Under the pieces are notes generated by a model. It ran no database searches, was not told the origin of the DNA, and saw nothing but the letters and a program-made list of their open reading frames with translations. A DNA stretch of 64,000 nucleotides from NCBI GenBank assembly GCA_044450345.1, contig JBIOIY010000004.1, positions 82,534-146,533 on the forward strand, read 5' to 3'. Below are positions 1 through 64,000 of this stretch, piece after piece. This DNA is from Thermodesulfovibrionales bacterium. GTDB lineage: Bacteria > Nitrospirota > Thermodesulfovibrionia > Thermodesulfovibrionales > UBA6898. The position numbers and the translations under genes are program-made. Every line of letters begins with the position of its first letter. Within the stretch, counting starts at the first letter, position 1.

Positions 1-70
1 TGATCCAATGGTGTAGAGTAGAAATGGAATTAGGGGTTGCTGGATCAACAAAAGACTGAATGTGATCCTT

Positions 71-1939
71 TTATCTGACGCTCTCGAAAAACCCCCGGCC
101 GTACTCCCTCGTCTCGATCCTCTCGTCGCAGATCACCACCCGTCCCCTGTCGTCCTTCGATCGTATCAGCCTCCCGAAGCCCTGTTTAAACTTGAGGATG
201 GCCCTCGGCAGCGAGTAGTCACGGAAAGGGTTCCCGCCGGCTTTCTTTATCTCCCCGGTACGCGCTGCGACAATAGGTTCCGACGGCACTTCGAAAGGCA
301 ATTTTGTGATGATGAGGCAGTTGAGGGAATCCCCCTTTACATCCACCCCTTCCCAAAATGAGTCGAGGCCGAAGATAACACTGTTTGTGCTTTCCCGCAT
401 CTCCTGGAGCATCTTTTTGTTCGGGGCCGCCCCCTGCACCATAGGGTTCAGCCCCCCTGCGAGAAGTTTCCCGGCAGAAATCTCCCATGTCTTTCGCATT
501 ACATCTCTCGAAGTGAAGAGCACGAGAGTGCCCCCTTCTTCTTTTGAAGATTCCCTCACTATCACAGCGGCCAGTTTCTCGATGCCCCTTCCCTGCTGAA
601 GGTCGATGCCCCTCTCGACGGCAATCCTGACCTGTCTGCCCATGTCGAAAGGGGAAGGCACGGCCAGTGTTTCAGGGCCGTCGAGGCCGAGGATGTTTTT
701 AATGAGACCGAAGTCTCCGGCCACGGACAGAGTCGCGGATGTCAGGATGACCGGCCCGTAATCCGGCAGCAGATTGTCCCTGACGAAATCCGATGGGTAT
801 ATGGGCGACATCCTCAGGGCGGTCCTCTTTGCCTCTGTCTCGGCCCACCTGACGAACCCGGCTGTCTCTTCAGCAAATATCTCCATGCCCTCGCAAAGAG
901 ACACCAGCTTGGCGACTGCGGCCTTCAGGTCAAGCTCTTCATCTTCGCTAAAAAGACCTGTAACGGAGGTCCTGATTTTTTCGAGGAGCGCCCTTATCGA
1001 GGCGGACAAGACCGAAAGGGGGCCGCCGAGTTCGAAAGTCCCCTTTATGACCTTCCTTGTTTCAGGGATCTCCCTTGCCCTGCTGAAAAAGACCGCCGCC
1101 TCAACCTTCACGGCCTCAAGGTCGGGGAAGAGCACCGGCGTTTTTGAAAGGAGCCCTTTGTATATGCCCCTTTGGTCCACCCTCAGCAGTGTAGTAAGGA
1201 TCCTTTCGAGTCCCCTGTCCGACAGGTTGAGCCCGATCTGCTCGGAGACGATGCTGTCGAGTGAATGCCCTTCGTCGATCACCAGTACCCCTGCCCCGGG
1301 AAGGATTTTTTTGTCGACGGGCATCATCGCGTTGATTGCGAGCAGGGCGTGGTTGGTCACCACAACCTGCGCCGATTCCCATTTCCTCCTTGCAGCGAAG
1401 TAATGACAGTCTTTAGCATACGCGCACTTTTTCCCGTGGCAGGCATCGGCATCGGCGCATACCCTTTCCCAGATCATGGGCCTCCCCTGCCCACTGCAGT
1501 CTTCTCTGTCGCCCGAAGATGTCGAAGCGGACCAATCGAGGAGACGCTTATGTTCGGCCGATTCTTCCTCGTTGTCGGGATGGAAGGCATTGATGCGTCT
1601 CAGACAGACGTAGTTGCCTCGCCCCTTTGCAATGGCATAGTCGAAATCCTTGAGGGCCGAAAGCAGCTTCAGGTCCTTTGAGACGAGCTGTTCCTGAAGG
1701 GTTATCGTCCTCGTCGAGATGACGGCCTTTTGCCCGGAAAGGATTATCGGGACAAGATAGGCAAAGGTCTTGCCCGTCCCTGTGCCCGCCTCGGCGATGA
1801 GAGTGCCGCCTGACTCTATGATGCGCGCGCAGGCGTCCATCATCTTCAGCTGAGGCTCCCTCAGCTCATACCCGTCCAGTGCCGCTGCGACGGCGTGTAC
1901 GAGGAAGTTCTCTGATTCCTGCTCAAGTCCTGAGATCAC
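71..1939 (-). CDS. DinG/YoaA-family Fe-S DNA helicase
   Basis: LREPQ Q-motif, EAGTGTGKT Walker A, Cys cluster, DEGH box, SAT, FWEGVD and QGFGRLIR motifs. Confidence 0.92.
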   Translation of the reverse strand: MISGLEQESENFLVHAVAAALDGYELREPQLKMMDACARIIESGGTLIAEAGTGTGKTFAYLVPIILSGQKAVISTRTITLQEQLVSKDLKLLSALKDFDYAIAKGRGNYVCLRRINAFHPDNEEESAEHKRLLDWSASTSSGDREDCSGQGRPMIWERVCADADACHGKKCAYAKDCHYFAARRKWESAQVVVTNHALLAINAMMPVDKKILPGAGVLVIDEGHSLDSIVSEQIGLNLSDRGLERILTTLLRVDQRGIYKGLLSKTPVLFPDLEAVKVEAAVFFSRAREIPETRKVIKGTFELGGPLSVLSASIRALLEKIRTSVTGLFSEDEELDLKAAVAKLVSLCEGMEIFAEETAGFVRWAETEAKRTALRMSPIYPSDFVRDNLLPDYGPVILTSATLSVAGDFGLIKNILGLDGPETLAVPSPFDMGRQVRIAVERGIDLQQGRGIEKLAAVIVRESSKEEGGTLVLFTSRDVMRKTWEISAGKLLAGGLNPMVQGAAPNKKMLQEMRESTNSVIFGLDSFWEGVDVKGDSLNCLIITKLPFEVPSEPIVAARTGEIKKAGGNPFRDYSLPRAILKFKQGFGRLIRSKDDRGRVVICDERIETREYGRGFFESVR

Positions 1940-2061
1940 CGGTGCGCCTTTCTTTCCTCATAGTATATTTCGCGGCATTCTTCGAGGTGCATAGCATAGT
2001 CTCTTTCATGAGAGCTGTAGTAGGCACATTATCTCCGGACTTTTCCGGCAGGAAATTTTCT

Positions 2062-3840
2062 CTACTGTCCCGGTTTTATCCTGAAGTAGTCCACGATATC
2101 GTCCGGGCCTTCAGCGTTATCGACTACCGGGAAATAGAGGCTGAAGGTAGTTCCTTTTCCGACTTCCGACTGAAGATCAATTGCCCCGCCGTGGGCCTTA
2201 ATAATTCCATAAGACATTGCCAACCCGAGTCCGGTGCCCTTTCCCGATTCCTTTGTAGTAAAGAAGGGGTCGAATATCTTGTCCCGTATCTCTCCGGGTA
2301 TTCCGGTGCCTGCGTCCTGGATCTTGAGTATCGCATATTCCCCGGGTTCCAGAAGGAGCGGGCTTGCAATATTTCTCGTAATCTTCCCGGACGACGTTGA
2401 GATCGTTATGATTCCCCCGTTCGGCATTGCGTCCGATGCATTCACCAGGAGATTCACCAGTATCTGTTCTATCTGGTTGATGTCACCCTTGATGAAGGGG
2501 AAGTTCTCGGCGGCATGAAACACGACCTGGATGTTCTTTTTTGAGAGCATCCTTTCCAGGAGCTCAAGCGTGTCGCTTACGGCATGGTTGAGGTTGAGCA
2601 GCTTCATCTCAACCGAACCCGTACGGGCGAAGCTCAAAAGCTTTGTAACGATGACATGTGCTTTTATCCCGGCCTTCTCGATGATGAGGGCCTTGCTGTG
2701 TATGGACGGGTCAACACCTTCTTCGTCGCTGATCAGCTCTGCATAACCCATGATTTGAGTAAGTATGTTGTTGAAGTCATGCGCAAGTCCTCCTGCGAGG
2801 ATCCCCAAGGATTCCATCTTCTGGGACTGCAGAAGGTGTTCCTGGAGCCTTTTTTTGTCGGTGATATCCCTGTGGAAAGACTGTATGACGATCTGGCGGT
2901 CGATTTCAATTGCCTTAGCACTGACTTCAACAAGCAGCTTTTTCCCGTCCTTTTTGAGGTGTTCTGTCTCAAAGACCAATGCGCTGTCGGCGAGCAGGTT
3001 TTTCATCCTCTCCCGAAAGGCGGCGCTGTTTTCTTCCCCTTCCAGGATGTGTATATTGGTACCTAAGAGGTCGTCCTTTTCGTATCCGTACATAGTGCAG
3101 AGGTTGTTGTTCGCATCGAGTATTGTCCCGTTCTCGTCGAGCACGAGGATCCCGTCGTTTGCATTGTCGAAGAGTTCCTGGAACCTCTTGTTGGAGAGAC
3201 GCAGTTCTTCTGTCCTTGCCCTCACCATATCATCAAGTGCCTCCGCCTGCTTCTCAAGCTTTTTCTTTTCTTCGGCAAGGTCAAACTGGAGCTCTACTGC
3301 CTGTGCGGTAGCTTTTTCGCTGTGACTTCGTAAGGACAGCGCGATTGCAAACGTGGCAAGCAGGAACGCGTTGTTCAGGATAAATGTGGGGATGTCCGTG
3401 ATCGTGTCGAATACAAGTATCGGCACGAGGTAAATCAGATAGATCAGGGACATGCCGAACATCGCTGCGGAGAAGCTAAATGGAAAATATCCAAGGACGC
3501 AGACTATGAGAAGGATCATGCCTGCGTAGTAGGGTGATTTATGGCCGCCGAGGGCCATGATCATGGCCTCGATCGTTATGGCAGACAAGGCGGCGGCAAC
3601 GAAGATGATCACATGCTGGCGTCCGCCGCTCTTCTTCTGATTGAGAATCAGGAGAAAAAGCAAGGCAATTGTTATCGAAACCCTGTATATAAGGAACTGC
3701 GTGAACAACGTAGGGGTATAGAAGTAGTCAAGGACCCCGAGAAGAAGGAACAGGATCGCCCCGAGCACAAGGATCTTGTTTATCCAATGTTGCAGGAGCG
3801 ACAGAAACTGGTCTTTTATATATTCTTTTTTCTCATCCAT
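2062..3840 (-). CDS. Multi-TM PAS sensor histidine kinase (PhcS-like input region)
   Basis: About 5-6 N-terminal TM segments with SPYYAG, a PAS domain, AHDFNN H-box, and NASDAM, DAGTG, FFTTK, GTGLGL boxes; no receiver domain. Confidence 0.9.
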
Positions 3841-3870
3841 GAAATTGCCCTATGAGAGTTCGCGGGGAAA

Positions 3871-5145
3871 TCATCTCACTTCCGTTCCACATAACTCCTT
3901 GCTCACCATAAAAAATAGGATCACGCCTGATTCTTCACGTGCGGTCGCCACGTTCTTTCTCTCTATCCCGGCATCCTCCAGTATTTTCCAGCAGTCGCTC
4001 TCCTGCCTTTGGTAGAAAGCATCCCAGTCCGAGACCCAGTGATAGTCGAACGTCGAGTATCTCTTGCAGTCCTTGAATGAGATTATCATAGTGCCGCCGG
4101 GATTAAGCAATTGGTAAAGCGCCCTGAACATCCTGACAAGGACAGCGCTCTCCAGGTAATCGTAGAGCCCGGTGCTGTAAATAATATCCTGCATGCCGAA
4201 CTCTTTGAGGCTCCTTTCATGGCTTATCATCTTCAGGGCATTATACCTTCTGAAGGTAAAACGGTCCATGGATATCCCCGTTGTAGACAGCCTGGAGGCA
4301 GAGAATGCAAGGGCATCACCGTCGAGGTCGACGCACGTGACATGGGAATTGTTGGCTTCTATGTCAGAGGAGATTTCAACGAGCTCCCTGCAGGAGCCAC
4401 ATGCTATGTCCAGTACTTTTGTTTTTTCATGTTTTCGCAGTTCTTTGAGGAGAAGGTCTTTCAAGGCCTCCTTTCTCCCCCTGACCGCCACTCCAAGCTC
4501 GGTGGAGAGGATGTATCTGTCTATGTAGAACCCTATGCCGGTCGATTGAGGCGTGTTCTTGTAGAACGCTTCAAGCGTTTTGTAGTCGCCCGGATAGCCC
4601 TGGGGCCAGGTGAGTACGCGGCTCCAGAAATAGCTTTTGGCAGAGATCGGATTAGTCCTTCCCCTCAGTTTTTTCTGAGCTTCTTTTATCTGTTTTTTGT
4701 TGTCTCTGTTTTCTTCTTCGAAGAGTTCACAGGCCTTCTTCATATTCATGAAGGTTTGACGGGTCAGCTTCATGACCTCATCCTGATCGTGGCCAGGGAT
4801 CAGACACTTTGCCTCGATGGTTTTCATCTCCGCAAGGAACCGGTCAATAGCGGCGGAAAGGGCTTCGGTCTCGATTGCCTCGAACATTAAGCCCACCCTG
4901 AGCATGGAGTCATTGATACGTTTCGTCCACTTTACTACACCGGCGTAGCTTCCTAAGCTGCTTTCCATCGTAAGTGTGAGACCCGGCTCCAGCGGGAAAT
5001 CGGTCTCGATACCTATCCCCGCCTCACTGAAATCATGAATTCTTCCCTTCACGCAAGTCCCTTTCTCAAGGTGACATTCCACGTCATCCGTAAAGGGTCT
5101 TCTGTAAAAACGTCTCATTTCTTCAACGTTAAATGGATCTCCCAT
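3871..5145 (-). CDS. PilZ-domain class I SAM-dependent methyltransferase, PhcB-like
   Basis: N-terminal RRFYR and DFSEAG PilZ motifs; PQGYPGDY; VLDIACGS SAM motif; STGLYDYL; RBS GAGGAGG. Confidence 0.75.
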   Translation of the reverse strand: MGDPFNVEEMRRFYRRPFTDDVECHLEKGTCVKGRIHDFSEAGIGIETDFPLEPGLTLTMESSLGSYAGVVKWTKRINDSMLRVGLMFEAIETEALSAAIDRFLAEMKTIEAKCLIPGHDQDEVMKLTRQTFMNMKKACELFEEENRDNKKQIKEAQKKLRGRTNPISAKSYFWSRVLTWPQGYPGDYKTLEAFYKNTPQSTGIGFYIDRYILSTELGVAVRGRKEALKDLLLKELRKHEKTKVLDIACGSCRELVEISSDIEANNSHVTCVDLDGDALAFSASRLSTTGISMDRFTFRRYNALKMISHERSLKEFGMQDIIYSTGLYDYLESAVLVRMFRALYQLLNPGGTMIISFKDCKRYSTFDYHWVSDWDAFYQRQESDCWKILEDAGIERKNVATAREESGVILFFMVSKELCGTEVR

Positions 5146-5213
5146 TACTTCCTCCTCAGGGAAATATTTTTTGTCGAACCTTCTCAGAACGAAAGGGGCA
5201 TCACCTCCTCAAA

Positions 5214-5253
5214 CAAAAAAAGCCGCGCTGTATTCTTGCCCTGGCAGCGCGGC
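5214..5253 (-). terminator. Intrinsic terminator inside the 5' leader of the methyltransferase gene
   Basis: Minus strand GCCGCGCTG-N14-CAGCGCGGC followed by T7, about 70 nt upstream of the start codon. Confidence 0.75.
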
Positions 5254-5310
5254 CGTCCGTATGCTGGATGGCGTTCCATCCCTGTTAATAAGGGGTTGGC
5301 TTTATCAGGC
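5241..5310 (-). ncRNA. Candidate degenerate or variant c-di-GMP-I (GEMM-I)-like riboswitch
   Basis: TGATAAAGCCAACCCCT..AGGGATGGAACGCCA..GGACGGCCGCGCTGCC follows the GEMM layout and overlaps the terminator arm, but lacks a GNRA loop and has AAC in place of AAA. Confidence 0.4.
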
Positions 5311-5457
5311 ACTTTTTCCCATGCTTCTTCCTAATTAGGGATACTATACCCCCATTTAATCTGGAATCGCAAGACCTTCGGCAATATCACGGCGCATTCG
5401 CCGACGCCTGAGTTCGTATCCTCTTGTGCGGTGGTAATGTGTTAAAATGAAAGCCTT

Positions 5458-7041
5458 ATGAAAAATGGAAAAGGAGTAGTGTATCTTGTCGGGGCGGGGC
5501 CGGGTGACATCGGCCTGCTGACGGTGAAGGGGCTTAAGTGCCTTCAGAAGGCGGAGGTCGTCATATACGATTTCCATCTGAACGCACAGATACTCAACTA
5601 TATCAGCCACGATGCCGAATTCATATATGCCGGCAAGCGCGGCGGCCACCACACAATGACCCAGGACGAGATAAACACGACCATTGTCGCGAAGGCGAAA
5701 GAGGGAAAAAACGTCTGCCGTCTCAAGGGCGGCGACCCTTTTGTCTTCGGCAGGGGCGGCGAAGAGGCCCAGGTCCTTGTGCGGGAGGGAATCAGGTTCG
5801 AGGTCGTGCCGGGTGTGAGTTCCTCCATTGCCGCACCCGCGTATGCGGGGATCCCTCTTACCCACAGGCTTTACTCGTCCTCGTTTGCAGTTATCCCGGG
5901 CTACGAAGATACCACAAAAGAGGAGTCCTCCATCGATTGGTCGAAGCTTGCGACAGGGGTGGGCACCCTCGTTTTTCTCATGGCGGTCAAAAACATTGGG
6001 GTGCTTACGCAAAAGCTGATGGAGAACGGCCGGGACCCTGATACGCCTGTTGCCGTGATACGGTGGGGCACACGGCCGGATCAAAGGACCCTTCAGGGGA
6101 GACTGAAAGACATAGCCGATCTCGTTTTCGAAAGGGACATAAAACCACCCGCGGTCATGGTCGTCGGCGAAGTCGTGAACCTGAGGCAGGAACTGAAATG
6201 GTACGAATTGAAGCCGATGTTCGGCCACCGGATACTTGTGACCAGGGAGCATGCGGAGGGGTTCGAGGACCTGGAGGAACTCGGCGCGGAAGTCGTCCAG
6301 TTCTCGACGGTCGAGATCGTCCCTCCTCAGTCCTGGGATGGACTCGACGGCTGCATCGAAGGGATAGGCTCATACGATTGGGTGATCTTTACGAGTGCCA
6401 ACGGGGTCAGATATTTCTTCAGCAGGCTTTTTGAGAAAGGTGTCGACATCAGGGATTTGAAAGGCCTGAAGATCTGCGCGATAGGTACTAAGACCGCCGG
6501 TGAGATAAGGAAATTCGGGCTGAAGGTCGACCTGGTCCCCGAGGAATTCAGGGCGGAGGGATTGATAGAGGCCTTTGTAAAAGAAGTAGGGGCGGGGTCA
6601 CCCCGCCCCTACGTATTGAAAGGGACCAGGTTCCTTCTTCCCCGTGCAGAGGTCGCGAGGGAGACATTTCCGGAAAAGGTCCGTGAACTCGGCGGCGTCA
6701 TCGATGTGCCTGTGACCTACAGGGCGGTCAAGCCGGAGTATCACGGCAAAAGGATGAGGCGTTTTCTGAAGGAGGGAAGGATCACCATCGCCACTTTTAC
6801 GAGCGCTGCCACGTTCAATAACTTCATGGAGATCATGGGGGAGGATTCAGACGAACTCCTCAGGAATGTTGCGATAGCCGTCATAGGACCGGTGACTGCA
6901 AACGCCGTTAACAAGGCGGGGCTAAAGGTCGGGATAATGCCGGAGGAGGCGACGGTTGAAGCGATGGTCGAAGAGATAAAGAGATGGGCCGCAGGTAACA
7001 CCCCTCCCGAAAGTTTTCGGGACGCCCCACTCTTAAGATAA
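5458..7041 (+). CDS. cobA: Fused uroporphyrinogen-III C-methyltransferase / uroporphyrinogen-III synthase (CobA-HemD)
   Basis: VYLVGAGPGD and RLKGGDPFVFGRGGEE; C-terminal HemD half with IFTSANGV and FTSA. Confidence 0.95.
   Translation: MKNGKGVVYLVGAGPGDIGLLTVKGLKCLQKAEVVIYDFHLNAQILNYISHDAEFIYAGKRGGHHTMTQDEINTTIVAKAKEGKNVCRLKGGDPFVFGRGGEEAQVLVREGIRFEVVPGVSSSIAAPAYAGIPLTHRLYSSSFAVIPGYEDTTKEESSIDWSKLATGVGTLVFLMAVKNIGVLTQKLMENGRDPDTPVAVIRWGTRPDQRTLQGRLKDIADLVFERDIKPPAVMVVGEVVNLRQELKWYELKPMFGHRILVTREHAEGFEDLEELGAEVVQFSTVEIVPPQSWDGLDGCIEGIGSYDWVIFTSANGVRYFFSRLFEKGVDIRDLKGLKICAIGTKTAGEIRKFGLKVDLVPEEFRAEGLIEAFVKEVGAGSPRPYVLKGTRFLLPRAEVARETFPEKVRELGGVIDVPVTYRAVKPEYHGKRMRRFLKEGRITIATFTSAATFNNFMEIMGEDSDELLRNVAIAVIGPVTANAVNKAGLKVGIMPEEATVEAMVEEIKRWAAGNTPPESFRDAPLLR
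6586..6612. repeat. GTAG-type REP palindrome in frame within the hemD half
   Basis: GTAGGGGCGGGG-TCA-CCCCGCCCCTAC: perfect 12-bp stem, 27 nt, encodes VGAGSPRPY. Confidence 0.9.
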
Positions 7042-7150
7042 CGCCCCCAGGCTCCCTGCCTGCCGGCAGGCATGGCGCCTCTCCCCCTCTTTCCGCACTC
7101 AGGCGGATTCGCCGAGGTGAAAAGATAAGAGGGGGTAAAAGGGGAGTTAT
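6996..7150. repeat. Nested cluster of short palindromes
   Basis: TCCCGAAAGTTTTCGGGA (7005-7022), TGCCTGCCGGCAGGCA (7057-7072), TCCGCACTCAGGCGGA, and CCCCCTCT...AGAGGGGG arms. Confidence 0.8.
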
Positions 7151-7213
7151 GATTTCCGGGGGGGAAGGAGGAGGTATGATCGTCCCTCCGCTTTTTTGTA
7201 GCATCGTATTCTG

Positions 7214-7996
7214 ATGATTGCAGATAATGACACATATGTGACCGACCCTTACAGACCGCGGTCCCTGTTCTCGAGGGTCTTTCTCAGTCCTAAATTTATG
7301 TTCTACCCTCAGTTCTTCTTTATCATATGGCTGAACGGGAGGAGGGCGGAGAAAGGTCTCTATGGAAGCAGGGAGTGGGCCGAGAGCAGTCTGGATGTGA
7401 TGCGCGCTCTTGAGAACGTAGGCGTGCGTATCGAGATCACCGGCATGAACAACATAAAGAGATTCGGGGGCCCAGCGGTCTTTATCGGCAATCACATGAG
7501 CACGCTCGAAACGATGGTGCTGCCGTGCATCATCCAGCCGGTGAAGGAAGCCACCTTTATCGTTAAAAAGAGCCTTCTGACAATGCCTGTCTTCGGACAT
7601 GTAATGCGGTCGCGTGACCCTGTTGTCGTCGGCCGTGTGAACCCAAGGGAAGACCTCAAGACGGTCCTTGAAGAAGGTGTAAAGAGGCTCCAGGCCGGAA
7701 GGTCCGTCATCGTATTTCCCCAGAGCACGCGGTCAGTGGTCTTTGACCCGGAGGAATTCAACAGCCTCGGGATCAAGTTGGCGTCGAGGGCCGGTGTGCC
7801 TGTTGTTCCTGTGGCGTTAAAGACCGACGCATGGGGTATCGGGAAACACGTAAAAGAGTTCGGGCCTGTGGACACCGGGAAAAGAGTCCATTTTGCCTTC
7901 GGCGAGCCGATGACGGTAGCGGGCCGGGGAGTCGAAGAACACCAGAAGGTGGTCCGATTTATACAACAAAAGCTCGATGAGTGGAGCAAAGAGTAA
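7214..7996 (+). CDS. Lysophospholipid acyltransferase (PlsC-like)
   Basis: NHMSTLE block I (Glu in place of the usual Asp), IVFPQSTRS, VPVVPVA. Confidence 0.85.
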   Translation: MIADNDTYVTDPYRPRSLFSRVFLSPKFMFYPQFFFIIWLNGRRAEKGLYGSREWAESSLDVMRALENVGVRIEITGMNNIKRFGGPAVFIGNHMSTLETMVLPCIIQPVKEATFIVKKSLLTMPVFGHVMRSRDPVVVGRVNPREDLKTVLEEGVKRLQAGRSVIVFPQSTRSVVFDPEEFNSLGIKLASRAGVPVVPVALKTDAWGIGKHVKEFGPVDTGKRVHFAFGEPMTVAGRGVEEHQKVVRFIQQKLDEWSKE

Positions 7997-8039
7997 AAAG
8001 TGAAAAATGAATGGTGAATAGAAAAAAGCAGAGGGTGCA

Positions 8040-8288
8040 ATGGACATAAGCAACGAAGACATTAAAGAGGTCCTGGTGGAGATACCCGAAGGCCATCGCC
8101 ACGTTAGGACAAGGATAGTTCTCCAGGACGGCACGGAGTTCGTCTTTCAGGAGGCAGCGGTGGCAAACATCGTGCGCGCCTTTATCACTGTGAAGACACA
8201 CCCCGAGAAGGCCTCGGTCAGGCTGAAGGGAAGGCGTTCCGAAAAAGGGAAACCAGGCTACGCCGAATGGCAGTTGGTCGAGGAGTGA
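8040..8288 (+). CDS. Small hypothetical protein
   Basis: 82-aa ORF with GAGGG RBS and host-like codon use, co-oriented with neighbours. Confidence 0.7.
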   Translation: MDISNEDIKEVLVEIPEGHRHVRTRIVLQDGTEFVFQEAAVANIVRAFITVKTHPEKASVRLKGRRSEKGKPGYAEWQLVEE

Positions 8289-8343
8289 GACGGCATGCCT
8301 TCTGTTTCTCTTATCCCGCACGGCGTGGTACATTAATAGTGCC

Positions 8344-8460
8344 ATGGCTCAGAAGATACTTGGGGTCGATGACGATATGACCGGTTATTTCATCGAAGAG
8401 CCCTTCAGCATAGAGGCGCTCAGGAAAAAGGGTAAAGAAATATTATATGGGCCTTCCTGA
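8344..8460 (+). pseudogene. Internally deleted response-regulator receiver remnant (38 aa)
   Basis: Manual translation MAQKILGVDDDMTGYFIEEPFSIEALRKKGKEILYGPS: receiver beta1 joined to the beta5-alpha5 end. Confidence 0.65.
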
Positions 8461-10573
8461 AATAGACACTTCCTTATTCCTCCTCATTAACAAAAATCTC
8501 CGGAACGGACTCTTCGATGTAGTGATGCCCTTTGTCTCGAACAATTCGAAGGTCATCTTCCTGCCCCTTCTTCTCTGGATAGTCGTCAGAGAGCGGTCCA
8601 AGGCATTGTCTTACGTGGTGATATCAGTCCTTGCGGTCGCCTTCGCAGACGCAGGAGGAGGGGTCCTGAAGAACCTGATCGCAAGGGTCAGACCGTGTAA
8701 CGCCCTCGAAGGCGTCAATCTTCTCGTGGGGTGCGGAAAATCTTTCTCTATGCCTTCAAACCACGCATCGAACGCCTTTGCATTCGCGATGGCCTTTTGG
8801 TCCCTGCGCAGGGATGTCGTGACCTCCTTCTTTGTCTTTGTCGCCGCAGTTATCGGCATATCGAGGGTGTATGTGGGCGTCCACTACCCCTTCGATGTGG
8901 TTGCGGGCACAGCGCTCGGCACCGGATGCGCATATGGGGCGAGGAGGCTCTTTCGATGGGCATCCGATGTGTACAGACGGAGGGATTACGGCCAGGCCCT
9001 CTTTCTGATGGTCATGGCCTTCAGCCTCTTCCGTATTTATTATATCCTCAGCAGCCCCTTTGACCTTAGCGCCGACGAGGCGCATTACTGGGAATGGGCG
9101 AGGCGGCCCGACTGGAGTTATTATTCGAAAGGCCCGATGATCGCGTACCTGATCTATGCGGGGACAGCGGTCTTCGGCAACACTGTATTCGGCGTAAGGA
9201 TATTCGCGGTCGTCCTATCTGCCTTGAGCAGCGTCGTGCTTTTCAAACTGGGAAAAAGGCTCTACGGCGAGAGGACGGGGCTTCTGGCGGCGCTCCTGGT
9301 CCAGGTGGTCCCCCTTTATTCGGTATACGGAGTTCTCCTGACGATAGACTCCCCTTTCATCTTTTTCTGGATACTTTCGCTCTACCTCTTCTGGAAGGCG
9401 ATCGAAACTAAGCGTGCCGTTGCACCGGCCAGGGTAGACGGTAAAATAGCAGCTCCCCCTTCATCCCCCCCCTTGTCGGAGCGACCCTTCGCGGAGACCC
9501 GCTTCGGGAGAGGAGGGGATGAAGGGGAGGGCGACCGCATTGGCAACTGGATCTTGCTGGGTATTGCGATCGGCCTCGGACTTCTGACGAAGTATACCAT
9601 GGCATTTTTTTATCTTTCCGGTTTGCTCTTCTTTGTCTTTCATAAAGACTCCCGGGAGTTCCTTTACGGCAAAGGGCCGTATATCTCTCTTTTAGTAAGT
9701 CTTATGGTCTTCAGTCCGGTTATCATCTGGAACGCTGCCCACGGCTGGGTTACCCTGAAGCACACTGCGGGACAGGCCCACCTTGCAGACGGTCTTATGA
9801 TCTCGCCAAAAGATTTTTTCGAGTTCCTTGGTTCGCAGGCCGGCGTGATCACCCCCCTTCTTTTCGTGGGTATGTTAGTCGCGCTCTGGAAGATGCGCAA
9901 AGACAGGGCGGGCGCGTTTATATTCTGGTTTTCCGTGCCCGTGGTCCTTTTCTTTGTCCTCAAAAGCTTGCAGGGAAAGGTGCAGGCGAACTGGGCGCTG
10001 CCGGGCTATGCGGCGGGGTTCATAGCATTTTCCGCATACTTTGCCGGAGGCGGGATGCCCTCAAAGGGACGCTCCAAAATACTTCCGGCGCTCGCGGTCC
10101 TGCTGGCTTTTACCCTTACCGCATTCGCTTATTTCCCCTCGGTCCTTCATCTCCCCAGGAAGATGGACCCGACGATGAGACTACTCGGCTGGAAGGAACT
10201 GGGTCAAGAGACGGGCCGGATTTATGAAGGGCTCTCATCACAGGGGCCGGCATTCGTCTTTTCCGACAGCTACCAGATGGCCAGCGAACTCGCCTTTTAT
10301 ATGAAGGGCAACCCGACGACCTACTGTATCAATCTCGGCAGGCGCATGGACCAGTACGACCTCTGGCCGGGCTTCGAAAATTATATAGGCTGCAACGCGC
10401 TCCTGGTGATGGATGATGACCGGGAATTTCCCCAGGAGCTGGCAAAGAGCTTCGGGAGGACCGAGAAAGTGGCGGTCGTCATAACGGTGAGGGGCGACAA
10501 GGTAATGAAATTTACGGTGTTCAAGTGTTATGATTTCAAGGGTATTAAATCCAGGCCCCCGGAGACTTTTTAA
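8447..10573 (+). CDS. PAP2 phosphatase fused to ArnT/PMT-like (GT-C) glycosyltransferase
   Basis: K-x6-RP, PSNH and SRVYVGVHYPFD PAP2 motifs; DEAHYWEW, YYSKGP, LTKYT; many TM helices. Confidence 0.88.
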   Translation: MGLPEIDTSLFLLINKNLRNGLFDVVMPFVSNNSKVIFLPLLLWIVVRERSKALSYVVISVLAVAFADAGGGVLKNLIARVRPCNALEGVNLLVGCGKSFSMPSNHASNAFAFAMAFWSLRRDVVTSFFVFVAAVIGISRVYVGVHYPFDVVAGTALGTGCAYGARRLFRWASDVYRRRDYGQALFLMVMAFSLFRIYYILSSPFDLSADEAHYWEWARRPDWSYYSKGPMIAYLIYAGTAVFGNTVFGVRIFAVVLSALSSVVLFKLGKRLYGERTGLLAALLVQVVPLYSVYGVLLTIDSPFIFFWILSLYLFWKAIETKRAVAPARVDGKIAAPPSSPPLSERPFAETRFGRGGDEGEGDRIGNWILLGIAIGLGLLTKYTMAFFYLSGLLFFVFHKDSREFLYGKGPYISLLVSLMVFSPVIIWNAAHGWVTLKHTAGQAHLADGLMISPKDFFEFLGSQAGVITPLLFVGMLVALWKMRKDRAGAFIFWFSVPVVLFFVLKSLQGKVQANWALPGYAAGFIAFSAYFAGGGMPSKGRSKILPALAVLLAFTLTAFAYFPSVLHLPRKMDPTMRLLGWKELGQETGRIYEGLSSQGPAFVFSDSYQMASELAFYMKGNPTTYCINLGRRMDQYDLWPGFENYIGCNALLVMDDDREFPQELAKSFGRTEKVAVVITVRGDKVMKFTVFKCYDFKGIKSRPPETF
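9453..9529. repeat. Inverted repeat in frame within the GT-C gene
   Basis: CTCCCCCTTCATCCCCCCCC ... AGGAGGGGATGAAGGGGAG arms inside a roughly 40-aa Pro/Gly-rich loop between hydrophobic segments. Confidence 0.8.
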
Positions 10574-11520
10574 TGATGATATCGCTTGTAATACCTCTAT
10601 ACAACGAAGAAGAGAACGTTCCTGAACTCCACCGAAGGGTGAAGTCGGTGATGGAATCTACGCGTAAGGAATACGAGATCATTTATGTAGACGACGGCAG
10701 CACGGACAGGACCCTCCCCTTGCTTGAGGAGATCCGGGCAGGAGACGGAAACGTGGTGGTCATCAGCTTCAGAAGGAACTTCGGCCAGACCGCCGCATTC
10801 GCCGCGGGGTTCGACTACTCGCGGGGAGACGTTATCGTCACCCTCGACGGCGACCTGCAGAACGACCCCGGTGACATCCCCCGCCTGGTTGAGGCGCTGA
10901 AGGACTGCGATATCGTGAGCGGTTGGAGGAAAAACAGAAAAGACCCGTTCCTGTCTAGGCGGTTTCCGTCGATCATCGCCAACCGGCTCATAAGCTGGGT
11001 GACGGGCGTGAAACTCCATGACTACGGATGTTCCCTGAAGGCATATCGCAGGGAGGTGATAAAGAACCTGAACCTCTACGGAGAAATGCACAGATTCATC
11101 CCTGCGGTCGCAAGCTGGTACGGCGTGAAGATCGCCGAGGTCGAAACAACCCATCATCCCAGACTGAGGGGAAAATCAAAGTACGGGATCTCGCGGACCG
11201 TAAAGGTGGTCCTCGACCTGATCACGGTGAAGTTCCTGCAGAGTTTTTCGACAAAGCCCCTGCAGTTCTTCGGCCCCGTGGGCCTGGCGAGCGGCGCGGC
11301 GGGGTTTCTGATCTCGCTCTATCTGAGTGCCGGGAAGATATTCTTCGGCAAGGACATAGGGGGCAGGCCGCTCCTCCTCCTCGGTGTGCTTCTGATCATT
11401 GTAGGCATCCAGTTCATCGGTATGGGGCTCCTGGGCGAGATGATGGTCAGGGTGTACCACGAGTCCCAGAAAAAGCCGATATACGTCATCAGGAAAATCC
11501 AGGGTCATGAAGATAAATAA
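10573..11520 (+). CDS. GT2 polyprenol-phosphate glycosyltransferase (ArnC/DPM1-like)
   Basis: VDDGSTD, RNFGQTAA, LDGDLQNDP, two C-terminal TM helices. Confidence 0.92.
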   Translation: MMISLVIPLYNEEENVPELHRRVKSVMESTRKEYEIIYVDDGSTDRTLPLLEEIRAGDGNVVVISFRRNFGQTAAFAAGFDYSRGDVIVTLDGDLQNDPGDIPRLVEALKDCDIVSGWRKNRKDPFLSRRFPSIIANRLISWVTGVKLHDYGCSLKAYRREVIKNLNLYGEMHRFIPAVASWYGVKIAEVETTHHPRLRGKSKYGISRTVKVVLDLITVKFLQSFSTKPLQFFGPVGLASGAAGFLISLYLSAGKIFFGKDIGGRPLLLLGVLLIIVGIQFIGMGLLGEMMVRVYHESQKKPIYVIRKIQGHEDK

Positions 11521-12412
11521 GGCCGCTTTTTTTGCGCTTAAATTATTAGTCAGCGCGTTCTCCCTCTATTTAGTTTTCTTAAAGGCCGACATCCACCAGA
11601 TTATTTCGATGCTGCGGAAAATCGGCCCCGCCGCTTTCCTGCTGGCCTCGCTTCTGTATATGGTGTCGATATGCGGTGCGACGCTGAGATGGAAACTTCT
11701 CCTCCCGGATAAGTTCAGGTTCAGGAGGCTTTTTTCGCTCTATATGATAGGTTCCTTCTTCAGCAGTTTTCTGCCAGGCGTTATCGGCGGAGACGTTGTG
11801 AAGGCATATTACCTGAACAAGGACGCAAAGAAATTGAGCCTCACTCTCGCCTCTGTCTTTATGGACAGGTATCTGGGGTATGTGAGCCTTATGATCATCG
11901 GGATGGCGGCCTATCCTTTTGCCTTGCCGTTCTTCGGAGGATCCGGATACAAATGGACCATGCCCGCAATATTCATTGCCTTTGTAATCGGCAGTGTACT
12001 CTTCTTCGGGCTCAAGCTCGGCAGGAGGTTCAAGACGGTCTCGGAGTTTTATGAATACTTTGTCCTGCTGAAGGCAAAGAAAGACGTAATTGCAAAGGCG
12101 GTAGCGATATCCCTTGGCATACAGACGATGGGTTTTATCGCGGTGGCAGTCCTTGCATCGGCAATGGGAGAAAAGATACCGGTACTTCTGCTGTTCGTTG
12201 TCCTTCCCATTATCATTACGATTACATCGCTCCCCATATCGATATCGGGCCTGGGGGTGAGGGAAGGTTCTTTTGTCGTATTGCTCGGCCTCATCGGCAT
12301 CCCACCGGCGGTGGCGACATCTCTTTCCCTTGCCTGGTTTTTTTCCACCTTTGTCGGCGGTGCCCCGGGGCTGATCGCCTATATAAGACAGCCCGGCAGC
12401 CGGATTAAATAG
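11507..12412 (+). CDS. Flippase-like membrane protein (lysylphosphatidylglycerol synthase TM family)
   Basis: LRW, LPGVIGGD, DR and PISISGLGVRE motifs; multi-TM. Confidence 0.85.
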   Translation: MKINKAAFFALKLLVSAFSLYLVFLKADIHQIISMLRKIGPAAFLLASLLYMVSICGATLRWKLLLPDKFRFRRLFSLYMIGSFFSSFLPGVIGGDVVKAYYLNKDAKKLSLTLASVFMDRYLGYVSLMIIGMAAYPFALPFFGGSGYKWTMPAIFIAFVIGSVLFFGLKLGRRFKTVSEFYEYFVLLKAKKDVIAKAVAISLGIQTMGFIAVAVLASAMGEKIPVLLLFVVLPIIITITSLPISISGLGVREGSFVVLLGLIGIPPAVATSLSLAWFFSTFVGGAPGLIAYIRQPGSRIK

Positions 12413-12424
12413 GCGGCCGCTCAG

Positions 12425-13831
12425 ATGGACATGCCAGGGGACCTCGAAGACTCAGACAAAAAATATATCTGGCACCCCTTTACCCAGATGAAGGAATGGG
12501 CGGATGAAAAGCCTGTCATCATCGCCGAAGGGAGGGGCAGTCATCTTATCGGCGTTGACGGCAGGACTTATATTGACGGCGTTTCTTCCCTCTGGGTGAA
12601 CATCCACGGCCACAGGAAAAAAGAGATCGACGGGGCGATCAAGGACCAGATAGACAAGATATCCCATTCGACACTCCTCGGGCTGGGCAATGTACCGGCG
12701 ATTCAACTGGCCGAGAAGCTGGTAAAGGTAATACAGCGGTCTTTCGATGGTAGGGGCGACCCTATGCGGTCGCCCTCTTGCGGGCAGGCACAGGGGCCTG
12801 CCCCTACAAAAGTCTTCTATTCCGACAACGGTTCGACCTCTGTCGAGGTCGCCCTCAAGATGGCGTTCCAATACTGGAAGCACAAAGGGGTTTCAGGGAG
12901 AGACCGTTTCCTTTCGCTCAACAACGCGTATCACGGCGATACGCTCGGAGCAGTGAGCGTCGGGGGCATCGACATATTCCACAGCGCCTTCGCTCCTCTT
13001 CTTTTCAATACGTACAGGGCGCCCTCTCCCTATTGCTACCGCTGCGAACTCGATATGAAATATCCCGGCTGCGGCCTCGCATGCCTTTCGAAGATGGAAG
13101 ATATCCTCTCCGCCCATCACACCGGGATCGCGGCCCTCATCATAGAACCCCTTGTCCAGGCGGCAGGCGGGATGATCGTTTCGCCCCCCGGGTATCTGAA
13201 AGGCGCGAGGGAGCTATGTAAGAAGTATGATGTGCTTTTTATCGCCGACGAGGTCGCCACGGGGTTCGGGAGGACAGGGAAGATGTTTGCGTGCGAACAC
13301 GAATCCGTCATCCCCGACCTGATCTGCCTCTCCAAAGGCATCACAGGTGGATATCTCCCCCTGGCGGTGACTGTAGCATCGGGAGAGATCTATAATGCAT
13401 TTCTCGGCGAATTCAGCGAACTCAAGACCTTTTTCCACGGCCATTCCTATACAGGCAATCCGCTCGGCTGCGCCGCTGCGCTCGCATGCCTGGAGATCTT
13501 CGAAAAGGAGAGGACGCTCGAACAGCTCCTTCCTAAGATCGAAATCCTCGAAGACCGGCTGAGAGAGATATCAGGTATGGACCACGTCGGAGACGTCCGG
13601 AACAAAGGTCTTATGGCCGGCGTCGAACTCGTAAAAGACAAGGAGACAAAGTCGGCGTATCCGTGGGAGGAAAAGCTGGGCTGGCGCGTCTGCCATTATG
13701 TGAGAGAGAAGGGAATACTCATCAGGCCGCTCGGAAACGTGATCGTGATCATGCCGCCCCTGAGCATTTCCAGTGATGACCTGAGATATATGCTTGACGC
13801 AATAGGGGAGGCGATAGGCAAGGTAACATGA
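12425..13831 (+). CDS. bioA: Adenosylmethionine-8-amino-7-oxononanoate transaminase
   Basis: WHPFTQM, SSLWVNIHGH, YHGDT, ADEVATGFGRTG, LSKGITGG, HGHSYTGNP. Confidence 0.95.
   Translation: MDMPGDLEDSDKKYIWHPFTQMKEWADEKPVIIAEGRGSHLIGVDGRTYIDGVSSLWVNIHGHRKKEIDGAIKDQIDKISHSTLLGLGNVPAIQLAEKLVKVIQRSFDGRGDPMRSPSCGQAQGPAPTKVFYSDNGSTSVEVALKMAFQYWKHKGVSGRDRFLSLNNAYHGDTLGAVSVGGIDIFHSAFAPLLFNTYRAPSPYCYRCELDMKYPGCGLACLSKMEDILSAHHTGIAALIIEPLVQAAGGMIVSPPGYLKGARELCKKYDVLFIADEVATGFGRTGKMFACEHESVIPDLICLSKGITGGYLPLAVTVASGEIYNAFLGEFSELKTFFHGHSYTGNPLGCAAALACLEIFEKERTLEQLLPKIEILEDRLREISGMDHVGDVRNKGLMAGVELVKDKETKSAYPWEEKLGWRVCHYVREKGILIRPLGNVIVIMPPLSISSDDLRYMLDAIGEAIGKVT
12750..12807. repeat. REPIN-like doublet in frame within bioA
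   Basis: GTAGGGGCGACC..GGTCGCCC, a 6-nt spacer, then GGGCAGGC..GCCTGCCCCTAC: two GTAG REP units in inverted orientation. Confidence 0.88.
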
Positions 13832-14280
13832 GCAAAAGATCGATCATATTGCTGGCGCTCCTGATCCTCTCTCCTGTGGTCATCTATTTCCTCTGGCCCA
13901 CCGACGAGGGCCGGATCAAGAAACTCTTCAGAGAGGGAGCAGCTGCCGTCGAGCAGAAGAAACTTGACGACGTGATGTCAAAGATATCCTTTAACTATTC
14001 AGACGGCAAGGGCCTCAGCTATATCACGATAAAGGAGAGCATGAAGAGGATCTTCAGCGAGATGAAGGACATAAAGGTCGAATGCGATGTCAGAGCGATA
14101 GAGATAAGGGACGACAAGGCAACGGCCGGGGCCGATCTGAGGGTCATTGCGACGAGCGGGAACGACACCGGATATTTCATCGGTGATGCCGCGAAACCCG
14201 TTTCCATGAAATTCTTCCTCGAAAAAGAGCGGATGAAGTGGCTTATCGTGAGTTCGGAAGGCGGCCCTGCTTTAGAATAG
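13828..14280 (+). CDS. Membrane-anchored hypothetical protein, possibly NTF2/SnoaL-like
   Basis: N-terminal TM, ATGA overlap with the bioA stop, C-terminal W-L-I strand. Confidence 0.7.
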   Translation: MSKRSIILLALLILSPVVIYFLWPTDEGRIKKLFREGAAAVEQKKLDDVMSKISFNYSDGKGLSYITIKESMKRIFSEMKDIKVECDVRAIEIRDDKATAGADLRVIATSGNDTGYFIGDAAKPVSMKFFLEKERMKWLIVSSEGGPALE

Positions 14281-14425
14281 ACCTTGCAGTTGCAATGAAG
14301 CGGCCGTTCAGTATCGCTGCTTTGAAGCGCTTTTGCAAACCTGATATAATAGGGCCGATAATTGTGAAAGGGGTGACGATTCTCAGTCCCTCAAAGCTTC
14401 TTATGGACACGAAAGGAGTCCGGAA

Positions 14426-15043
14426 ATGAAACGGTCATTACAGATCACTACGCTCATTATTCTTGCATTGCCGCTCGTCTTCCCGCGGGCGGCGCTGTCC
14501 GAGGTGAGGATTTACCTTAATAACGGGAGGGACATTGTTGCAGACGGATGCAGTGACTCGGAGGGAAAGCTCGTCTGTGAAAAAGAAGGCGGGACTTTTG
14601 AAGTCGACAAGAAAGATGTTCTGAAAGTAAAGGGGATAACCATAGAGCGGGCCCCTTCTCAGCAAGCTTCTGAGGAGAAGTCAGGCGGGAAAGCCGAATC
14701 AGGGGAAAAGGGACCTGCTAAACCTCAGGCAGACATGAAGGCCGCAGAAAAACAGCCCGAAGGCGAGCCGATCAAGGGTCTGAAGCCTGAAGAGGAAGAA
14801 CGGCTTGACCAGATAAACCGGAAGAAGCAGAAGATGAAAGATGAAAGGGAGAAGCTTATCAAAGAGCGGGACAAGCTCTATGAAGACGTCAAGAATACCA
14901 GTATGACAAGAACCCAGGCCCAGTTCAATGAGATAAAAAACCGCAATAAGGACCTCGAAACGCGGATCAATGCATTCAACGACGAAGTAAAGAAGCTGAA
15001 CGAAGAGGAGAAGGATATTATTGAAGGAAGCAAGAACAAGTAG
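14426..15043 (+). CDS. Exported hypothetical protein with coiled-coil C-terminus
   Basis: Signal peptide, AAGGAG RBS, upstream TTGAAG-N17-TATAAT. Confidence 0.75.
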   Translation: MKRSLQITTLIILALPLVFPRAALSEVRIYLNNGRDIVADGCSDSEGKLVCEKEGGTFEVDKKDVLKVKGITIERAPSQQASEEKSGGKAESGEKGPAKPQADMKAAEKQPEGEPIKGLKPEEEERLDQINRKKQKMKDEREKLIKERDKLYEDVKNTSMTRTQAQFNEIKNRNKDLETRINAFNDEVKKLNEEEKDIIEGSKNK

Positions 15044-15053
15044 CACCGGGTTG

Positions 15054-15166
15054 TGTAACTGATTACATAGTTAGGAGGCGGGCTACATAGTTTGTTCGGG
15101 TCAGTGGATATCTTATCCCTTAAAAACAAGGTGTTACAGATAATACTTTTTGGCATTTGCATTGCT
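15054..15166 (+). promoter_or_regulatory. Sigma54 promoter with candidate enhancer and IHF sites
   Basis: TGGCATTTGCATTGCT (GG-N10-GC) at 15151-15166; TGTAA-N4-TTACA at 15054-15067; IHF-like AAACAAGGTGTTA between them. Confidence 0.7.
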
Positions 15167-15212
15167 TAATTATGAAAGCATCTGATTATCTTGCTGACAA
15201 ATGGAGGCGGTC

Positions 15213-15554
15213 ATGAATAGAAGAACTTGTATAATAACGCTGGCAATCGGTTGCCTGCTGGTCCTCTTTGCATCCAGTGCTGTCTTTGCCGCCGTTAAGG
15301 TCAAAGCATCCGGCATAATGACATCTTTAGAAGATGATGGGACAGTCATTATTAAAAAAATAATCAGTATTAACAAAAGTGGTGAGAAGAGCCAGTCGAC
15401 CGGCTATCTGCTGTCTCCGTCAGTCGTTGTCCAGGATCAAAATGGGGGAAGCATATCACTGAATGATATTGCACTGCCTTACAATGTGGATTTTGAATAC
15501 GAATATACGCCAAAGGGCTTTATGATTACCTTGATAAAAAAAGTTGCAGGATAG
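15213..15554 (+). CDS. Small exported protein heading the pilY1 operon
   Basis: GGAGG RBS, signal peptide ending AVFA, beta-rich mature part. Confidence 0.7.
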   Translation: MNRRTCIITLAIGCLLVLFASSAVFAAVKVKASGIMTSLEDDGTVIIKKIISINKSGEKSQSTGYLLSPSVVVQDQNGGSISLNDIALPYNVDFEYEYTPKGFMITLIKKVAG

Positions 15555-15568
15555 ATGGGGGTGATACT

Positions 15569-18500
15569 GTGAAGAGCAGAAAAAATATTCCGGTTGTTGT
15601 AATAGGCGTCTTTCTATGTGCAGTTCTGATGTTGTCTGCCCAGGCAGAGGCCAATCCGCCGTCTCAGAAAGGGTACTGTATCCAGCCGCCTTTTCTTGTG
15701 GCCCCCAAGCAGCCGAATGTCCTCATTATACTGGACAACTCGGGCAGCATGAATTGTCTTGCATACCAAAGCGGATTCGACCCCTCGCAATTCACGAGCG
15801 GCACTTACTACGGATATTTCGATCCGACGAAGAATTATAGATACGATACCTCCAGCAGCACTGCAGCTGCTCCCAACAGATGGATACCGACCAATGCTGC
15901 AATGAACACCGGTACCGTGGCAAATCCGATTGCAAGCGGCAACCTGCTTAACTGGATAACCATGTCCAGGCAAGACATTGCGAAGAAACTCCTGATAGGC
16001 GGCAGGGCGGCTACGGGCATATCTTCCGCCGGTGCATACAATGTTGCTGACCGCACCACGAGCCCGGTGAAGCTGTATGCCGATAGCGACGCGACGTCAG
16101 GCCTTACGTGTACTACTAACGTTAAGTCCAATGACGGCACGGACAAGGTTTGCAGCAATAATAATGCGCAAACCTGTGATGCTGATAGTGACTGTGGCGC
16201 CGGCAACACCTGCAACTATCTCATATACCCTTTTGTCGGCGATTATAAATATACCGTTGCAACCGGCGATACTAACACATTCAGTATAGCGTTCAATGAC
16301 CCGAGCACATTAAAATTGTATCCAAACAGAAATTACCCCGGCAGTAATCCTGCTTATACTTTTCCTAACGCCTGGGTAGTCTCAACAGGGACCCAGGCAA
16401 ATGCGTATCAGACAGTAGACGAAACAACCGCCAATACTACTGACTATATAACAAACAAAACAACAACAGAGCAGGCGTTATTCGATTACGACCGCGCAAA
16501 CGCCGCCCTGCTGGCGGCCTCCGGTACCATCAGCAGTGTCACTGTTCACGCATATGCCAAGAAGACCGGTTCCGCCACTCTGTATCTTCAGGCAGTGATG
16601 TGGATGAATATTCCTCTTTTGCCGGATTCGGTCCAGCCTTCAGGGCTATCGGCATTGACTACGAGTTTCGCCGACATCCCGTTTGACTATCCATTGAATC
16701 CCATAACAGGCGCACCCTGGGACTGGAGCGACTTAACCGGTACTAACTCTGCGACGGGTCCGAACAGGCTGAAGGCCTTCGGTGTCCAGACAATGGGGCC
16801 ATCCAACGCATCACCGACATCTTCTCTCTATGCTACGGTAAGCCAGGTTTACATACAGATAAACGTCTCCTCCCCGCCGGCCGGGGGGCCGTATAAAATT
16901 ATCGTGGATCAGGGGACCACGCCGGCAACAGGGATACTGGATGCCATGAGCACTGAAGTCAGGTTCGGACTGGCCCAATATAATTCCAACGGAGTCGGCG
17001 GGAAGATAGCCGATACCAGCGCAACGACCCCCACCTATGTCAATGCCGGCAATGTCCCGAACATTGTCAAGACGATCAGCAATACAATAGGTGCAAGCAC
17101 TACCCCTCTGGCAGAGACCCTTTATGAAATGGAGAGGTATTTTCGTCAGGATTCAACATATTACAGCTCTGCAGACTATACAAAAGGCTGCGCCACTGCC
17201 CTAAATGGGACTTCTAACTGTACAGGTCAAAGCGTCAACACCAATGACCCATATTTTTATGGGGGTTCTATTAATCAATATGTGCCTTGTACCCAGTCAT
17301 ATGTCCTCTTGTTGACTGACGGGGAATCCTATAGCGATACGGCCCTTCCCTCAACTACGCCGGCATCGCCCTACGCTCCCTGTTCCCTTACGAATATAAA
17401 GGGGTGTTCGGGTGCGGGAACTTTGCCCCGTCCCACCAGATTTGGCGGGACCACGATCGGACAGACTTATACCGGTTCAGGCTCGGATTATCTGATTGAT
17501 GTGGCATACTGGGGAAGGACAAACGACATGCGTACCGGGGCAACTGATCTGCCGACCAACTGGCAGCAAGGGCTCCCGAAAACCCAGAACATCTACCTTT
17601 ACACGGTCTTCCTCTTCGGCAGCGGTTCTACGCTCCTGCAGGACGCTGCAATTTACGGCGGGTTCCAGGACATTAACGGCAACAATCAGCCTGACTGTAC
17701 GACAAAGCCCGAGGAATGCTATCGGGACAGCAATGGTGACGGCCATATTTATTCCGTAAGGCATCGTTTCTGCACAAATGAGGCACCCACCTTTGCCACA
17801 ACCTGCTTAACTGACGCTAACTGCACTGCGGGCGGGACCTGTCTTGACCCGGATGCTCCCATTACCTATTACGAGGGCGATGACGGTTATAAACTGCAGG
17901 CGAGCATAACGGCCGCCCTTACCGAAATATTGAAGAGGGCGGCGTCGGGGACCGCGGCCTCGGTTCTGGCCTCAGGACAGGGTAGCGGAGCCAACCTGCT
18001 GCAAGCCATCTTTTACCCCAAGCGGTCCATAAGCGGCCAATCTGATATTATGTGGACCAGCACGCTCCAGAACCTCTGGTATTATATCAATCCCAGTTCA
18101 TCATCCGCGAGCACTATCAGGGAGAACACAGCGGATACAGGCTCAATCTATGAACTGAACCTCGATAAAGACAACATCATCAACTTTTTCTTTGACGATA
18201 CAACTCAAATGACCAAGGCGAACCTCTTCGCTGATGCAAATGGCGACGGCGTTGCCGACAGTACGATCCCTACTGCGGTTGTCGATGGGACAGCTGTCAA
18301 GAACCTGTGGGAGGCAGGGTTGATGCTCTGGAACACAAGTGCCGATAGCAGAAAGATCTATACGAACGTGACCGACACCTATGCTGCGACAACAACTGCG
18401 TTTGCCGGAATGACGGAGTTCAAAACAGCGAATCTCACCGGCACCACTCCCACGCTCCAGAGCCTGTTGAACACAGACTATACAGTTGGGACCGGGATCG

Positions 18501-20863
18501 GCCAAAGGACGGCTGCGAATAATACGACAGTCGCACAAAATATAATCAACTATGTCCGGGGTACTGATATCGCTCCTGTCACATTGACGACTCCGACGGA
18601 GACCATTTCTTACAGGTCCAGATCAACCGCTATTGACTTGAGCAGCCCGCCAAACGGTACGGTCACCGATACATATACGATCAACGGGGCAACCTGGAGT
18701 GAGGCCAGCAAGGTCTGGAAGCTGGGTGACATCATCGATTCGACCCCGCGCGTGGCATCCTGGATACCCCTGAACAAATACGACACATGGTACGGAGACG
18801 GCCCCTATTCCACATTTATCGGAACATCGACATACCAAGGCAGGGGCATGGTGTTTACAGGAGCCAACGACGGCATGCTCCATGCATTCAAACTCGGCAC
18901 CCTTGATCCGCTATCGGTGTGCAAGGGCACAACGACTTCCTGTTTTTCTGACGCTGACTGCGTCGGGGTTGGGGGTGGCGTGTGCATACGGGCCCAGAAC
19001 ATCTCAGGGTTCATCAAGGCAAGGCTCTGCGAGGACGCCAACGGAAACGGCAAATGCGAGCCGTCTGAGACCACCAAAAGCAACCTGGGCAAAGAACAAT
19101 GGGCGTTTATACCTAAAAGTGCCCTGCCGTATCTGCAGTATCTTTCCAACCCGGATTATTGCCATCTCTACTATGTCGATGCCACCTCTTATTTATTTGA
19201 TGCAAGCATAGAGGCGCCCGGCGTCCATCCAACCGATTACTGGACTCAGACCAAAAAGGTCATGTGCGGATCAAATCAACCGTGCACCCCCACCAATAAT
19301 ACGCTTGACCTGGCCAATTCAAGCTGGAGATCGATACTGATCGGCGGCATGAGGCTCGGCGGCGCCTGCAGCGGTCCCAGCTATTGCAAGCTGATCGCCT
19401 CACCTTTTACAGTAACGACGACGATATGCAGTGATGATGCCGACTGCGCGACCGGATACAGCTGTGCAAAAACAGCGAATACGGTCGGAGCGCCTGCAAC
19501 TAATCTAGGGTATTCGTCATATTTTGCCCTTGATGTCACTGATCCCTCTGCGCCGCAGCTGATGTGGGAATTTACAAATCCTAACCTCGGCGCTGCATCG
19601 AGCGGCGCGGCGGTTGTAAAAATACAAGCCAGGACTTCAACCGGGACTTCGAGCATGACTGATGCTGGTGCGGACAAGATCAAGAGAAACGGAAAGTGGT
19701 TTGCCGTCATTGCATCCGGCCCCACCGGCCCGGTGGGGAATTCACTGTTCAAAGGCTTTTCCAACCAGAACCTCAGACTCTTTGTCCTTGACCTGAAAAC
19801 AGGGACCCTGCTCCGTACCATAGATACCGGAATAGCAAATGCTTTTGGCGGTTCCATGACCAATGCAACTGTTGATTGGGATCTCGATTACCAGGATGAC
19901 GCCTTGTACCTTGGCTATACTAAATCGGAAGACGCGACACCTTCGGGCACCACGGCCTGGACCAAGGGCGGAGTGCTCCGTCTTATCACCAGGGAGGACC
20001 TGAGCGGCAATGATGTATCAACTACCGGCAACACTGCGCTGAACCCGGCAAACTGGCTTGTGACCAAGGTCATTGACAACATCGGTCCGGTGACCTCTGC
20101 GATCGGGCATCTTGTCCATTATCCTTTTTCTGCGGCGCCTAATTTTTCGGCGAATAACACGCCTCCTGACAAGGCGTACATCTACTTCGGCTCGGGTCGT
20201 TATTTTTACCCTTTCGATGATACTGCGAACCAGCGGGCGCTATATGGTGTGGTCGAGCCCTGCCTTTCCAAAAATCGTCCTTCAGGTGGCGACTGGACGG
20301 GATTCACTACGACCGATACAACCGTAGCGCCGGTATGTGACGACAATGGCGGGACGCCTGTGACCTGCCTTACCACGTCGACCCCTCCGGCAAAGGACTT
20401 CTTCTCTCCGGCGAGCTGCCTGACGGACGCGACTTTAAGTTCAACTCTGACCAGTGCGCCGAATGGATGGTATATAAACCTCGATACCCCGGCAGGAACA
20501 CTGTACAGTGAACGGGTGATCACCGACCCGCTCGCCGCGAAGAGCGGGGTTGTCTTTTTCACTACCTTCTCTCCGGATACGGATATCTGCGCCTATGGCG
20601 GCAACACTAGTCTATGGGCCGTCCAATTTGACACTGGCGGCGCCGTCGGTGACAAAATTGAGGGTATGGGATTGCTGCAGGTGTCGACCGGCGCTATTGC
20701 GGAGGTCAACCTGGGCGCCCGTTTCGGCGATAAGACTGACGTAAGTCACAAGTTAGGCCGGAGGACCACCTCCATAGAGGGAGTGCCGCCTTCAGGCCAG
20801 GGGCTCGCGGTGATACTTGCTCCGCCGCCGGTCGATACATTTGTTCATATAAGAAAAAAATGA
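15569..20863 (+). CDS. pilY1: Type IV pilus tip adhesin PilY1/PilC-like (1764 aa)
   Basis: Signal peptide, vWA ILDNSGSM/TPLAE/LTDG, WKLGDIIDSTP, GANDGMLHAF, EQWAFIP, YYVD, FALDVTDP. Confidence 0.9.
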   Translation: MKSRKNIPVVVIGVFLCAVLMLSAQAEANPPSQKGYCIQPPFLVAPKQPNVLIILDNSGSMNCLAYQSGFDPSQFTSGTYYGYFDPTKNYRYDTSSSTAAAPNRWIPTNAAMNTGTVANPIASGNLLNWITMSRQDIAKKLLIGGRAATGISSAGAYNVADRTTSPVKLYADSDATSGLTCTTNVKSNDGTDKVCSNNNAQTCDADSDCGAGNTCNYLIYPFVGDYKYTVATGDTNTFSIAFNDPSTLKLYPNRNYPGSNPAYTFPNAWVVSTGTQANAYQTVDETTANTTDYITNKTTTEQALFDYDRANAALLAASGTISSVTVHAYAKKTGSATLYLQAVMWMNIPLLPDSVQPSGLSALTTSFADIPFDYPLNPITGAPWDWSDLTGTNSATGPNRLKAFGVQTMGPSNASPTSSLYATVSQVYIQINVSSPPAGGPYKIIVDQGTTPATGILDAMSTEVRFGLAQYNSNGVGGKIADTSATTPTYVNAGNVPNIVKTISNTIGASTTPLAETLYEMERYFRQDSTYYSSADYTKGCATALNGTSNCTGQSVNTNDPYFYGGSINQYVPCTQSYVLLLTDGESYSDTALPSTTPASPYAPCSLTNIKGCSGAGTLPRPTRFGGTTIGQTYTGSGSDYLIDVAYWGRTNDMRTGATDLPTNWQQGLPKTQNIYLYTVFLFGSGSTLLQDAAIYGGFQDINGNNQPDCTTKPEECYRDSNGDGHIYSVRHRFCTNEAPTFATTCLTDANCTAGGTCLDPDAPITYYEGDDGYKLQASITAALTEILKRAASGTAASVLASGQGSGANLLQAIFYPKRSISGQSDIMWTSTLQNLWYYINPSSSSASTIRENTADTGSIYELNLDKDNIINFFFDDTTQMTKANLFADANGDGVADSTIPTAVVDGTAVKNLWEAGLMLWNTSADSRKIYTNVTDTYAATTTAFAGMTEFKTANLTGTTPTLQSLLNTDYTVGTGIGQRTAANNTTVAQNIINYVRGTDIAPVTLTTPTETISYRSRSTAIDLSSPPNGTVTDTYTINGATWSEASKVWKLGDIIDSTPRVASWIPLNKYDTWYGDGPYSTFIGTSTYQGRGMVFTGANDGMLHAFKLGTLDPLSVCKGTTTSCFSDADCVGVGGGVCIRAQNISGFIKARLCEDANGNGKCEPSETTKSNLGKEQWAFIPKSALPYLQYLSNPDYCHLYYVDATSYLFDASIEAPGVHPTDYWTQTKKVMCGSNQPCTPTNNTLDLANSSWRSILIGGMRLGGACSGPSYCKLIASPFTVTTTICSDDADCATGYSCAKTANTVGAPATNLGYSSYFALDVTDPSAPQLMWEFTNPNLGAASSGAAVVKIQARTSTGTSSMTDAGADKIKRNGKWFAVIASGPTGPVGNSLFKGFSNQNLRLFVLDLKTGTLLRTIDTGIANAFGGSMTNATVDWDLDYQDDALYLGYTKSEDATPSGTTAWTKGGVLRLITREDLSGNDVSTTGNTALNPANWLVTKVIDNIGPVTSAIGHLVHYPFSAAPNFSANNTPPDKAYIYFGSGRYFYPFDDTANQRALYGVVEPCLSKNRPSGGDWTGFTTTDTTVAPVCDDNGGTPVTCLTTSTPPAKDFFSPASCLTDATLSSTLTSAPNGWYINLDTPAGTLYSERVITDPLAAKSGVVFFTTFSPDTDICAYGGNTSLWAVQFDTGGAVGDKIEGMGLLQVSTGAIAEVNLGARFGDKTDVSHKLGRRTTSIEGVPPSGQGLAVILAPPPVDTFVHIRKK

Positions 20864-21420
20864 GGAATAACCGGGGTGTCACATTGGTCGAGCTGCTGGT
20901 GGTTATTTCTATAATAGCCATACTTGCCGTGGCCCTCGGTTTTACCTACCAGGGATGGCAGGGCAGCTTCAAGGTCGAAAATGCGGTGAAACAACTCCAT
21001 GCAGATTTGATGACTGCCAGGACACTGGCAATGTCGACGAAAGTAGCATACATTGTCGATTTTCCTACAGCGACTTCATACGAAATCAGGACTTGGAATG
21101 ATACAAACAGCGACGGCAAAATCGATGCTGCTGAGATCACGGGCCTGCCCGCATTCCCGGTCCCGAAGACTTTGCAGTATCCAGTGCCGGCCGGCATCGT
21201 CGGCGTACTTTACATCTTCGATCAGCAGGGGCTTATATCCTCGGGTAATCTCGGTAATCCGCCGGTCCTCATCGACCCGGAAAATCCTCCTGTTATCATA
21301 AATCCTCCGGTTAAAATATTCCTTACCTCCACGAATACTCCGGATTACGACTGCATTACAATGTCCCAGTCAAGGATAAATATCGGGCTTATGGCCGCAG
21401 GAGTCTGCAATGCAAAATAG
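20860..21420 (+). CDS. fimU: Minor pilin FimT/FimU-like
   Basis: Class III leader RG|VTLVELLVV, C-terminal Cys pair, position in the cluster. Confidence 0.8.
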   Translation: MRNNRGVTLVELLVVISIIAILAVALGFTYQGWQGSFKVENAVKQLHADLMTARTLAMSTKVAYIVDFPTATSYEIRTWNDTNSDGKIDAAEITGLPAFPVPKTLQYPVPAGIVGVLYIFDQQGLISSGNLGNPPVLIDPENPPVIINPPVKIFLTSTNTPDYDCITMSQSRINIGLMAAGVCNAK

Positions 21421-21886
21421 AGGACTGAATCAGAAAGGGGTCACGCTTGTCGAGGTGCTGATCTCACTGGTGATACTTCTGATCGTCTTTATGGGGCTTA
21501 TCCAGGCGTCTATCTTGAGCATTAACCACAACCTCCGCAATGCGATGAGGGACGAGGCCGTCAGGATCGCCTCTGAATATATGTCAATGGCCAGATCGAC
21601 TGCTAATATTGACAAGATAGCAGGGGCGCAATCTGCCGTTAATTTATGCCCGGCTGTGTTTACTGCTGCAGCGCCGCTATCCACTACTATAAACAGGGGA
21701 ATCAGAAATATCAATCAGCAATTTATTGTTACAACGACGGGTTGTTATACAGATGCTACGTATAGTATTGCAGAGGCCACAGTAACTGTTAACTATATAT
21801 ACCCGGAACAGCCCACTGCCGACCTTCTCGACCCCAACAAAAGGCAGACAACGAGTGCGAATTCGCGGGTGAAAAGAAGACTATGA
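21410..21886 (+). CDS. pilV: Minor pilin PilV-like
   Basis: KG|VTLVEVLISL prepilin motif; position in the cluster. Confidence 0.8.
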   Translation: MQNRGLNQKGVTLVEVLISLVILLIVFMGLIQASILSINHNLRNAMRDEAVRIASEYMSMARSTANIDKIAGAQSAVNLCPAVFTAAAPLSTTINRGIRNINQQFIVTTTGCYTDATYSIAEATVTVNYIYPEQPTADLLDPNKRQTTSANSRVKRRL

Positions 21887-23115
21887 TGAGTAAAAGACAA
21901 AATCGGCCTGTCTGCCGGTCTCAGGGCGGACCCGTCCTCCGTCAGTCCGGAGGATTCACATTGGTTGAGCTGATGATTACCATGATAATATTTATACTGG
22001 CGATCACTGCCGCATCCCAGATATTCGTGGGGCTGCTGACCCAGTTCAAACAGCAGAGCAAGATCGCCGAGACGAATATTGAGGGTGTCATTGGACTCGA
22101 ACTGCTGAGGGCCGACATCGAGCAGGCGGGCTTTGGACTGCCCAGGGACATGAACGGGGTTACCTATGTCGAAGCGGTTAACGATCAGGCGACATGGTGG
22201 AACACGCCGTCTCCTGACGCTCGCACTGGCTATAACGATAATAACAATCCGCCGAGGGCTATAGTAATTGGGCCCCAAAACGGAATGAACAACTCTGATA
22301 TCCTTGTTGTCAAGGCAACGAATGTTGCAACAAGCGATGCTGCGCATAAATCGACTTATGTTGCGGATGACGGCAGTATTCAAACCACGGGTTCTGCGAA
22401 GGAAGACCTGTTAAATACAGATTGGGTTATTGCCTTGTTCCCGGACCTTACAGGGATGCCGACGGTGCTTTTAAATGGCGGAGTTCAATTCACATTCAAC
22501 GGAACACCCCCCGTAACAACTGCCCGGTTAGGGGCCGCTCCCGGTACAATAAACCTTGTATATGGAATCAGCCCGGCCGGTCCCCTGCGGATGCCTTTTA
22601 ACCGGGCCGATTATTACATCAGGCGGCCTACGACGGCCGGAAGTATGCCGGCCAGATGCGCGCCGGGGACAGGGGTTTTATACAAGGCAACACTTAACCA
22701 CGCTGACGGCAAGCATTCAGAAATGCCCCTGCTGGACTGTGTAGTGGATATGCAGGTGGTTTTTGGATTGGATACGAATGGAGATAAAGTGGCCGATTTT
22801 TTTGGAGATATCCCAGTCGGTTATACTGCCCAGCAGATAAGGGACCAGGTCATTGACGTTCGTGTCTATATAGTCGCCCAGGAGGGACAAATTGACACGA
22901 CATATACATATAAAAATTCGGTTCGTGGTCCAGATGCTCTCTGCGATGTTGATAGCGTGGTCTGCATTAACTATACCAATAGTAATACTGGTGCTCAGGT
23001 TTATTATAAAGCTGTTGACGTTAGTGCGTTGCCGGGAATTGGGACGGGATGGAAGAACTACAGGTGGAAATTATATACATTGGTGGCGAAGCCGTATTTC
23101 AGTCTGCAGCAATGA
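21883..23115 (+). CDS. pilW: Minor pilin PilW-like
   Basis: GG|FTLVELMI, LRADIEQAGFG, DMQVVFGLDTNGD. Confidence 0.82.
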   Translation: MMSKRQNRPVCRSQGGPVLRQSGGFTLVELMITMIIFILAITAASQIFVGLLTQFKQQSKIAETNIEGVIGLELLRADIEQAGFGLPRDMNGVTYVEAVNDQATWWNTPSPDARTGYNDNNNPPRAIVIGPQNGMNNSDILVVKATNVATSDAAHKSTYVADDGSIQTTGSAKEDLLNTDWVIALFPDLTGMPTVLLNGGVQFTFNGTPPVTTARLGAAPGTINLVYGISPAGPLRMPFNRADYYIRRPTTAGSMPARCAPGTGVLYKATLNHADGKHSEMPLLDCVVDMQVVFGLDTNGDKVADFFGDIPVGYTAQQIRDQVIDVRVYIVAQEGQIDTTYTYKNSVRGPDALCDVDSVVCINYTNSNTGAQVYYKAVDVSALPGIGTGWKNYRWKLYTLVAKPYFSLQQ

Positions 23116-23122
23116 GGTGATA

Positions 23123-23743
23123 ATGAAATTAATAAGAAACGAAAAAGGCATAGCGCTTGTGATGGTCTTGATCTTCTCCCTGATAGGGCTCGCAATTGTA
23201 TCGGCCATGCTTTTTATGTTGACACAGGGGACCAGGATTTCAGGCTCCCTCAAGATCTACAAATCAGGAGATGAGGCAGGGCTCGGCGGTACATTGACTT
23301 TAGCAGAGATGATCAAGAACAAGGGCCTCGCTCCCGCCTTGACAACGCAGCCCTTTGGTTTGGACGCATGTCTTCAGCAAAAGCTGAGCACCTCAAGGGG
23401 TGCTGGCACTACTTTGGCCACCACCTTATGGACCATCTGTAAGGCCGATCCTACCAGGCTTTCGCTGGACCCAACTGTCAGCCCCGATATGACTGTTGAC
23501 TTCCCCGGTCCGCCCGGAATTACTTTCAGGGCATATACCAAAATTGTTGATACTGTCAAGGGCAACACAGATACCAGCGGAATCGTTACGTCGGGACAAT
23601 TGGGCGGAACAGGTGTTGTCGAAGCTGCAGGCGGTCAGTCTTTTGCGGCCGCCAACCCCTATTTGTACAAGCTTGAGATCCAGACCCAGAATCTGACAAA
23701 CCCGACCGAAAAATCACGATATTCAGCCCTGTACGCGCATTGA
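23123..23743 (+). CDS. pilX: Minor pilin PilX-like
   Basis: KG|IALVMVL lacking Glu5, typical of PilX; GAGGTG RBS before ATG 23123. Confidence 0.8.
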   Translation: MKLIRNEKGIALVMVLIFSLIGLAIVSAMLFMLTQGTRISGSLKIYKSGDEAGLGGTLTLAEMIKNKGLAPALTTQPFGLDACLQQKLSTSRGAGTTLATTLWTICKADPTRLSLDPTVSPDMTVDFPGPPGITFRAYTKIVDTVKGNTDTSGIVTSGQLGGTGVVEAAGGQSFAAANPYLYKLEIQTQNLTNPTEKSRYSALYAH

Positions 23744-23795
23744 TAACACGATTCTTAAAGCCGCGGGTGCGACCTTGCCCCGAACCTCCGCAGTT

Positions 23796-23817
23796 ACGTG
23801 CCCTCCCGGGCACGTTT
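23796..23817 (+). terminator. Hairpin after pilX, possible weak terminator
   Basis: ACGTGCCC-TCCC-GGGCACGT-TT. Confidence 0.45.
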
Positions 23818-23887
23818 AGCTTGAAAATTACCTTGTCCCGTGTTATTATTTTCTCATGCTGAGAAAGGGATTTTCTATCCTTTACCC

Positions 23888-24157
23888 ATGACGGAAAAAA
23901 AGTTTAAATATTCTCTCATCCTTAGGGCGACTGATGACAAGAGGCTGCAGTATATCACAGCCAGACGACTGGGTGAGCTCTGGCCGGACCAGTCGTTTGC
24001 CCAGTGGAAGGCAAGAGTGGAGAGAGGCGAAACCATCATCCTTATGCGTACCGACAGCTTGGCAGAGATAACCCCGTTCAAGGAGAAACTCGACGAAGCC
24101 GGCGCCCTCACGGATATCGTAGAGCAGAAGTCTATCGGCGGAGCCAAAGTTTTCTAA
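23888..24157 (+). CDS. Small hypothetical protein
   Basis: 89-aa ORF from ATG 23888 with host-like codon use; start uncertain. Confidence 0.6.
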   Translation: MTEKKFKYSLILRATDDKRLQYITARRLGELWPDQSFAQWKARVERGETIILMRTDSLAEITPFKEKLDEAGALTDIVEQKSIGGAKVF

Positions 24158-24362
24158 TAGGCCCGCAAGAGGCAAATAGTTCCGCGCGGACATTCGCGAT
24201 CATGTTTTGCCGTCCTGATTTCCCCCCCTGCAATGGAAGCCCTTACCGTAAGTCTGCTTTTCCTGCAGCAGTTATTGTTTTGCTGTCTGTGCCTCCGTAT
24301 CTCTGCGGTATTCTTCACGCGCGCAATTGACTTGAATCTTGCCCTAAGGTTAAAATTTCTGT

Positions 24363-27300
24363 ATGCATTTGCACTCGGATTTTGTCTCCCTCCACCTGCA
24401 TACTGAATACAGTCTCCTGGACGGGGCCATACGCATAAAAGAACTGGTCGAAAGGGCGAAGGAATTCAGGATGCCCGCCCTCGCCATGACCGACCACGGC
24501 AACCTCTTCGGCGCTGTCGATTTTTATAAAAAGGTCACGAAGGCCGGCATCAAGCCCATCATCGGCTGCGAGGTATACGTTGCGCCCGGCAGCAGGTTCG
24601 ACAGGGGAGGATCGGAAAACGAAGAGGCGTCATTCCACCTTATACTTCTTGCGAGGAACAATGCCGGATATAAAAACCTCGTATCGCTTGTCACGAAGGC
24701 ATATCTTGAGGGTTTCTACTATAAGCCGAGGATAGATATGGGCCTCCTCGAACAATACAGCGGCGGACTCATCGGGCTTTCTGCATGTCTGAAAGGCGAG
24801 ATACCCTACTGCCTTCAGAGGGGCCTTGTCGACCGGGCACGGGAGAGGGCGCTGCAGTTCAAGCATATTCTCGGCGCTGAAAATTTTTATATCGAGATCC
24901 AGGAAAACGGCATGCCCGAGCAGGCCGGGGCGAACAAGAAGCTTATCGAACTTGCGCGGGAGCTCCATATCGGGATAGTGGCGACGAATGACTGTCATTA
25001 CCTGAAACGCGAAGACGCCAAGGCCCATGAAGTGCTCCTCTGCATCCAGACCGGCAAGACAATGAAGGACGCCAACAGGATGCGGATGGCCACCGATGAG
25101 TTTTATTTTAAGTCGCCGGCCGAGATGAAGGAGGCGTTCAAGGATGTCCCCGAGGCGATCACGAACACGATCTCAATCGCTGAACGCTGTAATGTCGAGT
25201 TCACTCTGGGTGAAAGTCTCCTGCCTCGCTATAAGGTAGAAACAGGCGAGAACCCCGATGATTATCTTACGGCCCTCGCGCGTACCGGCCTCGAAAAGAA
25301 ATTCAGCGGTCCTGTCCCTGAGACATACAGGGAACGGTTGAGCCTCGAGCTCGACGTGATAAAAAAAATGGGATATGCGTCGTACTTTCTTATAGTCTGG
25401 GATTTCATAAGCTTCGCAAGAAGCAGGGGCATTCCCGTGGGGCCCGGCAGGGGGTCTGCCGCAGGCAGCCTGGTCTCCTACTCCATAGGTATAACCGAGA
25501 TAGACCCTCTTAGGTATAATCTCCTCTTCGAGCGGTTCCTGAACCCCGAGAGGATCAGCATGCCGGACATCGACGTCGATTTCTGCCAGGACAGGCGGTC
25601 GGAGGTGATATCCTACGTCTCGGAAAAATACGGCAAGGACCGCGTGGCCCAGATCATTACCTTCGGGACCATGGCGGCAAAGGCGGCGATAAGGGACGTC
25701 GGCCGGGCCATGGACATGCCTTACGCAGAGGTAGACAGGATAGCCAAACTCGTGCCGAACACCCTGAAGATAACGATCGAGGAGGCGATAAGAGCGGAAC
25801 CCCAGCTTAAGGCGATGTACGATTCGGACGCCGGGGTGAGGGAACTTTTGAGCATCGCCATGCGCCTTGAAGGTCTGAACCGGCACGCCTCGACTCATGC
25901 CGCAGGCGTGATTATCGCACCGGTGCCGCTGACTGAATATACTCCGCTTTATAAGAGCCCTTCCGATGAGAGCATTATGACGCAGTTCGATATGGGGTCT
26001 GCGGAAGGGATCGGCCTCCTGAAGTTCGATTTCCTCGGGCTCAAGACGCTTACCGTCATCCAAAAGACCCTCGACCTTATCAGACAGAGCGGCGGGTATA
26101 TATCCCTGCCCGAAATCCCGCTCGATGACAAGGAGACCTACGAACTGCTCAGTTCCGGCCAGACGACCGGCATATTCCAGCTCGAAAGCGCGGGGATGAA
26201 GGACATCCTCGTCAAGATGGGACCGAACAGGTTTGAAGACCTCATCGCGCTTGTGGCCCTCTACAGGCCGGGACCGATCGGCAGCGGCATGATCGACGAT
26301 TTCATAAAACGCAAGAAGGGGAAGACGGCGGTGAAGTATGACCTTCCCCAGCTGAAAGAGATACTCGATGAGACCTACGGGGTCATACTCTATCAGGAGC
26401 AGGTCATGCGGATAGCGAACAAGCTCGCCGACTTCTCGCTCGGACAGGCCGATATCCTCAGGAAGGCGATGGGGAAGAAGAACTCCGAGGCGATGGCGAA
26501 ACAGAAAGAGAACTTCGTAAAGGGCGCGATCGCAAACGGCATACCAGAGAAAAAGGCGGCAAAGATCTTCGATCTTATGGAGCTCTTTGCAGAATACGGT
26601 TTCAATAAATCGCACTCCGCTGCATATGCCTATGTCTCCTTCCAGACCGCCTATCTCAAGACCCATTACCCGGTCGAGTTCATGGCCGCGACCCTCAGCG
26701 CAGACATGTCCGATACCGACAAGATCGTGAAGTCCATAAACGAATGCAGGAAGATGAAGATAGAGATGCTGCCCCCCGATATCAACCTCTCCGGAAGGGA
26801 ATTCAAGGTGATCGGCAACTCGATACGGTTCGGGCTCGAGGCGGTAAAAGGTGTCGGCGGCGCGGCGATAGAATCGATTGTCGAGGTGAGGTCGGAGGGG
26901 GGACCGTTCAAGTCGATCTCCGACTTTATCGAGAGGGTCGACCCGCGTAAGGTGAACAAGAAGGTGCTCGAGGGCCTTGTCAAGGCAGGGGCCTTCGATT
27001 CTCTGGACGTGACGAGGGCGGCCGCGATGAAGACAGTCGCGGACCTTCTCAACGGCGGCAAGCCTAAAAACGAAGGCCAGCAGAGCATCTTCGGCGATAT
27101 GCAGATCGAGACGGAAGAGGATGTTGCGGAGTGGGAGGAGACGGAATTATTGAGCAACGAGAAAGAATCGCTCGGTTTTTACATTACCGGACATCCCTTG
27201 TCGAAGTTTGAGCCCCTGCTGAAGAGGATAAAGGCAAGGAAGACATCCGAGCTTGAGACTGCCGCCGACAAGGAAGATATCGTCATCGGAGGCGTGTTGC

Positions 27301-27764
27301 GGGCGATAAAGAAAAAGAACGTGAAATCTACTGGCGACATGATGGCATATGTGGCCCTCGAAGACGATGAAGGCAGCGTTGAAGTGATCGTTTTTTCTGA
27401 ACTCTACAAGAGCGTCAATGCACTTCTGAAAAAGGACGCGCTTGTACTCGTGAAAGGAAATATAGACAGGGACGAAAAGGGCGTACGGGTGAGGGCGAGG
27501 GAGATCTCGGGTCTGGAGAACGCAGGCAGAAATGGACTGAAACGGCTTGAAATATCCCTCAAGGACCGGGAGTCGTGCAGGTCCTGTTTGAAAGAGATCA
27601 GGGCTCTCGTCTCCCAATACCCGGGGGATTGTCAGCTTTTTCTCAGGATCAGGCTCGATGGGTCGCAGACGCTTATCGCTACGGGAATCAGTCTGCGCCC
27701 CGACAACGCGCTGATCGGCACCCTTGAAGACATGGTTGGGAGAGGAGGCGTTACCGTCTCGTGA
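24363..27764 (+). CDS. dnaE: DNA polymerase III alpha subunit
   Basis: [42 protein letters not shown]. Confidence 0.98.
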
Positions 27765-28738
27765 TCAGTTCATATCTTGAATTTGAAAAGCCGATTGAAG
27801 AGCTCGAGATGAAGATAGATGAGCTCAGGCGCATATCGGACGGCAAGGACATCAACCTGGCCGGCGAGGTAAAAAAACTCGAAAAAAAGGTGAGGGACTT
27901 ACGGACCGAGATATTTTCGAAGCTGACACCCTGGCAGAAGACGCTCCTGGCGAGGCACCCCGACCGGCCCCATACGCTCGACTACATGCCGCTTGTTACG
28001 GAAGAATTCATCGAGCTGCACGGCGACAGAAGGTTTGCCGACGACAAGGCGATTGTCGGCGGACTGGCGATGATAAAGGGCAATCCGGTAGTTATCATAG
28101 GCCATCAGAAGGGCAGAGGCACAAAGGAGAGGATACGGTGCAACTTCGGCCAGCCGCATCCGGAGGGATATAGAAAGGCGCTGAGGCTCATGGAGCTGGC
28201 CGAGAAGTTCAAAAGGCCGGTCATTACCTTTGTGGACACACAGGGCGCCTTCCCCGGACAGGGGGCTGAAGAAAGAGGACAGGCTGAGGCAATCGCCCGC
28301 AATCTCATGCAGATGTCGAGGTTGAGGACCCCGATTATCTCGGTCGTCATAGGAGAGGGAGGGAGCGGCGGCGCCCTTGCCCTGAGTGTTGCCGACAGGC
28401 TTTACATGCTTGAGCATGCGGTGTATTCCGTGATATCGCCTGAAGGGTGCGCGGCGATACTCTGGAGAAAAAATGGAGAATTGAGCACAGAGGATTTCTC
28501 CAAGGCAGCCGATGCCCTGAAACTGACCGCCCAGGACCTGCTGAAGTTCAAGATAATAGACGATATTATCGCTGAGCCGGTCGGAGGAGCGCACCGGGAC
28601 ATTCTGCAGACCGCGCAGAACATTTCGGACCGCATAGTCGGAACTATCGAGGAGCTTCGCAGCAAGACACCGGGTAAGCTTGTGGAAGAAAGGTACAAGA
28701 GGCTCAGGAAGATAGGCAGTTTTGCCGGAGAGGCATAG
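27761..28738 (+). CDS. accA: Acetyl-CoA carboxylase carboxyltransferase alpha subunit
   Basis: [36 protein letters not shown]. Confidence 0.97.
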
Positions 28739-28792
28739 TCTTACGCGTGATAAAAAGAGGGGCGCAGTCAATACAATCATAATGGAGGAGAG

Positions 28793-29317
28793 ATGAAAAA
28801 AATTATTGTCGTGGTGTTGATTGTTTTCTTTGCCGCTGCATGCAAACAAAAAGAAGAACCTAAGGGACAGTACCAGTTTCCGGCCGGCAACGCCCAGACG
28901 CAGGACGACACAAAACTTCTCGAGGATTTTGTGAAAAAAGAACCGGGAAACGTAGACGCCTGGATAAAGCTGGGCAATGCCCTGATGGATACAAAACGTT
29001 TTAACGAGGCGATCGACGCATATCAAAAGGCGCTCGCCATCAATCCCAAAAACGTCGATGTCAGGGTGGACCTGGGCACCTGTTACAGAAACAGCGGCAG
29101 ACCGGCCGAGGCGATAAAGGAATACAGGAAGGCCCTTGAGATAGATCCCCGGCATCTGAACGCCCATAAAAATCTGGGGGTGGTGTTGGCCGATGACATC
29201 CATGGCAAGGCCGAGGCCACAAAAGAGTTCGAAAAGTTTTTGGAACTTGCCCCGAATGACCCTGATGGTCCGCAGATCCGGCAGATGATCCAGGAGTTGA
29301 AGACTGCAAAAAAATAG
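28793..29317 (+). CDS. TPR lipoprotein
   Basis: Lipobox-like FAAAC and about three TPR repeats. Confidence 0.85.
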   Translation: MKKIIVVVLIVFFAAACKQKEEPKGQYQFPAGNAQTQDDTKLLEDFVKKEPGNVDAWIKLGNALMDTKRFNEAIDAYQKALAINPKNVDVRVDLGTCYRNSGRPAEAIKEYRKALEIDPRHLNAHKNLGVVLADDIHGKAEATKEFEKFLELAPNDPDGPQIRQMIQELKTAKK

Positions 29318-29351
29318 ACCGTGGATCGCGAATTAAGGTGTTGCCGCTGAT

Positions 29352-31124
29352 ATGGAGGAAAAACTATCGCGTGTTCCGGCGAAGCCCGGCATTTACCTTT
29401 TTAAAGACGAAAAAAACAGGGTCCTCTATGTAGGGAAGGCAAAAAACCTCAAAAACCGCCTCAGGAGTTATTTCCAGCGATCAGCCGCCCTCGACGAGAG
29501 AAAGGCCGCGATGATCCGGAGCGTGGCGGACTTCGAATTTACGGTCACCGGAAACGAACTTGAGGCATTCGTACTTGAAGCGAACCTCATAAAGCAGTAC
29601 AGGGCGCGGTACAACATACTCCTCAGGGACGACAAGAGCTATCCGTATCTGAAACTCACGGTCAACGAGACATGGCCCCGCCTGGAGGTGGTGAGAAGGA
29701 TACAAAAGGACGGGGCAAAATACTTCGGTCCTTATGTTCCCGCAGGCGCGATGTGGGAAATCCTCTCTTTTATCAGGAATCATTTCACGATCAGGACCTG
29801 CAGCTATTCGCTCGAAAAGCGAATGAGGCCATGCATTCAGCGTCAGATCAAAAAATGCATCGCCCCCTGCGGCGGCAAGGTAGACCGCGATGAATATATG
29901 GGAATGGTCAATGAGGTGAGACTCCTGCTCGAGGGGAAGAACAAGGGGCTCATCGATATGCTCGAGAAAAAGATGAAGAGGCTGTCCGAGGAGATGCAGT
30001 ATGAAGGGGCATCGCTCGTAAGAGACCGGATAAGGGCCATACGCCGGATATCTGAGACGCAGAAGGCGGTAGCCCCCGAACTCGGAGATATCGACGCGAT
30101 CGGTATTTTCAGTGAGGAAGACAGGGCGGTCTTCAAAATATTGTTTATAAGAAACGGCATCATGATAGGGTCGAGGCACTTCTTCGTAAGCAACGTCTCA
30201 GGTGAAACGGACGGCTATCTCCTGAAGAACTTCATCAGCCAGTTTTATGGGAGAGAAATCATCCCGCCGCCCGAGGTGCTCTGCCCGTTGTTGCCTGATG
30301 ATATGCCTGTCCTTTCGTCCTGGCTTTCTGAAAAACGCGGATCTGCGGTGAAGATCCCGGTGCCCAAAAGGGGCATCAGACGCGGACTCGTTGAAATGGC
30401 GCAGCAGAATGCAGAAGTCCTCTCACGGAGCGAAAAAGAGGCCGGGTGGCAGTCCACGCTGAGAGAGCTCGCCGCGTTTCTTGGACTCGAAAGGCCGCCC
30501 GCAGACATCGGGGCCTTCGATATCTCGAACATCTCCGGAAAGGAGCCGGTCGGGGCCTTTGTCTACTGGGCCGACGGCCGGTTTCAGAAACACAGATACA
30601 GACATATCAAGATGGACGCGGTGAAAGGGCCTGACGACTATTCAATGATGAAGGAGATGATCAGGAGGACGATCAGGAACCTGGAAGGGGATATGCCGGA
30701 CCTTCTGATAATCGACGGCGGCAGGGCGCATCTCGACGCGGCCCTGGAGGTGTTTGAGGAAAGCGGCGCTGCCGGAACCGAGGCTGTGGGGCTTGCCAAG
30801 GACCCGGACAGGGTCTTCCTGAAAGAGAGCAAGGTCCCCCTCAGCCTCGAAGACGGCAATGCACATTCGCTTCTTTTGAAAAGGATAAGAGACGAGGTCC
30901 ACCGTTTCGCGATAAGCTACCACAAAAAGCTCCGCGCAAAAAGGACCTTTGAATCGCCTCTTGAGAAGGTCCCGGGTGTTGCAAAAAAGAGGAGGTTTGC
31001 CTTGCTCAAGCATTTTGGCAGCATAGAGGCGATCAGAAACGCACCGGTGGAAGAGATCGCAGCATTGAAGGGGTTTCATAGGAAGATCGCAGAGAAGATC
31101 CATGAATCGCTATCGAATAAATGA
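29352..31124 (+). CDS. uvrC: Excinuclease ABC subunit C
   Basis: PGIY..YVGKAKNL GIY-YIG domain, FDISN, IDGG, RDEVHRFAI, HhH. Confidence 0.97.
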   Translation: MEEKLSRVPAKPGIYLFKDEKNRVLYVGKAKNLKNRLRSYFQRSAALDERKAAMIRSVADFEFTVTGNELEAFVLEANLIKQYRARYNILLRDDKSYPYLKLTVNETWPRLEVVRRIQKDGAKYFGPYVPAGAMWEILSFIRNHFTIRTCSYSLEKRMRPCIQRQIKKCIAPCGGKVDRDEYMGMVNEVRLLLEGKNKGLIDMLEKKMKRLSEEMQYEGASLVRDRIRAIRRISETQKAVAPELGDIDAIGIFSEEDRAVFKILFIRNGIMIGSRHFFVSNVSGETDGYLLKNFISQFYGREIIPPPEVLCPLLPDDMPVLSSWLSEKRGSAVKIPVPKRGIRRGLVEMAQQNAEVLSRSEKEAGWQSTLRELAAFLGLERPPADIGAFDISNISGKEPVGAFVYWADGRFQKHRYRHIKMDAVKGPDDYSMMKEMIRRTIRNLEGDMPDLLIIDGGRAHLDAALEVFEESGAAGTEAVGLAKDPDRVFLKESKVPLSLEDGNAHSLLLKRIRDEVHRFAISYHKKLRAKRTFESPLEKVPGVAKKRRFALLKHFGSIEAIRNAPVEEIAALKGFHRKIAEKIHESLSNK

Positions 31125-31174
31125 CAAAGGAGATTAATATTTTATAGATAATAAGTGATTAATAATGTATAATA

Positions 31175-31810
31175 GTGACTATGGAAGACACATTAACAGT
31201 AACAGCTGCAGCAAAGCGTCTTGGAGTTACAGTGAAGACTATGCAGCGGTGGGAACGAGAGGAGCGACTGGTTCCAGCAGGGCGGACAGCAACTAATCGC
31301 CGTGTTTACACAGCGGGACAGCTTTCAAAATATCAAGGTATGCGGCTTGCTGGCGGTCAAGAGGCAACAAGGGCAATCGCCTACTGTCGAGTATCGAGCA
31401 CGACACAGAAACCGGATCTTCGTAATCAGCGACGGGTGCTGGAAGATTTTTGCGTTGCAAAAGGCATGGCAAATGTCGAATTCATTGAGGAAGTGGGCGG
31501 AGGTCTGAATTTCAAACGCAAGCGATTTCTTCAGTTGATGGACGACATAGGAGCACGACAGGTCAAGATTCTGGTGCTTGCGCATCGAGACCGTCTAACC
31601 CGATTCGGGTTCGAATGGTTTGAGCATTATGCGCGACATAATGGGTGCGAGGTTCTGGTGCTTAATCAGGAAAGGCTTTCACCGGAGCAGGAAATGGTGA
31701 AGGACCTTATGACCATCATCCATTGTTTTTCTTCAAGGGTGTATGGGTTGAGAAACTACAAAAAAAAGTTAAAGGAAGCACTGGAGCAGGACAAACAGAA
31801 TGAGGCGTAA
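31175..31810 (+). CDS. tnpA: IS607 transposase (MerR-like HTH + serine recombinase)
   Basis: AAKRLGVTVKTMQRWE HTH, YCRVSS, HRDRLTRFGF, FSSRVYGLR. Confidence 0.93.
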   Translation: MTMEDTLTVTAAAKRLGVTVKTMQRWEREERLVPAGRTATNRRVYTAGQLSKYQGMRLAGGQEATRAIAYCRVSSTTQKPDLRNQRRVLEDFCVAKGMANVEFIEEVGGGLNFKRKRFLQLMDDIGARQVKILVLAHRDRLTRFGFEWFEHYARHNGCEVLVLNQERLSPEQEMVKDLMTIIHCFSSRVYGLRNYKKKLKEALEQDKQNEA

Positions 31811-33152
31811 GAAACAGATTCCATTAGGACCGGTTATTCAGTTGAGTCATAAGATTACTCTTATTCCGGCAGAGGATCAGATATTTTACTTTGGGAAGGC
31901 TTGCGGCACAGCGCGCTTTACCTGGAACTGGGCCCTGACCGAATGGAATCGACAGTTTGACTCAGGATTAAAGCCTAATGCCTATACACTCAAGAAGGAA
32001 TTCAACGCCATCAAATACCAGCAGTACCCGTGGCTTGATGAAATCCATAGGGACGCTCACGCCGAACCGTTTAATAATCTTGGCAGAGCATGGGCAACGT
32101 TCTTCAAATCCTGCCGGGAAGGTCGGGCCGCACATGCCCCTGTCTTCAAAAAGAAAGGTAAATGCAGAGATTCCTTCTATGTGGCCAATGACAAGTTCAA
32201 GGTCAACGGCAAAGTAATAACCTTGCCTATTGTCGGGAATGTCCTGATGCGTGAGGAATTACGCTTTCAGGGCAAGATAACGGGCGCTACCGTATCTCGC
32301 TCAGTTCATCACTGGTTTGTGGCTATCCAAGTGGAGATACCAGAACACTCAGCAAAACGAAAACGTAATGCAGACGGTATAGAAGGCGTAGACCTTGGTA
32401 TAACGTCCGCTGCCACACTCTCCACTGGTGAGAAATTCCATGCGCCAAAACCTCTTGAGGGTCTACTCCGCAGACTTAAGATAAGGTCTCGAAGTCTATC
32501 GCGTAAGCTGGAGGCTGCCAAGATCAAGGCAGGCATCAGGCGCGGTTGCAAAGTAACCAAGGGTACTCGGCTCCCGGTATCCAGTAATCGCAAAAAGGCA
32601 TCAGACATATTGGCGAGACTACATTATCGGGTAGCAAATGTGAGAAAAGACTTCCTCCATAAGACGACTACTCGGATCTGCCGCGAAAACCAAGCGGTGG
32701 GTATCGAGAGCCTGAATGTCGCCGATATGTTGAAGAATGAGAGGCTTGCCCGTGCCATCTCTGATATAGGCATGGGGGAGTTTGCACGGCAGATGAAGTA
32801 CAAGGTAAAACTGTTTGATACAAGACTTACTGAGGCGGATCGATGGTTTCCATCGTCCAAAAAATGCTGTTTTTGTGGCTTTGTGTATAGAGGATTAAAG
32901 CTGTCCGACAGGGTTTGGACCTGTTCGAATTGCGGTATTGCCCACGACAGGGACATAAATGCAGCAGAAAATCTCAAACAGCTGGCAACTGTCACAACTG
33001 CTCTACCCTTGGCGAGCATCCCAGTAATGGGAAGCACGGATGCATCACAAGTATTGTCCGGAGGGAAAGTTACGCCTGTCAGTTATGATTCTGTCTGCAA
33101 GAAGAATCAGGGCAGGAAAAAGAATGTGCACGTTTATGCACATTCGGAATAG
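31800..33152 (+). CDS. tnpB: RNA-guided endonuclease TnpB
   Basis: GTARFTWNWAL, RuvC GVDLG / IESL / DRDINAA all intact, CCFC..CSNC zinc finger. Confidence 0.93.
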   Translation: MRRKKQIPLGPVIQLSHKITLIPAEDQIFYFGKACGTARFTWNWALTEWNRQFDSGLKPNAYTLKKEFNAIKYQQYPWLDEIHRDAHAEPFNNLGRAWATFFKSCREGRAAHAPVFKKKGKCRDSFYVANDKFKVNGKVITLPIVGNVLMREELRFQGKITGATVSRSVHHWFVAIQVEIPEHSAKRKRNADGIEGVDLGITSAATLSTGEKFHAPKPLEGLLRRLKIRSRSLSRKLEAAKIKAGIRRGCKVTKGTRLPVSSNRKKASDILARLHYRVANVRKDFLHKTTTRICRENQAVGIESLNVADMLKNERLARAISDIGMGEFARQMKYKVKLFDTRLTEADRWFPSSKKCCFCGFVYRGLKLSDRVWTCSNCGIAHDRDINAAENLKQLATVTTALPLASIPVMGSTDASQVLSGGKVTPVSYDSVCKKNQGRKKNVHVYAHSE

Positions 33153-33160
33153 CAGATTAA

Positions 33161-34093
33161 ATGAACATATACATTTCTGGCTCTCTTGCATACGACAGGA
33201 TCATGGACTTCCCAGGAAGGTTTTCCGACCATATCCTGCCGGATAAGATCCACATTCTAAATGTCTGTTTCACGGTAAACGGCATGGTCGAAAAGTTCGG
33301 CGGCACCGCAGGCAATGTCGCGTATTCACTCAGTCTGCTCGGAGAAAGACCCGTGATAGTGGCAGCTATAGGCAAGGACTACGGGACATATTTCGAGTGG
33401 CTCCGGAAAAACGGCATACCTCTTGACGGCATCCGTATAGTCGAGGACGAATTCACGGCAGGCGCGTATATAACTACGGACAAGGCTGACAACCAGATAA
33501 CCGGGTTCAATCCCGGCGCTATGAAGTACCAGGCTGAGTTCGACTTCGGTGACCGGGATCCGGAGTATTCGATATGCCTTATCGCTCCGGGAAATCTCAG
33601 GGACATGATTGAATACTCCGCCGCCTGCAGGGACAAGGGGATAAAATATATCTGTGACCCGGGGCAGTCGCTTACTCAGTGGGACGGAAAGGCGCTGAGG
33701 GACTGGATCGAAGGCTCTACGGTCCTGATCTCGAATGATTACGAACTCGAGCTGATAATGAAGCTGACCGGGATGGACAAGAAAAGTCTGCGTGGCCTCA
33801 CAGGGACGATCATCACGACTATCGGTGAAAAAGGCTCCCTTGTGAGCACCGCCTCTTCAGACGACGACATAGGGGTCGCAAGGGTGACCGGCGTTATGGA
33901 CCCCACCGGAGCCGGAGATGCTTACAGGGCCGGTTTGTTGAAAGGGCTTGCCATGGGAAAGGACATCCTGACGTCGGCAAAGATGGGTGCGGTCGTAGCC
34001 GCATATGCCGTCGAGAAATACGGCACGCAGGAGCACAGGTTTTCCTATGAAGACTTTCTCAAAAGGTACAAGGAGAATTTCGGGGTGATGTAG
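33161..34093 (+). CDS. PfkB-family carbohydrate/nucleoside kinase
   Basis: GSLAYD, GGTAGNVAY, DPGQ, NDYE, DPTGAGDAYRAG. Confidence 0.92.
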   Translation: MNIYISGSLAYDRIMDFPGRFSDHILPDKIHILNVCFTVNGMVEKFGGTAGNVAYSLSLLGERPVIVAAIGKDYGTYFEWLRKNGIPLDGIRIVEDEFTAGAYITTDKADNQITGFNPGAMKYQAEFDFGDRDPEYSICLIAPGNLRDMIEYSAACRDKGIKYICDPGQSLTQWDGKALRDWIEGSTVLISNDYELELIMKLTGMDKKSLRGLTGTIITTIGEKGSLVSTASSDDDIGVARVTGVMDPTGAGDAYRAGLLKGLAMGKDILTSAKMGAVVAAYAVEKYGTQEHRFSYEDFLKRYKENFGVM

Positions 34094-34149
34094 AACAGTT
34101 CAGTTCCTGCTTGCTATGAATACCGCGGCAGGGACGATATAATGAAAAC

Positions 34150-35190
34150 ATGATCAACGAAGAAGCGATAAAGTCTTATCTCTTTAAGAAATTCGATGAC
34201 ATAGTCGGTATTAATATCAGCAAGCTCGGTTCGGGGGTGCAGGGTTCGGGGTTCAATGTAGAGATGAAGACCGCCCGGGGATTGAGATCATACGTTGTAA
34301 AGGGGCTTCTTTCCGAAGGGCTCGGGCATGATTATCCCTCTGACCGCGCGGCGGTATTTCTTCTCGACCTTGATGAATACGAAAACCTGCCGCGTCATGT
34401 AAAGGCAATCGACGTGTTGGCCGAGATGCGCGACGGAACGGTAAAATCGATCGGCGGCGCAAGGGAATATTATCTGCTTATGGAGAAGGCCGTGGGAGCT
34501 GATTACTTTTGTGACCTCAGGGACTTTTCGAAGAAAGAGCGCCTGGACGACCGCGATAAAAGAAAGATCAGGGCGATGGCGGCATACCTGGCTGAGATCC
34601 ATTCGGTCAGGAAGGATTCGAAGGCACTCTACTGGCGAAAGCTTAGGGACACCATTGGCCACGGCGAATGTCTGATGGGTGTTTTCGATACCTATCCCGA
34701 CGGCACGCTCAGTTATGGGGAGATGGCGGAGATAGAGAAAAGGTGCGTTGAATGGAGGGCGCGGCTTAAACCGCTTTCAAAGCGGCTGTCACAGATTCAT
34801 GGAGATTTTCATCCCGGCAACATATGGTTCAGGGGTGATGAGGATTTCGTCTTGCTCGACAGGTCCAGGGGGCCATGGGGTGAGCCTGCCGATGACGTTA
34901 CCGCACTTGCCATAAACTATATTTTTTTTTCTATCAGGAACTACGGAGACGTCAGGGACGCCTATCTCGAAGGGCTGAAGCTGTTTTTCGATGAATATGT
35001 CGGCGCATCCGGAGATAAGGAGCTGAACGGCGTGGTCGCACCTTTTCTTGCCTTCAGGACGGTAGTTGTTGCAAACCCTGTTTTTTATCCCGGCGTAACT
35101 CCGGAAAAGAGAGCGGTACTATTAAGGTTTTGCAGAAATGTGCTTGATCGCAGCATCTTCATGCCCGGTGAGGTGAATAGTTACCTGTGA
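34150..35190 (+). CDS. Aminoglycoside phosphotransferase-family kinase, substrate unknown
   Basis: LGSGVQG loop, HGDFHPGN, LLD, GEPADD. Confidence 0.85.
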   Translation: MINEEAIKSYLFKKFDDIVGINISKLGSGVQGSGFNVEMKTARGLRSYVVKGLLSEGLGHDYPSDRAAVFLLDLDEYENLPRHVKAIDVLAEMRDGTVKSIGGAREYYLLMEKAVGADYFCDLRDFSKKERLDDRDKRKIRAMAAYLAEIHSVRKDSKALYWRKLRDTIGHGECLMGVFDTYPDGTLSYGEMAEIEKRCVEWRARLKPLSKRLSQIHGDFHPGNIWFRGDEDFVLLDRSRGPWGEPADDVTALAINYIFFSIRNYGDVRDAYLEGLKLFFDEYVGASGDKELNGVVAPFLAFRTVVVANPVFYPGVTPEKRAVLLRFCRNVLDRSIFMPGEVNSYL

Positions 35191-35861
35191 TTCGAAAACT
35201 TAAGATAGGTTTCCCACACCGCAAGAAGTTCTCTTGTGGCCCTCAGATCGCCCGCGCAATATCTGGCGATATCGACATGCTTTCCTGACTGGAAAAGTTC
35301 TTTTACCTGGTGTCCGGTTATGCCGTCTTCTTTGGGACTTTTGATGCCGAAGGTCCTGCACCACATGTCCAGGCTGAATCTCCGGCGGGACGCACCGAAG
35401 AAGGTGAGCTGGTCGAAGAGGTCGATATGGGCGTCTCCGTAACGGTTCGGCATGAGCTCCCTTTTCGGTCTGATCTTATGGACCGCCGAACGCACCATAA
35501 TGAAAGGGCAGTCGAAGCCTCTTCCGTTGAACGTGATAAATTGGTCGTAGCTCTTTGCCGCGTCCCAGAACTTTACGAGGATCTCTTCCTCGGTCGCAGT
35601 CTCGTAACGTATGCCTTCTTCATCGAAAGGCAGAAGCGGTTCGCCGGTATTCTGAAAATACACAGCGCCTTTGCCGCTGTCGGGGTTGAGCATGCCGATG
35701 GCGATTATCTCGCCTGTGAGGGGGTAGAGAGAGAGGCTTTCTTCTACTTCCTTCCTTTCTTCGCCGGATTCCGCCCACCGCAGTAAATACTCCTGCACGG
35801 GTTTTTCAAGGGAGTCGAAATCTCTTCCGGCAGTCTCTATATCGAATATGATACGCGACAT
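35181..35861 (-). CDS. PolB-like 3'-5' exonuclease (DEDDy, RNase H fold)
   Basis: FDIET, FNGRGFD, HIDL, YCAGD. Confidence 0.85.
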   Translation of the reverse strand: MSRIIFDIETAGRDFDSLEKPVQEYLLRWAESGEERKEVEESLSLYPLTGEIIAIGMLNPDSGKGAVYFQNTGEPLLPFDEEGIRYETATEEEILVKFWDAAKSYDQFITFNGRGFDCPFIMVRSAVHKIRPKRELMPNRYGDAHIDLFDQLTFFGASRRRFSLDMWCRTFGIKSPKEDGITGHQVKELFQSGKHVDIARYCAGDLRATRELLAVWETYLKFSNHR

Positions 35862-35928
35862 ATCTTAAAAAAGTGAGTAGCTAAAAACACCATTTCTTCT
35901 CTGCGATTTGGTTACTTCTCTTCGCTTC

Positions 35929-37236
35929 TTACTGTTTTCCGTCTTGCGATTCTTTCGGGACGCCCTTGAATACGTTCCATGTCTTCAGTATGTCCACCGC
36001 ACGCTGGAGCTGGATATCGTCTTTTTCATCCACCTCCATCGGCGCCGTCTCAATCTCTTCAGGCTTTTGGTCCATCTGTTCGTTTTTTAAGTGCCTTTCG
36101 AGGTCCTTTTCCCTCAGGACCGGATGTTCTTTGACGCCGTTCTTCGCTTCGAGCTTCAGCACGATGTCAGGCGTAATGCCTGTGTTCTGGATCGATATGC
36201 CCTTCGGGGTATAGTATTTCGCTGTGGTAAGTCTCAGGCCCGCACCGTCGCTGAGTGGGATCACCGTCTGGACGGACCCCTTGCCGAAGGTCTGTGTGCC
36301 GAGGATAACGGCACGGTTCCAGTCCTTCAGCGCTCCCGCCACTATTTCGGAAGCGCTTGCGCTGCCCTGGTTGACGAGCACGATCATGGGCGGGGTAAAG
36401 TTTGTGTCGCCTTCGGTGAAGAACTCGGACTTTTCGCCCGACCTTGTCTTGGTATAAACCACGAGTTTTCCCTTCGGCAGGAATTTGCTCGTCACATCGA
36501 TGGCGCTGTTTAAAAGGCCGCCCGGATTGTTTCTGAGATCGAGCACGAGGGAGTTCACTTTTTCTTCGGTCAGCTTATTAACGGCCGCGGCAAGGTCTGA
36601 TGCCGTCTGCTCCTGGAACTGGCTGATCTTTATATAACCGACCTTGTCTTCGAGGACCTTTGACTTGACGCTCTTTATCTTAATGATCTCCCTTAGCAGG
36701 GTAAAATCCTTCGGGCCTTCCAAACCCTCACGGAGGACGCTGATGGTGACCGGCGTCTTGGGGGCGCCCCGCATCTTCGTAACCGCGTCCTGGAGGGACA
36801 TGTCTATTGTCGATTCCTTATTGATCTTTACGATCTTGTCGCCGGCCTTGATTCCCGCGCGATAGGCAGGGGTGTCTTCTATCGGCGCTATTACAGTCAG
36901 GAATTTGTCTTTTATGCCTATCTGAATGCCGAGCCCGCCGAACTCTCCTTTTGTCTCAACCTGCATTTCCTTATATGCATCAGGAGGCATGAAGCTGGAA
37001 TGCGGGTCGAGAGAACTCAGCATACCCTTTATCGCGCCGTATATGAGGTCCTTGGTCTTTACCTCTTCGACATAATATTTTCTGACCATCGACATGACCT
37101 CGGTAAAGGTCTTGAGCTCCTCGTATCCTTCGCCGGCCGCGCTCACGCTGGTTACGGACAACCTGCCGATCGAGACGCTGACCGCCGCCACCACGACCAC
37201 CAGCATCAAGATTAACGCCGTTCTCTTGGCTTTCAT
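35929..37236 (-). CDS. ctpA: Carboxyl-terminal processing protease (S41)
   Basis: LDPHS, GLGI PDZ, DLRNNPGG, SASASE, FGKGSVQ. Confidence 0.95.
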   Translation of the reverse strand: MKAKRTALILMLVVVVAAVSVSIGRLSVTSVSAAGEGYEELKTFTEVMSMVRKYYVEEVKTKDLIYGAIKGMLSSLDPHSSFMPPDAYKEMQVETKGEFGGLGIQIGIKDKFLTVIAPIEDTPAYRAGIKAGDKIVKINKESTIDMSLQDAVTKMRGAPKTPVTISVLREGLEGPKDFTLLREIIKIKSVKSKVLEDKVGYIKISQFQEQTASDLAAAVNKLTEEKVNSLVLDLRNNPGGLLNSAIDVTSKFLPKGKLVVYTKTRSGEKSEFFTEGDTNFTPPMIVLVNQGSASASEIVAGALKDWNRAVILGTQTFGKGSVQTVIPLSDGAGLRLTTAKYYTPKGISIQNTGITPDIVLKLEAKNGVKEHPVLREKDLERHLKNEQMDQKPEEIETAPMEVDEKDDIQLQRAVDILKTWNVFKGVPKESQDGKQ

Positions 37237-37252
37237 CAAATAACCTCCTGAA

Positions 37253-38389
37253 TTATCCTCTTCTTCGTTTCAACCACTGCACCGGATCGAGGGGCTTTCC
37301 TTTATACCTGATTTCGAAGTAAAGACCCGGGGCATTCAAGATGCCCGATGTCCCGACTCTTCCTATAACCTGACTTTCTTTTATTATATCCCCAACGTGA
37401 GAAAAAATCTCCGAAAGATTTCCGTAAAGGGTATGATATCCGTTGCCGTGATTGATAATGACGAGCTGCCCGAAGCCTTTGAACCACTCGGCGAAGATAA
37501 CCTTTCCTTCATAGACAGACCTCGCGTCCGAATCCGCAGGGGTCTGTATATGTACGCCGTTCCTGAATACCGGAGTGGAGAATTGGGGGTCTTTCTGCGA
37601 ACCGTACGGGACGGCGATTTTGCCCTCCGCGGGCCATGGGAGTTTTCCCCTGAACCGCGTAAAACCGGTTCCGGAGCCTGTATAGGTATCTGTTTTCGAT
37701 GACTTCGTGATCAGGTCAAGAAGCCTTTTCGACGCCTCCTTCAGTTCCGCGATCATTCTCTGGTGCGACGCCTTTTCCTTTCGTACTGAAGAAAGGATGA
37801 CTACCTTTGACTGCCGTTCACCCGCAAGTTCCTTTTCCTTGGTCTTGACCTTGTCGGTGTCCGTTTTGAGCTCTGCCTTGAGGACCCGAAGTCTCTCATA
37901 TTTCTCATTGAATCTCTTCAGGTTGTCGCGGTAATCGCCGAGGACCTTGTGCTCGTAGAGCGTGATGTTTTCGAGGTATTTCCATATCCTCATCATCTGG
38001 GAAACATCTTCGGCGCTCATAAGGAGCACGAGCATGTCGCCTGAATAGCCGAATTTCTGCATGACCATCAGTTTTCTCTTCAGCCATTCCTTCTGCTTCT
38101 CCAGGACGCCTTTTGTTTTTTCGATGTCGGATGTGACGGATGAAATTTCCGCTTCCGTCCGTCTCAGGTCCTTTCGGTACTTGCTCAGCTCCGTCTCGGT
38201 CTTCTCCAGTCGCATATTGACGCCCTCGATCTCGCCGAGTATGGACGATTCCCGTTCCTGGGCCTCCCTGAGCTTTTCTTTCTGTTCCGACATCTTCTCC
38301 TGAAGCTTCCTGTATTCTTCTTCGTGGGTGGCGCCGGCGCTGACTGAGGAAAACAAAAGAACGAAAAGGAGGGGGAAGACCAGGAACAT
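37253..38389 (-). CDS. envC: Murein hydrolase activator EnvC (coiled coil + M23-like domain)
   Basis: Signal peptide from ATG 38389, coiled coil, LPWP, degenerate metal ligands (LYGNL, LYFEIR), follows ftsX. Confidence 0.88.
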   Translation of the reverse strand: MFLVFPLLFVLLFSSVSAGATHEEEYRKLQEKMSEQKEKLREAQERESSILGEIEGVNMRLEKTETELSKYRKDLRRTEAEISSVTSDIEKTKGVLEKQKEWLKRKLMVMQKFGYSGDMLVLLMSAEDVSQMMRIWKYLENITLYEHKVLGDYRDNLKRFNEKYERLRVLKAELKTDTDKVKTKEKELAGERQSKVVILSSVRKEKASHQRMIAELKEASKRLLDLITKSSKTDTYTGSGTGFTRFRGKLPWPAEGKIAVPYGSQKDPQFSTPVFRNGVHIQTPADSDARSVYEGKVIFAEWFKGFGQLVIINHGNGYHTLYGNLSEIFSHVGDIIKESQVIGRVGTSGILNAPGLYFEIRYKGKPLDPVQWLKRRRG

Positions 38390-39270
38390 CAGTATCTCAG
38401 CCTTCCGAGGGCTATGACCGCGCCTGTTATCCCGAGGAACATTCCGATGAAAGGCAGCGGGAGGAACAGGTCCGAAGGGAAGAGTATCATCTTGAAGATC
38501 GGCATTGCAACGCTGAGCCTCAGGATGACGAGATAATAAAAGGCGAAGACGCCGAGGAGGCTCAGGATGCCTCCGGCCGTCCCGATGACGGCGCCTTCTA
38601 TAAGGAAAGGGGTCCTGATGAACCCCTTTGTAGCTCCGAGCAGCTTGAAGGTTTCGATCTCGTCCTTTCGTCTGTAAAAGAGTATCTTTACCGTGCTGTA
38701 ACATACAAAGACGATGCCCGTCGACAGTATTGCGATGAGCATGATCCCTATCGTTTTTAGTCCGACCTTCAGATAGTTGAGGGTGGCGAGAAACTTTTCC
38801 GCATAATCCACCTCTTTCACTCCCTTTATCTTCAGGGCCTCATCGGCGAGTTTCCTGACAGTCTCCGGTCCCAATGCATCTTTCTTCAGCTTTACCTCGA
38901 GGGCATCGGGCAACGGGTTATCATCGAGCCCCTCGAAGACATAGTTCGAATTCTTCAGTACCGCCTTCATTTCCTTCAAGGCCTCTTCTTTCGGGATGTA
39001 CTTGACCGCAAGGACTGCGTTCTGCCTTCTGAGGGCGCCGATTGCGGAATCGATTTTGTCTTTCTGGATGTCCTTGTCGAGGTAGAGTATCAACGAAAAT
39101 TTTTCAGGAAGGCTCTTGGTGGCTGCGTCGATGTTGTATACGGAGAACAACGCCAGGCTGATGATGAGGAGTCCCGAGGCGATGGTAAGGACCGAAAGGA
39201 TATTTATCCATTTTTCCCTGACCATGCTCTGCAGAGCCAGGGCGAATGCATAAGGCGAAGGGAGCATCAT
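38389..39270 (-). CDS. ftsX: Cell division permease FtsX
   Basis: Four TM helices, NPLPDA, RKDEI..KLLGAT..FIRTPFLIEG. Confidence 0.92.
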   Translation of the reverse strand: MMLPSPYAFALALQSMVREKWINILSVLTIASGLLIISLALFSVYNIDAATKSLPEKFSLILYLDKDIQKDKIDSAIGALRRQNAVLAVKYIPKEEALKEMKAVLKNSNYVFEGLDDNPLPDALEVKLKKDALGPETVRKLADEALKIKGVKEVDYAEKFLATLNYLKVGLKTIGIMLIAILSTGIVFVCYSTVKILFYRRKDEIETFKLLGATKGFIRTPFLIEGAVIGTAGGILSLLGVFAFYYLVILRLSVAMPIFKMILFPSDLFLPLPFIGMFLGITGAVIALGRLRY

Positions 39271-39929
39271 CCGATTTCCTCCCCGACAAGCGCACCCATC
39301 TCAAGTCTTAAGACCCTTTTGCCGCTGTTCCTGTAGAGCTCGCGGTTGTGGGTGGCTATCATAATTGTAGTCCCCTTGGCGTGAATGTCCTTGAAGGTCT
39401 TCATGACGCCTTCTGCCGTAAGGGAATCGAGGTTCCCCGTCGGTTCGTCGGCGAGGACTACGGTGGGCTCGGCCACGATCGCCCTCGATATGACCACCCT
39501 CTGCTGCTCACCGCCCGAAAGACGTCTGGGGTACACATCGGCCTTGTGCCGGAGGTTGACCGCCTTGAGCGTCTCGTATACTTTTGTCTTTAACTCTTTT
39601 TCACCGACGCCCCTGAGCCTGAGTGCGATTGCGACATTCTCGAAGACATTTCTGTTTTCGAGAAGCCTGAAATCCTGAAAGACAACGCCTATGTTCCGTC
39701 TGAGAAAAGGGATGCTCGATTCTTTCAGTTGTTCCGTGTCCCACCCGTCGACGGATATAGTCCCTTTGTCCGGTTTTTCGGCATAGTATATCAGCTTCAG
39801 TAATGTGGTCTTACCCGAGCCGCTTGGTCCCGTAACGAATACCATCTCCCCTTTTTCTACGGAAAAGGTCAGGTCCTTCAGGGCGGTGAGGTTGTCGTAG
39901 TCTTTTGTGACGCCGGCAAACCGGATCAT
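39267..39929 (-). CDS. ftsE: Cell division ATP-binding protein FtsE
   Basis: GPSGSGKTT, GVVFQDFRLL, LSGGEQQR, ADEPTGNLD. Confidence 0.95.
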   Translation of the reverse strand: MIRFAGVTKDYDNLTALKDLTFSVEKGEMVFVTGPSGSGKTTLLKLIYYAEKPDKGTISVDGWDTEQLKESSIPFLRRNIGVVFQDFRLLENRNVFENVAIALRLRGVGEKELKTKVYETLKAVNLRHKADVYPRRLSGGEQQRVVISRAIVAEPTVVLADEPTGNLDSLTAEGVMKTFKDIHAKGTTIMIATHNRELYRNSGKRVLRLEMGALVGEEIG

Positions 39930-39939
39930 TGATGTGATC

Positions 39940-40338
39940 TTATTCCCCTCCCTTGATTATATAATCGAGAAGCACGTCGTCAAGGCTCTTCGGGATCTGT
40001 TGCAGGGGCGGTTCTTTCACTTCCGGCTCCTGTCCCTTCGGTTCGTCTTTTTCAGCAGGGGCTTTTTCTCCGGCATTTTGATCGAGGTCGCTGGTGTAAC
40101 TGCCCCGGATCAGCTCTTTCATCATGTTCTTGTGCTGCTCCTTCATGAGCTCCCTTACTCTTTCTTTATAATCAGGGCTTGAAGCGAGGGCTGCATAACT
40201 GAATTTTTTCGATGCGAGGATAGTCCCTTTGTAATAGAGAAGGGTAATTACGATAGGGTTCTTGAGACCGTTATCCTCTGTCTGGATATGGTAGAGTTTA
40301 CCTTTATAAGGAACGTTCGTATTATAACCGACTAACAT
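39940..40338 (-). CDS. Conserved-looking hypothetical protein, possibly RomY-like
   Basis: GYNTNV..YHIQTED N-terminal domain, acidic/Pro linker, SLDDVLLDY tail; lies upstream of ftsE. Confidence 0.6.
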   Translation of the reverse strand: MLVGYNTNVPYKGKLYHIQTEDNGLKNPIVITLLYYKGTILASKKFSYAALASSPDYKERVRELMKEQHKNMMKELIRGSYTSDLDQNAGEKAPAEKDEPKGQEPEVKEPPLQQIPKSLDDVLLDYIIKGGE

Positions 40339-40494
40339 GCGTTTAGCTGTTGCGTCCTGATGATCAATATTATAATGACTAAAGGGGCAAAAAGTGAAGG
40401 GGCCGCCGACTCTGGTGTGAAAAGTGCGAAGTCTGTATCCCTCCGTGTACGGGCCCGAAACGCTGACAGATCGGCGAAGGTCTGAAGAGCGAAA

Positions 40495-40830
40495 TTACTC
40501 GCCCGAGACTATATCGATAAGTTTTGACCTTTCCTTCATCTGTTCGGTAAGTACTTCGCGCATTAGCACGCAGGCCTGGACGACCTTGGGGTTTGCGATG
40601 CGGTAGTAGATGTTTACGCCGTCTCTCCGCGATTTCAGTATGCCCTTATGCCTCATCACCGCGAGGTGCTGTGAAACGTTCGCCTTGGGAACGCCGAGGA
40701 TATCGACAAGTTCGCCGACGGTCTTTTCACCGTCTTTGAGGGCATTGATTATCTCCAGCCTTTTCGGGCTCGCTAGGGTCTTGCAGACCTCGGACTGCAG
40801 TTCGAACAACGTCTTGTTCTGTTGTTTCAT
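40495..40830 (-). CDS. ArsR/SmtB-family transcriptional regulator
   Basis: CKTLASPKRLEII, VGEL, VSQHLAVMR, YYR..C. Confidence 0.92.
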   Translation of the reverse strand: MKQQNKTLFELQSEVCKTLASPKRLEIINALKDGEKTVGELVDILGVPKANVSQHLAVMRHKGILKSRRDGVNIYYRIANPKVVQACVLMREVLTEQMKERSKLIDIVSGE

Positions 40831-40994
40831 CGTACCTATTCTATTTTTTCGGGCGTTAAAACGTCAAGAAAAAAGTTTTACTGTCCGGAATCTTTGTCCC
40901 ATTAGGTGATGAAGCATCCCGCAGTGTTTACTCACAAGCGATTTTTGTGATAAAATTTATCATCTTCAAATCTACTTAAATAATCCCGGTGAAT

Positions 40995-41936
40995 ATGTCA
41001 AAACAATTTGCAATAGGTATCGACCTCGGGGGTACCAACCTCCGAGTAGCGCTCGTGTCCGACGAGGGAGAAATCATCAGAAAGATAAAGAGACCGTCAT
41101 CGGACCGGATCGTTGCCTCGATTCTGGAATCGATTGATGAAATCGGCCAGGCGGGAGTTCTTGGGATCGGGCTCGGGATAGCGGGGCTCGTAGACAGGAA
41201 GAACAACAGGGTCTTCGCGTCGCCGAACCTGCGCGCGGCAGAGGGAGTCGATATAGTAGGGGAGATCAGGAGGAGGTTCGATGTCCCCGTCTATATGGAA
41301 AACGACGCTAATGCGGCGGCGCTGGGAGAAAAAATAGGAGGTGCGGGAAGGAGTTTCGATAACTTCGTCCTGCTTACCCTGGGTATGGGTATCGGCGGCG
41401 GGATGGTCTACAGAGGAAAATTGGTCAAGGTATCGGCCGAGATTGGGCACATGAGCATCAATGCGGACGCTGAAAAATGTCCTTGCGGAAATATCGGCTG
41501 TCTTGAAAACTATGCATCGGCGAGGGCGATGGTATCCAAGGCGGTGACCCTGCTGGAAAAGGGCGCGGAAAGTCTACTGAAGGAATGCTGCAAGGGGAGC
41601 ATTTATAAAATAACGCCGGAAGATATATACAGGACCGCCCTGGAAGGCGATATGCTGTCCAGGGAGATCCTGAGGGACGCAGGCAAACATCTCGGTGTGG
41701 GGCTTGCGAATATCATCAACATCTTCAGCCCCGAGGCGATCATCCTTGCCGGCGGGCTCATAGGCGCCTGGAACATATATGTGCATGAGGCGATAAAAGA
41801 GGCGTCGAGAAGGGCCTATAAGGACCTGTTCGATTCGGTGAAAATCATACCCTCTTCTCTCAGCGACAATGCGGGTGTCATCGGTGCCGCGTGCCTGGTC
41901 TTTAACGGACTCTCGCGAGAAGTCACGTTATCCTGA
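40995..41936 (+). CDS. ROK-family sugar kinase (glucokinase-like)
   Basis: GIDLGGT, ENDANAAALGE, EIGH, CPCGNIGCLE. Confidence 0.92.
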   Translation: MSKQFAIGIDLGGTNLRVALVSDEGEIIRKIKRPSSDRIVASILESIDEIGQAGVLGIGLGIAGLVDRKNNRVFASPNLRAAEGVDIVGEIRRRFDVPVYMENDANAAALGEKIGGAGRSFDNFVLLTLGMGIGGGMVYRGKLVKVSAEIGHMSINADAEKCPCGNIGCLENYASARAMVSKAVTLLEKGAESLLKECCKGSIYKITPEDIYRTALEGDMLSREILRDAGKHLGVGLANIINIFSPEAIILAGGLIGAWNIYVHEAIKEASRRAYKDLFDSVKIIPSSLSDNAGVIGAACLVFNGLSREVTLS

Positions 41937-41939
41937 TAC

Positions 41940-43727
41940 ATGTCGAAAAACATACGCAACTTCTCGATCATTGCCCACATAGACCACGGAAAGTCTACGC
42001 TTGCCGACCGGCTGCTCGAATACACGGGCGCCCTTAGCGCAAGGGAGATGACGGCGCAGGTCCTCGATTCTATGGACCTCGAAAAAGAGCGGGGAATTAC
42101 CATCAAGGCGCACGCCGTGAGGCTTGTCTATAAGGCGGATAACGGGGAGGCATACATCCTCAACCTCATCGATACGCCCGGACACGTCGATTTCTCTTAT
42201 GAAGTCTCCAGGAGTCTCGCTTCATGCGAAGGCGCCCTTCTCGTTGTCGATGCGACCCAGGGGGTCGAGGCGCAGACGCTCGCCAATGCTTACCTTGCCA
42301 TAGAGCACGACCTGGAGATCATCCCTGTGATCAACAAGATAGACCTCCCGAGCGCGGAGCCGGCGAAGACTAAAGAGCAGATCGAGGACGCTGTCGGCAT
42401 CGATTGCGCGGAAGCGGTGCTGGCGAGCGCGAAGGAAGGGATAGGCACCAAGGAGATTCTCGAAGCGATCGTAAAAAGGGTCCCTCCGCCCTCGGGGACT
42501 GACGTGCGTCCGCTGAAGGCGCTTATTTTCGATTCCTGGTTTGACAACTACCAGGGCGTTATTGTTCTCGTCAGGGTATTTGACGGAAGGGTCCGGGCGG
42601 GGATGAAAATCAAGATGATGGTGATGGGAAGTACGTTCGAGGTGTCGCAGGTTGGCGTGTTTACTCCCAAGATGGAGGCCGCAGCGGAACTGACTGCGGG
42701 CGAAGTCGGATATATTATCGCAGGCATAAAAAGCGTGACGGAGACGAAAATAGGAGATACGATAACGGATGCGGATAACCCTGTTGACGAGCCGTGTCCC
42801 GGCTATAAGGACATAAACCCCTTGGTATTTTGCGGGTTCTATCCGACCTCCACCCATCAATACGAAAACCTCAGGGACGCACTGAATAAACTAAGGCTTA
42901 ACGACGCTTCCTTCAACTACGAACCGGAAACGTCGCTTGCGCTGGGGTTCGGCTTCAGGTGCGGGTTCCTCGGGCTTCTGCACATGGAGATCATACAGGA
43001 GAGGCTTGAGCGGGAATTTGACCTGTCCCTGCTGAGCACCGCCCCCACGGTTGTGTACAGGGTCACGAAGACCGATGGCGAAGTTATCTTTATAGATAAT
43101 CCGGCACTGCTTCCCGAAAAGTTTGAAATGATAGAAGAGCCTTTTGTTATTACCACGATATTCGTCCCCAAGGACTTTATCGGCCCTATTCTGGACCTCT
43201 GTCAGGAGAAAAGGGGTGTCCAGAAGAGCTTCGGCTATATCGGCAAGGACCGGATAAGGGTGGAATACGAACTGCCTCTGAACGAAATCCTCTGGGACTT
43301 TTATGACAGGCTGAAGTCTTTCTCCAAGGGATATGCTTCGATGGATTATGAATTTCTTGGATACCGTGAGTCTGACCTCGTAAAGCTGAATATCCTCCTG
43401 AACGGCGAACCGGTTGACGCCCTTTCCTTGATAGTTCATAAGGACAAGGCGTATTATAAGGGGAGGCAACTCACTGAAAAGCTGAGAGAGATCATACCGA
43501 GACAGATGTATGAGGTCGCGATACAGGCCGCGATCGGCGGTAAAATTATCGCCAGGGAAAGCGTCAGGGCACTCAGAAAGGATGTTATCGCCAAATGCTA
43601 CGGCGGCGATATCACCCGAAAGAGGAAACTGCTCGAAAAACAGAAGGAGGGCAAGAAAAGGATGAAGCAGGTGGGGCGTGTCGAACTCCCTCAAGAGGCC
43701 TTCCTCGCTGTCCTAAAACTGAAATGA
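41940..43727 (+). CDS. lepA: Elongation factor 4
   Basis: [34 protein letters not shown]. Confidence 0.98.
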
Positions 43728-44356
43728 AACCACGGAAGAGAAAATCGAATATACGGGAGACCATAGAGGCGGTTGTTGTCGCTTTTTTGATCGCTCTTGT
43801 TATAAGGACTTTTGTCATCCAGGCGTTCAAGATCCCTTCGGGGTCCATGATACCCACCCTTCTCGTGGGAGACCACATCTTAGTCAATAAGTTCCTGCTC
43901 GGGACCCCGGTGGATATCCCTTTTACGAACATCACACTTTTCAGGATGCCGGGACTCAGGAATGCCCAGAGGGGCGACATCGTTGTCTTCAAGTATCCTG
44001 AAGACCCCAAGAGGGATTTCATAAAAAGGGTAATCGGGGTGGGCGGCGATGTCGTCATGGCAAAGGACAAAAACGTATATGTGAACGGCCGCAGGCTCGT
44101 TGAGCCCTATACGCAGCATGTTGACGAAGAGATCAAGCCCGGTCAGTTCGACAAAAGAGATAACTTCGGGCCTGTTGTCGTGCCCGCGGGGGCTGTTTTT
44201 GTTATGGGAGACAACAGGGACCAGAGTTACGACAGCAGATTCTGGGGGTTTGTCCCTGATTCGGAGATCAAGGGAAAGGCCGTCATCATTTACTGGTCCT
44301 GGGACAGCGATAAGACATGGGTCCGTTTCAGCAGGATAGGGAGTCTCGTAAAATGA
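43724..44356 (+). CDS. lepB: Signal peptidase I
   Basis: [32 protein letters not shown] overlap with lepA. Confidence 0.96.
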
Positions 44357-44700
44357 AAGGGAGAATAGGCAGACAAGGATTTATAACGACTTTGCTGCTT
44401 CTGTTGTTCCTCGGCGCGTTGGGTTTCGTGGGCATATCCTTCGGCAAACCGTATATGCGTTACAACACCCTCAGATCACATACGAAAGACATACTTTCAT
44501 CGGAGATAAATGTATTGCCGGCCATCAAGGAAAAGATCATGGCAGACGCCGCCGAACTGAAGGTCCCGCTCAAGGAAGAAAATCTTGAATTGACTATGGA
44601 CAATAAAATCATCAAGGTCAAGGCGACATGGTCGGAGACGGTGAATTTCTGGGACTACTATCAGAAACAGCTCGATTTTGTCATGGAGGTTGAATACTGA
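44353..44700 (+). CDS. DUF4845-like membrane protein
   Basis: RQG followed by a hydrophobic N-terminus; directly after lepB, a common context for this family. Confidence 0.65.
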   Translation: MKGRIGRQGFITTLLLLLFLGALGFVGISFGKPYMRYNTLRSHTKDILSSEINVLPAIKEKIMADAAELKVPLKEENLELTMDNKIIKVKATWSETVNFWDYYQKQLDFVMEVEY

Positions 44701-45336
44701 TTGTTTACCGGTCTCGTCGTAGAAATGGGGGAGATAGTCTCTATTGCGAAGCGGAACAACGGTGTGCGCCTTTATCTGAATGCCGGCAGCGTCTCTGCAG
44801 ACGCACAGATCGGCGACAGCATATCGGTAAACGGGACGTGTCTTACTGTGGTGGAAATCAAGGGTAAGACGCTTGGGTTCGATATGTCCGACGAAACGCT
44901 GAGATCGACGAACCTCGGCAGCCTGAGGGCGAAAGACAGGGTGAACCTCGAACCGTCTCTAAGGCTTGATTCAAGGCTCGGTGGACATTTTGTGACAGGC
45001 CATATCGATGGCGTCGGAACAATCAAGTCAAAGTCTGCAGCCGGCGATGCGCATAAAATCGTTATCGGCGCGGGCAAGGACATAACCCGGTTTCTCGTTG
45101 AAAAAGGGTCCGTTGCCGTAGACGGGATAAGCCTTACGGTCGTGGAAGTACTGTCAAATGGTTTTTCGATCGTAATAATCCCGCATACAGCAGCGTTGAC
45201 GACGATAGGGTTTAAAGGCCCCGGGGACACGGTGAATATAGAGGTTGATATTTTGGGCAAGTATGTTTCAAAATTTCTGCATAAAGGGCAGGATTCGGGG
45301 CTGGTGAAGGCCCTTTCGGAAGAGGGGTTTATGTGA
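44701..45336 (+). CDS. ribE: Riboflavin synthase
   Basis: MFTG start (TTG), NGTCLTV, GGHFVTGHIDG, DGISLTV. Confidence 0.95.
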   Translation: MFTGLVVEMGEIVSIAKRNNGVRLYLNAGSVSADAQIGDSISVNGTCLTVVEIKGKTLGFDMSDETLRSTNLGSLRAKDRVNLEPSLRLDSRLGGHFVTGHIDGVGTIKSKSAAGDAHKIVIGAGKDITRFLVEKGSVAVDGISLTVVEVLSNGFSIVIIPHTAALTTIGFKGPGDTVNIEVDILGKYVSKFLHKGQDSGLVKALSEEGFM

Positions 45337-45381
45337 CGCGTTCTTGTGCGGGGCAAAAAGGGTATTTAAGGAGACTCTACA

Positions 45382-46593
45382 ATGTTTAGGAATAAGTGTA
45401 ACACGATAGACGAAGCTATCGAAGACATGGCCAAAGGAAAGATGGTCATCCTGGTCGACGACGAGGACAGGGAAAATGAGGGCGACCTCTGTATGGCCGC
45501 CGAGAAGGTCACTCCCGAGGCGATAAACTTTATGGCCAAATACGGGAGGGGCCTGATATGTCTTTCTCTATCTCCCGAAAAGATCGCTGAGTTGAAGCTG
45601 CCGATGATGACAGATGACAACACTTCATCTTTCGGTACGGCATTTACCGTCTCTATCGAGGCCAAAAAAGGCGTGACTACAGGCATTTCCGCCGCCGACC
45701 GGGCAACGACGATACTGACCGCGATAAACCCGGCATCGACGCCGGAAGATCTTGCGAGGCCCGGACATGTCTTTCCGCTCAAGGCCAGACCGGGAGGCGT
45801 ATTGCAGAGGGCGGGGCAGACCGAAGGATCAGTCGACCTGGCAAGGCTTGCGGGGTTGTATCCTGCAGGCGTTATCTGCGAGATCATGAGCGATGACGGG
45901 ACTATGGCCAGGATGCCCGAACTGCTCGAATTTTCGAAGAAGCATAACATCAGAATAGTCACCATTAAGGACCTGATCGGATACCGTATCAGGACCGAGC
46001 GTTTCGTCCACCGCGTTTCAACGACCAAGCTGCCCACTGAATTCGGAGAGTTTACGGTCATCGCCTTCTCAAACGAGGTAGACACTAATGTGCATATCGC
46101 CCTTGTAAAGGGAGAAATAAAGCCCGAAGAAGATGTTCTTGTGAGGGTCCATTCCGAATGTCTTACCGGAGATGTCTTCGGATCGAAGAGGTGCGACTGC
46201 GGCGAACAGCTCCACAGGGCGATGGAGACGATCAATGAAATAGGCAGCGGCGTCATATTATATATGAGACAGGAAGGACGCGGTATCGGCCTCGTAAACA
46301 AGTTAAAGGCCTATGAGCTCCAGGACAAGGGGCTCGACACCGTGGAGGCGAACATAAAGCTCGGTTTCAAGCCCGATCTCAGGGATTACGGGATAGGCGC
46401 CCAAATATTGGTCGACCTCGGAGTCAGGAAGATGCGGCTGATGACCAACAATCCGAAGAAGATCGTGGGACTCGAGGGCTATGGGCTTAAGGTGGTGGAG
46501 AGGGTCCCCGTCGAAACGAACCCTCATGAGAGGAACCTCGTATATCTGAAGACAAAAAAGAAGAAACTCGGGCATATGCTGAGTAATGTATGA
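45382..46593 (+). CDS. ribBA: Bifunctional DHBP synthase / GTP cyclohydrolase II
   Basis: [32 protein letters not shown]. Confidence 0.97.
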
Positions 46594-46612
46594 ACGACTA
46601 TCGGAGGGAGAG

Positions 46613-47074
46613 ATGAAGATAATTCAGGGAGAGCTTCAGGCCAAGGGGCTGAGATTCGCGGTTGTCGTGAGCAGGTTCAATGACTTCATTACGAGCAAGC
46701 TTCTTGACGGCGCGGTCGATGCCCTTTTAAGACACGGCGCAAAGGAGGAAGATGTAGATGTAGTGAAGGTCCCCGGCGCGTTTGAGATACCGCTGACTGC
46801 CAAGAAGCTCGCCTCGAAGGGATCATATAATGCGGTGATTTGCCTCGGGACCGTCATCAGGGGGGCGACTCCCCACTTTGATTATGTTGCCGCAGAGGTT
46901 TCAAAAGGTGTAGCATCGGCGTCGATGGAAACCGGTGTCCCGATCGCCTTCGGGGTTATCACCTCCGATACCATCGAGCAGGCGGTCGAAAGGGCCGGGA
47001 CTAAGAGCGGAAACAAGGGTTTCGACGCTGCGATAACTGCGATAGAGATGGCACAAGTTATGAAGAAGTTATGA
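46613..47074 (+). CDS. ribH: 6,7-dimethyl-8-ribityllumazine synthase
   Basis: [27 protein letters not shown]. Confidence 0.97.
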
Positions 47075-47117
47075 GACATCTTTTCAAATTTGCCTGTCAT
47101 TCTGGATTTTTTCCCGG

Positions 47118-47152
47118 ACTATTCACTATTCACTATTCACCATTCACTTCTC
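47118..47152. repeat. Heptamer tandem array (ACTATTC)n
   Basis: ACTATTC x3, ACCATTC, ACTTCTC immediately before the nusB ATG. Confidence 0.85.
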
Positions 47153-47153
47153 T

Positions 47154-47564
47154 ATGAACCGCCGAAAAGCAAGGGAATGCGCTCTCCAGATGCTGTTTCA
47201 GTCTGAATTTGCAGGCAAGGAAAAGGGGGTAACATTCCCCGAGGATTTTCTTCCGGGCGCAAAAGAAAAAGAGGGCATGAAGAGATTTGTCGAGGAACTC
47301 GTCACCGGGACAATCCGCAATATCGCGGAGATTGACAAGGTCATGCAGGGAGCGGCCGAAAACTGGGACCTGAACAGGATGGCGGCCGTCGACAGGAACA
47401 TCCTCCGGCTGGCGATCTTTGAAATACTTTACAGAGAAGATATCCCGCCGGCGGTGACGATCAACGAGGCGCTCGAGATCGCAAAAAAATATTCCTCCCT
47501 GGAATCCGTGCCGTTCATAAACGGGCTGCTCGACAAGATCGCGAAGGACTGCGCCAAGGCCTAG
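47154..47564 (+). CDS. nusB: Transcription antitermination factor NusB
   Basis: RRKARE, DRNILRL, INEALEIAK, FINGLLD; follows ribH. Confidence 0.95.
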   Translation: MNRRKARECALQMLFQSEFAGKEKGVTFPEDFLPGAKEKEGMKRFVEELVTGTIRNIAEIDKVMQGAAENWDLNRMAAVDRNILRLAIFEILYREDIPPAVTINEALEIAKKYSSLESVPFINGLLDKIAKDCAKA

Positions 47565-47684
47565 CTGCCGGAATCTGCCTCTCTGATCGAGCAGGTCCTT
47601 TCTCAGTTCTAAGAATGCATAGTCATAGCGAGGGCCGATATTATAAAATAACAGGGCATAAAATTTTTTCATAAAGAGGAGAGT

Positions 47685-48989
47685 ATGATAGCGCGTTATA
47701 CACGGCATGAGATGGGAAGGCTCTGGGAGCCTGAGAACAGGTTCCAAAAATGGCTTGACGTCGAGGTCGCCGTCTGCGAGGCATGGACTGAGATGGGGAA
47801 GATCCCGAAGGGCTCGCTCAGGGTTATAAAGGAACGGGCGGGATTCGACGTGGGGAGGATAGATGAGATAGAGGCCGTCGTCAGGCATGACGTGATCGCG
47901 TTCCTTACCTCTGTGGCCGAGAAGGTCGGTCCTGAGTCACGGTATATCCATAAGGGTCTCACTTCGTCGGACATCGTGGACACCGCCCTGTCTCTACTTA
48001 TGAAAGAGGCGGCGACAATCGTCATAAAGGACATCAGGAACCTGATCGCGGTTCTGCGGGACCAGGCCTTTCGCTATAAAGAAACAGTATGTATAGGCAG
48101 GAGCCACGGCGTGCATGCAGAGCCTATGACGTTCGGCCTGAAATTCGCCCTCTGGTACGAAGAGGCGAAGAGGAACCTCGAGCGCATGGAGAAGGCCAAG
48201 AGGATTATCAGCATTGGAAAATTTTCAGGTGCGGTGGGTACCTTTTCGAACATACCGACCGAGATAGAAGAGAAGGTCTGCAGGAAGCTCGGGCTCAAGC
48301 CGGAACCTGTTGCCACGCAGGTCGTGCAGCGGGACAGGCACGCGGAATATCTTGCCACCCTCGCCATCATAGCCGCCTCCGTCGAGAAGATAGCAGTCGA
48401 GATAAGGCATCTTCAGAGGACCGAGGTCCTCGAGGCGGAGGAGCCCTTTGCAAAGGGACAGAAAGGTTCTTCTGCGATGCCCCACAAGCGGAATCCCATA
48501 GGGTGCGAGAACCTCTCCGGACTTGCCAGGGTAGTCAGGGCGAATGCCGCAGCCGCGATTGAAGACGTTGCGCTCTGGCACGAGAGGGACATATCGCATT
48601 CTTCCGTGGAGCGCGTGATCATCCCTGACAGCACGATCCTTGTTGATTATATGCTCAACAGGCTGACCGGAATACTTTCAGGTCTCCAGGTCTACCCCGA
48701 GAAGATGAAGGAGAATATGGGCCGGAGCTACGGGCTCTTCAACTCTCAGCATGTCCTTATCAGACTGACTGAAAAGGGGATGTCCCGGGAAGACGCCTAT
48801 GCCATAGTTCAGAAGAACGCGATGTCGAGCTGGAAGAAAAAGAAAGACTTCAAAAGTCTGCTCCTCAAGGACAAGGACGTGAGAAGATATCTGAAGGCAA
48901 AGGAGATTGATGACATCTTCGATCTCAAGCATTACTTCCGTAACATCGGCTATATCTTCAACAGGGTCTTCGGCAAGGCCGGGCGATGA
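47685..48989 (+). CDS. purB: Adenylosuccinate lyase
   Basis: RHD, GRSHGVHAEP, GSSAMPHKRNP, ERDISHSS. Confidence 0.97.
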   Translation: MIARYTRHEMGRLWEPENRFQKWLDVEVAVCEAWTEMGKIPKGSLRVIKERAGFDVGRIDEIEAVVRHDVIAFLTSVAEKVGPESRYIHKGLTSSDIVDTALSLLMKEAATIVIKDIRNLIAVLRDQAFRYKETVCIGRSHGVHAEPMTFGLKFALWYEEAKRNLERMEKAKRIISIGKFSGAVGTFSNIPTEIEEKVCRKLGLKPEPVATQVVQRDRHAEYLATLAIIAASVEKIAVEIRHLQRTEVLEAEEPFAKGQKGSSAMPHKRNPIGCENLSGLARVVRANAAAAIEDVALWHERDISHSSVERVIIPDSTILVDYMLNRLTGILSGLQVYPEKMKENMGRSYGLFNSQHVLIRLTEKGMSREDAYAIVQKNAMSSWKKKKDFKSLLLKDKDVRRYLKAKEIDDIFDLKHYFRNIGYIFNRVFGKAGR

Positions 48990-49017
48990 AGGCGGACGGG
49001 AAGAGCCGATCTTGTCG

Positions 49018-52000
49018 ATGACCTACAGGTATAAGCGGCCGGCCGCAACCGGGGCTCAGAAGAGCGAGCTTCTTGCTTCCGTGCAGAAGTATATCGCCGG
49101 GAGCATCGAGGATATTCTTACCGAGTACTGTTTCTATATCGAGGCGAAGGAACCCCTTTTGACCGGGGAAGTGGAATTGTTACGGTGGCTCTTGAGCGAG
49201 ACCTTCGAGCCCGGAAACTTTTCAGAAGAGAGTTTCTTAACTCAGCCTTCAGCCCTCGGCCCTCAGCCCTTTCTTTTAGAGGTCGGCCCCAGAATGAATT
49301 TCACTACGGCATGGTCGACAAATGCTGTCTCTATATGTCATGCCTGCGGACTGGCGAAGATAACCCGGATCGAACGTTCAAGAAGATATAAGATAGTCAA
49401 AAGCGATGAAGAGCTGAAGAGCGGAAGTGCAGAAGCGATACCCCCTTTTAATTCCCCCCTTGCTAAGGGGGGACATAGGCGGGTGGAAAATACCGGGCTA
49501 GATTCTTTCATGGAGCTTCTCTACGACCGCATGACAGAGTGCTCTTATCCAAAGCGCCTTGAGACATTCGAAACCGGGACAACGCCTGAGCCATACTATT
49601 TCGTGCCCTTGATCAGGGAAGGCCGACCGGCGCTCGAAAAGATAAACCGCGAGATGGGGCTCGGGCTTGACGACTGGGACATCGACTATTACTACGAACT
49701 CTTTGTAAAGGACATCGGCAGGGACCCTACGAACGTGGAATGCTTCGACCTCAGTCAGTCCAACAGCGAACACTCCAGACATTGGTTTTTTAAGGGGAGG
49801 CTGGTAATCGACGGGCAGGAGATGCCGGGCAATCTGATGTCTGTCATAAAGGACACACTCGACAGAAACCCCAATAACAGTGTTATCGCCTTCAAGGACA
49901 ATTCGAGCGCGATAAGGGGTCATCCTGTGCAGACGATCATGCCGCTAATGCCCGGCGGCCCTTCGCGGTTCGGGAAGACGGGAGTTTCCTATGACCTGAT
50001 TTTCACGGCTGAGACCCATAACTTTCCCAGCGGGGTTGCGCCATTTCCCGGCGCAGAGACCGGCACGGGCGGGAGGATAAGGGACGTTCAGGCAACAGGC
50101 AGGGGCGCGCTCGTGATCGCGGGGACAGCTGCTTACTGCGTCGGAAATTTGCATATTCCCGGGTATGAGCTCCCCTGGGAGGATAAGGCCTTCTCCTATC
50201 CCTCGAACCTCGCAAGACCCCTGGCTATCGAGATCGAGGCGAGCAACGGCGCCTCTGATTACGGAAATAAATTCGGGGAACCGGTCATCCAGGGTTTTAC
50301 CAGGTCCTTCGGACTCAGACTGCCCGACGGCGAGAGAAGGGAATGGATCAAGCCGATAATGTTCACCGGCGGCGCAGGGCAGATGGACTCGAGACACAGG
50401 GAAAAAAAGGCCCCTGCGAGGGGGATGCTTGTCACGAAGATCGGGGGCCCCGCATACCGGATAGGTATGGGCGGCGGCGCGGCATCAAGCATGATCCAGG
50501 GGCAGAATATCGCCGAACTCGATTTTAACGCTGTGCAGCGGGGCGACGCAGAGATGGAACAGAAGATGAACAGGGTGATCAGGGCCTGCGTCGAGATGGG
50601 TGACGACAACCCTATAGTGAGCATTCACGACCAGGGGGCAGGCGGCAACTGCAACGTGGTCAAAGAGATAATCTACCCTGCCGGCGCAAAGATTGAACTG
50701 AGAAAGATACAGCTCGGCGACAACACCCTCTCGGTACTTGAGATATGGGGGGCCGAGTATCAGGAGCAAAACGCCCTTCTCATCAACCCCGAAAGGTCCG
50801 GAGAGTTCCTGGGACTCTGCAGCAGGGAAAAGGTCCCCTGCGCCTTCATCGGCGAGATCACAGGCGACGGATATATTGTGCTCCACGACGAAACCGACGG
50901 CAGTACCCCTGTAAACCTTCACCTTGACAAGATTTTGGGCGACATGCCTAGGAAGGTTTTTCACCTGAACCGGGTAAAACGGCAACTCAGGCCGCTTGAA
51001 CTTCCGGAAGGGCTGAGTGTCCGGGATGCACTCGACAGGGTCCTGAGGCTGGTTTCCGTTGGTTCGAAAAGGTTCCTCGCCAACAAAGTCGACAGGTCCG
51101 TTACAGGTCTCATAGCCAGGCAGCAGTGTGCCGGCCCTCTCCAACTCACCGTATCGGATGTTGCGGTGATAGCGCAGAGTCATTTCGGGCTTACGGGAGC
51201 TGCGATCTCGATAGGGGAACAGCCGATTAAAGGACTGATAGATCCTGCGGCGATGGCACGCCTGAGCGTAGCTGAAGCCATTACGAACATCGTCTGGGCC
51301 AGGGTGAGCGCATTGGAGGACATAAAGTGTTCGGGAAACTGGATGTGGGCCCCGAAACTCCCGGGTGAGGGCGCAGACCTATACGATGCGGCAGTTGCCA
51401 TGCGTGATATCATGGTCGGACTCGGCATAGCGGTCGACGGCGGAAAAGACAGCCTTTCTATGGCTGCAAGGGTCACAGGCCGGAACGGGGAGTCAGAGAC
51501 GGTCAAGTCGCCGGGGACCCTCGTCATATCTGCGTATGTCACGTGTCCCGACATCAATAAAGTCGTAACCCCCGACATCAAGAGGCCCGGTGAAAGCAAT
51601 CTCATGTGTATAGATTTGGGAATGGGCAAGAACCGGCTGGGCGGATCGGCCCTTGCGCAGTGTTACGGACAGGTCGGTGATGAATCCCCTGATCTGGAAG
51701 ATCCCAAATTGCTCAAGGATTGTTTCAACGCCCTGCAGGAATTGATCTCGGAGGATTTGATACTGGCCGGTCATGACAGGAGCGACGGTGGTCTCATTAC
51801 GACCCTGCTGGAGATGGCTTTTTCCGGGAATTGCGGGATGGAGATAGCAATCGGCGGTCAGTCTCCTCCGGCGACCCGCCGTGGCGGGCAATCGGCAATC
51901 AGCGGTCGGGACGTGCATAAGGAAGCAATATCCTTGCTCTTCTCCGAAGAACCCGGGATGGTTATTGAATACCTCCCTGAGGACGAGGGGAAAATAATTT

Positions 52001-53181
52001 CAGTGCTTCAGAAACAGAATGTCCCATTTCAAATAATAGGCAGGACTTTAGTAGAAAAGAGGATCAGAATCTCACGATTCACGATTCATCCTCCGAAGGC
52101 GGACCCGCCTGTGGCGGGCGATTCATCCTCCGAAGGCGGACCCGCCTGTGGCGGGCGGTCCACTGTTTTAGATGAAGATATGCGCATCCTCAGGGATATT
52201 TGGGAAGAGACGAGTTCCCGGCTTGACAGACTCCAGCGGAATCATGACTACGTCGAGGAGGAGAGAAAGAATATCTTCGATATGAAGGCGCCTTCTTTTT
52301 CCCTGTCTTTTGTGCCGGGGCCGACTCCCCTTGAGTTGATTGCAAAGGGTGTCAAACCGAAGGTCGCCATTATCCGGGAAGAAGGCAGCAACGGCGACAG
52401 GGAAATGACTTCCGCCTTTTTTCAGGCGGGCTTCGATCCCTGGGACGTTGCGATGCAGGATTTTCTCCGGGAGAGAGTGAGCCTCGATGAATTCAGCGGG
52501 GTCGTTTTCGTCGGCGGCTTCAGTTATGCCGATGTGCTCGATTCGGCAAAAGGATGGGCAGGGGTAATACGGTTCAACAAAAATATATGGCAGCAGTTCG
52601 AGACTTTTTACCACCGGCCCGATACATTCAGTCTCGGGGTCTGTAACGGCTGCCAGTTGATGGCGCTCCTGGGGTGGGTGCCGTGGAGGGGTATCCCCGA
52701 CGGTATCCAGCCGAGGTTCATTCACAACAGATCAGGCAGGTTCGAATCGCGCTTTGTTTCAGTGAAGGTCCTGAAAAGTCCGTCTATAATGCTGGGCGGG
52801 ATGGAGGACTCTGTTATCGGTGTGTGGGTGGCCCATGGCGAGGGTCTTGCCTACTTCCCGGACGACGCGGTCAGAAGGAAAGTCCTGGAAGAAGGGCTGG
52901 CGCCTCTCAGGTTTGCAGATGACGGGGGAAGCATCACCGAACGTTATCCCTTCAATCCGAACGGCTCGCCCGACGGCATTACCGCGTTCTGTTCGGCTGA
53001 TGGAAGGCATCTCGCAATCATGCCCCACCCCGAACGGACCTTCCTGAAGTGGCAGTGGGGATGGATGCCTGAAGAATGGAGGGTGGGAACTAACGGTCAT
53101 TCCCCCCTGAATGCATCGCCGTGGCTTAAGATCTTTCAGAATGCGAGGGCGTGGTGCGACGCAAAGAGCGTCGAGAAATAA
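49018..53181 (+). CDS. purL: Large single-chain FGAM synthase with several repeat-derived insertions
   Basis: NSEHSRH, ETHNFP, HDQGAGG, GGKDSLSM, LGVCNGCQ, MPHPER; start approximate. Confidence 0.95.
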   Translation: MTYRYKRPAATGAQKSELLASVQKYIAGSIEDILTEYCFYIEAKEPLLTGEVELLRWLLSETFEPGNFSEESFLTQPSALGPQPFLLEVGPRMNFTTAWSTNAVSICHACGLAKITRIERSRRYKIVKSDEELKSGSAEAIPPFNSPLAKGGHRRVENTGLDSFMELLYDRMTECSYPKRLETFETGTTPEPYYFVPLIREGRPALEKINREMGLGLDDWDIDYYYELFVKDIGRDPTNVECFDLSQSNSEHSRHWFFKGRLVIDGQEMPGNLMSVIKDTLDRNPNNSVIAFKDNSSAIRGHPVQTIMPLMPGGPSRFGKTGVSYDLIFTAETHNFPSGVAPFPGAETGTGGRIRDVQATGRGALVIAGTAAYCVGNLHIPGYELPWEDKAFSYPSNLARPLAIEIEASNGASDYGNKFGEPVIQGFTRSFGLRLPDGERREWIKPIMFTGGAGQMDSRHREKKAPARGMLVTKIGGPAYRIGMGGGAASSMIQGQNIAELDFNAVQRGDAEMEQKMNRVIRACVEMGDDNPIVSIHDQGAGGNCNVVKEIIYPAGAKIELRKIQLGDNTLSVLEIWGAEYQEQNALLINPERSGEFLGLCSREKVPCAFIGEITGDGYIVLHDETDGSTPVNLHLDKILGDMPRKVFHLNRVKRQLRPLELPEGLSVRDALDRVLRLVSVGSKRFLANKVDRSVTGLIARQQCAGPLQLTVSDVAVIAQSHFGLTGAAISIGEQPIKGLIDPAAMARLSVAEAITNIVWARVSALEDIKCSGNWMWAPKLPGEGADLYDAAVAMRDIMVGLGIAVDGGKDSLSMAARVTGRNGESETVKSPGTLVISAYVTCPDINKVVTPDIKRPGESNLMCIDLGMGKNRLGGSALAQCYGQVGDESPDLEDPKLLKDCFNALQELISEDLILAGHDRSDGGLITTLLEMAFSGNCGMEIAIGGQSPPATRRGGQSAISGRDVHKEAISLLFSEEPGMVIEYLPEDEGKIISVLQKQNVPFQIIGRTLVEKRIRISRFTIHPPKADPPVAGDSSSEGGPACGGRSTVLDEDMRILRDIWEETSSRLDRLQRNHDYVEEERKNIFDMKAPSFSLSFVPGPTPLELIAKGVKPKVAIIREEGSNGDREMTSAFFQAGFDPWDVAMQDFLRERVSLDEFSGVVFVGGFSYADVLDSAKGWAGVIRFNKNIWQQFETFYHRPDTFSLGVCNGCQLMALLGWVPWRGIPDGIQPRFIHNRSGRFESRFVSVKVLKSPSIMLGGMEDSVIGVWVAHGEGLAYFPDDAVRRKVLEEGLAPLRFADDGGSITERYPFNPNGSPDGITAFCSADGRHLAIMPHPERTFLKWQWGWMPEEWRVGTNGHSPLNASPWLKIFQNARAWCDAKSVEK
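52072..52162. repeat. 37-bp tandem duplicate: heptamer array carrying two 30-bp double-hairpin units
   Basis: CGATTCATCCTCCGAAGGCGGACCCGCCTGTGGCGGG at 52082-52118 and 52119-52155. Confidence 0.92.
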
Positions 53182-53227
53182 TGAATGAATGAACGGCTTG
53201 ATTTTCAAGGGATCTAAATTCAGGGCT

Positions 53228-53257
53228 TGACATAGTCCGTCGGCACATGGTATTACA
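53228..53257 (+). promoter_or_regulatory. Sigma70-like promoter of the rnf operon
   Basis: TTGACA at 53228 and an AT-rich -10 region (TATTAC/TACAT) about 17 nt later. Confidence 0.45.
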
Positions 53258-53303
53258 TATCGGCCTTTTTAGGTCTCCCATATTCCCAAGGAGGAATCTT
53301 CAA

Positions 53304-54611
53304 ATGGGTTTAGCTACATTTAAAGGCGGAATACATCCGCCTGATAAGAAGACGTTGGCCGCAAACAATCCAATCACGGAAGCAAAATCCCCGAAAATAA
53401 TCGTTGTCCCACTCAGCCAGCATGCCGGAGCCCCCTGTAAACCGGTCGTGACGATCGGGCAGGAGGTGAAGAAGGGTGAGATGATCGGGGAGCCCGGAGG
53501 GTTTGTGTCGGCGCCGGTGCATTCCTCGGTTTCAGGAAAGGTCATCGCCATCAGCGAATTTCCAAACGCCATGGGGAGGATGGTCAATTCAATCGTGATC
53601 GAAAACGACCTCAGGGAAGAATGGACCGCTCTCAAGGATGCCCCTGATTATATGAACCTTCCCGTAGAAGAACTCAAGGAGAAGATAAAGGCGGCGGGCA
53701 TTGTCGGCCTCGGCGGCGCCGCCTTCCCGACCGCGGTCAAGCTCTCACCGCCTAAAGAAAAACCGATCGACGTGGTCATCATAAACGGCGCGGAATGTGA
53801 GCCCTATCTTACTGCCGATTACCGCCTGATGATCGAGAAACCGAAAGAGATAATCGAAGGGCTGAAGATACTGATGAAGGTCCTCGGTGTAACGAAAGGC
53901 TACGTCGGGATTGAAAACAATAAACCCGATGCGGTCTCGAAGATGAGCGAGGCTGCAAAGGGAGCAGCCGGCATCGAAGTCATGGCGCTCGAAGTGAAGT
54001 ACCCTCAGGGCGCCGAGAAGATGCTGATCAAGGCGGTCGCGGGGAGGGAAGTCCCGGCGAGGGGGCTGCCGATGGACGTCGGCGCCGTTGTCCAGAATGT
54101 CGGCACTGCGCTGGCTGTTTATGAGGCCGCCCGGTACGGCAAGCCGCTGATAGAAAGGGTGGTTACAGTCACAGGGGAAGGGATAAAAGAGCCGAAGAAC
54201 CTGATGGCAAGGGTCGGGACAAAGATATCTGAACTGATAGATGAATGCGGCGGTTTCAAGGACGATGTCGCAAAGGTGGTGGCAGGCGGTCCGATGATGG
54301 GGTTTGCGCTTTCCTCTTTAGATGTGCCGGTGACAAAAGGCACCTCCGGTGTCCTCGTCCTTCCCGAGGAAGGCGTGGTGCATGCCGAAGACTACGGTCC
54401 CTGCATACGCTGCGGCAGGTGCATCGATATCTGTGCTATGGGGCTGATGCCTTCGATGCTGAGTATCCTTTCCGAAAAGGGGATGTATGAAGAGGCAAAG
54501 GAATACAACCTGTTCGATTGCTTCGAGTGCGGCTCCTGCGCCTTTGTCTGCCCGTCAAAGAGACCTATTGTGCAGCTTGTAAGGTTAGCGAAATCCATGG
54601 TAAAGCCTTAA
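53304..54611 (+). CDS. rnfC: Rnf complex subunit C
   Basis: GGIHP, GLGGAAFPT, NGAECEPY, KYPQGAEK, two CxxCxxC motifs. Confidence 0.96.
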   Translation: MGLATFKGGIHPPDKKTLAANNPITEAKSPKIIVVPLSQHAGAPCKPVVTIGQEVKKGEMIGEPGGFVSAPVHSSVSGKVIAISEFPNAMGRMVNSIVIENDLREEWTALKDAPDYMNLPVEELKEKIKAAGIVGLGGAAFPTAVKLSPPKEKPIDVVIINGAECEPYLTADYRLMIEKPKEIIEGLKILMKVLGVTKGYVGIENNKPDAVSKMSEAAKGAAGIEVMALEVKYPQGAEKMLIKAVAGREVPARGLPMDVGAVVQNVGTALAVYEAARYGKPLIERVVTVTGEGIKEPKNLMARVGTKISELIDECGGFKDDVAKVVAGGPMMGFALSSLDVPVTKGTSGVLVLPEEGVVHAEDYGPCIRCGRCIDICAMGLMPSMLSILSEKGMYEEAKEYNLFDCFECGSCAFVCPSKRPIVQLVRLAKSMVKP

Positions 54612-54621
54612 GGAGAGTTAG

Positions 54622-55659
54622 ATGGAGGCAACGAAAAAAGAACATGAACTGATAGTTTCGGTAAGTCCTCATGTAAAAAGTGAGGAAACGACAAGCCGTA
54701 TCATGTGGACGGTCAGCGTGGCCCTGCTGCCTGCTCTTCTTTCCGGAGTCTACTTCTTCGGGCTGAAGGCGCTCTTTATTACGGCATTATGCATCATAAG
54801 CTGCTTGGCATCCGAACAGCTTTATATGAAGATCGTGGACAAGAAGTCCCCGGTGGGCGACGGGAGTGCTTTTCTCACGGGTCTTCTATTGGGCATGAAC
54901 ATGCCGGCCTCTCTCTGGTCTTTCTCGCCCTTCACGGCGCACGTGCCCATCGTTGCTTCATTCGTGGCCGTGGTAATAACGAAACAACTCTTCGGCGGGC
55001 TCGGCTTTAACGTCTTCAACCCCGCGCTGATAGGAAGGGCCTTTGCCCTTATTTCATGGCCTAAGGCCATGACCATATGGATGGAGCCGACGGCTTCTTT
55101 CTTTGCAATGGACGCCAAGACCACAGCAACCCCCCTGGGCATACTCAAAGAGGCAGGGATGACTGAACTTATAAAGGTCTTCGGCGACAAGATAAGTCTC
55201 TATCAGCATCTGCTCACGGGAAACAGGGCCGGGTCGATAGGCGAGACATCGGCGATAGCCTTGCTTATAGGAGGTCTGTTCCTGCTCTACAAGAGATACA
55301 TAACCTGGCATATCCCGGTGTCGTTTCTGGGCACTGCCGCACTTATGGCATGGGTCTTCGGCGCTAAAGGGAGTCTTTTCGCAGGTGATCCTGTAGTCCA
55401 TCTCCTGTCGGGCGGCATGATGCTCGGCGCGTTTTTTATGGCTACCGATTATGTGACCTCTCCCTCGATGAGAAACGGCCAGCTCCTGTTCGGCGCGGGC
55501 TGCGGAGCGCTCACAATGCTCATAAGGCTCAAGGGAGGGTTCCCGGAAGGTGTCATGTTCGCGATACTCATTATGAACTGCTTTGCCCCCCTCATCGACC
55601 GGGGGTTCAAGTCGAAGGTATTCGGGGCCGTGAAGCCGAAGGCAAAGGAGGCGAAATAA
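54622..55659 (+). CDS. rnfD: Rnf complex subunit D
   Basis: FGGLGFNVFNPA, TTATPL, GSIGETS, FFMATD. Confidence 0.96.
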   Translation: MEATKKEHELIVSVSPHVKSEETTSRIMWTVSVALLPALLSGVYFFGLKALFITALCIISCLASEQLYMKIVDKKSPVGDGSAFLTGLLLGMNMPASLWSFSPFTAHVPIVASFVAVVITKQLFGGLGFNVFNPALIGRAFALISWPKAMTIWMEPTASFFAMDAKTTATPLGILKEAGMTELIKVFGDKISLYQHLLTGNRAGSIGETSAIALLIGGLFLLYKRYITWHIPVSFLGTAALMAWVFGAKGSLFAGDPVVHLLSGGMMLGAFFMATDYVTSPSMRNGQLLFGAGCGALTMLIRLKGGFPEGVMFAILIMNCFAPLIDRGFKSKVFGAVKPKAKEAK

Positions 55660-56306
55660 TGACCGGCAAGGATATTTTTAAGGTAACCTTAAACCTCATT
55701 ATCGTATATCTTATCGGCGGGTTTATCCTTGCATTTGTCTATGCAAATACCTCTCCGAAGGTATTTAAAAACAATGAAGAAACAGAGAAAAAGGCATTGA
55801 AAGTGCTTATGCCGGATGCGGACACCGTTGTGAAGATGGGAGATTGGTCGATCCACGATAAGCACGCTAAATATTTCATCGCAAAAAAAGGCGGCGAAAC
55901 TATAGGCTACGTTATCCAGTCCTTCGGTAAAGGCTACTCAAGCTATATAAACACCTTCATCGCAACAGACAAGGATTTTAAAGTCCAAAAAATAAATATA
56001 CTTGGACACGGCGAGACGCCAGGCCTGGGGGACGAGATCGAGGCCGACTGGTTCAAAAACCAGTTCAAAGACAAGAGCATCGATCACCTCAAGGTGATTA
56101 AGGGAGATACAAAAGAGGACATACAGGCTATCTCCGGGGCAACCATATCGAGCCGGGCAGTCACCGAAGACGCGGTAAAGAACGGTGTCGCATTTCTGAT
56201 CAAGACGGTCAACACCGCTAATAACCCCGCCACAGAGCAGGGCGGCAGTATTTCTCACGGGGTCAAGGAAGGAGGCAATACCGATGTCAAGCAGCAGCAA
56301 CATTAA
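55659..56306 (+). CDS. rnfG: Rnf complex subunit G
   Basis: ETPGLG and the ISGATISS FMN-attachment motif. Confidence 0.95.
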   Translation: MTGKDIFKVTLNLIIVYLIGGFILAFVYANTSPKVFKNNEETEKKALKVLMPDADTVVKMGDWSIHDKHAKYFIAKKGGETIGYVIQSFGKGYSSYINTFIATDKDFKVQKINILGHGETPGLGDEIEADWFKNQFKDKSIDHLKVIKGDTKEDIQAISGATISSRAVTEDAVKNGVAFLIKTVNTANNPATEQGGSISHGVKEGGNTDVKQQQH

Positions 56307-56940
56307 TCTCAAGGAATTATTCTTAAACGGCATTATCAAAGAAAATACGATCTTCAAACTCGCCCTCAGCCTCTGTCCCTCTATTGCCGTTACGAACAAC
56401 CTCAAAAATGGCATCTTTATGGGCGCTGCAGTATTATTTGTCCAGGTAATGGTCAACATCACCATTTCTCTCATGAGAAATATAATAGAACCGAAGGTGA
56501 GACTGCCTATTTTTATGCTGGTCATCTCCGGATGGGTGACAGTGACCCAGTTAATGATGGCTGCCTTTGCTCCCGACGTCTACAGCAAGGTCGGCCTTTA
56601 TATTGCCCTGATCGTGGCCTTTGCTTCTATCCTGGCCAGGGCCGAGATGTTTGCTTCCAAAAACACCTTCGTCCCCTCGATGGTGGACGGACTTGGCATG
56701 GGCATCGGCTTTCTGTTTGCGCTGACAACTATAAGCTTCTTCAGAGAATTGGTTGGCAGGGGGACGCTTACCGTACCTACCGGTTTGGCAACTCAGCATG
56801 TCTTTACGCTCATGAATACAAAGCCTGTTTTGTTAATGGTGTTGCCTGCCGGCGGATTTCTCGCTGTCGGTATACTTATGGCGCTTTTCAACTGGATCAA
56901 TGCCAGATACGCGGCAAAGGCCGCGCATGGGTCGCATTAA
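56284..56940 (+). CDS. rnfE: Rnf complex subunit E
   Basis: LCPSIAVT, RELVG, PAGGF; the second usual Cys motif (VVNC) reads VAFA here. Confidence 0.92.
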   Translation: MSSSSNINLKELFLNGIIKENTIFKLALSLCPSIAVTNNLKNGIFMGAAVLFVQVMVNITISLMRNIIEPKVRLPIFMLVISGWVTVTQLMMAAFAPDVYSKVGLYIALIVAFASILARAEMFASKNTFVPSMVDGLGMGIGFLFALTTISFFRELVGRGTLTVPTGLATQHVFTLMNTKPVLLMVLPAGGFLAVGILMALFNWINARYAAKAAHGSH

Positions 56941-56955
56941 AAGGAGGAGAGAAAG

Positions 56956-57549
56956 ATGAGCAGCGAATTTATAAAACTTTTTGAACTGATCATATCGGCC
57001 TCACTGATAAACAATTTTGTCTTTACAAGGTTCCTTGGACTTTGCATATTTTTCGGCGTATCGAAGAAGATGGAGACGGCCGTCGGCATGAGTATCACAT
57101 TTACCGCTGTCATGATGATAAGCGCGGCATTAAGTTGGATCGTATATAATCTGGTAATGGTGCCGCTTGATATCACTTTTCTTGAGATCATTGTGTTCAT
57201 CGGGATAATAGCGGGACTCGTCCAGGTGTCTGATACGATAATGAGAAAGGTCTCCCCAGGGTTGTATTATAAGCTTGGTATTTATCTTGCGCTGATATCG
57301 ACAAACTGCATAATACTTGCAGTCCCGCTCATTAACGCCGGTGAGAAATACTCATTTCTGGAGAGTCTTGCCTTTGGATTTGGCTCAGGGCTCGGCTTTG
57401 CGCTTGCGCTCATCATTATGGCCAGCATCCGCGAAAAACTTGAACTGGCCGAGGTGCCGGCGCCGTTTAAGGGACTGCCGATGGCCTTTGTGGTAACAAG
57501 CCTGATCGCACTTGCGTTTACCGGTTTTTCAGGATTGATTACTCTTTAA
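56956..57549 (+). CDS. rnfA: Rnf complex subunit A
   Basis: NNFVF..FLGLC, LISTNC, P..FKGLP. Confidence 0.95.
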   Translation: MSSEFIKLFELIISASLINNFVFTRFLGLCIFFGVSKKMETAVGMSITFTAVMMISAALSWIVYNLVMVPLDITFLEIIVFIGIIAGLVQVSDTIMRKVSPGLYYKLGIYLALISTNCIILAVPLINAGEKYSFLESLAFGFGSGLGFALALIIMASIREKLELAEVPAPFKGLPMAFVVTSLIALAFTGFSGLITL

Positions 57550-57604
57550 TTTAGACAAGTAAATACAGTAAACTATATATAATTACCTTTGAGGAGAGCA
57601 TAAA

Positions 57605-58795
57605 ATGTCTAATGGGCCGATCATAAAAAAGACTGGGTTACATACGATTCTTTTCACACTCTTTTGTGTTGGCGTGCTTCTGCTCTTCTGCTCCCCCTCT
57701 GTTATCTATGCCGGCGTGGGCGGCGGGGTCGAGGGAAAAGAGAAGGTCGACATCGTACCCCTGATCAAGTGGACCCTTGTCTTTCTTGCAGGAATGGGCA
57801 CTGTCTTCGGTATCGGCATCGCCTTTGCGGCAAAGAGGTTTGCCGTTCAGATAGACCCGAGGGTCGAGAAGGTGAAAGACCATCTTGCGCACGCCCATTG
57901 CGGTGCATGCGGCTATGCCGGTTGCGAACAGTATGCCGAGGCCGTAGTGAACAAGCCTGAGGTCGCCCCGAACCTCTGCATCCCCGCGGGCGCAAAGGGC
58001 GCCGAGGCGGTTGCGCTTATTACCGGTAAGAAGGCCGAGATAAGGGAGCCCCAGTTCGCAAGGATCATGTGCCAGGGCGGATGGTCCAAATCGGTAAAAA
58101 GGTTCAAGTATGAAGGCATACAGGACTGCAGGGCGTCGATACTCGCAGGCGGCGGGGACAAGGCCTGCAGATACGGCTGCCTCGGATACGGCACCTGTTC
58201 CAGGGTATGTCCTTTCGGTGCGATCTCGATGACTGATGACCACCTTCCGTTTGTCGATATCACAAAGTGCACCGGATGCAGGAAGTGCGAACAGGCGTGT
58301 CCCACAAAGGTGATCGAGGTCCTGCCGGCATCCAGGCAAGTACTCGTCACCTGTCACTCAAAAGACAAGGGCGGAGATACACGCAAGAACTGCGAGGTCG
58401 GCTGCATCGCCTGCGGTATATGCGTAAAGGTATGCCCCTTTGACGCACCATCGGTCACGAACAGCCTTTCGAGGATAGACCTCGACAAGTGCAAGGTCTG
58501 CGGCCTGTGCGTTACCAAATGCCCTACGAAGGCGATCAGCGACTTTATCCCGCAGAGGCCGAAGGCATTTATTATGGACAACTGCATAGGCTGCCAGATA
58601 TGCTCCAAGGTCTGCCCGGTCGATGCTCCTTCGGGAGAGATGAAGAAACTGCACGTGATAAATAAAGACCAATGCATAGGATGCGGCATATGCACAGCCA
58701 AATGCCCTGTCCAGGCTATCGACGGAACGTTTAACGCCCGGGAAGTGTTTGCGGCAGCGGCTGCCAAGAAGGCAAAAAAAGCAGAAGCGGCGTAA
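57605..58795 (+). CDS. rnfB: Rnf complex subunit B, polyferredoxin type
   Basis: CGACGYAGC followed by six ferredoxin-type Cys motifs. Confidence 0.93.
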   Translation: MSNGPIIKKTGLHTILFTLFCVGVLLLFCSPSVIYAGVGGGVEGKEKVDIVPLIKWTLVFLAGMGTVFGIGIAFAAKRFAVQIDPRVEKVKDHLAHAHCGACGYAGCEQYAEAVVNKPEVAPNLCIPAGAKGAEAVALITGKKAEIREPQFARIMCQGGWSKSVKRFKYEGIQDCRASILAGGGDKACRYGCLGYGTCSRVCPFGAISMTDDHLPFVDITKCTGCRKCEQACPTKVIEVLPASRQVLVTCHSKDKGGDTRKNCEVGCIACGICVKVCPFDAPSVTNSLSRIDLDKCKVCGLCVTKCPTKAISDFIPQRPKAFIMDNCIGCQICSKVCPVDAPSGEMKKLHVINKDQCIGCGICTAKCPVQAIDGTFNAREVFAAAAAKKAKKAEAA

Positions 58796-58816
58796 TAAAT
58801 TTATTTAGAGAAAAAC

Positions 58817-58846
58817 AAAAAAGGCCCTCCGGAAAGAGGGCCTTTT
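58817..58846. terminator. Bidirectional intrinsic terminator
   Basis: AAAAAAGGCCCTC-CGGAAA-GAGGGCCTTTT between convergent genes. Confidence 0.9.
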
Positions 58847-58878
58847 CATTTCATAATATAGTTCAGGACGTGTTAATC

Positions 58879-59895
58879 CTATCTTCCTTCCCGCCCAGGA
58901 AAAAATTGCTCGATCTTCTTCGCGATATATACTTCATAGGCAACTACAAATTCGACATTCATGGGACAGGCCCTTCTCACTTCCACCCGGATATTCGGGT
59001 CCTGGGGTTGGGATGTTGCCACTACAAGGATATCGCTTCCCTTTGTCTCCACAGGGATTACTTCCCACTTTTTCACCACCTCTTCGGGCAGGATTGTGGC
59101 GATGTCAGCGGTTATCTCCACCTCTGAAAGGTCGATCCAGGGGCAACTAAACTGCGTCGCCAGCGCTATGCAGATGTCGCTCGGGGTCAGGAATTTAAGC
59201 TCTACCAGGATCTGTCCCAGCTTCTTCTTTTTCTGTTCATGCTGGACGTTAAGCGCGATGTCAAGTTGTCCGGCCGTAATATATCCTGCCTCCAGAAGTA
59301 TCTGCCCCAGCATCTTCGGGCTTTTCTTTTGCTTCTCGATAGATTCATTCAGTTGATGGTCGGTTATGATGTTCTGTTCCTTCAGTATCGTTCCTATTTT
59401 TTTCTCCCTCATCTCCTTCTGCCTCTGCAGGGCCGCATCGAGCTGCTCCTCGGTAATCTTCTTGTGGTCGATCAGGACCTTTCCGAAAAGCTTAAGGGTT
59501 TCGACGTGCTTTACGGCATGGGCATTGATGAAAATCCGCACGCTCTTATCAGCGGGATTGATGGGGACGATAAAGAACCCTGTATCGTTGGGGTTATACT
59601 TATTCGTAGACCCATGGACGATGGTACCGTCCGTGAATTCAACAATCAGTCTCATTGCCAGGGCTCCCGCAAAAACGGACTGGTCTATAGTCTCCGTGCG
59701 AAGATTAGAGCCCCCCGGCTCCTCTTTTTTGAGAAAAAGGACCTCCTTGACCGAATTTATCCTTTCAGTGGAAGTCAAGGTCTTCCCATCTTTGTCTTCA
59801 ACCTGAAGGTGAAAGGCCGGCTGATTGATATTAAAGGCGAGGACATTGCCTGTCTTTTCTTTCCCGTCTAAATACTTTACGATGACCTTAGCCAT
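58879..59895 (-). CDS. MshEN/T2SSE_N-domain protein lacking an ATPase domain
   Basis: Four (L/I/F)G-x2-L-x5-(I/L)T motif copies and a C-terminal PilB-N-like region; no Walker A. Confidence 0.8.
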   Translation of the reverse strand: MAKVIVKYLDGKEKTGNVLAFNINQPAFHLQVEDKDGKTLTSTERINSVKEVLFLKKEEPGGSNLRTETIDQSVFAGALAMRLIVEFTDGTIVHGSTNKYNPNDTGFFIVPINPADKSVRIFINAHAVKHVETLKLFGKVLIDHKKITEEQLDAALQRQKEMREKKIGTILKEQNIITDHQLNESIEKQKKSPKMLGQILLEAGYITAGQLDIALNVQHEQKKKKLGQILVELKFLTPSDICIALATQFSCPWIDLSEVEITADIATILPEEVVKKWEVIPVETKGSDILVVATSQPQDPNIRVEVRRACPMNVEFVVAYEVYIAKKIEQFFPGREGR

Positions 59896-60096
59896 AGGTG
59901 AAGTACATTATAGCAGAGAATGGGGCGGTATTTAAACTCATCGTTTGCAAATTGCCGGCGGTCATAATCAGGCATTGAAGCCTCAACCCTACTTGTATTT
60001 ATCTGGAATATCCTGCTATCTTATAGGGATTTTTTCCCGGGAATTGTGAAAAAGGCGCTCTCTTCGGGGGCCGAATTCAATAGAGAAGGAGGCAGT

Positions 60097-60789
60097 ATGC
60101 GGTTGACGAAGGTTATCATCGGAGTATTTTTATCGGTTTTGCTCGTAGGTTTTGTCTATGCCGGCCTGGGGCAGGGAGATGAATCATTAACAAAGCTCCT
60201 TGACGGAAACAAGAGGTTTGTATCTGGTGAGCTTGCGAAGAAGGACATCGGGGAAAGCAGGAGGCAGGAGCTCACAAAGGGACAGAGTCCGTTTGCGACC
60301 GTCCTTTCCTGTTCTGATTCGAGGGTGGCACCGGAGCTTATCTTCGACCAGGGGCTCGGGGATATCTTTATAGTGAGGGTGGCCGGCAACGTTGTTGAGA
60401 AGACAACTCTTGGAAGTATCGAATACGGGGTTGAGCACCTCCAGACACCGCTTCTCATCATTCTGGGGCATGAATCATGCGGCGCGGTAAAGGCTACGCT
60501 CGAAGCAAAGGGCAAGCCTGAAGGGAACATAGGCGCAATACTTAAAAAGATAATGCCTGCGGTCAACACTGCCAAAAAGGCGAAGAAAGATCCGAAGGAT
60601 ACGCTGGATATCGCCGTGCAGGAGAATGTGAAGAATACATACAAGGACGTCATGAAGAGCAAGATCGTAAGCGAACTCGTCCATGAAGGGAAGCTCAAGG
60701 TCGTTGCAGCCGAATATTATCTGGGGACCGGCAAGGTCGAGATGATAGACCCCGCTTCTTCACACGAAGGCCATAAAGGGCATCATTGA
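60097..60789 (+). CDS. Exported beta-class carbonic anhydrase
   Basis: Signal peptide, CSDSRV, RVAGN, HESCGAV; AAGGAGG RBS. Confidence 0.93.
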   Translation: MRLTKVIIGVFLSVLLVGFVYAGLGQGDESLTKLLDGNKRFVSGELAKKDIGESRRQELTKGQSPFATVLSCSDSRVAPELIFDQGLGDIFIVRVAGNVVEKTTLGSIEYGVEHLQTPLLIILGHESCGAVKATLEAKGKPEGNIGAILKKIMPAVNTAKKAKKDPKDTLDIAVQENVKNTYKDVMKSKIVSELVHEGKLKVVAAEYYLGTGKVEMIDPASSHEGHKGHH

Positions 60790-61276
60790 TATTTAACGTT
60801 ACGAATGGAAGTCCGGAAGCACGGAAGGGAGAATATTTTCTCTCTTCCGCGCTTTTGTGTTTTGGGTTGTATTCTCGCCGGCGATGCGGACATCTATTCC
60901 GGACCATTGCGGACAGTTCTTGATTTCCGCCCTCATTCACGTCTGATTTCATCAGAAGGAATTACTCCGACAAAGTTCTCGCTGTGGGCTTCACCACTAA
61001 TAAACAGGTCTGGAGAGTTGCAACTCTTGAAGTTTTCCGCTAATAACTTTCTCGTCAATGATGCCGAATCAGTGACATATTGAAAGACTCAAGAAAACTG
61101 ATATGATGTTAATGAGTAAGTCCTCGGACATTCGAAAATTAACGGCAAAAGAGGGAGAGGACAGTAGGAAGGCTTGCGCAACCCGGGAACAGCAGGGAAA
61201 GAGTGTTAAGCATATAGGGCTAAGCTAAACCAGCCCTCACATCGAAATTTATCCGACGTGAAAAAGGAGGTGTGAT

Positions 61277-63430
61277 ATGACGAAGAAAGTGACAGACAGG
61301 GCGTCTTTATTTACAGGACTTTTTGCAGCATTCTTATTTACGGTATCAGCTGTTGGAGTCGCTTTCGCGCAGCCGCTTGCGTACCAGAATGAAACTCTGA
61401 CTTCCATTGCCAAGGGGGTGGACAGCACGCTCCGTCCGACAGCTCAACGGCTCTCTATCAAGAACGACACTGATTACAACAGCTTCTTCGGTGGCTCGCC
61501 GCCCGCTTCGCCGACGGTGAACTTTGCCACTGAAGACGTGATCGCGGTGACGATGGGCAACCAGCCCACCGGCTCCTCGATAGACATCACGCGGGTCGAA
61601 GTCAGGACGACCGGATTCACCGCCGGCGCGGGCTACGTCCACGTTGCTCAGGTCACAGGCACGTCGAATGACACCGGGACGCAGCCTTATGCGGTTGTCA
61701 AAGTCCCGAAGGGCGCGCTCGCCTACTTGTTCGTGAATGACATTGCGATCACTCCCTATAGCGGACCGACTCCTTTCAACAAGATCGTCTACACGACGAG
61801 CGGCGGTGTGGCTCCGTACACCGATTCGATCACGATCGATTCCACGGGTAAAGTTACCGTCAACCGGAGCATCGGCTCGACTGGAGGGACGACCTACTCC
61901 GGAACGCTCACGCCATCCCAGATCCAGGACCTGAATACGGCGTTTTTTAACGCGAACGTGGCCTCCTTACCGGTCTCGATCAGTAGTACGCCTCTCCCGG
62001 TGGTGCTACCGGCTGAGATCGTCGAAAGCGGATTGGTCAATGGAGAAGTCCACATGACCACGGTCCAGCAGGCTGGTCTCTACGGGGACTTCGGCCAGGT
62101 GAAGGCGCTTATCGATGCGATGCGCGGGCCTGCTGAGCAAGCCGTGAGGGGCACCCAGACCCAAGGCTTCACGATCGATGGCACGGTGGCGCTGACCGGA
62201 ACGACGCTCAATGTCGGCGGGCACATCATTGCCCCGACGGATCCCTTCTACAATCTGATCGCGAGTATGACCGGCAAGAGCGTCGAATTCGAGTCGCCCG
62301 GCGGGGATACGACCACGCCGGTCATGAGCGTGGAGGGGAAGCTGACGGCAGGCGCCTCCCTGCTTTCGTTCCCGAACACGGGCGCGAGCGTGATCTCCTC
62401 GCTGCTGGCCGGGAGTCAAGTGACGGTTACGGACTTCACCCTGTTGGGGACCTATGTGGAGGTGAGATCTCCTGACGGCCAGAGGGGCTATGTCCCTAAA
62501 AGTTTGGTAGACGTCCAAATCCAAACTCCTGCCAATACTTTCAGTGTTAGTTATCTTGACGGCCTGGAGTTTACTACGCCGACTGCGCTCGCTGTAAGGG
62601 ACACGTTTGAAGTTACAAACTTACAAATTAACTCGAATACTCCTATACTTCCTAGCTCTGCGCCGAACCTTACTATTAACTATAACAACGAGTGCTGGCA
62701 CATGAACAACCCCTATTTCTGTCCTCCGGGCGTTCCGCTTGGAAGCAACACTATAGGTTATAACTCCATAGGCTGGGTCCTCTACCCGGACGGAAAGGGA
62801 GGGACAATCGCTGTTGATCCTTCTACACTCATAGCTTATCAGACGATATTTCCGGGAACCCTGGGAGTGTGGAACTCGGCGATGAATGCCCATAATCAAA
62901 TTGCCTCTCAGCAGACCACTTATGACCAGGTTTCTTTTCCGAATGTTCTGTTTTACAATACGGGCCAAAATCAGAATATTACCATCTCGGGCCTTTCATT
63001 TGATGATAATGCGCTCTACAATCAATATCCTGGGACAAACCCATCAAGATGGCTAACGTTGTCGCTCTCGCCCCCCAGCCATACAATAAACACTCCTCAG
63101 ATACCCTATGCGATAATAACGAACTATACACCCACCTGTGACGAATCATTTGTATCCATCACGCCGGGGTATCCGACTTATGGTCGTGCCCGAAATATCT
63201 CTTTCAACGGCGGCCTTTATGAGGCTGACTTGCCTGTTGTAACCTTGCCTGATGGCTCACGCGGATTAAGTGTTCTAGCGATACGGCGGGGAAGCAGCTG
63301 TCCCAATACCGGAAACTCCTATACTCAGGCAGGGGTATTGACTTTGAACAAGGTGAATATTAATGGAACAGACCACTCGGTTCAGCTTCAACGTACGGGG
63401 TCCACTATTCAAATTCTGAGTGTTCACTGA
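61277..63430 (+). CDS. Secreted multidomain protein (PrcB-C-like, SH3-like, unknown C-terminus)
   Basis: AAGGAGG RBS, signal peptide AFA|, VNF..EDVIAVTMG..PTG, YVEVRSPDGQRGYV. Confidence 0.7.
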   Translation: MTKKVTDRASLFTGLFAAFLFTVSAVGVAFAQPLAYQNETLTSIAKGVDSTLRPTAQRLSIKNDTDYNSFFGGSPPASPTVNFATEDVIAVTMGNQPTGSSIDITRVEVRTTGFTAGAGYVHVAQVTGTSNDTGTQPYAVVKVPKGALAYLFVNDIAITPYSGPTPFNKIVYTTSGGVAPYTDSITIDSTGKVTVNRSIGSTGGTTYSGTLTPSQIQDLNTAFFNANVASLPVSISSTPLPVVLPAEIVESGLVNGEVHMTTVQQAGLYGDFGQVKALIDAMRGPAEQAVRGTQTQGFTIDGTVALTGTTLNVGGHIIAPTDPFYNLIASMTGKSVEFESPGGDTTTPVMSVEGKLTAGASLLSFPNTGASVISSLLAGSQVTVTDFTLLGTYVEVRSPDGQRGYVPKSLVDVQIQTPANTFSVSYLDGLEFTTPTALAVRDTFEVTNLQINSNTPILPSSAPNLTINYNNECWHMNNPYFCPPGVPLGSNTIGYNSIGWVLYPDGKGGTIAVDPSTLIAYQTIFPGTLGVWNSAMNAHNQIASQQTTYDQVSFPNVLFYNTGQNQNITISGLSFDDNALYNQYPGTNPSRWLTLSLSPPSHTINTPQIPYAIITNYTPTCDESFVSITPGYPTYGRARNISFNGGLYEADLPVVTLPDGSRGLSVLAIRRGSSCPNTGNSYTQAGVLTLNKVNINGTDHSVQLQRTGSTIQILSVH

Positions 63431-63649
63431 CGTGTGACCCTGCGTGAGTGTTTCCGATTGAACACCACACGATAGGCACAAAACTGATGGGTTCAGTTAC
63501 AGGAAGAAAAGTTGCGAAGGCATTCCAATGACAAGTTCTCCGCTTGTTATTCGACTATTGTATTCACACTGGAGTGTTAGCAGTGAGTACTCTTTATGTT
63601 TAGGCTTAATGTTAGGTCTGATATACTATGAGAAATTGAAGTATGCGAC

Positions 63650-64000
63650 ATGAATACTGACGATCCATATGACCTGAATCGGTTTCTGAGCGCTCAGGAA
63701 GGCGTATATGAAAGAGCGCTCGCAGAGCTTAAGGGCGGTCAGAAGCGGACTCACTGGATATGGTATATATTTCCTCAGATCGATGGATTGGGATACAGTC
63801 CGACGGCGAAGCGTTACTCCATCAAGAGCATAGAAGAGGCGCAGCAGTACCTTAAGCATCCTGTTCTAGGAAAAAGACTGTTGGAATGTACGGAAGCGGT
63901 GATTGCTCTTAAGGGCGGATCCCTTTCAGAAATCTTCGGTTATCCCGATGATCTGAAGTTTAAGTCATCGATGACGCTGTTTGAAAAGATAGCAGGCCCA
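63650..64000 (+). CDS. DUF1810-family protein, truncated by the window end
   Basis: Manual translation MNTDDPYDLNRFLSAQ..K.THWIWYIFPQI.GLG.S..YL.HPVLG.RL. Confidence 0.88.
   Translation, partial: MNTDDPYDLNRFLSAQEGVYERALAELKGGQKRTHWIWYIFPQIDGLGYSPTAKRYSIKSIEEAQQYLKHPVLGKRLLECTEAVIALKGGSLSEIFGYPDDLKFKSSMTLFEKIAGP

Follow-up and report, generated by a model that had tools for sequence, protein, structure and literature searches.

A PilZ-fused, PhcB-like methyltransferase linked to a PhcS-type sensor kinase in Nitrospirota, a candidate variant of Phc-type signaling

Architecture of the methyltransferase-kinase gene pair

In the window, by which we mean the whole 64,000-nucleotide stretch of DNA analyzed here, a gene for a methyltransferase is followed on the same strand, after 30 nucleotides, by a gene for a membrane-anchored sensor histidine kinase. 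The features of this pair and the evidence for each are as follows:

5146..5457, minus strand: upstream intergenic region, the candidate promoter location of the pair (weak consensus match at 5372-5343)
3871..5145, minus strand: gene for a 424-aa protein combining a PilZ domain, a helical linker and a class I SAM methyltransferase (open reading frame, Pfam), classed with the PhcB-like superfamily on its homologues and AF2 model
4831..5115, minus strand: PilZ domain, residues 11-105, with RxxxR and DxSxxG motifs (Pfam PF07238)
4438..4830, minus strand: helical linker or cap, residues about 106-236, with WPQGYPGDY and AVRGR signatures (helices at 92-236 of the model)
3898..4437, minus strand: Rossmann-fold SAM-binding catalytic core, residues about 237-416 (Pfam Methyltransf_25/31/12/11)
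3841..3870, minus strand: 30-nt spacer from the methyltransferase stop codon to the kinase ATG (read from the sequence)
2062..3840, minus strand: gene for a 592-aa sensor histidine kinase with a six-helix PhcS-type (MASE8-like) membrane domain, PAS, HisKA and HATPase_c, and no receiver domain (open reading frame, Pfam)
3316..3840, minus strand: membrane sensor domain, residues 1-175, six predicted transmembrane helices (hydropathy scan)
2857..3186, minus strand: cytoplasmic PAS domain, residues 219-328 (Pfam PAS_9, E 7.9e-18)
2125..2799, minus strand: kinase core, HisKA (residues 348-407) and HATPase_c (residues 452-572) (Pfam)

The enzyme displays the Rossmann fold and the glycine-rich SAM-binding motif of the class I SAM-dependent methyltransferases. 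Several Pfam models of this class match between residues of about 189 and 384, and the AF2 model (mean pLDDT 87.6) places the strands and helices of the Rossmann part at residues 243-415. Foldseek recovered 3ocj as the top match, followed by small-molecule methyltransferases, with SAM-bound methyltransferases matched at E-values down to 1.5e-12; PDB sequence searches returned no solved close relative, and no NCBIfam model names either the methyltransferase or the kinase. Inspection of an alignment of 26 family members (alignment A1) shows that the LDIACGSCRE motif is conserved, and that residues W180, P181, G183, G186, D187 and R224, in and around the cap signatures WPQGYPGDY (residues 180-188) and AVRGR (residues 219-223), are invariant.

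The N-terminal region combines a beta-barrel fold with both motifs of the PilZ domain and a Pfam score above the gathering threshold (PF07238, residues 11-105, E 5.1e-9, 36.8 bits against a cut-off of 22.5). RRFYRR at residues 11-16 supplies the RxxxR motif (R11/R12 and R15/R16) and DFSEAG at residues 38-43 the DxSxxG motif, the two being 22 residues apart, which is the canonical spacing. In the AF2 model six beta-strands at residues 15-88 are preceded by a low-confidence N-terminal arm which carries RxxxR. The PilZ-methyltransferase fusion is, as judged from the alignments, under selection, because 84 of the 97 members with a long N-terminus retain both motifs, canonically spaced, and the Pfam PilZ domain is present in 28 of the 30 long representatives scanned. 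The retention of both c-di-GMP-binding motifs suggests that the window enzyme might bind c-di-GMP.

The second gene encodes a two-component histidine kinase with the HisKA histidine and the HATPase_c boxes (HisKA E 3.6e-6; HATPase_c E 1.6e-23), the H, N, G1, F and G2 boxes being visible in the translation (31 protein letters not shown, and GTGLGL). A receiver domain, which most of its relatives carry, is absent. The hydropathy scan places six transmembrane segments within residues 23-168, a region bearing the signatures LDY...P...F...R and GGHxSPYYAG, in which SPYYAG occupies residues 102-107. D38, R53, S102 and G107 are present in all 47 sequences compared, and P43, F49, G99, Y105, A106, Y137 and D145 in 42-46 of the 47, with the same residues in the row of the PhcS-like kinase. 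The Pfam MASE8 model (PF20968) is reached by relatives of the window kinase (P0123, 28.3 bits against a cut-off of 26.2) and weakly by a PhcS-like Paraburkholderia kinase (17.6 bits); the window kinase's own membrane domain gives no match to it at E<=1, and is better described by a family-specific sensor HMM. Comparison of the sensor domain with the N-termini of GGDEF-EAL proteins, which adjoin Rhizobium-type relatives of the methyltransferase, suggests at most a possible homology (hmmsearch E 0.002-0.11 for seven targets; hhalign 16.8%).

This layout agrees with the original prediction, which had described a SAM methyltransferase with an N-terminal PilZ signature 30 nucleotides ahead of a multi-TM PAS kinase: the genes lie at 3871-5145 and 2062-3840 on the minus strand with a gap at 3841-3870, Pfam and the hydropathy scan bear out the domains, and RxxxR, DxSxxG, PQGYPGDY, AVRGR and SPYYAG are all found in the translations, features that lie far beyond chance. 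It was also correct that no cognate response regulator is adjacent, as none occurs among the 45 other window ORFs scanned; the same 45 ORFs include no LysR family member and no fatty-acid genes near the pair. Counterparts of PhcR, PhcQ and PhcA were not found in the window, no gene for c-di-GMP metabolism adjoins the pair, and Rfam and tRNA scans of the window gave no matches. The gene downstream of the kinase encodes a DinG/YoaA-type helicase, and the genes around the pair are unrelated housekeeping genes. The 30-nt spacer contains no terminator-like site, and the two genes are probably co-transcribed across it. The promoter-type match upstream (5372-5343) agrees with the consensus at 9 of 12 positions only and is no evidence of function.

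Relationship to PhcB and PhcS

Ralstonia PhcB is described, in passages of two papers, as making 3-OH PAME or 3-OH MAME, and PhcS as the kinase thought to perceive these compounds (PMC7694676, PMC13532016). Direct ligand binding by PhcS is worded there as no more than "thought to", and deletion of phcS alone is described as failing to eliminate the phenotypes (passages of PMC13532016). In the comparisons below, orthologues from Paraburkholderia and Cupriavidus stand in for Ralstonia's own PhcB and PhcS sequences: tblastn against plasmids returned no Ralstonia record, the best 80 of 129 confirmed relatives in the genome scan included no Ralstonia or Cupriavidus, and the best 120 of 2833 matches to the Paraburkholderia enzyme comprised Cupriavidus, Massilia and Paraburkholderia, with no Ralstonia. 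The comparator operon, located on a Paraburkholderia plasmid, has the order methyltransferase, histidine kinase, response regulator, response regulator, and is phcBS(R)Q-like. Its 468-aa enzyme shares 64-92% identity with the 120 relatives listed for it, and 68-69% with the Cupriavidus ones among them; several of these relatives bear the source name "EF 3-hydroxypalmitic acid methyl ester biosynthesis protein". In a separate listing, of homologues of the window enzyme, 17 of 120 have been given this product name too. Ralstonia PhcB is given as 464-468 aa in a passage of PMC7694676, and phcBSRQ is documented in Cupriavidus in a passage of PMC2864759.

The window methyltransferase aligns with the 468-aa enzyme at 23% identity over 287 aa (BLASTP, E 5e-17). 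Profile-profile comparison of alignment A1 with an alignment of PhcB orthologues (A2) extends from the cap to the C-terminus (hhalign 98.9%, E 2e-17, 275 columns), and the cap signatures align with KPLGYAGDY and AHRNR of the betaproteobacterial orthologues. These alignments show that the catalytic core and the pre-Rossmann helical cap, with its signatures, are homologous to those of PhcB. In the sensor domain the window kinase is 29% identical to the PhcS-like kinase over 184 aa (BLASTP, E 1e-14), and a 45-sequence sensor HMM, applied as the original prediction had proposed, matches the latter (L081:6905-8242) with 75.3 bits (E 2.8e-19 at Z=1e6, positions 26-205). Both kinases have six transmembrane segments, and the invariant residues, including the SxYYAG region, are common to the window family and the PhcS-like kinase. 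Hence, with the Paraburkholderia kinase as comparator, the six-helix N-terminal membrane domain is homologous to the PhcS type. The domain order of PhcS, in which the membrane domain leads directly to HisKA-HATPase, is not that of the window kinase, which has an inserted PAS; the comparator kinase has neither PAS nor receiver domain. Likewise, the PhcR/PhcQ and LysR-type PhcA output of the Phc system has no equivalent in the window.

The proposal of a PhcBS-type module therefore stands in part: both genes are homologous to their counterparts and occur in the same order, but the enzyme lies outside the PhcB clade. In a FastTree phylogeny of 155 core sequences, the six betaproteobacterial PhcB orthologues form a long outside branch, and the window enzyme groups away from them in a supported (98) clade of 144 representatives. 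On this phylogeny it is not a PhcB orthologue, and belongs to a sister group that is large and, for the most part, PilZ-fused. The superfamily itself has a very large membership. The window enzyme matches 1587 representative clusters at E<=1e-10, with PhcB roughly estimated at about 1e-7, and the total reaches 3601 representatives at E<=1e-3. Other members are found within a polyketide synthase (PKS) module or beside GGDEF-EAL proteins, and their chemistry may therefore differ.

Such diversity bears on a reading in which the protein is a c-di-GMP effector enzyme acting on something other than a fatty acid, e.g., another metabolite or a polyketide-like intermediate, with the kinase regulating expression only. 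Besides the size of the superfamily, it can be noted in favor of this reading that an Enterobacter PKS methyltransferase domain outscores PhcB on the family core HMM (127 bits versus 63-78 bits), and that the structural neighbors, C- and O-methyltransferases, act on widely varied substrates. However, in Nitrospirota as in Betaproteobacteria the co-inherited sensor domain is specifically of the PhcS type, on a Pseudanabaena plasmid a related enzyme is likewise paired with a kinase in which LDY/RYYAG motifs occur, and the cassette of a derived clade (see below) is of fatty-acid type, all of which leave this reading rather improbable. A further possibility is methylation of a protein, for instance of the kinase itself, under c-di-GMP control and in the manner of CheR acting on chemoreceptors. 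Some relatives do give weak matches to the CheR model (the L081 enzyme, E 0.0011; P0288; P0296), and the Pseudomonas aeruginosa PilZ protein MapZ is described, in a preprint, as binding the methyltransferase CheR (10.1101/814665). As against this, the CheR matches fall short of the cut-off and extend over the general SAM-binding region only, small-molecule enzymes provide the best matches by profile and by fold, and PhcB is described, in the portions of the literature consulted, as a small-molecule signal synthase, so that we consider protein methylation highly unlikely.

The N-terminal domain of the PhcB orthologues is also beta-rich, and has neither c-di-GMP motifs nor a Pfam PilZ match. Comparison of the PilZ region of the window family with this N-terminus gave no profile-profile signal (E 0.25-0.83), and the idea that it is a decayed PilZ domain therefore rests on weaker leads. 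These are ESM-atlas neighbors at 0.83, which serve as a lead only; a model with six beta-strands at moderate pLDDT, the alignment for which included PilZ fusions; and a MAFFT alignment of GTI(I/V)NL in the PhcB domain with the PilZ motif region. The idea also offers a hypothesis for an otherwise unexplained domain, to which, according to a passage of PMC6989110, the adaptive R22C change maps.

Conservation of the linkage and the inserted cassette

A kinase of the same type was found downstream on the same strand in 46 of 80 related loci: directly adjacent in 15, behind a fatty-acid-synthase-like cassette in 30, and in another arrangement in one. Where 7.9 kb or more of sequence is available downstream, the linkage holds in 40 of 44 loci; it persists in two arrangements and between sequences that have diverged to about 40% identity. 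The synteny survey thus upheld the expectation that the pair would be conserved in other genomes. The synthase-type gene and the sensor gene are neighbors on one strand with the synthase first, as in the Phc system, and the same methyltransferase-first order recurs in the Paraburkholderia operon. As far as can be judged from these loci, the pairing is conserved across Nitrospirota. The absence of a partner response regulator nearby and the unrelated housekeeping genes around the pair would be in keeping with a chance adjacency of an unrelated methyltransferase and an orphan kinase, devoid of functional meaning. This is contradicted by the synteny survey, with its 40 of 44 informative loci in two arrangements to about 40% identity, and by the recurrence of the pairing in Betaproteobacteria; this explanation scarcely deserves credence. 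Taken together, the distant kinship with PhcB and PhcS and the pairing conserved across Nitrospirota probably denote a lipid-type signaling circuit.

The adjacent-type loci, including that of the window, contain the pair without any lipid genes and form a basal grade in the tree. In a derived clade, the two genes are separated by a cassette encoding a FabG-like ketoreductase, two FabF-like ketosynthases, a FabZ-like dehydratase, an acyl carrier protein and a CrtI-family oxidoreductase, the composition of which points to a lipid substrate and a lipid-derived ligand. Further, related loci have NfeD, SPFH and DedA genes upstream and convergent FabH and PlsX genes downstream, and in Paraburkholderia the phcB-like gene is closely preceded by a gene of the cyclopropane-fatty-acid-synthase family.

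The NfeD/SPFH/DedA/FabH/PlsX neighbors would fit membrane-lipid housekeeping as well as signaling. It is thus conceivable that the enzyme methylates a lipid of the cell's own envelope or a special fatty acid, that the kinase monitors the state of the membrane or of an intermediate, and that c-di-GMP ties envelope remodeling to lifestyle. The dedicated cassette in 30 loci and the cyclopropane-fatty-acid-synthase-family gene of Paraburkholderia are also compatible with such a role. However, the sole characterized relatives of both proteins, as far as the sources consulted describe them, are the synthase of a diffusible signal and its sensor; the window and the other adjacent loci of the basal grade lack lipid genes; and the conservation of neighborhoods among related MAGs may be simple inheritance. 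Accordingly weighted, lipid homeostasis is a doubtful reading, albeit one that merits serious consideration.

Proposed circuit and comparison with known systems

The best reading of the sequence evidence is an enzyme that makes a methylated lipid signal under c-di-GMP gating, together with the membrane sensor of that signal. We lean, if with only slightly better than even confidence, toward the pair being a self-contained small-molecule circuit of the Phc type, in which lipid methylation is gated by PilZ and the kinase senses the product. In such a circuit the methyltransferase would transfer a methyl group from SAM to a hydrophobic carboxylic substrate, probably derived from a fatty acid and drawn from fatty-acid synthesis, yielding a membrane-permeant methyl ester or similar lipid-like compound, and the N-terminal PilZ would make signal synthesis depend on the cellular c-di-GMP level. 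The co-transcribed kinase could detect the compound inside the membrane by its six-helix PhcS-type domain, with PAS bringing a second, cytoplasmic input, and would then autophosphorylate and phosphorylate in turn a response regulator whose gene lies elsewhere. The domain architectures, the homology to the phcBS-type halves and the conservation of motifs and linkage are direct observations; c-di-GMP binding, the substrate class, the sensing of the methyltransferase product by the kinase, and the action of the compound between cells are what we infer from them.

Few quorum-sensing chemistries lie outside the AHL and AI-2 types, the Phc system being one of them, and we know of no such signals in Nitrospirota, a phylum with important roles in nitrification and in the reduction of sulfate. 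The linkage of both halves of the Phc core across Nitrospirota and Thermodesulfovibrionales would extend this type of signaling to that phylum, and the pair is probably a variant of it that nobody has studied. The phc cluster is described as largely restricted to Betaproteobacteria in a passage of PMC10653808; a literature search retrieved no relevant paper linking phcB with "Nitrospir", and, for PhcB together with PilZ, the paper examined mentions only the pilus gene pilZ. The intact PilZ domain offers a simple, testable link from intracellular c-di-GMP to a lipid signal that resides within the membrane or beyond it, and the cassette-bearing relatives a route to the structure of the ligand. 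More speculatively, PilZ-fused PhcB-like methyltransferases and PhcS-type kinases might constitute an unrecognized, phylum-spanning class of circuits in which c-di-GMP gates a lipid signal, the window representing an ancestral-looking core, the cassette of one Nitrospirota clade making a bespoke signal, and Ralstonia PhcB being a derived form with an N-terminal domain that is a decayed PilZ without c-di-GMP binding. We regard this wider scheme as possible and hold it tentatively.

Like PhcB-PhcS, the window pair has a methyltransferase gene immediately upstream of that for a membrane histidine kinase; the enzymes share the methyltransferase core and the helical cap with GYxGDY and AxRxR signatures, the kinases a homologous six-helix sensor domain with common invariant residues, and the model of a PhcB orthologue has the same best structural neighbor, 3ocj. 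In contrast to PhcB, the window enzyme belongs to a different clade of the superfamily (23% identity) and, unlike the PhcB orthologues, has a canonical PilZ with c-di-GMP motifs; the kinase differs from PhcS in its added PAS domain, the pair differs from phcBSRQ in having no counterparts of PhcR, PhcQ or PhcA nearby, and the host phylum is apparently Nitrospirota as opposed to that of Ralstonia and Cupriavidus. In CqsA-CqsS of Vibrio, a synthase gene lies beside that of a kinase which perceives a lipid-like signal through a membrane domain of several helices. This logic of an autoinducer synthase gene beside a sensor kinase gene is common to the window pair and the alpha-hydroxyketone systems CqsA-CqsS and LqsA-LqsS; CqsA and LqsA are PLP-dependent synthases, as opposed to the methyltransferase of the window, and the likeness is one of logic. 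LqsA, LqsS and LqsR of Legionella are described in a passage of PMC10653808. With respect to the PilZ domain, MapZ acts in trans on the methyltransferase CheR (passages of 10.1101/814665), whereas the window PilZ is fused N-terminally to its enzyme, and the passages surveyed make no mention of PilZ fused N-terminally to a small-molecule methyltransferase. In this respect the window enzyme resembles the cellulose synthase BcsA, in which a fused PilZ domain controls the enzyme in cis.

The gene pair and its genomic setting

ORF translation recovers two minus-strand genes separated by 30 nt in the sequence read, as the original prediction had described them:

3871-5145, minus strand: methyltransferase ORF, 424 aa
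2062-3840, minus strand: kinase ORF, 592 aa, downstream of the methyltransferase ORF

A terminator scan detected no terminator-like site in the 30-nt gap. The enzyme motifs quoted from the sequence are all present, as is the PilZ domain at its N-terminus (residues 11-105; Pfam E 5.1e-9, over the cut-off), which carries RRFYRR (residues 11-16) and DFSEAG (residues 38-43). It is followed by a helical region with WPQGYPGDY and AVRGR and by a C-terminal class I SAM methyltransferase core identified by Pfam. AlphaFold modelling from a 26-sequence alignment gave a confident structure, with a mean pLDDT of 87.6, in which six strands (15-88) are followed by a helical cap (92-236) and a Rossmann fold; its best PDB neighbour, like that of the model of a PhcB orthologue, is the uncharacterised structure 3ocj. 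The kinase combines six predicted membrane helices (hydropathy) with PAS, HisKA and HATPase_c domains (Pfam), a receiver domain being absent. A domain scan of the 64-kb window found no response regulator among the other genes, in agreement with the claim that no cognate regulator lies near the pair, and no fatty-acid genes close to it.

The surroundings are those of an ordinary chromosome, including genes for a DinG/YoaA-type helicase, CobA-HemD, DnaE, UvrC, LepA and Rnf, together with riboflavin and purine genes. Scans of window 1-64000 returned no tRNA genes and no Rfam families at gathering score. FMN riboswitches are common ahead of riboflavin genes; at gathering score none was detected ahead of those at 44.7-47.1 kb. 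Several further features of the window may be recorded:

5458-7041, plus strand: gene fusion of uroporphyrinogen-III C-methyltransferase and HemD
8447-10573, plus strand: gene fusion of a PAP2 phosphatase domain and a PMT_2-type glycosyltransferase
15201-23115, plus strand: type IV pilus minor-pilin cluster, including a 1764-aa PilY1-like protein, two N-methyl-motif pilins and a PilW-like protein
31175-33152, plus strand: mobile element within the housekeeping region, with a MerR-HTH/resolvase-type recombinase, then an IS605-family OrfB/TnpB-like protein bearing a Cas12f-like TNB domain
58879-59895, minus strand: MshEN + DUF4388 + DUF6982 protein, 54 kb from the pair

MshEN is a known c-di-GMP-binding module, and the last of these proteins is a possible second c-di-GMP receptor in the window.

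The PilZ-methyltransferase fusion

A word-indexed search with the window enzyme matched 335 proteins. Among the best 120 of these, the named hosts are Nitrospirota, Thermodesulfovibrionales or Nitrospinae, and 17 carry the source name 'extracellular factor (EF) 3-hydroxypalmitic acid methyl ester biosynthesis protein'. The enzyme occurs in two length forms: those of ~426 aa have the PilZ region, those of ~350 aa lack it. When 1.84 billion representatives were searched exhaustively, 3601 matched at E<=1e-3, a number that falls to 1587 at E<=1e-10 and to 177 at E<=1e-30; the superfamily is thus large. Fifty-two of the 150 best representatives are at least 420 aa long, and 28 of the 30 of these tested with Pfam have an N-terminal PilZ domain; variants among P0275-P0422 include REC+PilZ+methyltransferase (P0414) and a version with two PilZ domains (P0394). 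Further, where family members have a long N-terminus, 84 of 97 keep both c-di-GMP-binding motifs at canonical spacing. The N-terminal PilZ fusion to methyltransferases of this type is a widespread architecture.

The similarity to PhcB has not been invisible, since automatic pipelines already name some homologues as the PhcB product. In the literature searched, we found no papers that connect phcB with Nitrospirota or PhcB with a PilZ domain, and no description of a PilZ-methyltransferase fusion, which also goes without mention in the available part of a PilZ survey preprint.

Conservation of the pairing and neighbourhoods of relatives

A genome scan with the window enzyme confirmed 129 relatives, and the loci of the best 80, all at most 53% identical to it, were surveyed. 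In some, a cassette separates the two genes, encoding in order a FabG-like reductase, a FabF-like ketosynthase, a FabZ-like dehydratase, a second FabF-like ketosynthase, an ACP and a CrtI-family FAD oxidoreductase.

Kinase gene downstream of the methyltransferase gene in the 80 loci surveyed
Same kinase type downstream on the same strand: 46 of 80
Directly adjacent, most gaps <150 nt: 15
4.2-7.1 kb off, cassette between: 30 (cassette at L001:9312-14608 and in 29 others, e.g., at L053:9138-14613 and in L057 and L066; hybrid PhcS-like kinase)
1.1 kb off: 1
Kinase of this type not seen downstream: 34 of 80
<3 kb of downstream sequence: 22
Sequence ends at 3.2-5.9 kb, within the cassette: 8
~8 kb downstream: 4 (one ends within the cassette, two fragmented assemblies, one truly without the kinase)

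The expected conservation of the gene pair was thus found, with the kinase downstream in 40 of the 44 loci whose sequence continues for 7.9 kb or more beyond the enzyme gene. Chance adjacency of the two genes is excluded by this synteny, because the pairing is kept across related loci. In a quick IQ-TREE tree of 92 rows, the cassette-linked enzymes all fall into a single clade of 61 rows (SH-aLRT 100), nested within a grade of 'adjacent' loci, where the window enzyme and P0001-P0005 form a separate supported clade (100). On account of this nesting the two-gene form looks like the older arrangement, a reading kept tentative by the root, which was placed on the long branch of the PhcB orthologues.

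Given the observed architecture, homology, motif conservation and linkage, the best reading, to which we give slightly better than even credence, is a c-di-GMP-dependent maker of a methylated fatty-acid-derived signal paired with a membrane sensor kinase. By analogy with published PhcB/PhcS, the enzyme would methylate a fatty-acid-derived carboxylate to give a hydrophobic signal, the PilZ domain would tie its synthesis to c-di-GMP, and the kinase would detect the compound in the membrane and relay to an unlinked regulator. In the available parts of the Phc literature, signal perception by PhcS is itself only 'thought' to occur, and is shared with another kinase. Alternatively, the enzyme might have another substrate chemistry or methylate proteins.

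A role in membrane-lipid homeostasis could also be envisaged and is favoured by the neighbours in related loci: NfeD, an SPFH/Band-7 protein and a DedA/VTT-family membrane protein are often encoded upstream of the cluster (L001:5753-7927, L008:2815-3525, L011:15621-17241 and many others), and FabH and PlsX often lie downstream in convergent orientation. The cassette, to which some loci add a second, CMAS/DVU_1556-like methyltransferase, probably makes a special lipid. In L019, L027, L053 and L075 a gene for a Tll0287-like sensor kinase closely precedes that of the methyltransferase.

Plasmids carry further members of the superfamily. In Roseateles, Rhizobium etli p42e and Nitratireductor (L082:2406-5714, L085:1415-4714, L086:1640-4912) a more distant, ~347-aa enzyme divergently adjoins a GGDEF-EAL protein of ~660 aa whose N-terminus has several helices; comparison of this N-terminus with the PhcS-type domain gave hmmsearch E values of 0.002-0.11 (7 targets) and an hhalign probability of 16.8%. 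On a Pseudanabaena sp. PCC 7367 plasmid (L084:4085-6704) the gene of a 280-aa relative converges on those of a sensor kinase and a response regulator. The membrane region of this kinase has LDY and RYYAG motifs, and its match to the sensor-domain HMM is weak, at 17.6 bits and E 9.6e-7 among 7 targets.

Comparison with PhcB and PhcS

A tblastn search of a plasmid collection led to a Paraburkholderia graminis plasmid operon for a 468-aa methyltransferase, a 445-aa histidine kinase and two response regulators, the first of 134 and the second of 344 aa. The enzyme is 64-92% identical to its 120 listed relatives, among them proteins from Cupriavidus, Massilia, Pseudoduganella and Paraburkholderia that are 444-522 aa long (460-470 in most cases), several bearing the EF/3-OH-PAME product name. 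The operon is placed in the Phc family because available parts of the literature give 464-468 aa for Ralstonia PhcB (PMC7694676) and report phcBSRQ as kept in Cupriavidus (PMC2864759); it is taken as a phcBS(R)Q orthologue standing in for Ralstonia's own sequences.

The window enzyme is 23% identical to the P. graminis enzyme over 287 residues (E 5e-17), and alignment of the family profiles gives a probability of 98.9% with E 2e-17 across 275 columns spanning the helical cap to the C-terminus, including GYxGDY and AxRxR. Scored with an HMM of the window family's methyltransferase core, the PhcB orthologues reach 63-78 bits, as compared with 127 for a PKS-embedded methyltransferase domain from an Enterobacter plasmid, 84 for the Pseudanabaena enzyme and 57-68 for Rhizobium-type enzymes. 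A FastTree phylogeny was built from 155 cores, 7 of the original 162 rows having been removed because they covered too little. A long branch leads to the PhcB orthologues, which fall outside the supported clade of 144 representatives holding the window enzyme; the program warns of long branches meeting at this point. The supposed relation to PhcB therefore stands as regards a homologous core but not as regards grouping with PhcB: sequence comparison makes the enzyme a member of the PhcB-containing superfamily, whereas the tree position and core-HMM scores below that of the PKS domain indicate that it is not a PhcB orthologue.

The membrane domain of the window kinase is, as predicted, homologous to that of a PhcS-type kinase, its SPYYAG corresponding to SLFYAG in the Paraburkholderia PhcS-like kinase. 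The two membrane domains are 29% identical over 184 residues (E 1e-14), their six helices match in position by hydropathy, and an HMM built from 45 sensor domains (that of the window and 44 from related loci) matches the Paraburkholderia kinase over almost its full length with 75.3 bits (E 2.8e-19 at Z=1e6). Across a 47-sequence alignment D38, R53, S102 and G107 are invariant and P43, F49, G99, Y105, A106, Y137 and D145 near-invariant, with the same residues in the PhcS-like row. A word-indexed search with kinase residues 1-210 returned 34 proteins in a complete listing, most being ~715-aa hybrids (membrane domain-PAS-HK-REC) and many containing Pfam MASE8; P0154 (443 aa) has a PhcS-like architecture.

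The unexplained N-terminal domain of PhcB (residues 1-100 of P0205 and other orthologues; alignments A2 and A3) may conceivably be a decayed PilZ-like beta domain devoid of the c-di-GMP motifs, the indications being weak and mixed. It resembles in position and size the PilZ domain of 28 of the 30 long relatives tested, the named clusters closest to it in the ESM atlas are PilZ (score 0.83, no more than a lead), in the model of a PhcB orthologue six strands (residues 10-85) precede helices (pLDDT 56-68), and MAFFT aligns PhcB GTI(I/V)NLQRKS with the PilZ ...NLSxxG region; hhalign of the domain against the PilZ region of the window family gave no signal. The adaptive PhcB substitution R22C, placed outside the methyltransferase domain in the available part of PMC6989110, falls within this region. 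The N-terminal domain of the PhcB orthologues, of ~100 residues, has neither a Pfam match nor PilZ motifs, whereas the window enzyme has a PilZ domain with both motifs; the homologous six-helix sensor domain is common to the window kinase and the Paraburkholderia PhcS-like kinase.

Follow-up and report, generated by a model that had tools for sequence, protein, structure and literature searches.

How does palindromic and tandemly repeated DNA come to be translated inside working enzyme genes? The question is raised by a 64,000-nt stretch of DNA (the window) from an uncultured Thermodesulfovibrionales bacterium of the Nitrospirota (genome G000), in which palindromes and arrays of 7-8-nt units are translated in five genes: cobA-hemD, an ArnT-like gene, a BioA-like aminotransferase gene, purL and rnfG (Table 1). 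The repeats occupy variable loops, linkers and tails. All the reading frames are open and all Pfam domains are complete. In orthologues belonging to other families, the loops at the repeat sites are short or different. A first-pass annotation of this DNA had described a window-wide family of ultra-short mobile repeats adding loops to housekeeping proteins. The site-by-site check bears out that such DNA is read in frame with domains intact. Orthologue alignments, showing empty or different sites in cobA-hemD, bioA and purL, agree with its view of the inserts as lineage-specific loop additions between conserved blocks. The several distinct classes that it noticed, and their occurrence between genes as well, are also confirmed; the single family is not, several separate families being present instead.

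The preferred reading, with a probability of roughly 0.7, is that working enzyme genes carry selfish or neutral repeat DNA of four kinds, which survives only where the frame is kept and the loop, linker or tail is tolerant. The first kind would be the GTAG/CTAC palindromes of 27-28 nt of the REP superfamily (cobA-hemD, bioA), for which RAYT-like HUH tyrosine transposases encoded outside the window are the probable agents of spread. The second would be CCCCCCT..AGGGGGG hairpins (purL site B). The third would be a cross-phylum double-hairpin mini-element (purL sites C and D) that inserts at the boundary of heptamer units without target duplication and that, in this strain, may have been copied within purL and later duplicated in tandem. 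The fourth would be arrays of 7-nt (sometimes 8-nt) units that strand slippage probably creates and turns over, the same loops being affected in almost all relatives. Precedents exist in the in-gene REPs, the Rickettsia palindromic elements and the small dispersed repeats of cyanobacteria.

Table 1. Repeat features of the window (positions counted from its first nucleotide).
Position	Strand	Feature	Remark
6585..6613	+	27-nt GTAG...CTAC perfect palindrome, cobA-hemD	in frame
7006..7021	+	16-nt palindrome CCCGAAAGTTTTCGGG, cobA-hemD C-terminal tail	10-nt indel relative to G004
7049..7080	.	intergenic copy of the genome's most abundant palindrome family (CCTGCCTGCCGGCAGGCAGG core)	16-mer counts 19-30
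9413..9442	+	30-nt window-specific in-frame insert, ArnT-like (PAP2+PMT_2) gene	weakly palindromic
9456..9530	+	imperfect hairpin of about 75 nt, ArnT-like hypervariable loop	peptide APPSSPPLSERPFAETRFGRGGDEGEG; predicted fold
12750..12807	+	58-nt GTAG...CTAC doublet, BioA-like Aminotran_3 gene	in frame
47118..47148	.	intergenic heptamer array ACTATTC x4.4	tandem repeat
49241..49270	+	purL site A: heptamer array CTCAGCC x4.3, N-terminal domain	tandem repeat
49407..49435	+	octamer array TGAAGAGC x3.6, purL, adjoining site B	tandem repeat
49453..49491	+	purL site B: hairpin TCCCCCCTTGCTAAGGGGGGA (49453-49473), then further G-run	12-residue insert PLAKGGHRRVEN
51862..51888	+	purL site C: 27-nt double-hairpin copy with small deletions	between heptamer units
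52072..52088	+	heptamer array TCACGAT, host of purL site D	tandem repeat
52089..52155	+	purL site D: two identical 30-nt double-hairpin elements (52089-52118, 52126-52155)	alignment, fold
56222..56263	+	42-nt window-specific in-frame insert with nested GC stems, near rnfG C-terminus	missing in 5 congeners

The palindrome in the middle of cobA-hemD (GTAGGGGCGGGGT-C-ACCCCGCCCCTAC, 13+1+13) is translated as VGAGSPRPY, and decayed versions are found in G004 and G005. Among 20 orthologues, five belonging to other families have a loop of 0-4 residues. The loop of family members is occupied by GTAG palindromes or by differing heptamer arrays. The G005 palindrome is read in another frame, yielding the peptide GGVTPP, which argues that the DNA and not the peptide is inherited. 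The predicted model places the insert in a coil (residues 378-390) between a helix (366-377) and a strand (391-393), with pLDDT of 72-77, below its flanks. The BioA-like doublet consists of GTAGGGGCGACC..GGTCGCCC followed by GGGCAGGC..GCCTGCCCCTAC; 45 of its 58 nt are missing in G004. Among 20 orthologues at this loop, the doublet is common to G000, G002 and G006. A different single GTAG..CTAC palindrome lies at the same spot in G003, with near-copies in G004 and G005, and heptamer arrays are found in G030 and G022.

These two sites bear the GTAG end tag, and their 27-28-nt palindromes fall within the 20-40 nt of REPs; purL sites B, C and D lack the tag and were not assigned to this class. Of 31 relatives, 14 carry the strict GTAG/CTAC pattern, with 1-18 occurrences per genome, against 0-1 for the reversed-pattern control. 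In G000, five copies match the strict pattern and 21 a relaxed one (11 of these intergenic, 6 genic and 4 at gene edges). Outside the window, the class is also present in carB, ileS and cobalamin genes. The class is dispersed, yet its copy number is far below that of classical REPs.

No mobilising enzyme is encoded in the window, as the first-pass annotation had stated, and RAYT-like genes flanked by GTAG palindromes were found elsewhere in the genome. On contig C77, palindromes at about 1520-1547 and 4790-4818 surround a RAYT-like ORF (1563-1985) that lacks the N-terminus, the arrangement of a REPtron. On G005:C41, palindromes at 22211 and 22541 flank a RAYT-like match (22348-22545), and GTAG-type palindromes adjoin RAYT-like matches on G016:C172 and G013:C46. 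HUH (HIH/YFH) and YYEH motifs are visible in the ORFs of G000 contigs C77 and C53. Their scores against NF047646 (60.7 and 50.8 bits) are under the NCBIfam curated cut-off of 80, which makes them RAYT relatives rather than confirmed members; for Pfam Y1_Tnp, the score is 25.9 bits at a cut-off of 23. Palindromes and RAYT-like genes co-occur in 11 of the 31 genomes, three having palindromes only, one a RAYT-like gene only and 16 neither, counts that are not independent because the genomes are relatives.

The likeness to the GTAG REP/RAYT system, as far as it is described in the available text of its sources (PMC3733652; REPINs, Bertels and Rainey 2011, PMC3116915), lies in the palindromes of 27-28 nt occurring as singlets and doublets, their apparently similar dispersal, mostly intergenic with some copies in frame in genes, and the palindrome-flanked RAYT-like genes. 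The first-pass annotation held such REPs to be normally extragenic. In-gene GTAG REPs had, however, already been published: in the same available text, in-gene REP dimers encode 20-30 residues, and two Xanthomonas species have different REPs at approximately one position in recB (Di Nocera et al. 2013, PMC3733652). The present case differs in having tens of copies rather than hundreds, RAYT-like proteins below the curated RAYT cut-off, only cobA-hemD and bioA as window sites in the class, and a host phylum, Nitrospirota, that is not named in the available text of PMC3733652.

G000 has a single purL match, and the decorated gene is thus presumably the working one. The site A array is shared by 4 of 5 aligned congeners at equal length and with different units (CTCGGAA in G003), while G005 is 9 nt shorter and has no clear array; the site is gap-free in contigs of four other metagenome runs. 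An 8-nt array occupies the octamer position in G006, and a related array that has diverged further is found there in G001. The 12-residue insert of site B is missing in 11 orthologues and gap-free in contigs of other runs X1, X2 and X7. Its hairpin class was found in 19 of 31 relatives with up to 30 copies per genome (controls 0-1). In the DNA-level alignment, inserts B, C and D are all missing in five congeners, and every other aligned orthologue spanning the respective site lacks them (10-11 of 11).

Sites C and D carry a double hairpin of about 30-34 nt, TCCGCC-nnn-GGCGGA followed by CCCGCC-TGT-GGCGGG. At site D, its two copies are separated by one heptamer unit, CGATTCA, forming a perfect 37-nt tandem in the TCACGAT array. 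The derived CCTCC variant is shared by C and D, so that one was copied from the other. Both lie exactly between heptamer units without target duplication, and excising either restores clean arrays. The elements were not classed as MITEs, since nothing beyond the pre-existing heptamer unit is duplicated. At the site D position, G006 has TCACGAT x3 without a hairpin, and the segment is missing in 10 of 10 other full-length aligned orthologues (G008, whose row ends before the site, is left out of this count). Contigs of other metagenome runs, 95-99% identical, differ as well: exactly 27 nt are missing at site C in X1, X2 and X8, and site D of X1 and X2 falls a net 63 nt short, with other letters in place. 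The runs compared represent different strains, and inserts C and D accordingly rest on one assembly.

The exact 21-nt core of the site D element was found in 29 species-genome stretches and 37 metagenome stretches from many phyla, in flanks with GC down to 0.28. Of the 37 metagenome stretches, 26 have CCGCC at the left-arm position, and so do most of the 23 lower-GC genome stretches. No open frame runs across the locus in 20 of 23 genome and 25 of 37 metagenome cases. In other genomes, the double hairpin sits in apparent loops of other hairpins and in tRNA-like DNA; in Nitrospiraceae, it is found within arrays and at the same junction of units (..TTA^CGC..). Within G000 it is confined to purL, it occurs in 5 of 401 genomes sampled from the phylum, and none was found in viral contigs. 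A tentative proposal, held at less than even odds, is that this gene-less element is among the smallest mobile DNAs known, near-identical from candidate-phyla-radiation bacteria to Nitrospirota, Melainabacteria and Planctomycetota. It might be moved in trans by some widely shared enzyme into single-stranded hairpin loops, tRNA genes and heptamer-unit boundaries without target duplication, and its jump into purL might be so recent that strains of about 98% identity keep empty sites.

The mobility proposed by the first-pass annotation is supported in part: three hairpin classes are dispersed, and purL C and D vary in length between strains, from which transposition is only inferred. The heptamer and octamer arrays are tandem repeats turning over in place rather than evident mobile elements. 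The nesting it reported is real, with purL elements within heptamer arrays and the REP doublet in bioA.

Local mutation could in principle produce everything, with slippage making the 7-8-nt arrays, template switching (fold-back copying) making the hairpins and nothing being mobile. The three successive arms of purL C and D (GGCGG / CCGCC / GGCGG) look like the outcome of template switching, the 37-nt unit of site D is a perfect tandem, and the units of arrays at one loop vary by lineage. As a general account this is nevertheless unlikely, given the recurrence of the same 21-nt core with its left arm in so many phyla, often in AT-rich DNA, and the derived CCTCC variant shared by C and D. Moreover, the GTAG and C6/G6 hairpins recur as shared sub-types in relatives of several families, and dispersed copies with filled and empty sites are established for three hairpin classes.

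Local mutation may account for three inserts, in the ArnT-like gene (the 30-nt one), in rnfG and in the tail of cobA-hemD (the palindrome). A second copy of each was sought in the whole genome and not found. The ArnT-like insert is not a significant hairpin (MFE p=0.385), and the cobA-hemD tail is predicted at pLDDT <50 (residues 516-527). The neighbouring hypervariable loop of the ArnT-like protein is different in 20 of 20 orthologues, and the matches of nearly all relatives are interrupted at residues 321-367.

Selection of the added peptides, for instance as flexible Pro/Gly/Ser linkers with palindromic DNA as a codon by-product, would suit inserts that are all in frame at domain boundaries or loops and are in several cases kept across congeners. 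It is improbable in view of the unrelated peptides at the same loop among orthologues, the G005 palindrome kept in a different frame, the lack of purL C and D in near-identical strains and the mostly intergenic position of the same DNA elsewhere; on the preferred reading, the added peptides would be without function. The least probable explanation, that the metagenome-bin assembler made the 37-nt tandem of D and the 27-nt insert of C (the genome is a bin of 86 contigs, and none of the other runs compared has C or D), is opposed by the kept frame of a single-copy essential-pathway gene, by faithful matches of the element in many independent assemblies and by the recovery of site B, the site A array, the cobA-hemD palindrome and the bioA doublet in independent assemblies.

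Several of the counts are above chance. Heptamer arrays are the commonest tandem repeat of the genome: 24 period-7 arrays of at least 3 copies, 13 of them genic, against 1, 0 and 0 in three fifth-order simulations. Relatives carry them at the same loops with different unit sequences. At seven loop sites with 12-20 orthologues each, a tandem repeat was found in 19 of 106 segments (16 of period 7) and in 23 of 2120 same-gene controls, and a perfect inverted repeat of at least 7 in 12 of 106 and 57 of 2120, respectively. Perfect hairpins with stems of at least 10 number 152 genome-wide against 33 in one third-order Markov simulation. Of these, 36 are genic, about the number that scaling the simulation would predict, and a clear excess is seen only for stems of at least 12 (14 genic); the phenomenon is thus real and numerically small in the genome. 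In a comparison of 297 genes with those of G004, indels of at least 9 nt number 55, of which 17 score as hairpin or tandem at p<=0.05 (9 each, 1 in both), so most length differences are not made by repeats. Heptamer periodicity was found in 0 of 152 long-hairpin flanks, which means that heptamer arrays are not general landing pads in this genome.

In heterocyst-forming cyanobacteria, Elhai and colleagues are said to have described small dispersed repeats (SDR) that are nested in heptamer (STRR) arrays (2008, Genome Res 18:1484). By this description, purL C and D resemble them in nesting within heptamer arrays and in having filled and empty sites (27 nt at C, net 63 nt at D). Compared from the available text of papers citing them (PMC4390886, PMC3116915), SDRs are likewise tiny precise-inserting hairpins with no transposase of their own. 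Unlike SDRs, the purL element is translated in an enzyme gene, and its exact core is common to many phyla. Rickettsia palindromic elements (Ogata et al. 2000, as cited in the available text of PMC3184786 and PMC3733652) are similarly selfish palindromes translated in housekeeping genes. In-frame insertion fits that class, but 27-58 nt does not fit the approximately 105-146 nt given in the table of PMC3184786; several unrelated classes together with tandem heptamers, and another host lineage, also set the present case apart. Period 7 is over-represented among bacterial tandem repeats according to the available text of Rehm et al. 2015 (PMC4692102), and TAACTGA repeats are reported from Beggiatoaceae (PMC4679880). 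The same over-representation holds for G000; the present case differs in that over half of the arrays are genic and that they recur at orthologous loops.

Loop length in core enzymes of an environmental lineage can thus be written by repeat DNA and not by protein selection. A purL gene filled here and insert-free in 95-99% identical contigs offers a way to study the movement of elements that are about 30 nt long and carry no gene. The case also connects three puzzles (in-gene REPs, bacterial heptamers and cross-phylum tiny palindromes) and accounts for odd Pro/Gly/Ser-rich inserts and interrupted alignments in the annotation of these genomes. Not every repeat in the window belongs here: an octamer in purB (48158-48173) is conserved with no indel and is apparently fortuitous. 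The unit of the intergenic ACTATTC array recurs in a gene at C44:17560-17590.

In-frame palindromes and tandem DNA had been reported by the first-pass annotation in cobA-hemD, an ArnT-like gene, bioA (here the class-III aminotransferase gene) and purL, and they proved to be present when the sites were verified singly. The reading frames are open in all repeat-bearing genes of the window, and the source genome (G000, a bin of 3.19 Mb in 86 contigs, of which the window is C4:82534-146533) contains only one purL match. The cobA-hemD fusion carries a perfect 27-nt palindrome, GTAGGGGCGGGGT-C-ACCCCGCCCCTAC, and, in its tail, a palindrome of 16 nt. A private 30-nt insert occurs in the ArnT-like gene together with an imperfect hairpin of about 75 nt in a hypervariable loop, and the aminotransferase gene has a 58-nt doublet of GTAG-type palindromes. 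In purL, one heptamer and one octamer array are accompanied by a C6/G6 hairpin (CCCCCCT..AGGGGGG) within a 12-residue insert, a hairpin element of 27 nt (site C) and, at site D, a perfect 37-nt tandem in which two 30-nt hairpin elements are combined with a heptamer unit. A 42-nt insert in rnfG is additional to the sites first listed. PLAKGGHRRVEN and SPPATRRGG are predicted insert-encoded peptide stretches. The 8-nt duplication of purB (octamer 48158-48173), considered as a repeat insertion, is conserved, shows no indel at all and looks like the product of chance.

Positions of the genes and purL repeat sites in the window
Feature	Position	Basis
cobA-hemD fusion	5458-7041	Pfam
PAP2 + PMT_2 (ArnT-like) transferase	8447-10573	Pfam
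class-III aminotransferase (bioA)	12425-13831	Pfam
purB	47685-48989	Pfam
purL, large single-chain	49018-53181	Pfam
purL site A, heptamer array	49241-49270	
purL site B, hairpin	49453-49491	
purL site C	51862-51888	
purL site D	52089-52155	
rnfG	55659-56306	Pfam

The purL frame is also open over the 37 codons that precede the conserved Met (window 48907-49017); this Ser/Thr-rich, putative extension is open in the relative G004 too, and partly in G006 and G005. Shortly after the cobA-hemD stop codon (window 7049-7135) lies a copy of the most abundant repeat of G000, a CCTGCCTGCCGGCAGGCAGG palindrome followed by some 60 nt of conserved tail, present in some 10-30 copies according to 16-mer counts.

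The earlier interpretation, in which ultra-short mobile repeats add loops to these proteins, is largely right, with corrections concerning the single family, the microsatellites and the GTAG repeats within genes. Instead of a single window-wide family there are several unrelated classes, three of them hairpin classes that are each dispersed, whereas the microsatellites are arrays turning over in place.

Both kinds of repeat exceed simulated numbers. Perfect hairpins with a stem of at least 8 and a loop of at most 6 number 614 in G000 vs 385 in a single third-order Markov simulation; when the stem is at least 10, the numbers are 152 vs 33 in one such simulation. The excess is mostly intergenic, being clear within genes only at stems of at least 12 (14 seen). 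Period 7 is the largest class among tandem repeats of at least three copies, with 24 arrays (13 genic, 9 intergenic and 2 at the edges of genes) vs 1, 0 and 0 in three fifth-order simulations. At seven loop sites, a strong tandem repeat was found in 19 of 106 orthologue segments (16 of period 7 and 3 of period 8) and a perfect inverted repeat of at least 7 in 12 of them. Same-gene controls gave 23/2120 and 57/2120, respectively, the control tandem matches being themselves of period 7, 8 or 4.

An indel census of G000 against G004, covering 297 genes and 313,552 aligned columns, yielded 55 indels of at least 9 nt. Seventeen were repeat-like at p<=0.05 (9 fold unusually well and 9 are tandem, one being in both groups), so that about a third of the length differences, not all, can be attributed to repeat DNA. 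A large share of the indels falls on C4, the contig of the window, either inside the window or close to it, with purL and a pilus adhesin gene as the chief contributors. The latter (window 15569-20863; PilY1-like, 1764 residues) holds a large share of the indels of this size, and most of those that it holds are not repeat-like.

The first dispersed class comprises palindromes of 27-28 nt tagged by GTAG and CTAC. Of 31 relatives, 14 have the strict pattern GTAGGGGC-N6-18-GCCCCTAC, with 1-18 copies each (0-1 for the reversed-pattern control), and the same sub-types recur across different families. Relaxed copies in G000 number 21, those in genes including copies in carB (two) and ileS; further palindromes of this kind are found in a NuoG-like gene, cbiX-cbiC and cobQ. 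The second class, CCCCCCT-N3-7-AGGGGGG, was found in 19/31 relatives with up to 30 per genome and 0-1 in controls. In G022, a hairpin of this class lies in purL near the position of site B of the window. A blastn-short search of G000 gave no second copy of the ArnT insert, of the cobA-hemD tail palindrome or of B, C and D in purL; it was by subsequent pattern searches that B, C and D were assigned to families. The ArnT 30-nt insert, the cobA-hemD tail palindrome and the rnfG insert are one-offs.

The third class is the double hairpin of purL, of which sites C and D contain copies with a derived CCTCC variant in common. Its exact 21-nt core was found in 29 stretches of species genomes and 37 metagenome stretches. 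The carriers, by record title, are Saccharibacteria (four copies in one bin), Magasanikbacteria, Peribacteria, Melainabacteria, Nitrospiraceae, Omnitrophota, Planctomycetia, Lentisphaerae, Ignavibacteria, Dehalococcoidia and Gammaproteobacteria; a few high-GC actinobacterial matches may be due to chance. In the lower-GC genome loci, 23 in number, the left flank keeps the form TTT-CCGCC-nnA, which gives the full element a length of about 34 nt, with two adjacent hairpins. It lies outside any open frame in 20 of these 23 genome loci and in 25 of the 37 metagenome loci, and several copies appear, by eye, within loops of other hairpins or tRNA-like sequence. In the phylum of the window the element is rare (5/401 sampled genomes). 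Viral contigs gave no match to the 21-mer core, no relevant paper was found with the sequence letters, and the 8 of 29 genome loci examined in Rfam matched no family other than an adjacent tRNA. Position C21:12354 of G000, considered as a further copy, matched the small hairpin pattern by chance through GC hairpins of an RNase P RNA-like region. To the eye, this region (C21:12200-12520, L159:2200-2520, minus strand) resembles an RNase P RNA gene.

Filled and empty states of the purL sites were compared along contigs that share 95-99% identity with the window and come from four other metagenome runs of four studies. No gaps interrupt site B or the site A heptamer array in contigs of other runs; being present in independent assemblies, these two are not assembly artefacts. 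Exactly 27 nt are absent from site C in three runs, and site D is shorter by a net 63 nt in two. Inserts C and D are seen in this assembly only, the compared runs all being of strains other than the source strain. Read on the sequence, site C without its 27 nt becomes a clean array (CAATCGG CGGTCAG CAATCGG CAATCAG CGGTCGG), and site D without both elements becomes TCACGAT repeated 3-4 times, as in G006. Nitrospiraceae records have the element at the same unit boundary (..TTA^CGC..) of related heptamers. No target duplication was seen at the purL elements.

Orthologues were aligned for purL (12) and for cobA-hemD, the aminotransferase and the ArnT-like gene (20 each), with DNA-level alignments of five congeners. 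Many G004 genes (loci L013-L016 and L089-L108; G004:C8) align to the window proteins only piecewise, which suggests frameshifts, possibly from sequencing errors, in this 10-contig assembly; DNA was therefore compared and only gaps of at least 6 nt were counted. Empty sites, as the first-pass annotation had anticipated, do exist. The purL inserts B, C and D are missing in every other aligned orthologue spanning the site (the G008 row ends before site D), and the cobA-hemD loop has 0-4 residues in five orthologues of other families. Within the family of the window this loop contains GTAG palindromes in G000 and G004, a decayed one in G005, and otherwise heptamer arrays whose unit differs in almost every lineage. 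The aminotransferase loop has a GTAG doublet common to G000, G002 and G006, a different, single GTAG..CTAC palindrome in G003 with near-copies in G004 and G005, and heptamer arrays in G030 and G022. Such loops are thus hot spots refilled repeatedly by repeat DNA. The G005 cobA-hemD palindrome falls in a different reading frame, which argues that DNA was inherited, not peptide. In the G001 ArnT-like gene (locus L071), the same hypervariable loop holds a different in-frame palindromic element read as VIPACRESFRKNDPGQAGMT; it may be related to the GACAAGCCGGAATGACA repeats, which are among the top k-mers of G000.

When mapped on a structural model of cobA-hemD (20 sequences, mean pLDDT 81.5), the inserts of this gene fall in predicted coil and disordered tail. 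The block VGAGSPRPY is modelled as coil between helix 366-377 and strand 391-393 with a confidence of 72-77 vs about 90 on both sides, and the tail palindrome would lie within the disordered last 12 residues. The model of the C-terminal purL fragment is too poor to use (mean pLDDT 46.8), with C and D in low-confidence coil. According to Pfam, the N-terminal domain match of purL is stretched (144 residues on 107 profile positions); site A is inside this match, site B reaches into its end, and sites C and D precede the glutaminase domain.

The heptamer units seem to form families specific to each genome and not to arise from local sequence, since one unit is found at several loops within a genome. 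In G015 purL (L011), sites A and D share the unit CACGCAT; in G022, CACTCGT is common to the bioA loop (L060) and sites A and B of purL (L012). As general landing pads the arrays were rejected, heptamer flanks being found at 0 of 152 long hairpins of G000. In G000 no arrays bracket a gene for the 23S-rRNA-intervening-sequence protein; the only trace of such a gene is a sub-threshold fragment (30.3 bits) on G000:C8, with one array about 600 nt off. Elhai and colleagues reportedly described, in 2008, very small mobile repeats that lie inside heptamer arrays. Their study is cited in PMC4390886 and PMC3116915. No paper joining heptanucleotide tandem repeats with Nitrospirota was found in the literature searched. 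Heptamers are described as over-represented, and such repeats as under-represented in coding regions, by Rehm et al. 2015 (PMC4692102).

GTAG REPs (short repetitive palindromes) had been contrasted with the present sites as normally extragenic. This contrast fails because in-gene REPs are already known: Di Nocera et al. 2013 (PMC3733652) describe GTAG and CGTC REPs in genes, frequently as dimers that encode 20-30 residues and in some cases at a site shared by related species. In-frame repeat fusions are reviewed by Delihas 2011 (PMC3184786). What is new is that these classes are combined in one Nitrospirota lineage, that repeats recur at orthologous loops, and that the element in purL is a cross-phylum mini-element whose sites are seen both filled and empty.

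The window contains no mobilising enzyme, as first noted. Elsewhere in G000, Y1/HUH matches comprise an IS200-like gene on C38 and genes resembling REP-associated tyrosine transposases (RAYT) on C77 and C53. The C77 frame is incomplete (a truncated gene) and has GGGCGGGGAAACCCCGCCCCTAC both before and after it; the C53 frame is full length. Against the NCBIfam REP-associated tyrosine transposase the two proteins score 60.7 and 50.8 bits, below the cut-off of 80. The C53 protein matches no Pfam family at E<=0.01, and a PDB sequence search with the C77 frame gave one weak, irrelevant match only. Of 31 relatives, 12 have RAYT-like genes and 11 of these 12 also have GTAG palindromes, the two features adjoining in G005, G016 and G013; the compared genomes are relatives, so these co-occurrence counts are not independent. 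We know of no enzyme for the C6/G6 and double-hairpin classes.

GTAG-type palindromes were also seen within the RAYT-like coding sequences themselves, between the HUH and Tyr motifs (G000:C77:1563-1985 and C53:18148-18726), and C77 has two more RAYT-like fragments, near 5177 and 5900-6100. In G004 (C8:506319-506522) and G006 (C52:26151-26351) a RAYT-like match lies about 1.5-2 kb past the stretch syntenic with window 60100-60850, unlike the window, which has no such match near this position. A tiny GIY-YIG nuclease gene of about 80 codons (G000:C12:1-400, L161) is located between a tRNA 5' fragment and an apparent full tRNA whose first 21 bases are the same as the fragment. ARAGORN called no tRNA in this interval, perhaps as the contig end falls inside the tRNA, and none of the hairpin classes of the window was seen beside the cassette. 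A second GIY-YIG frame, on C1 of G000, is followed by nothing more than an ordinary GC hairpin beyond its stop codon.
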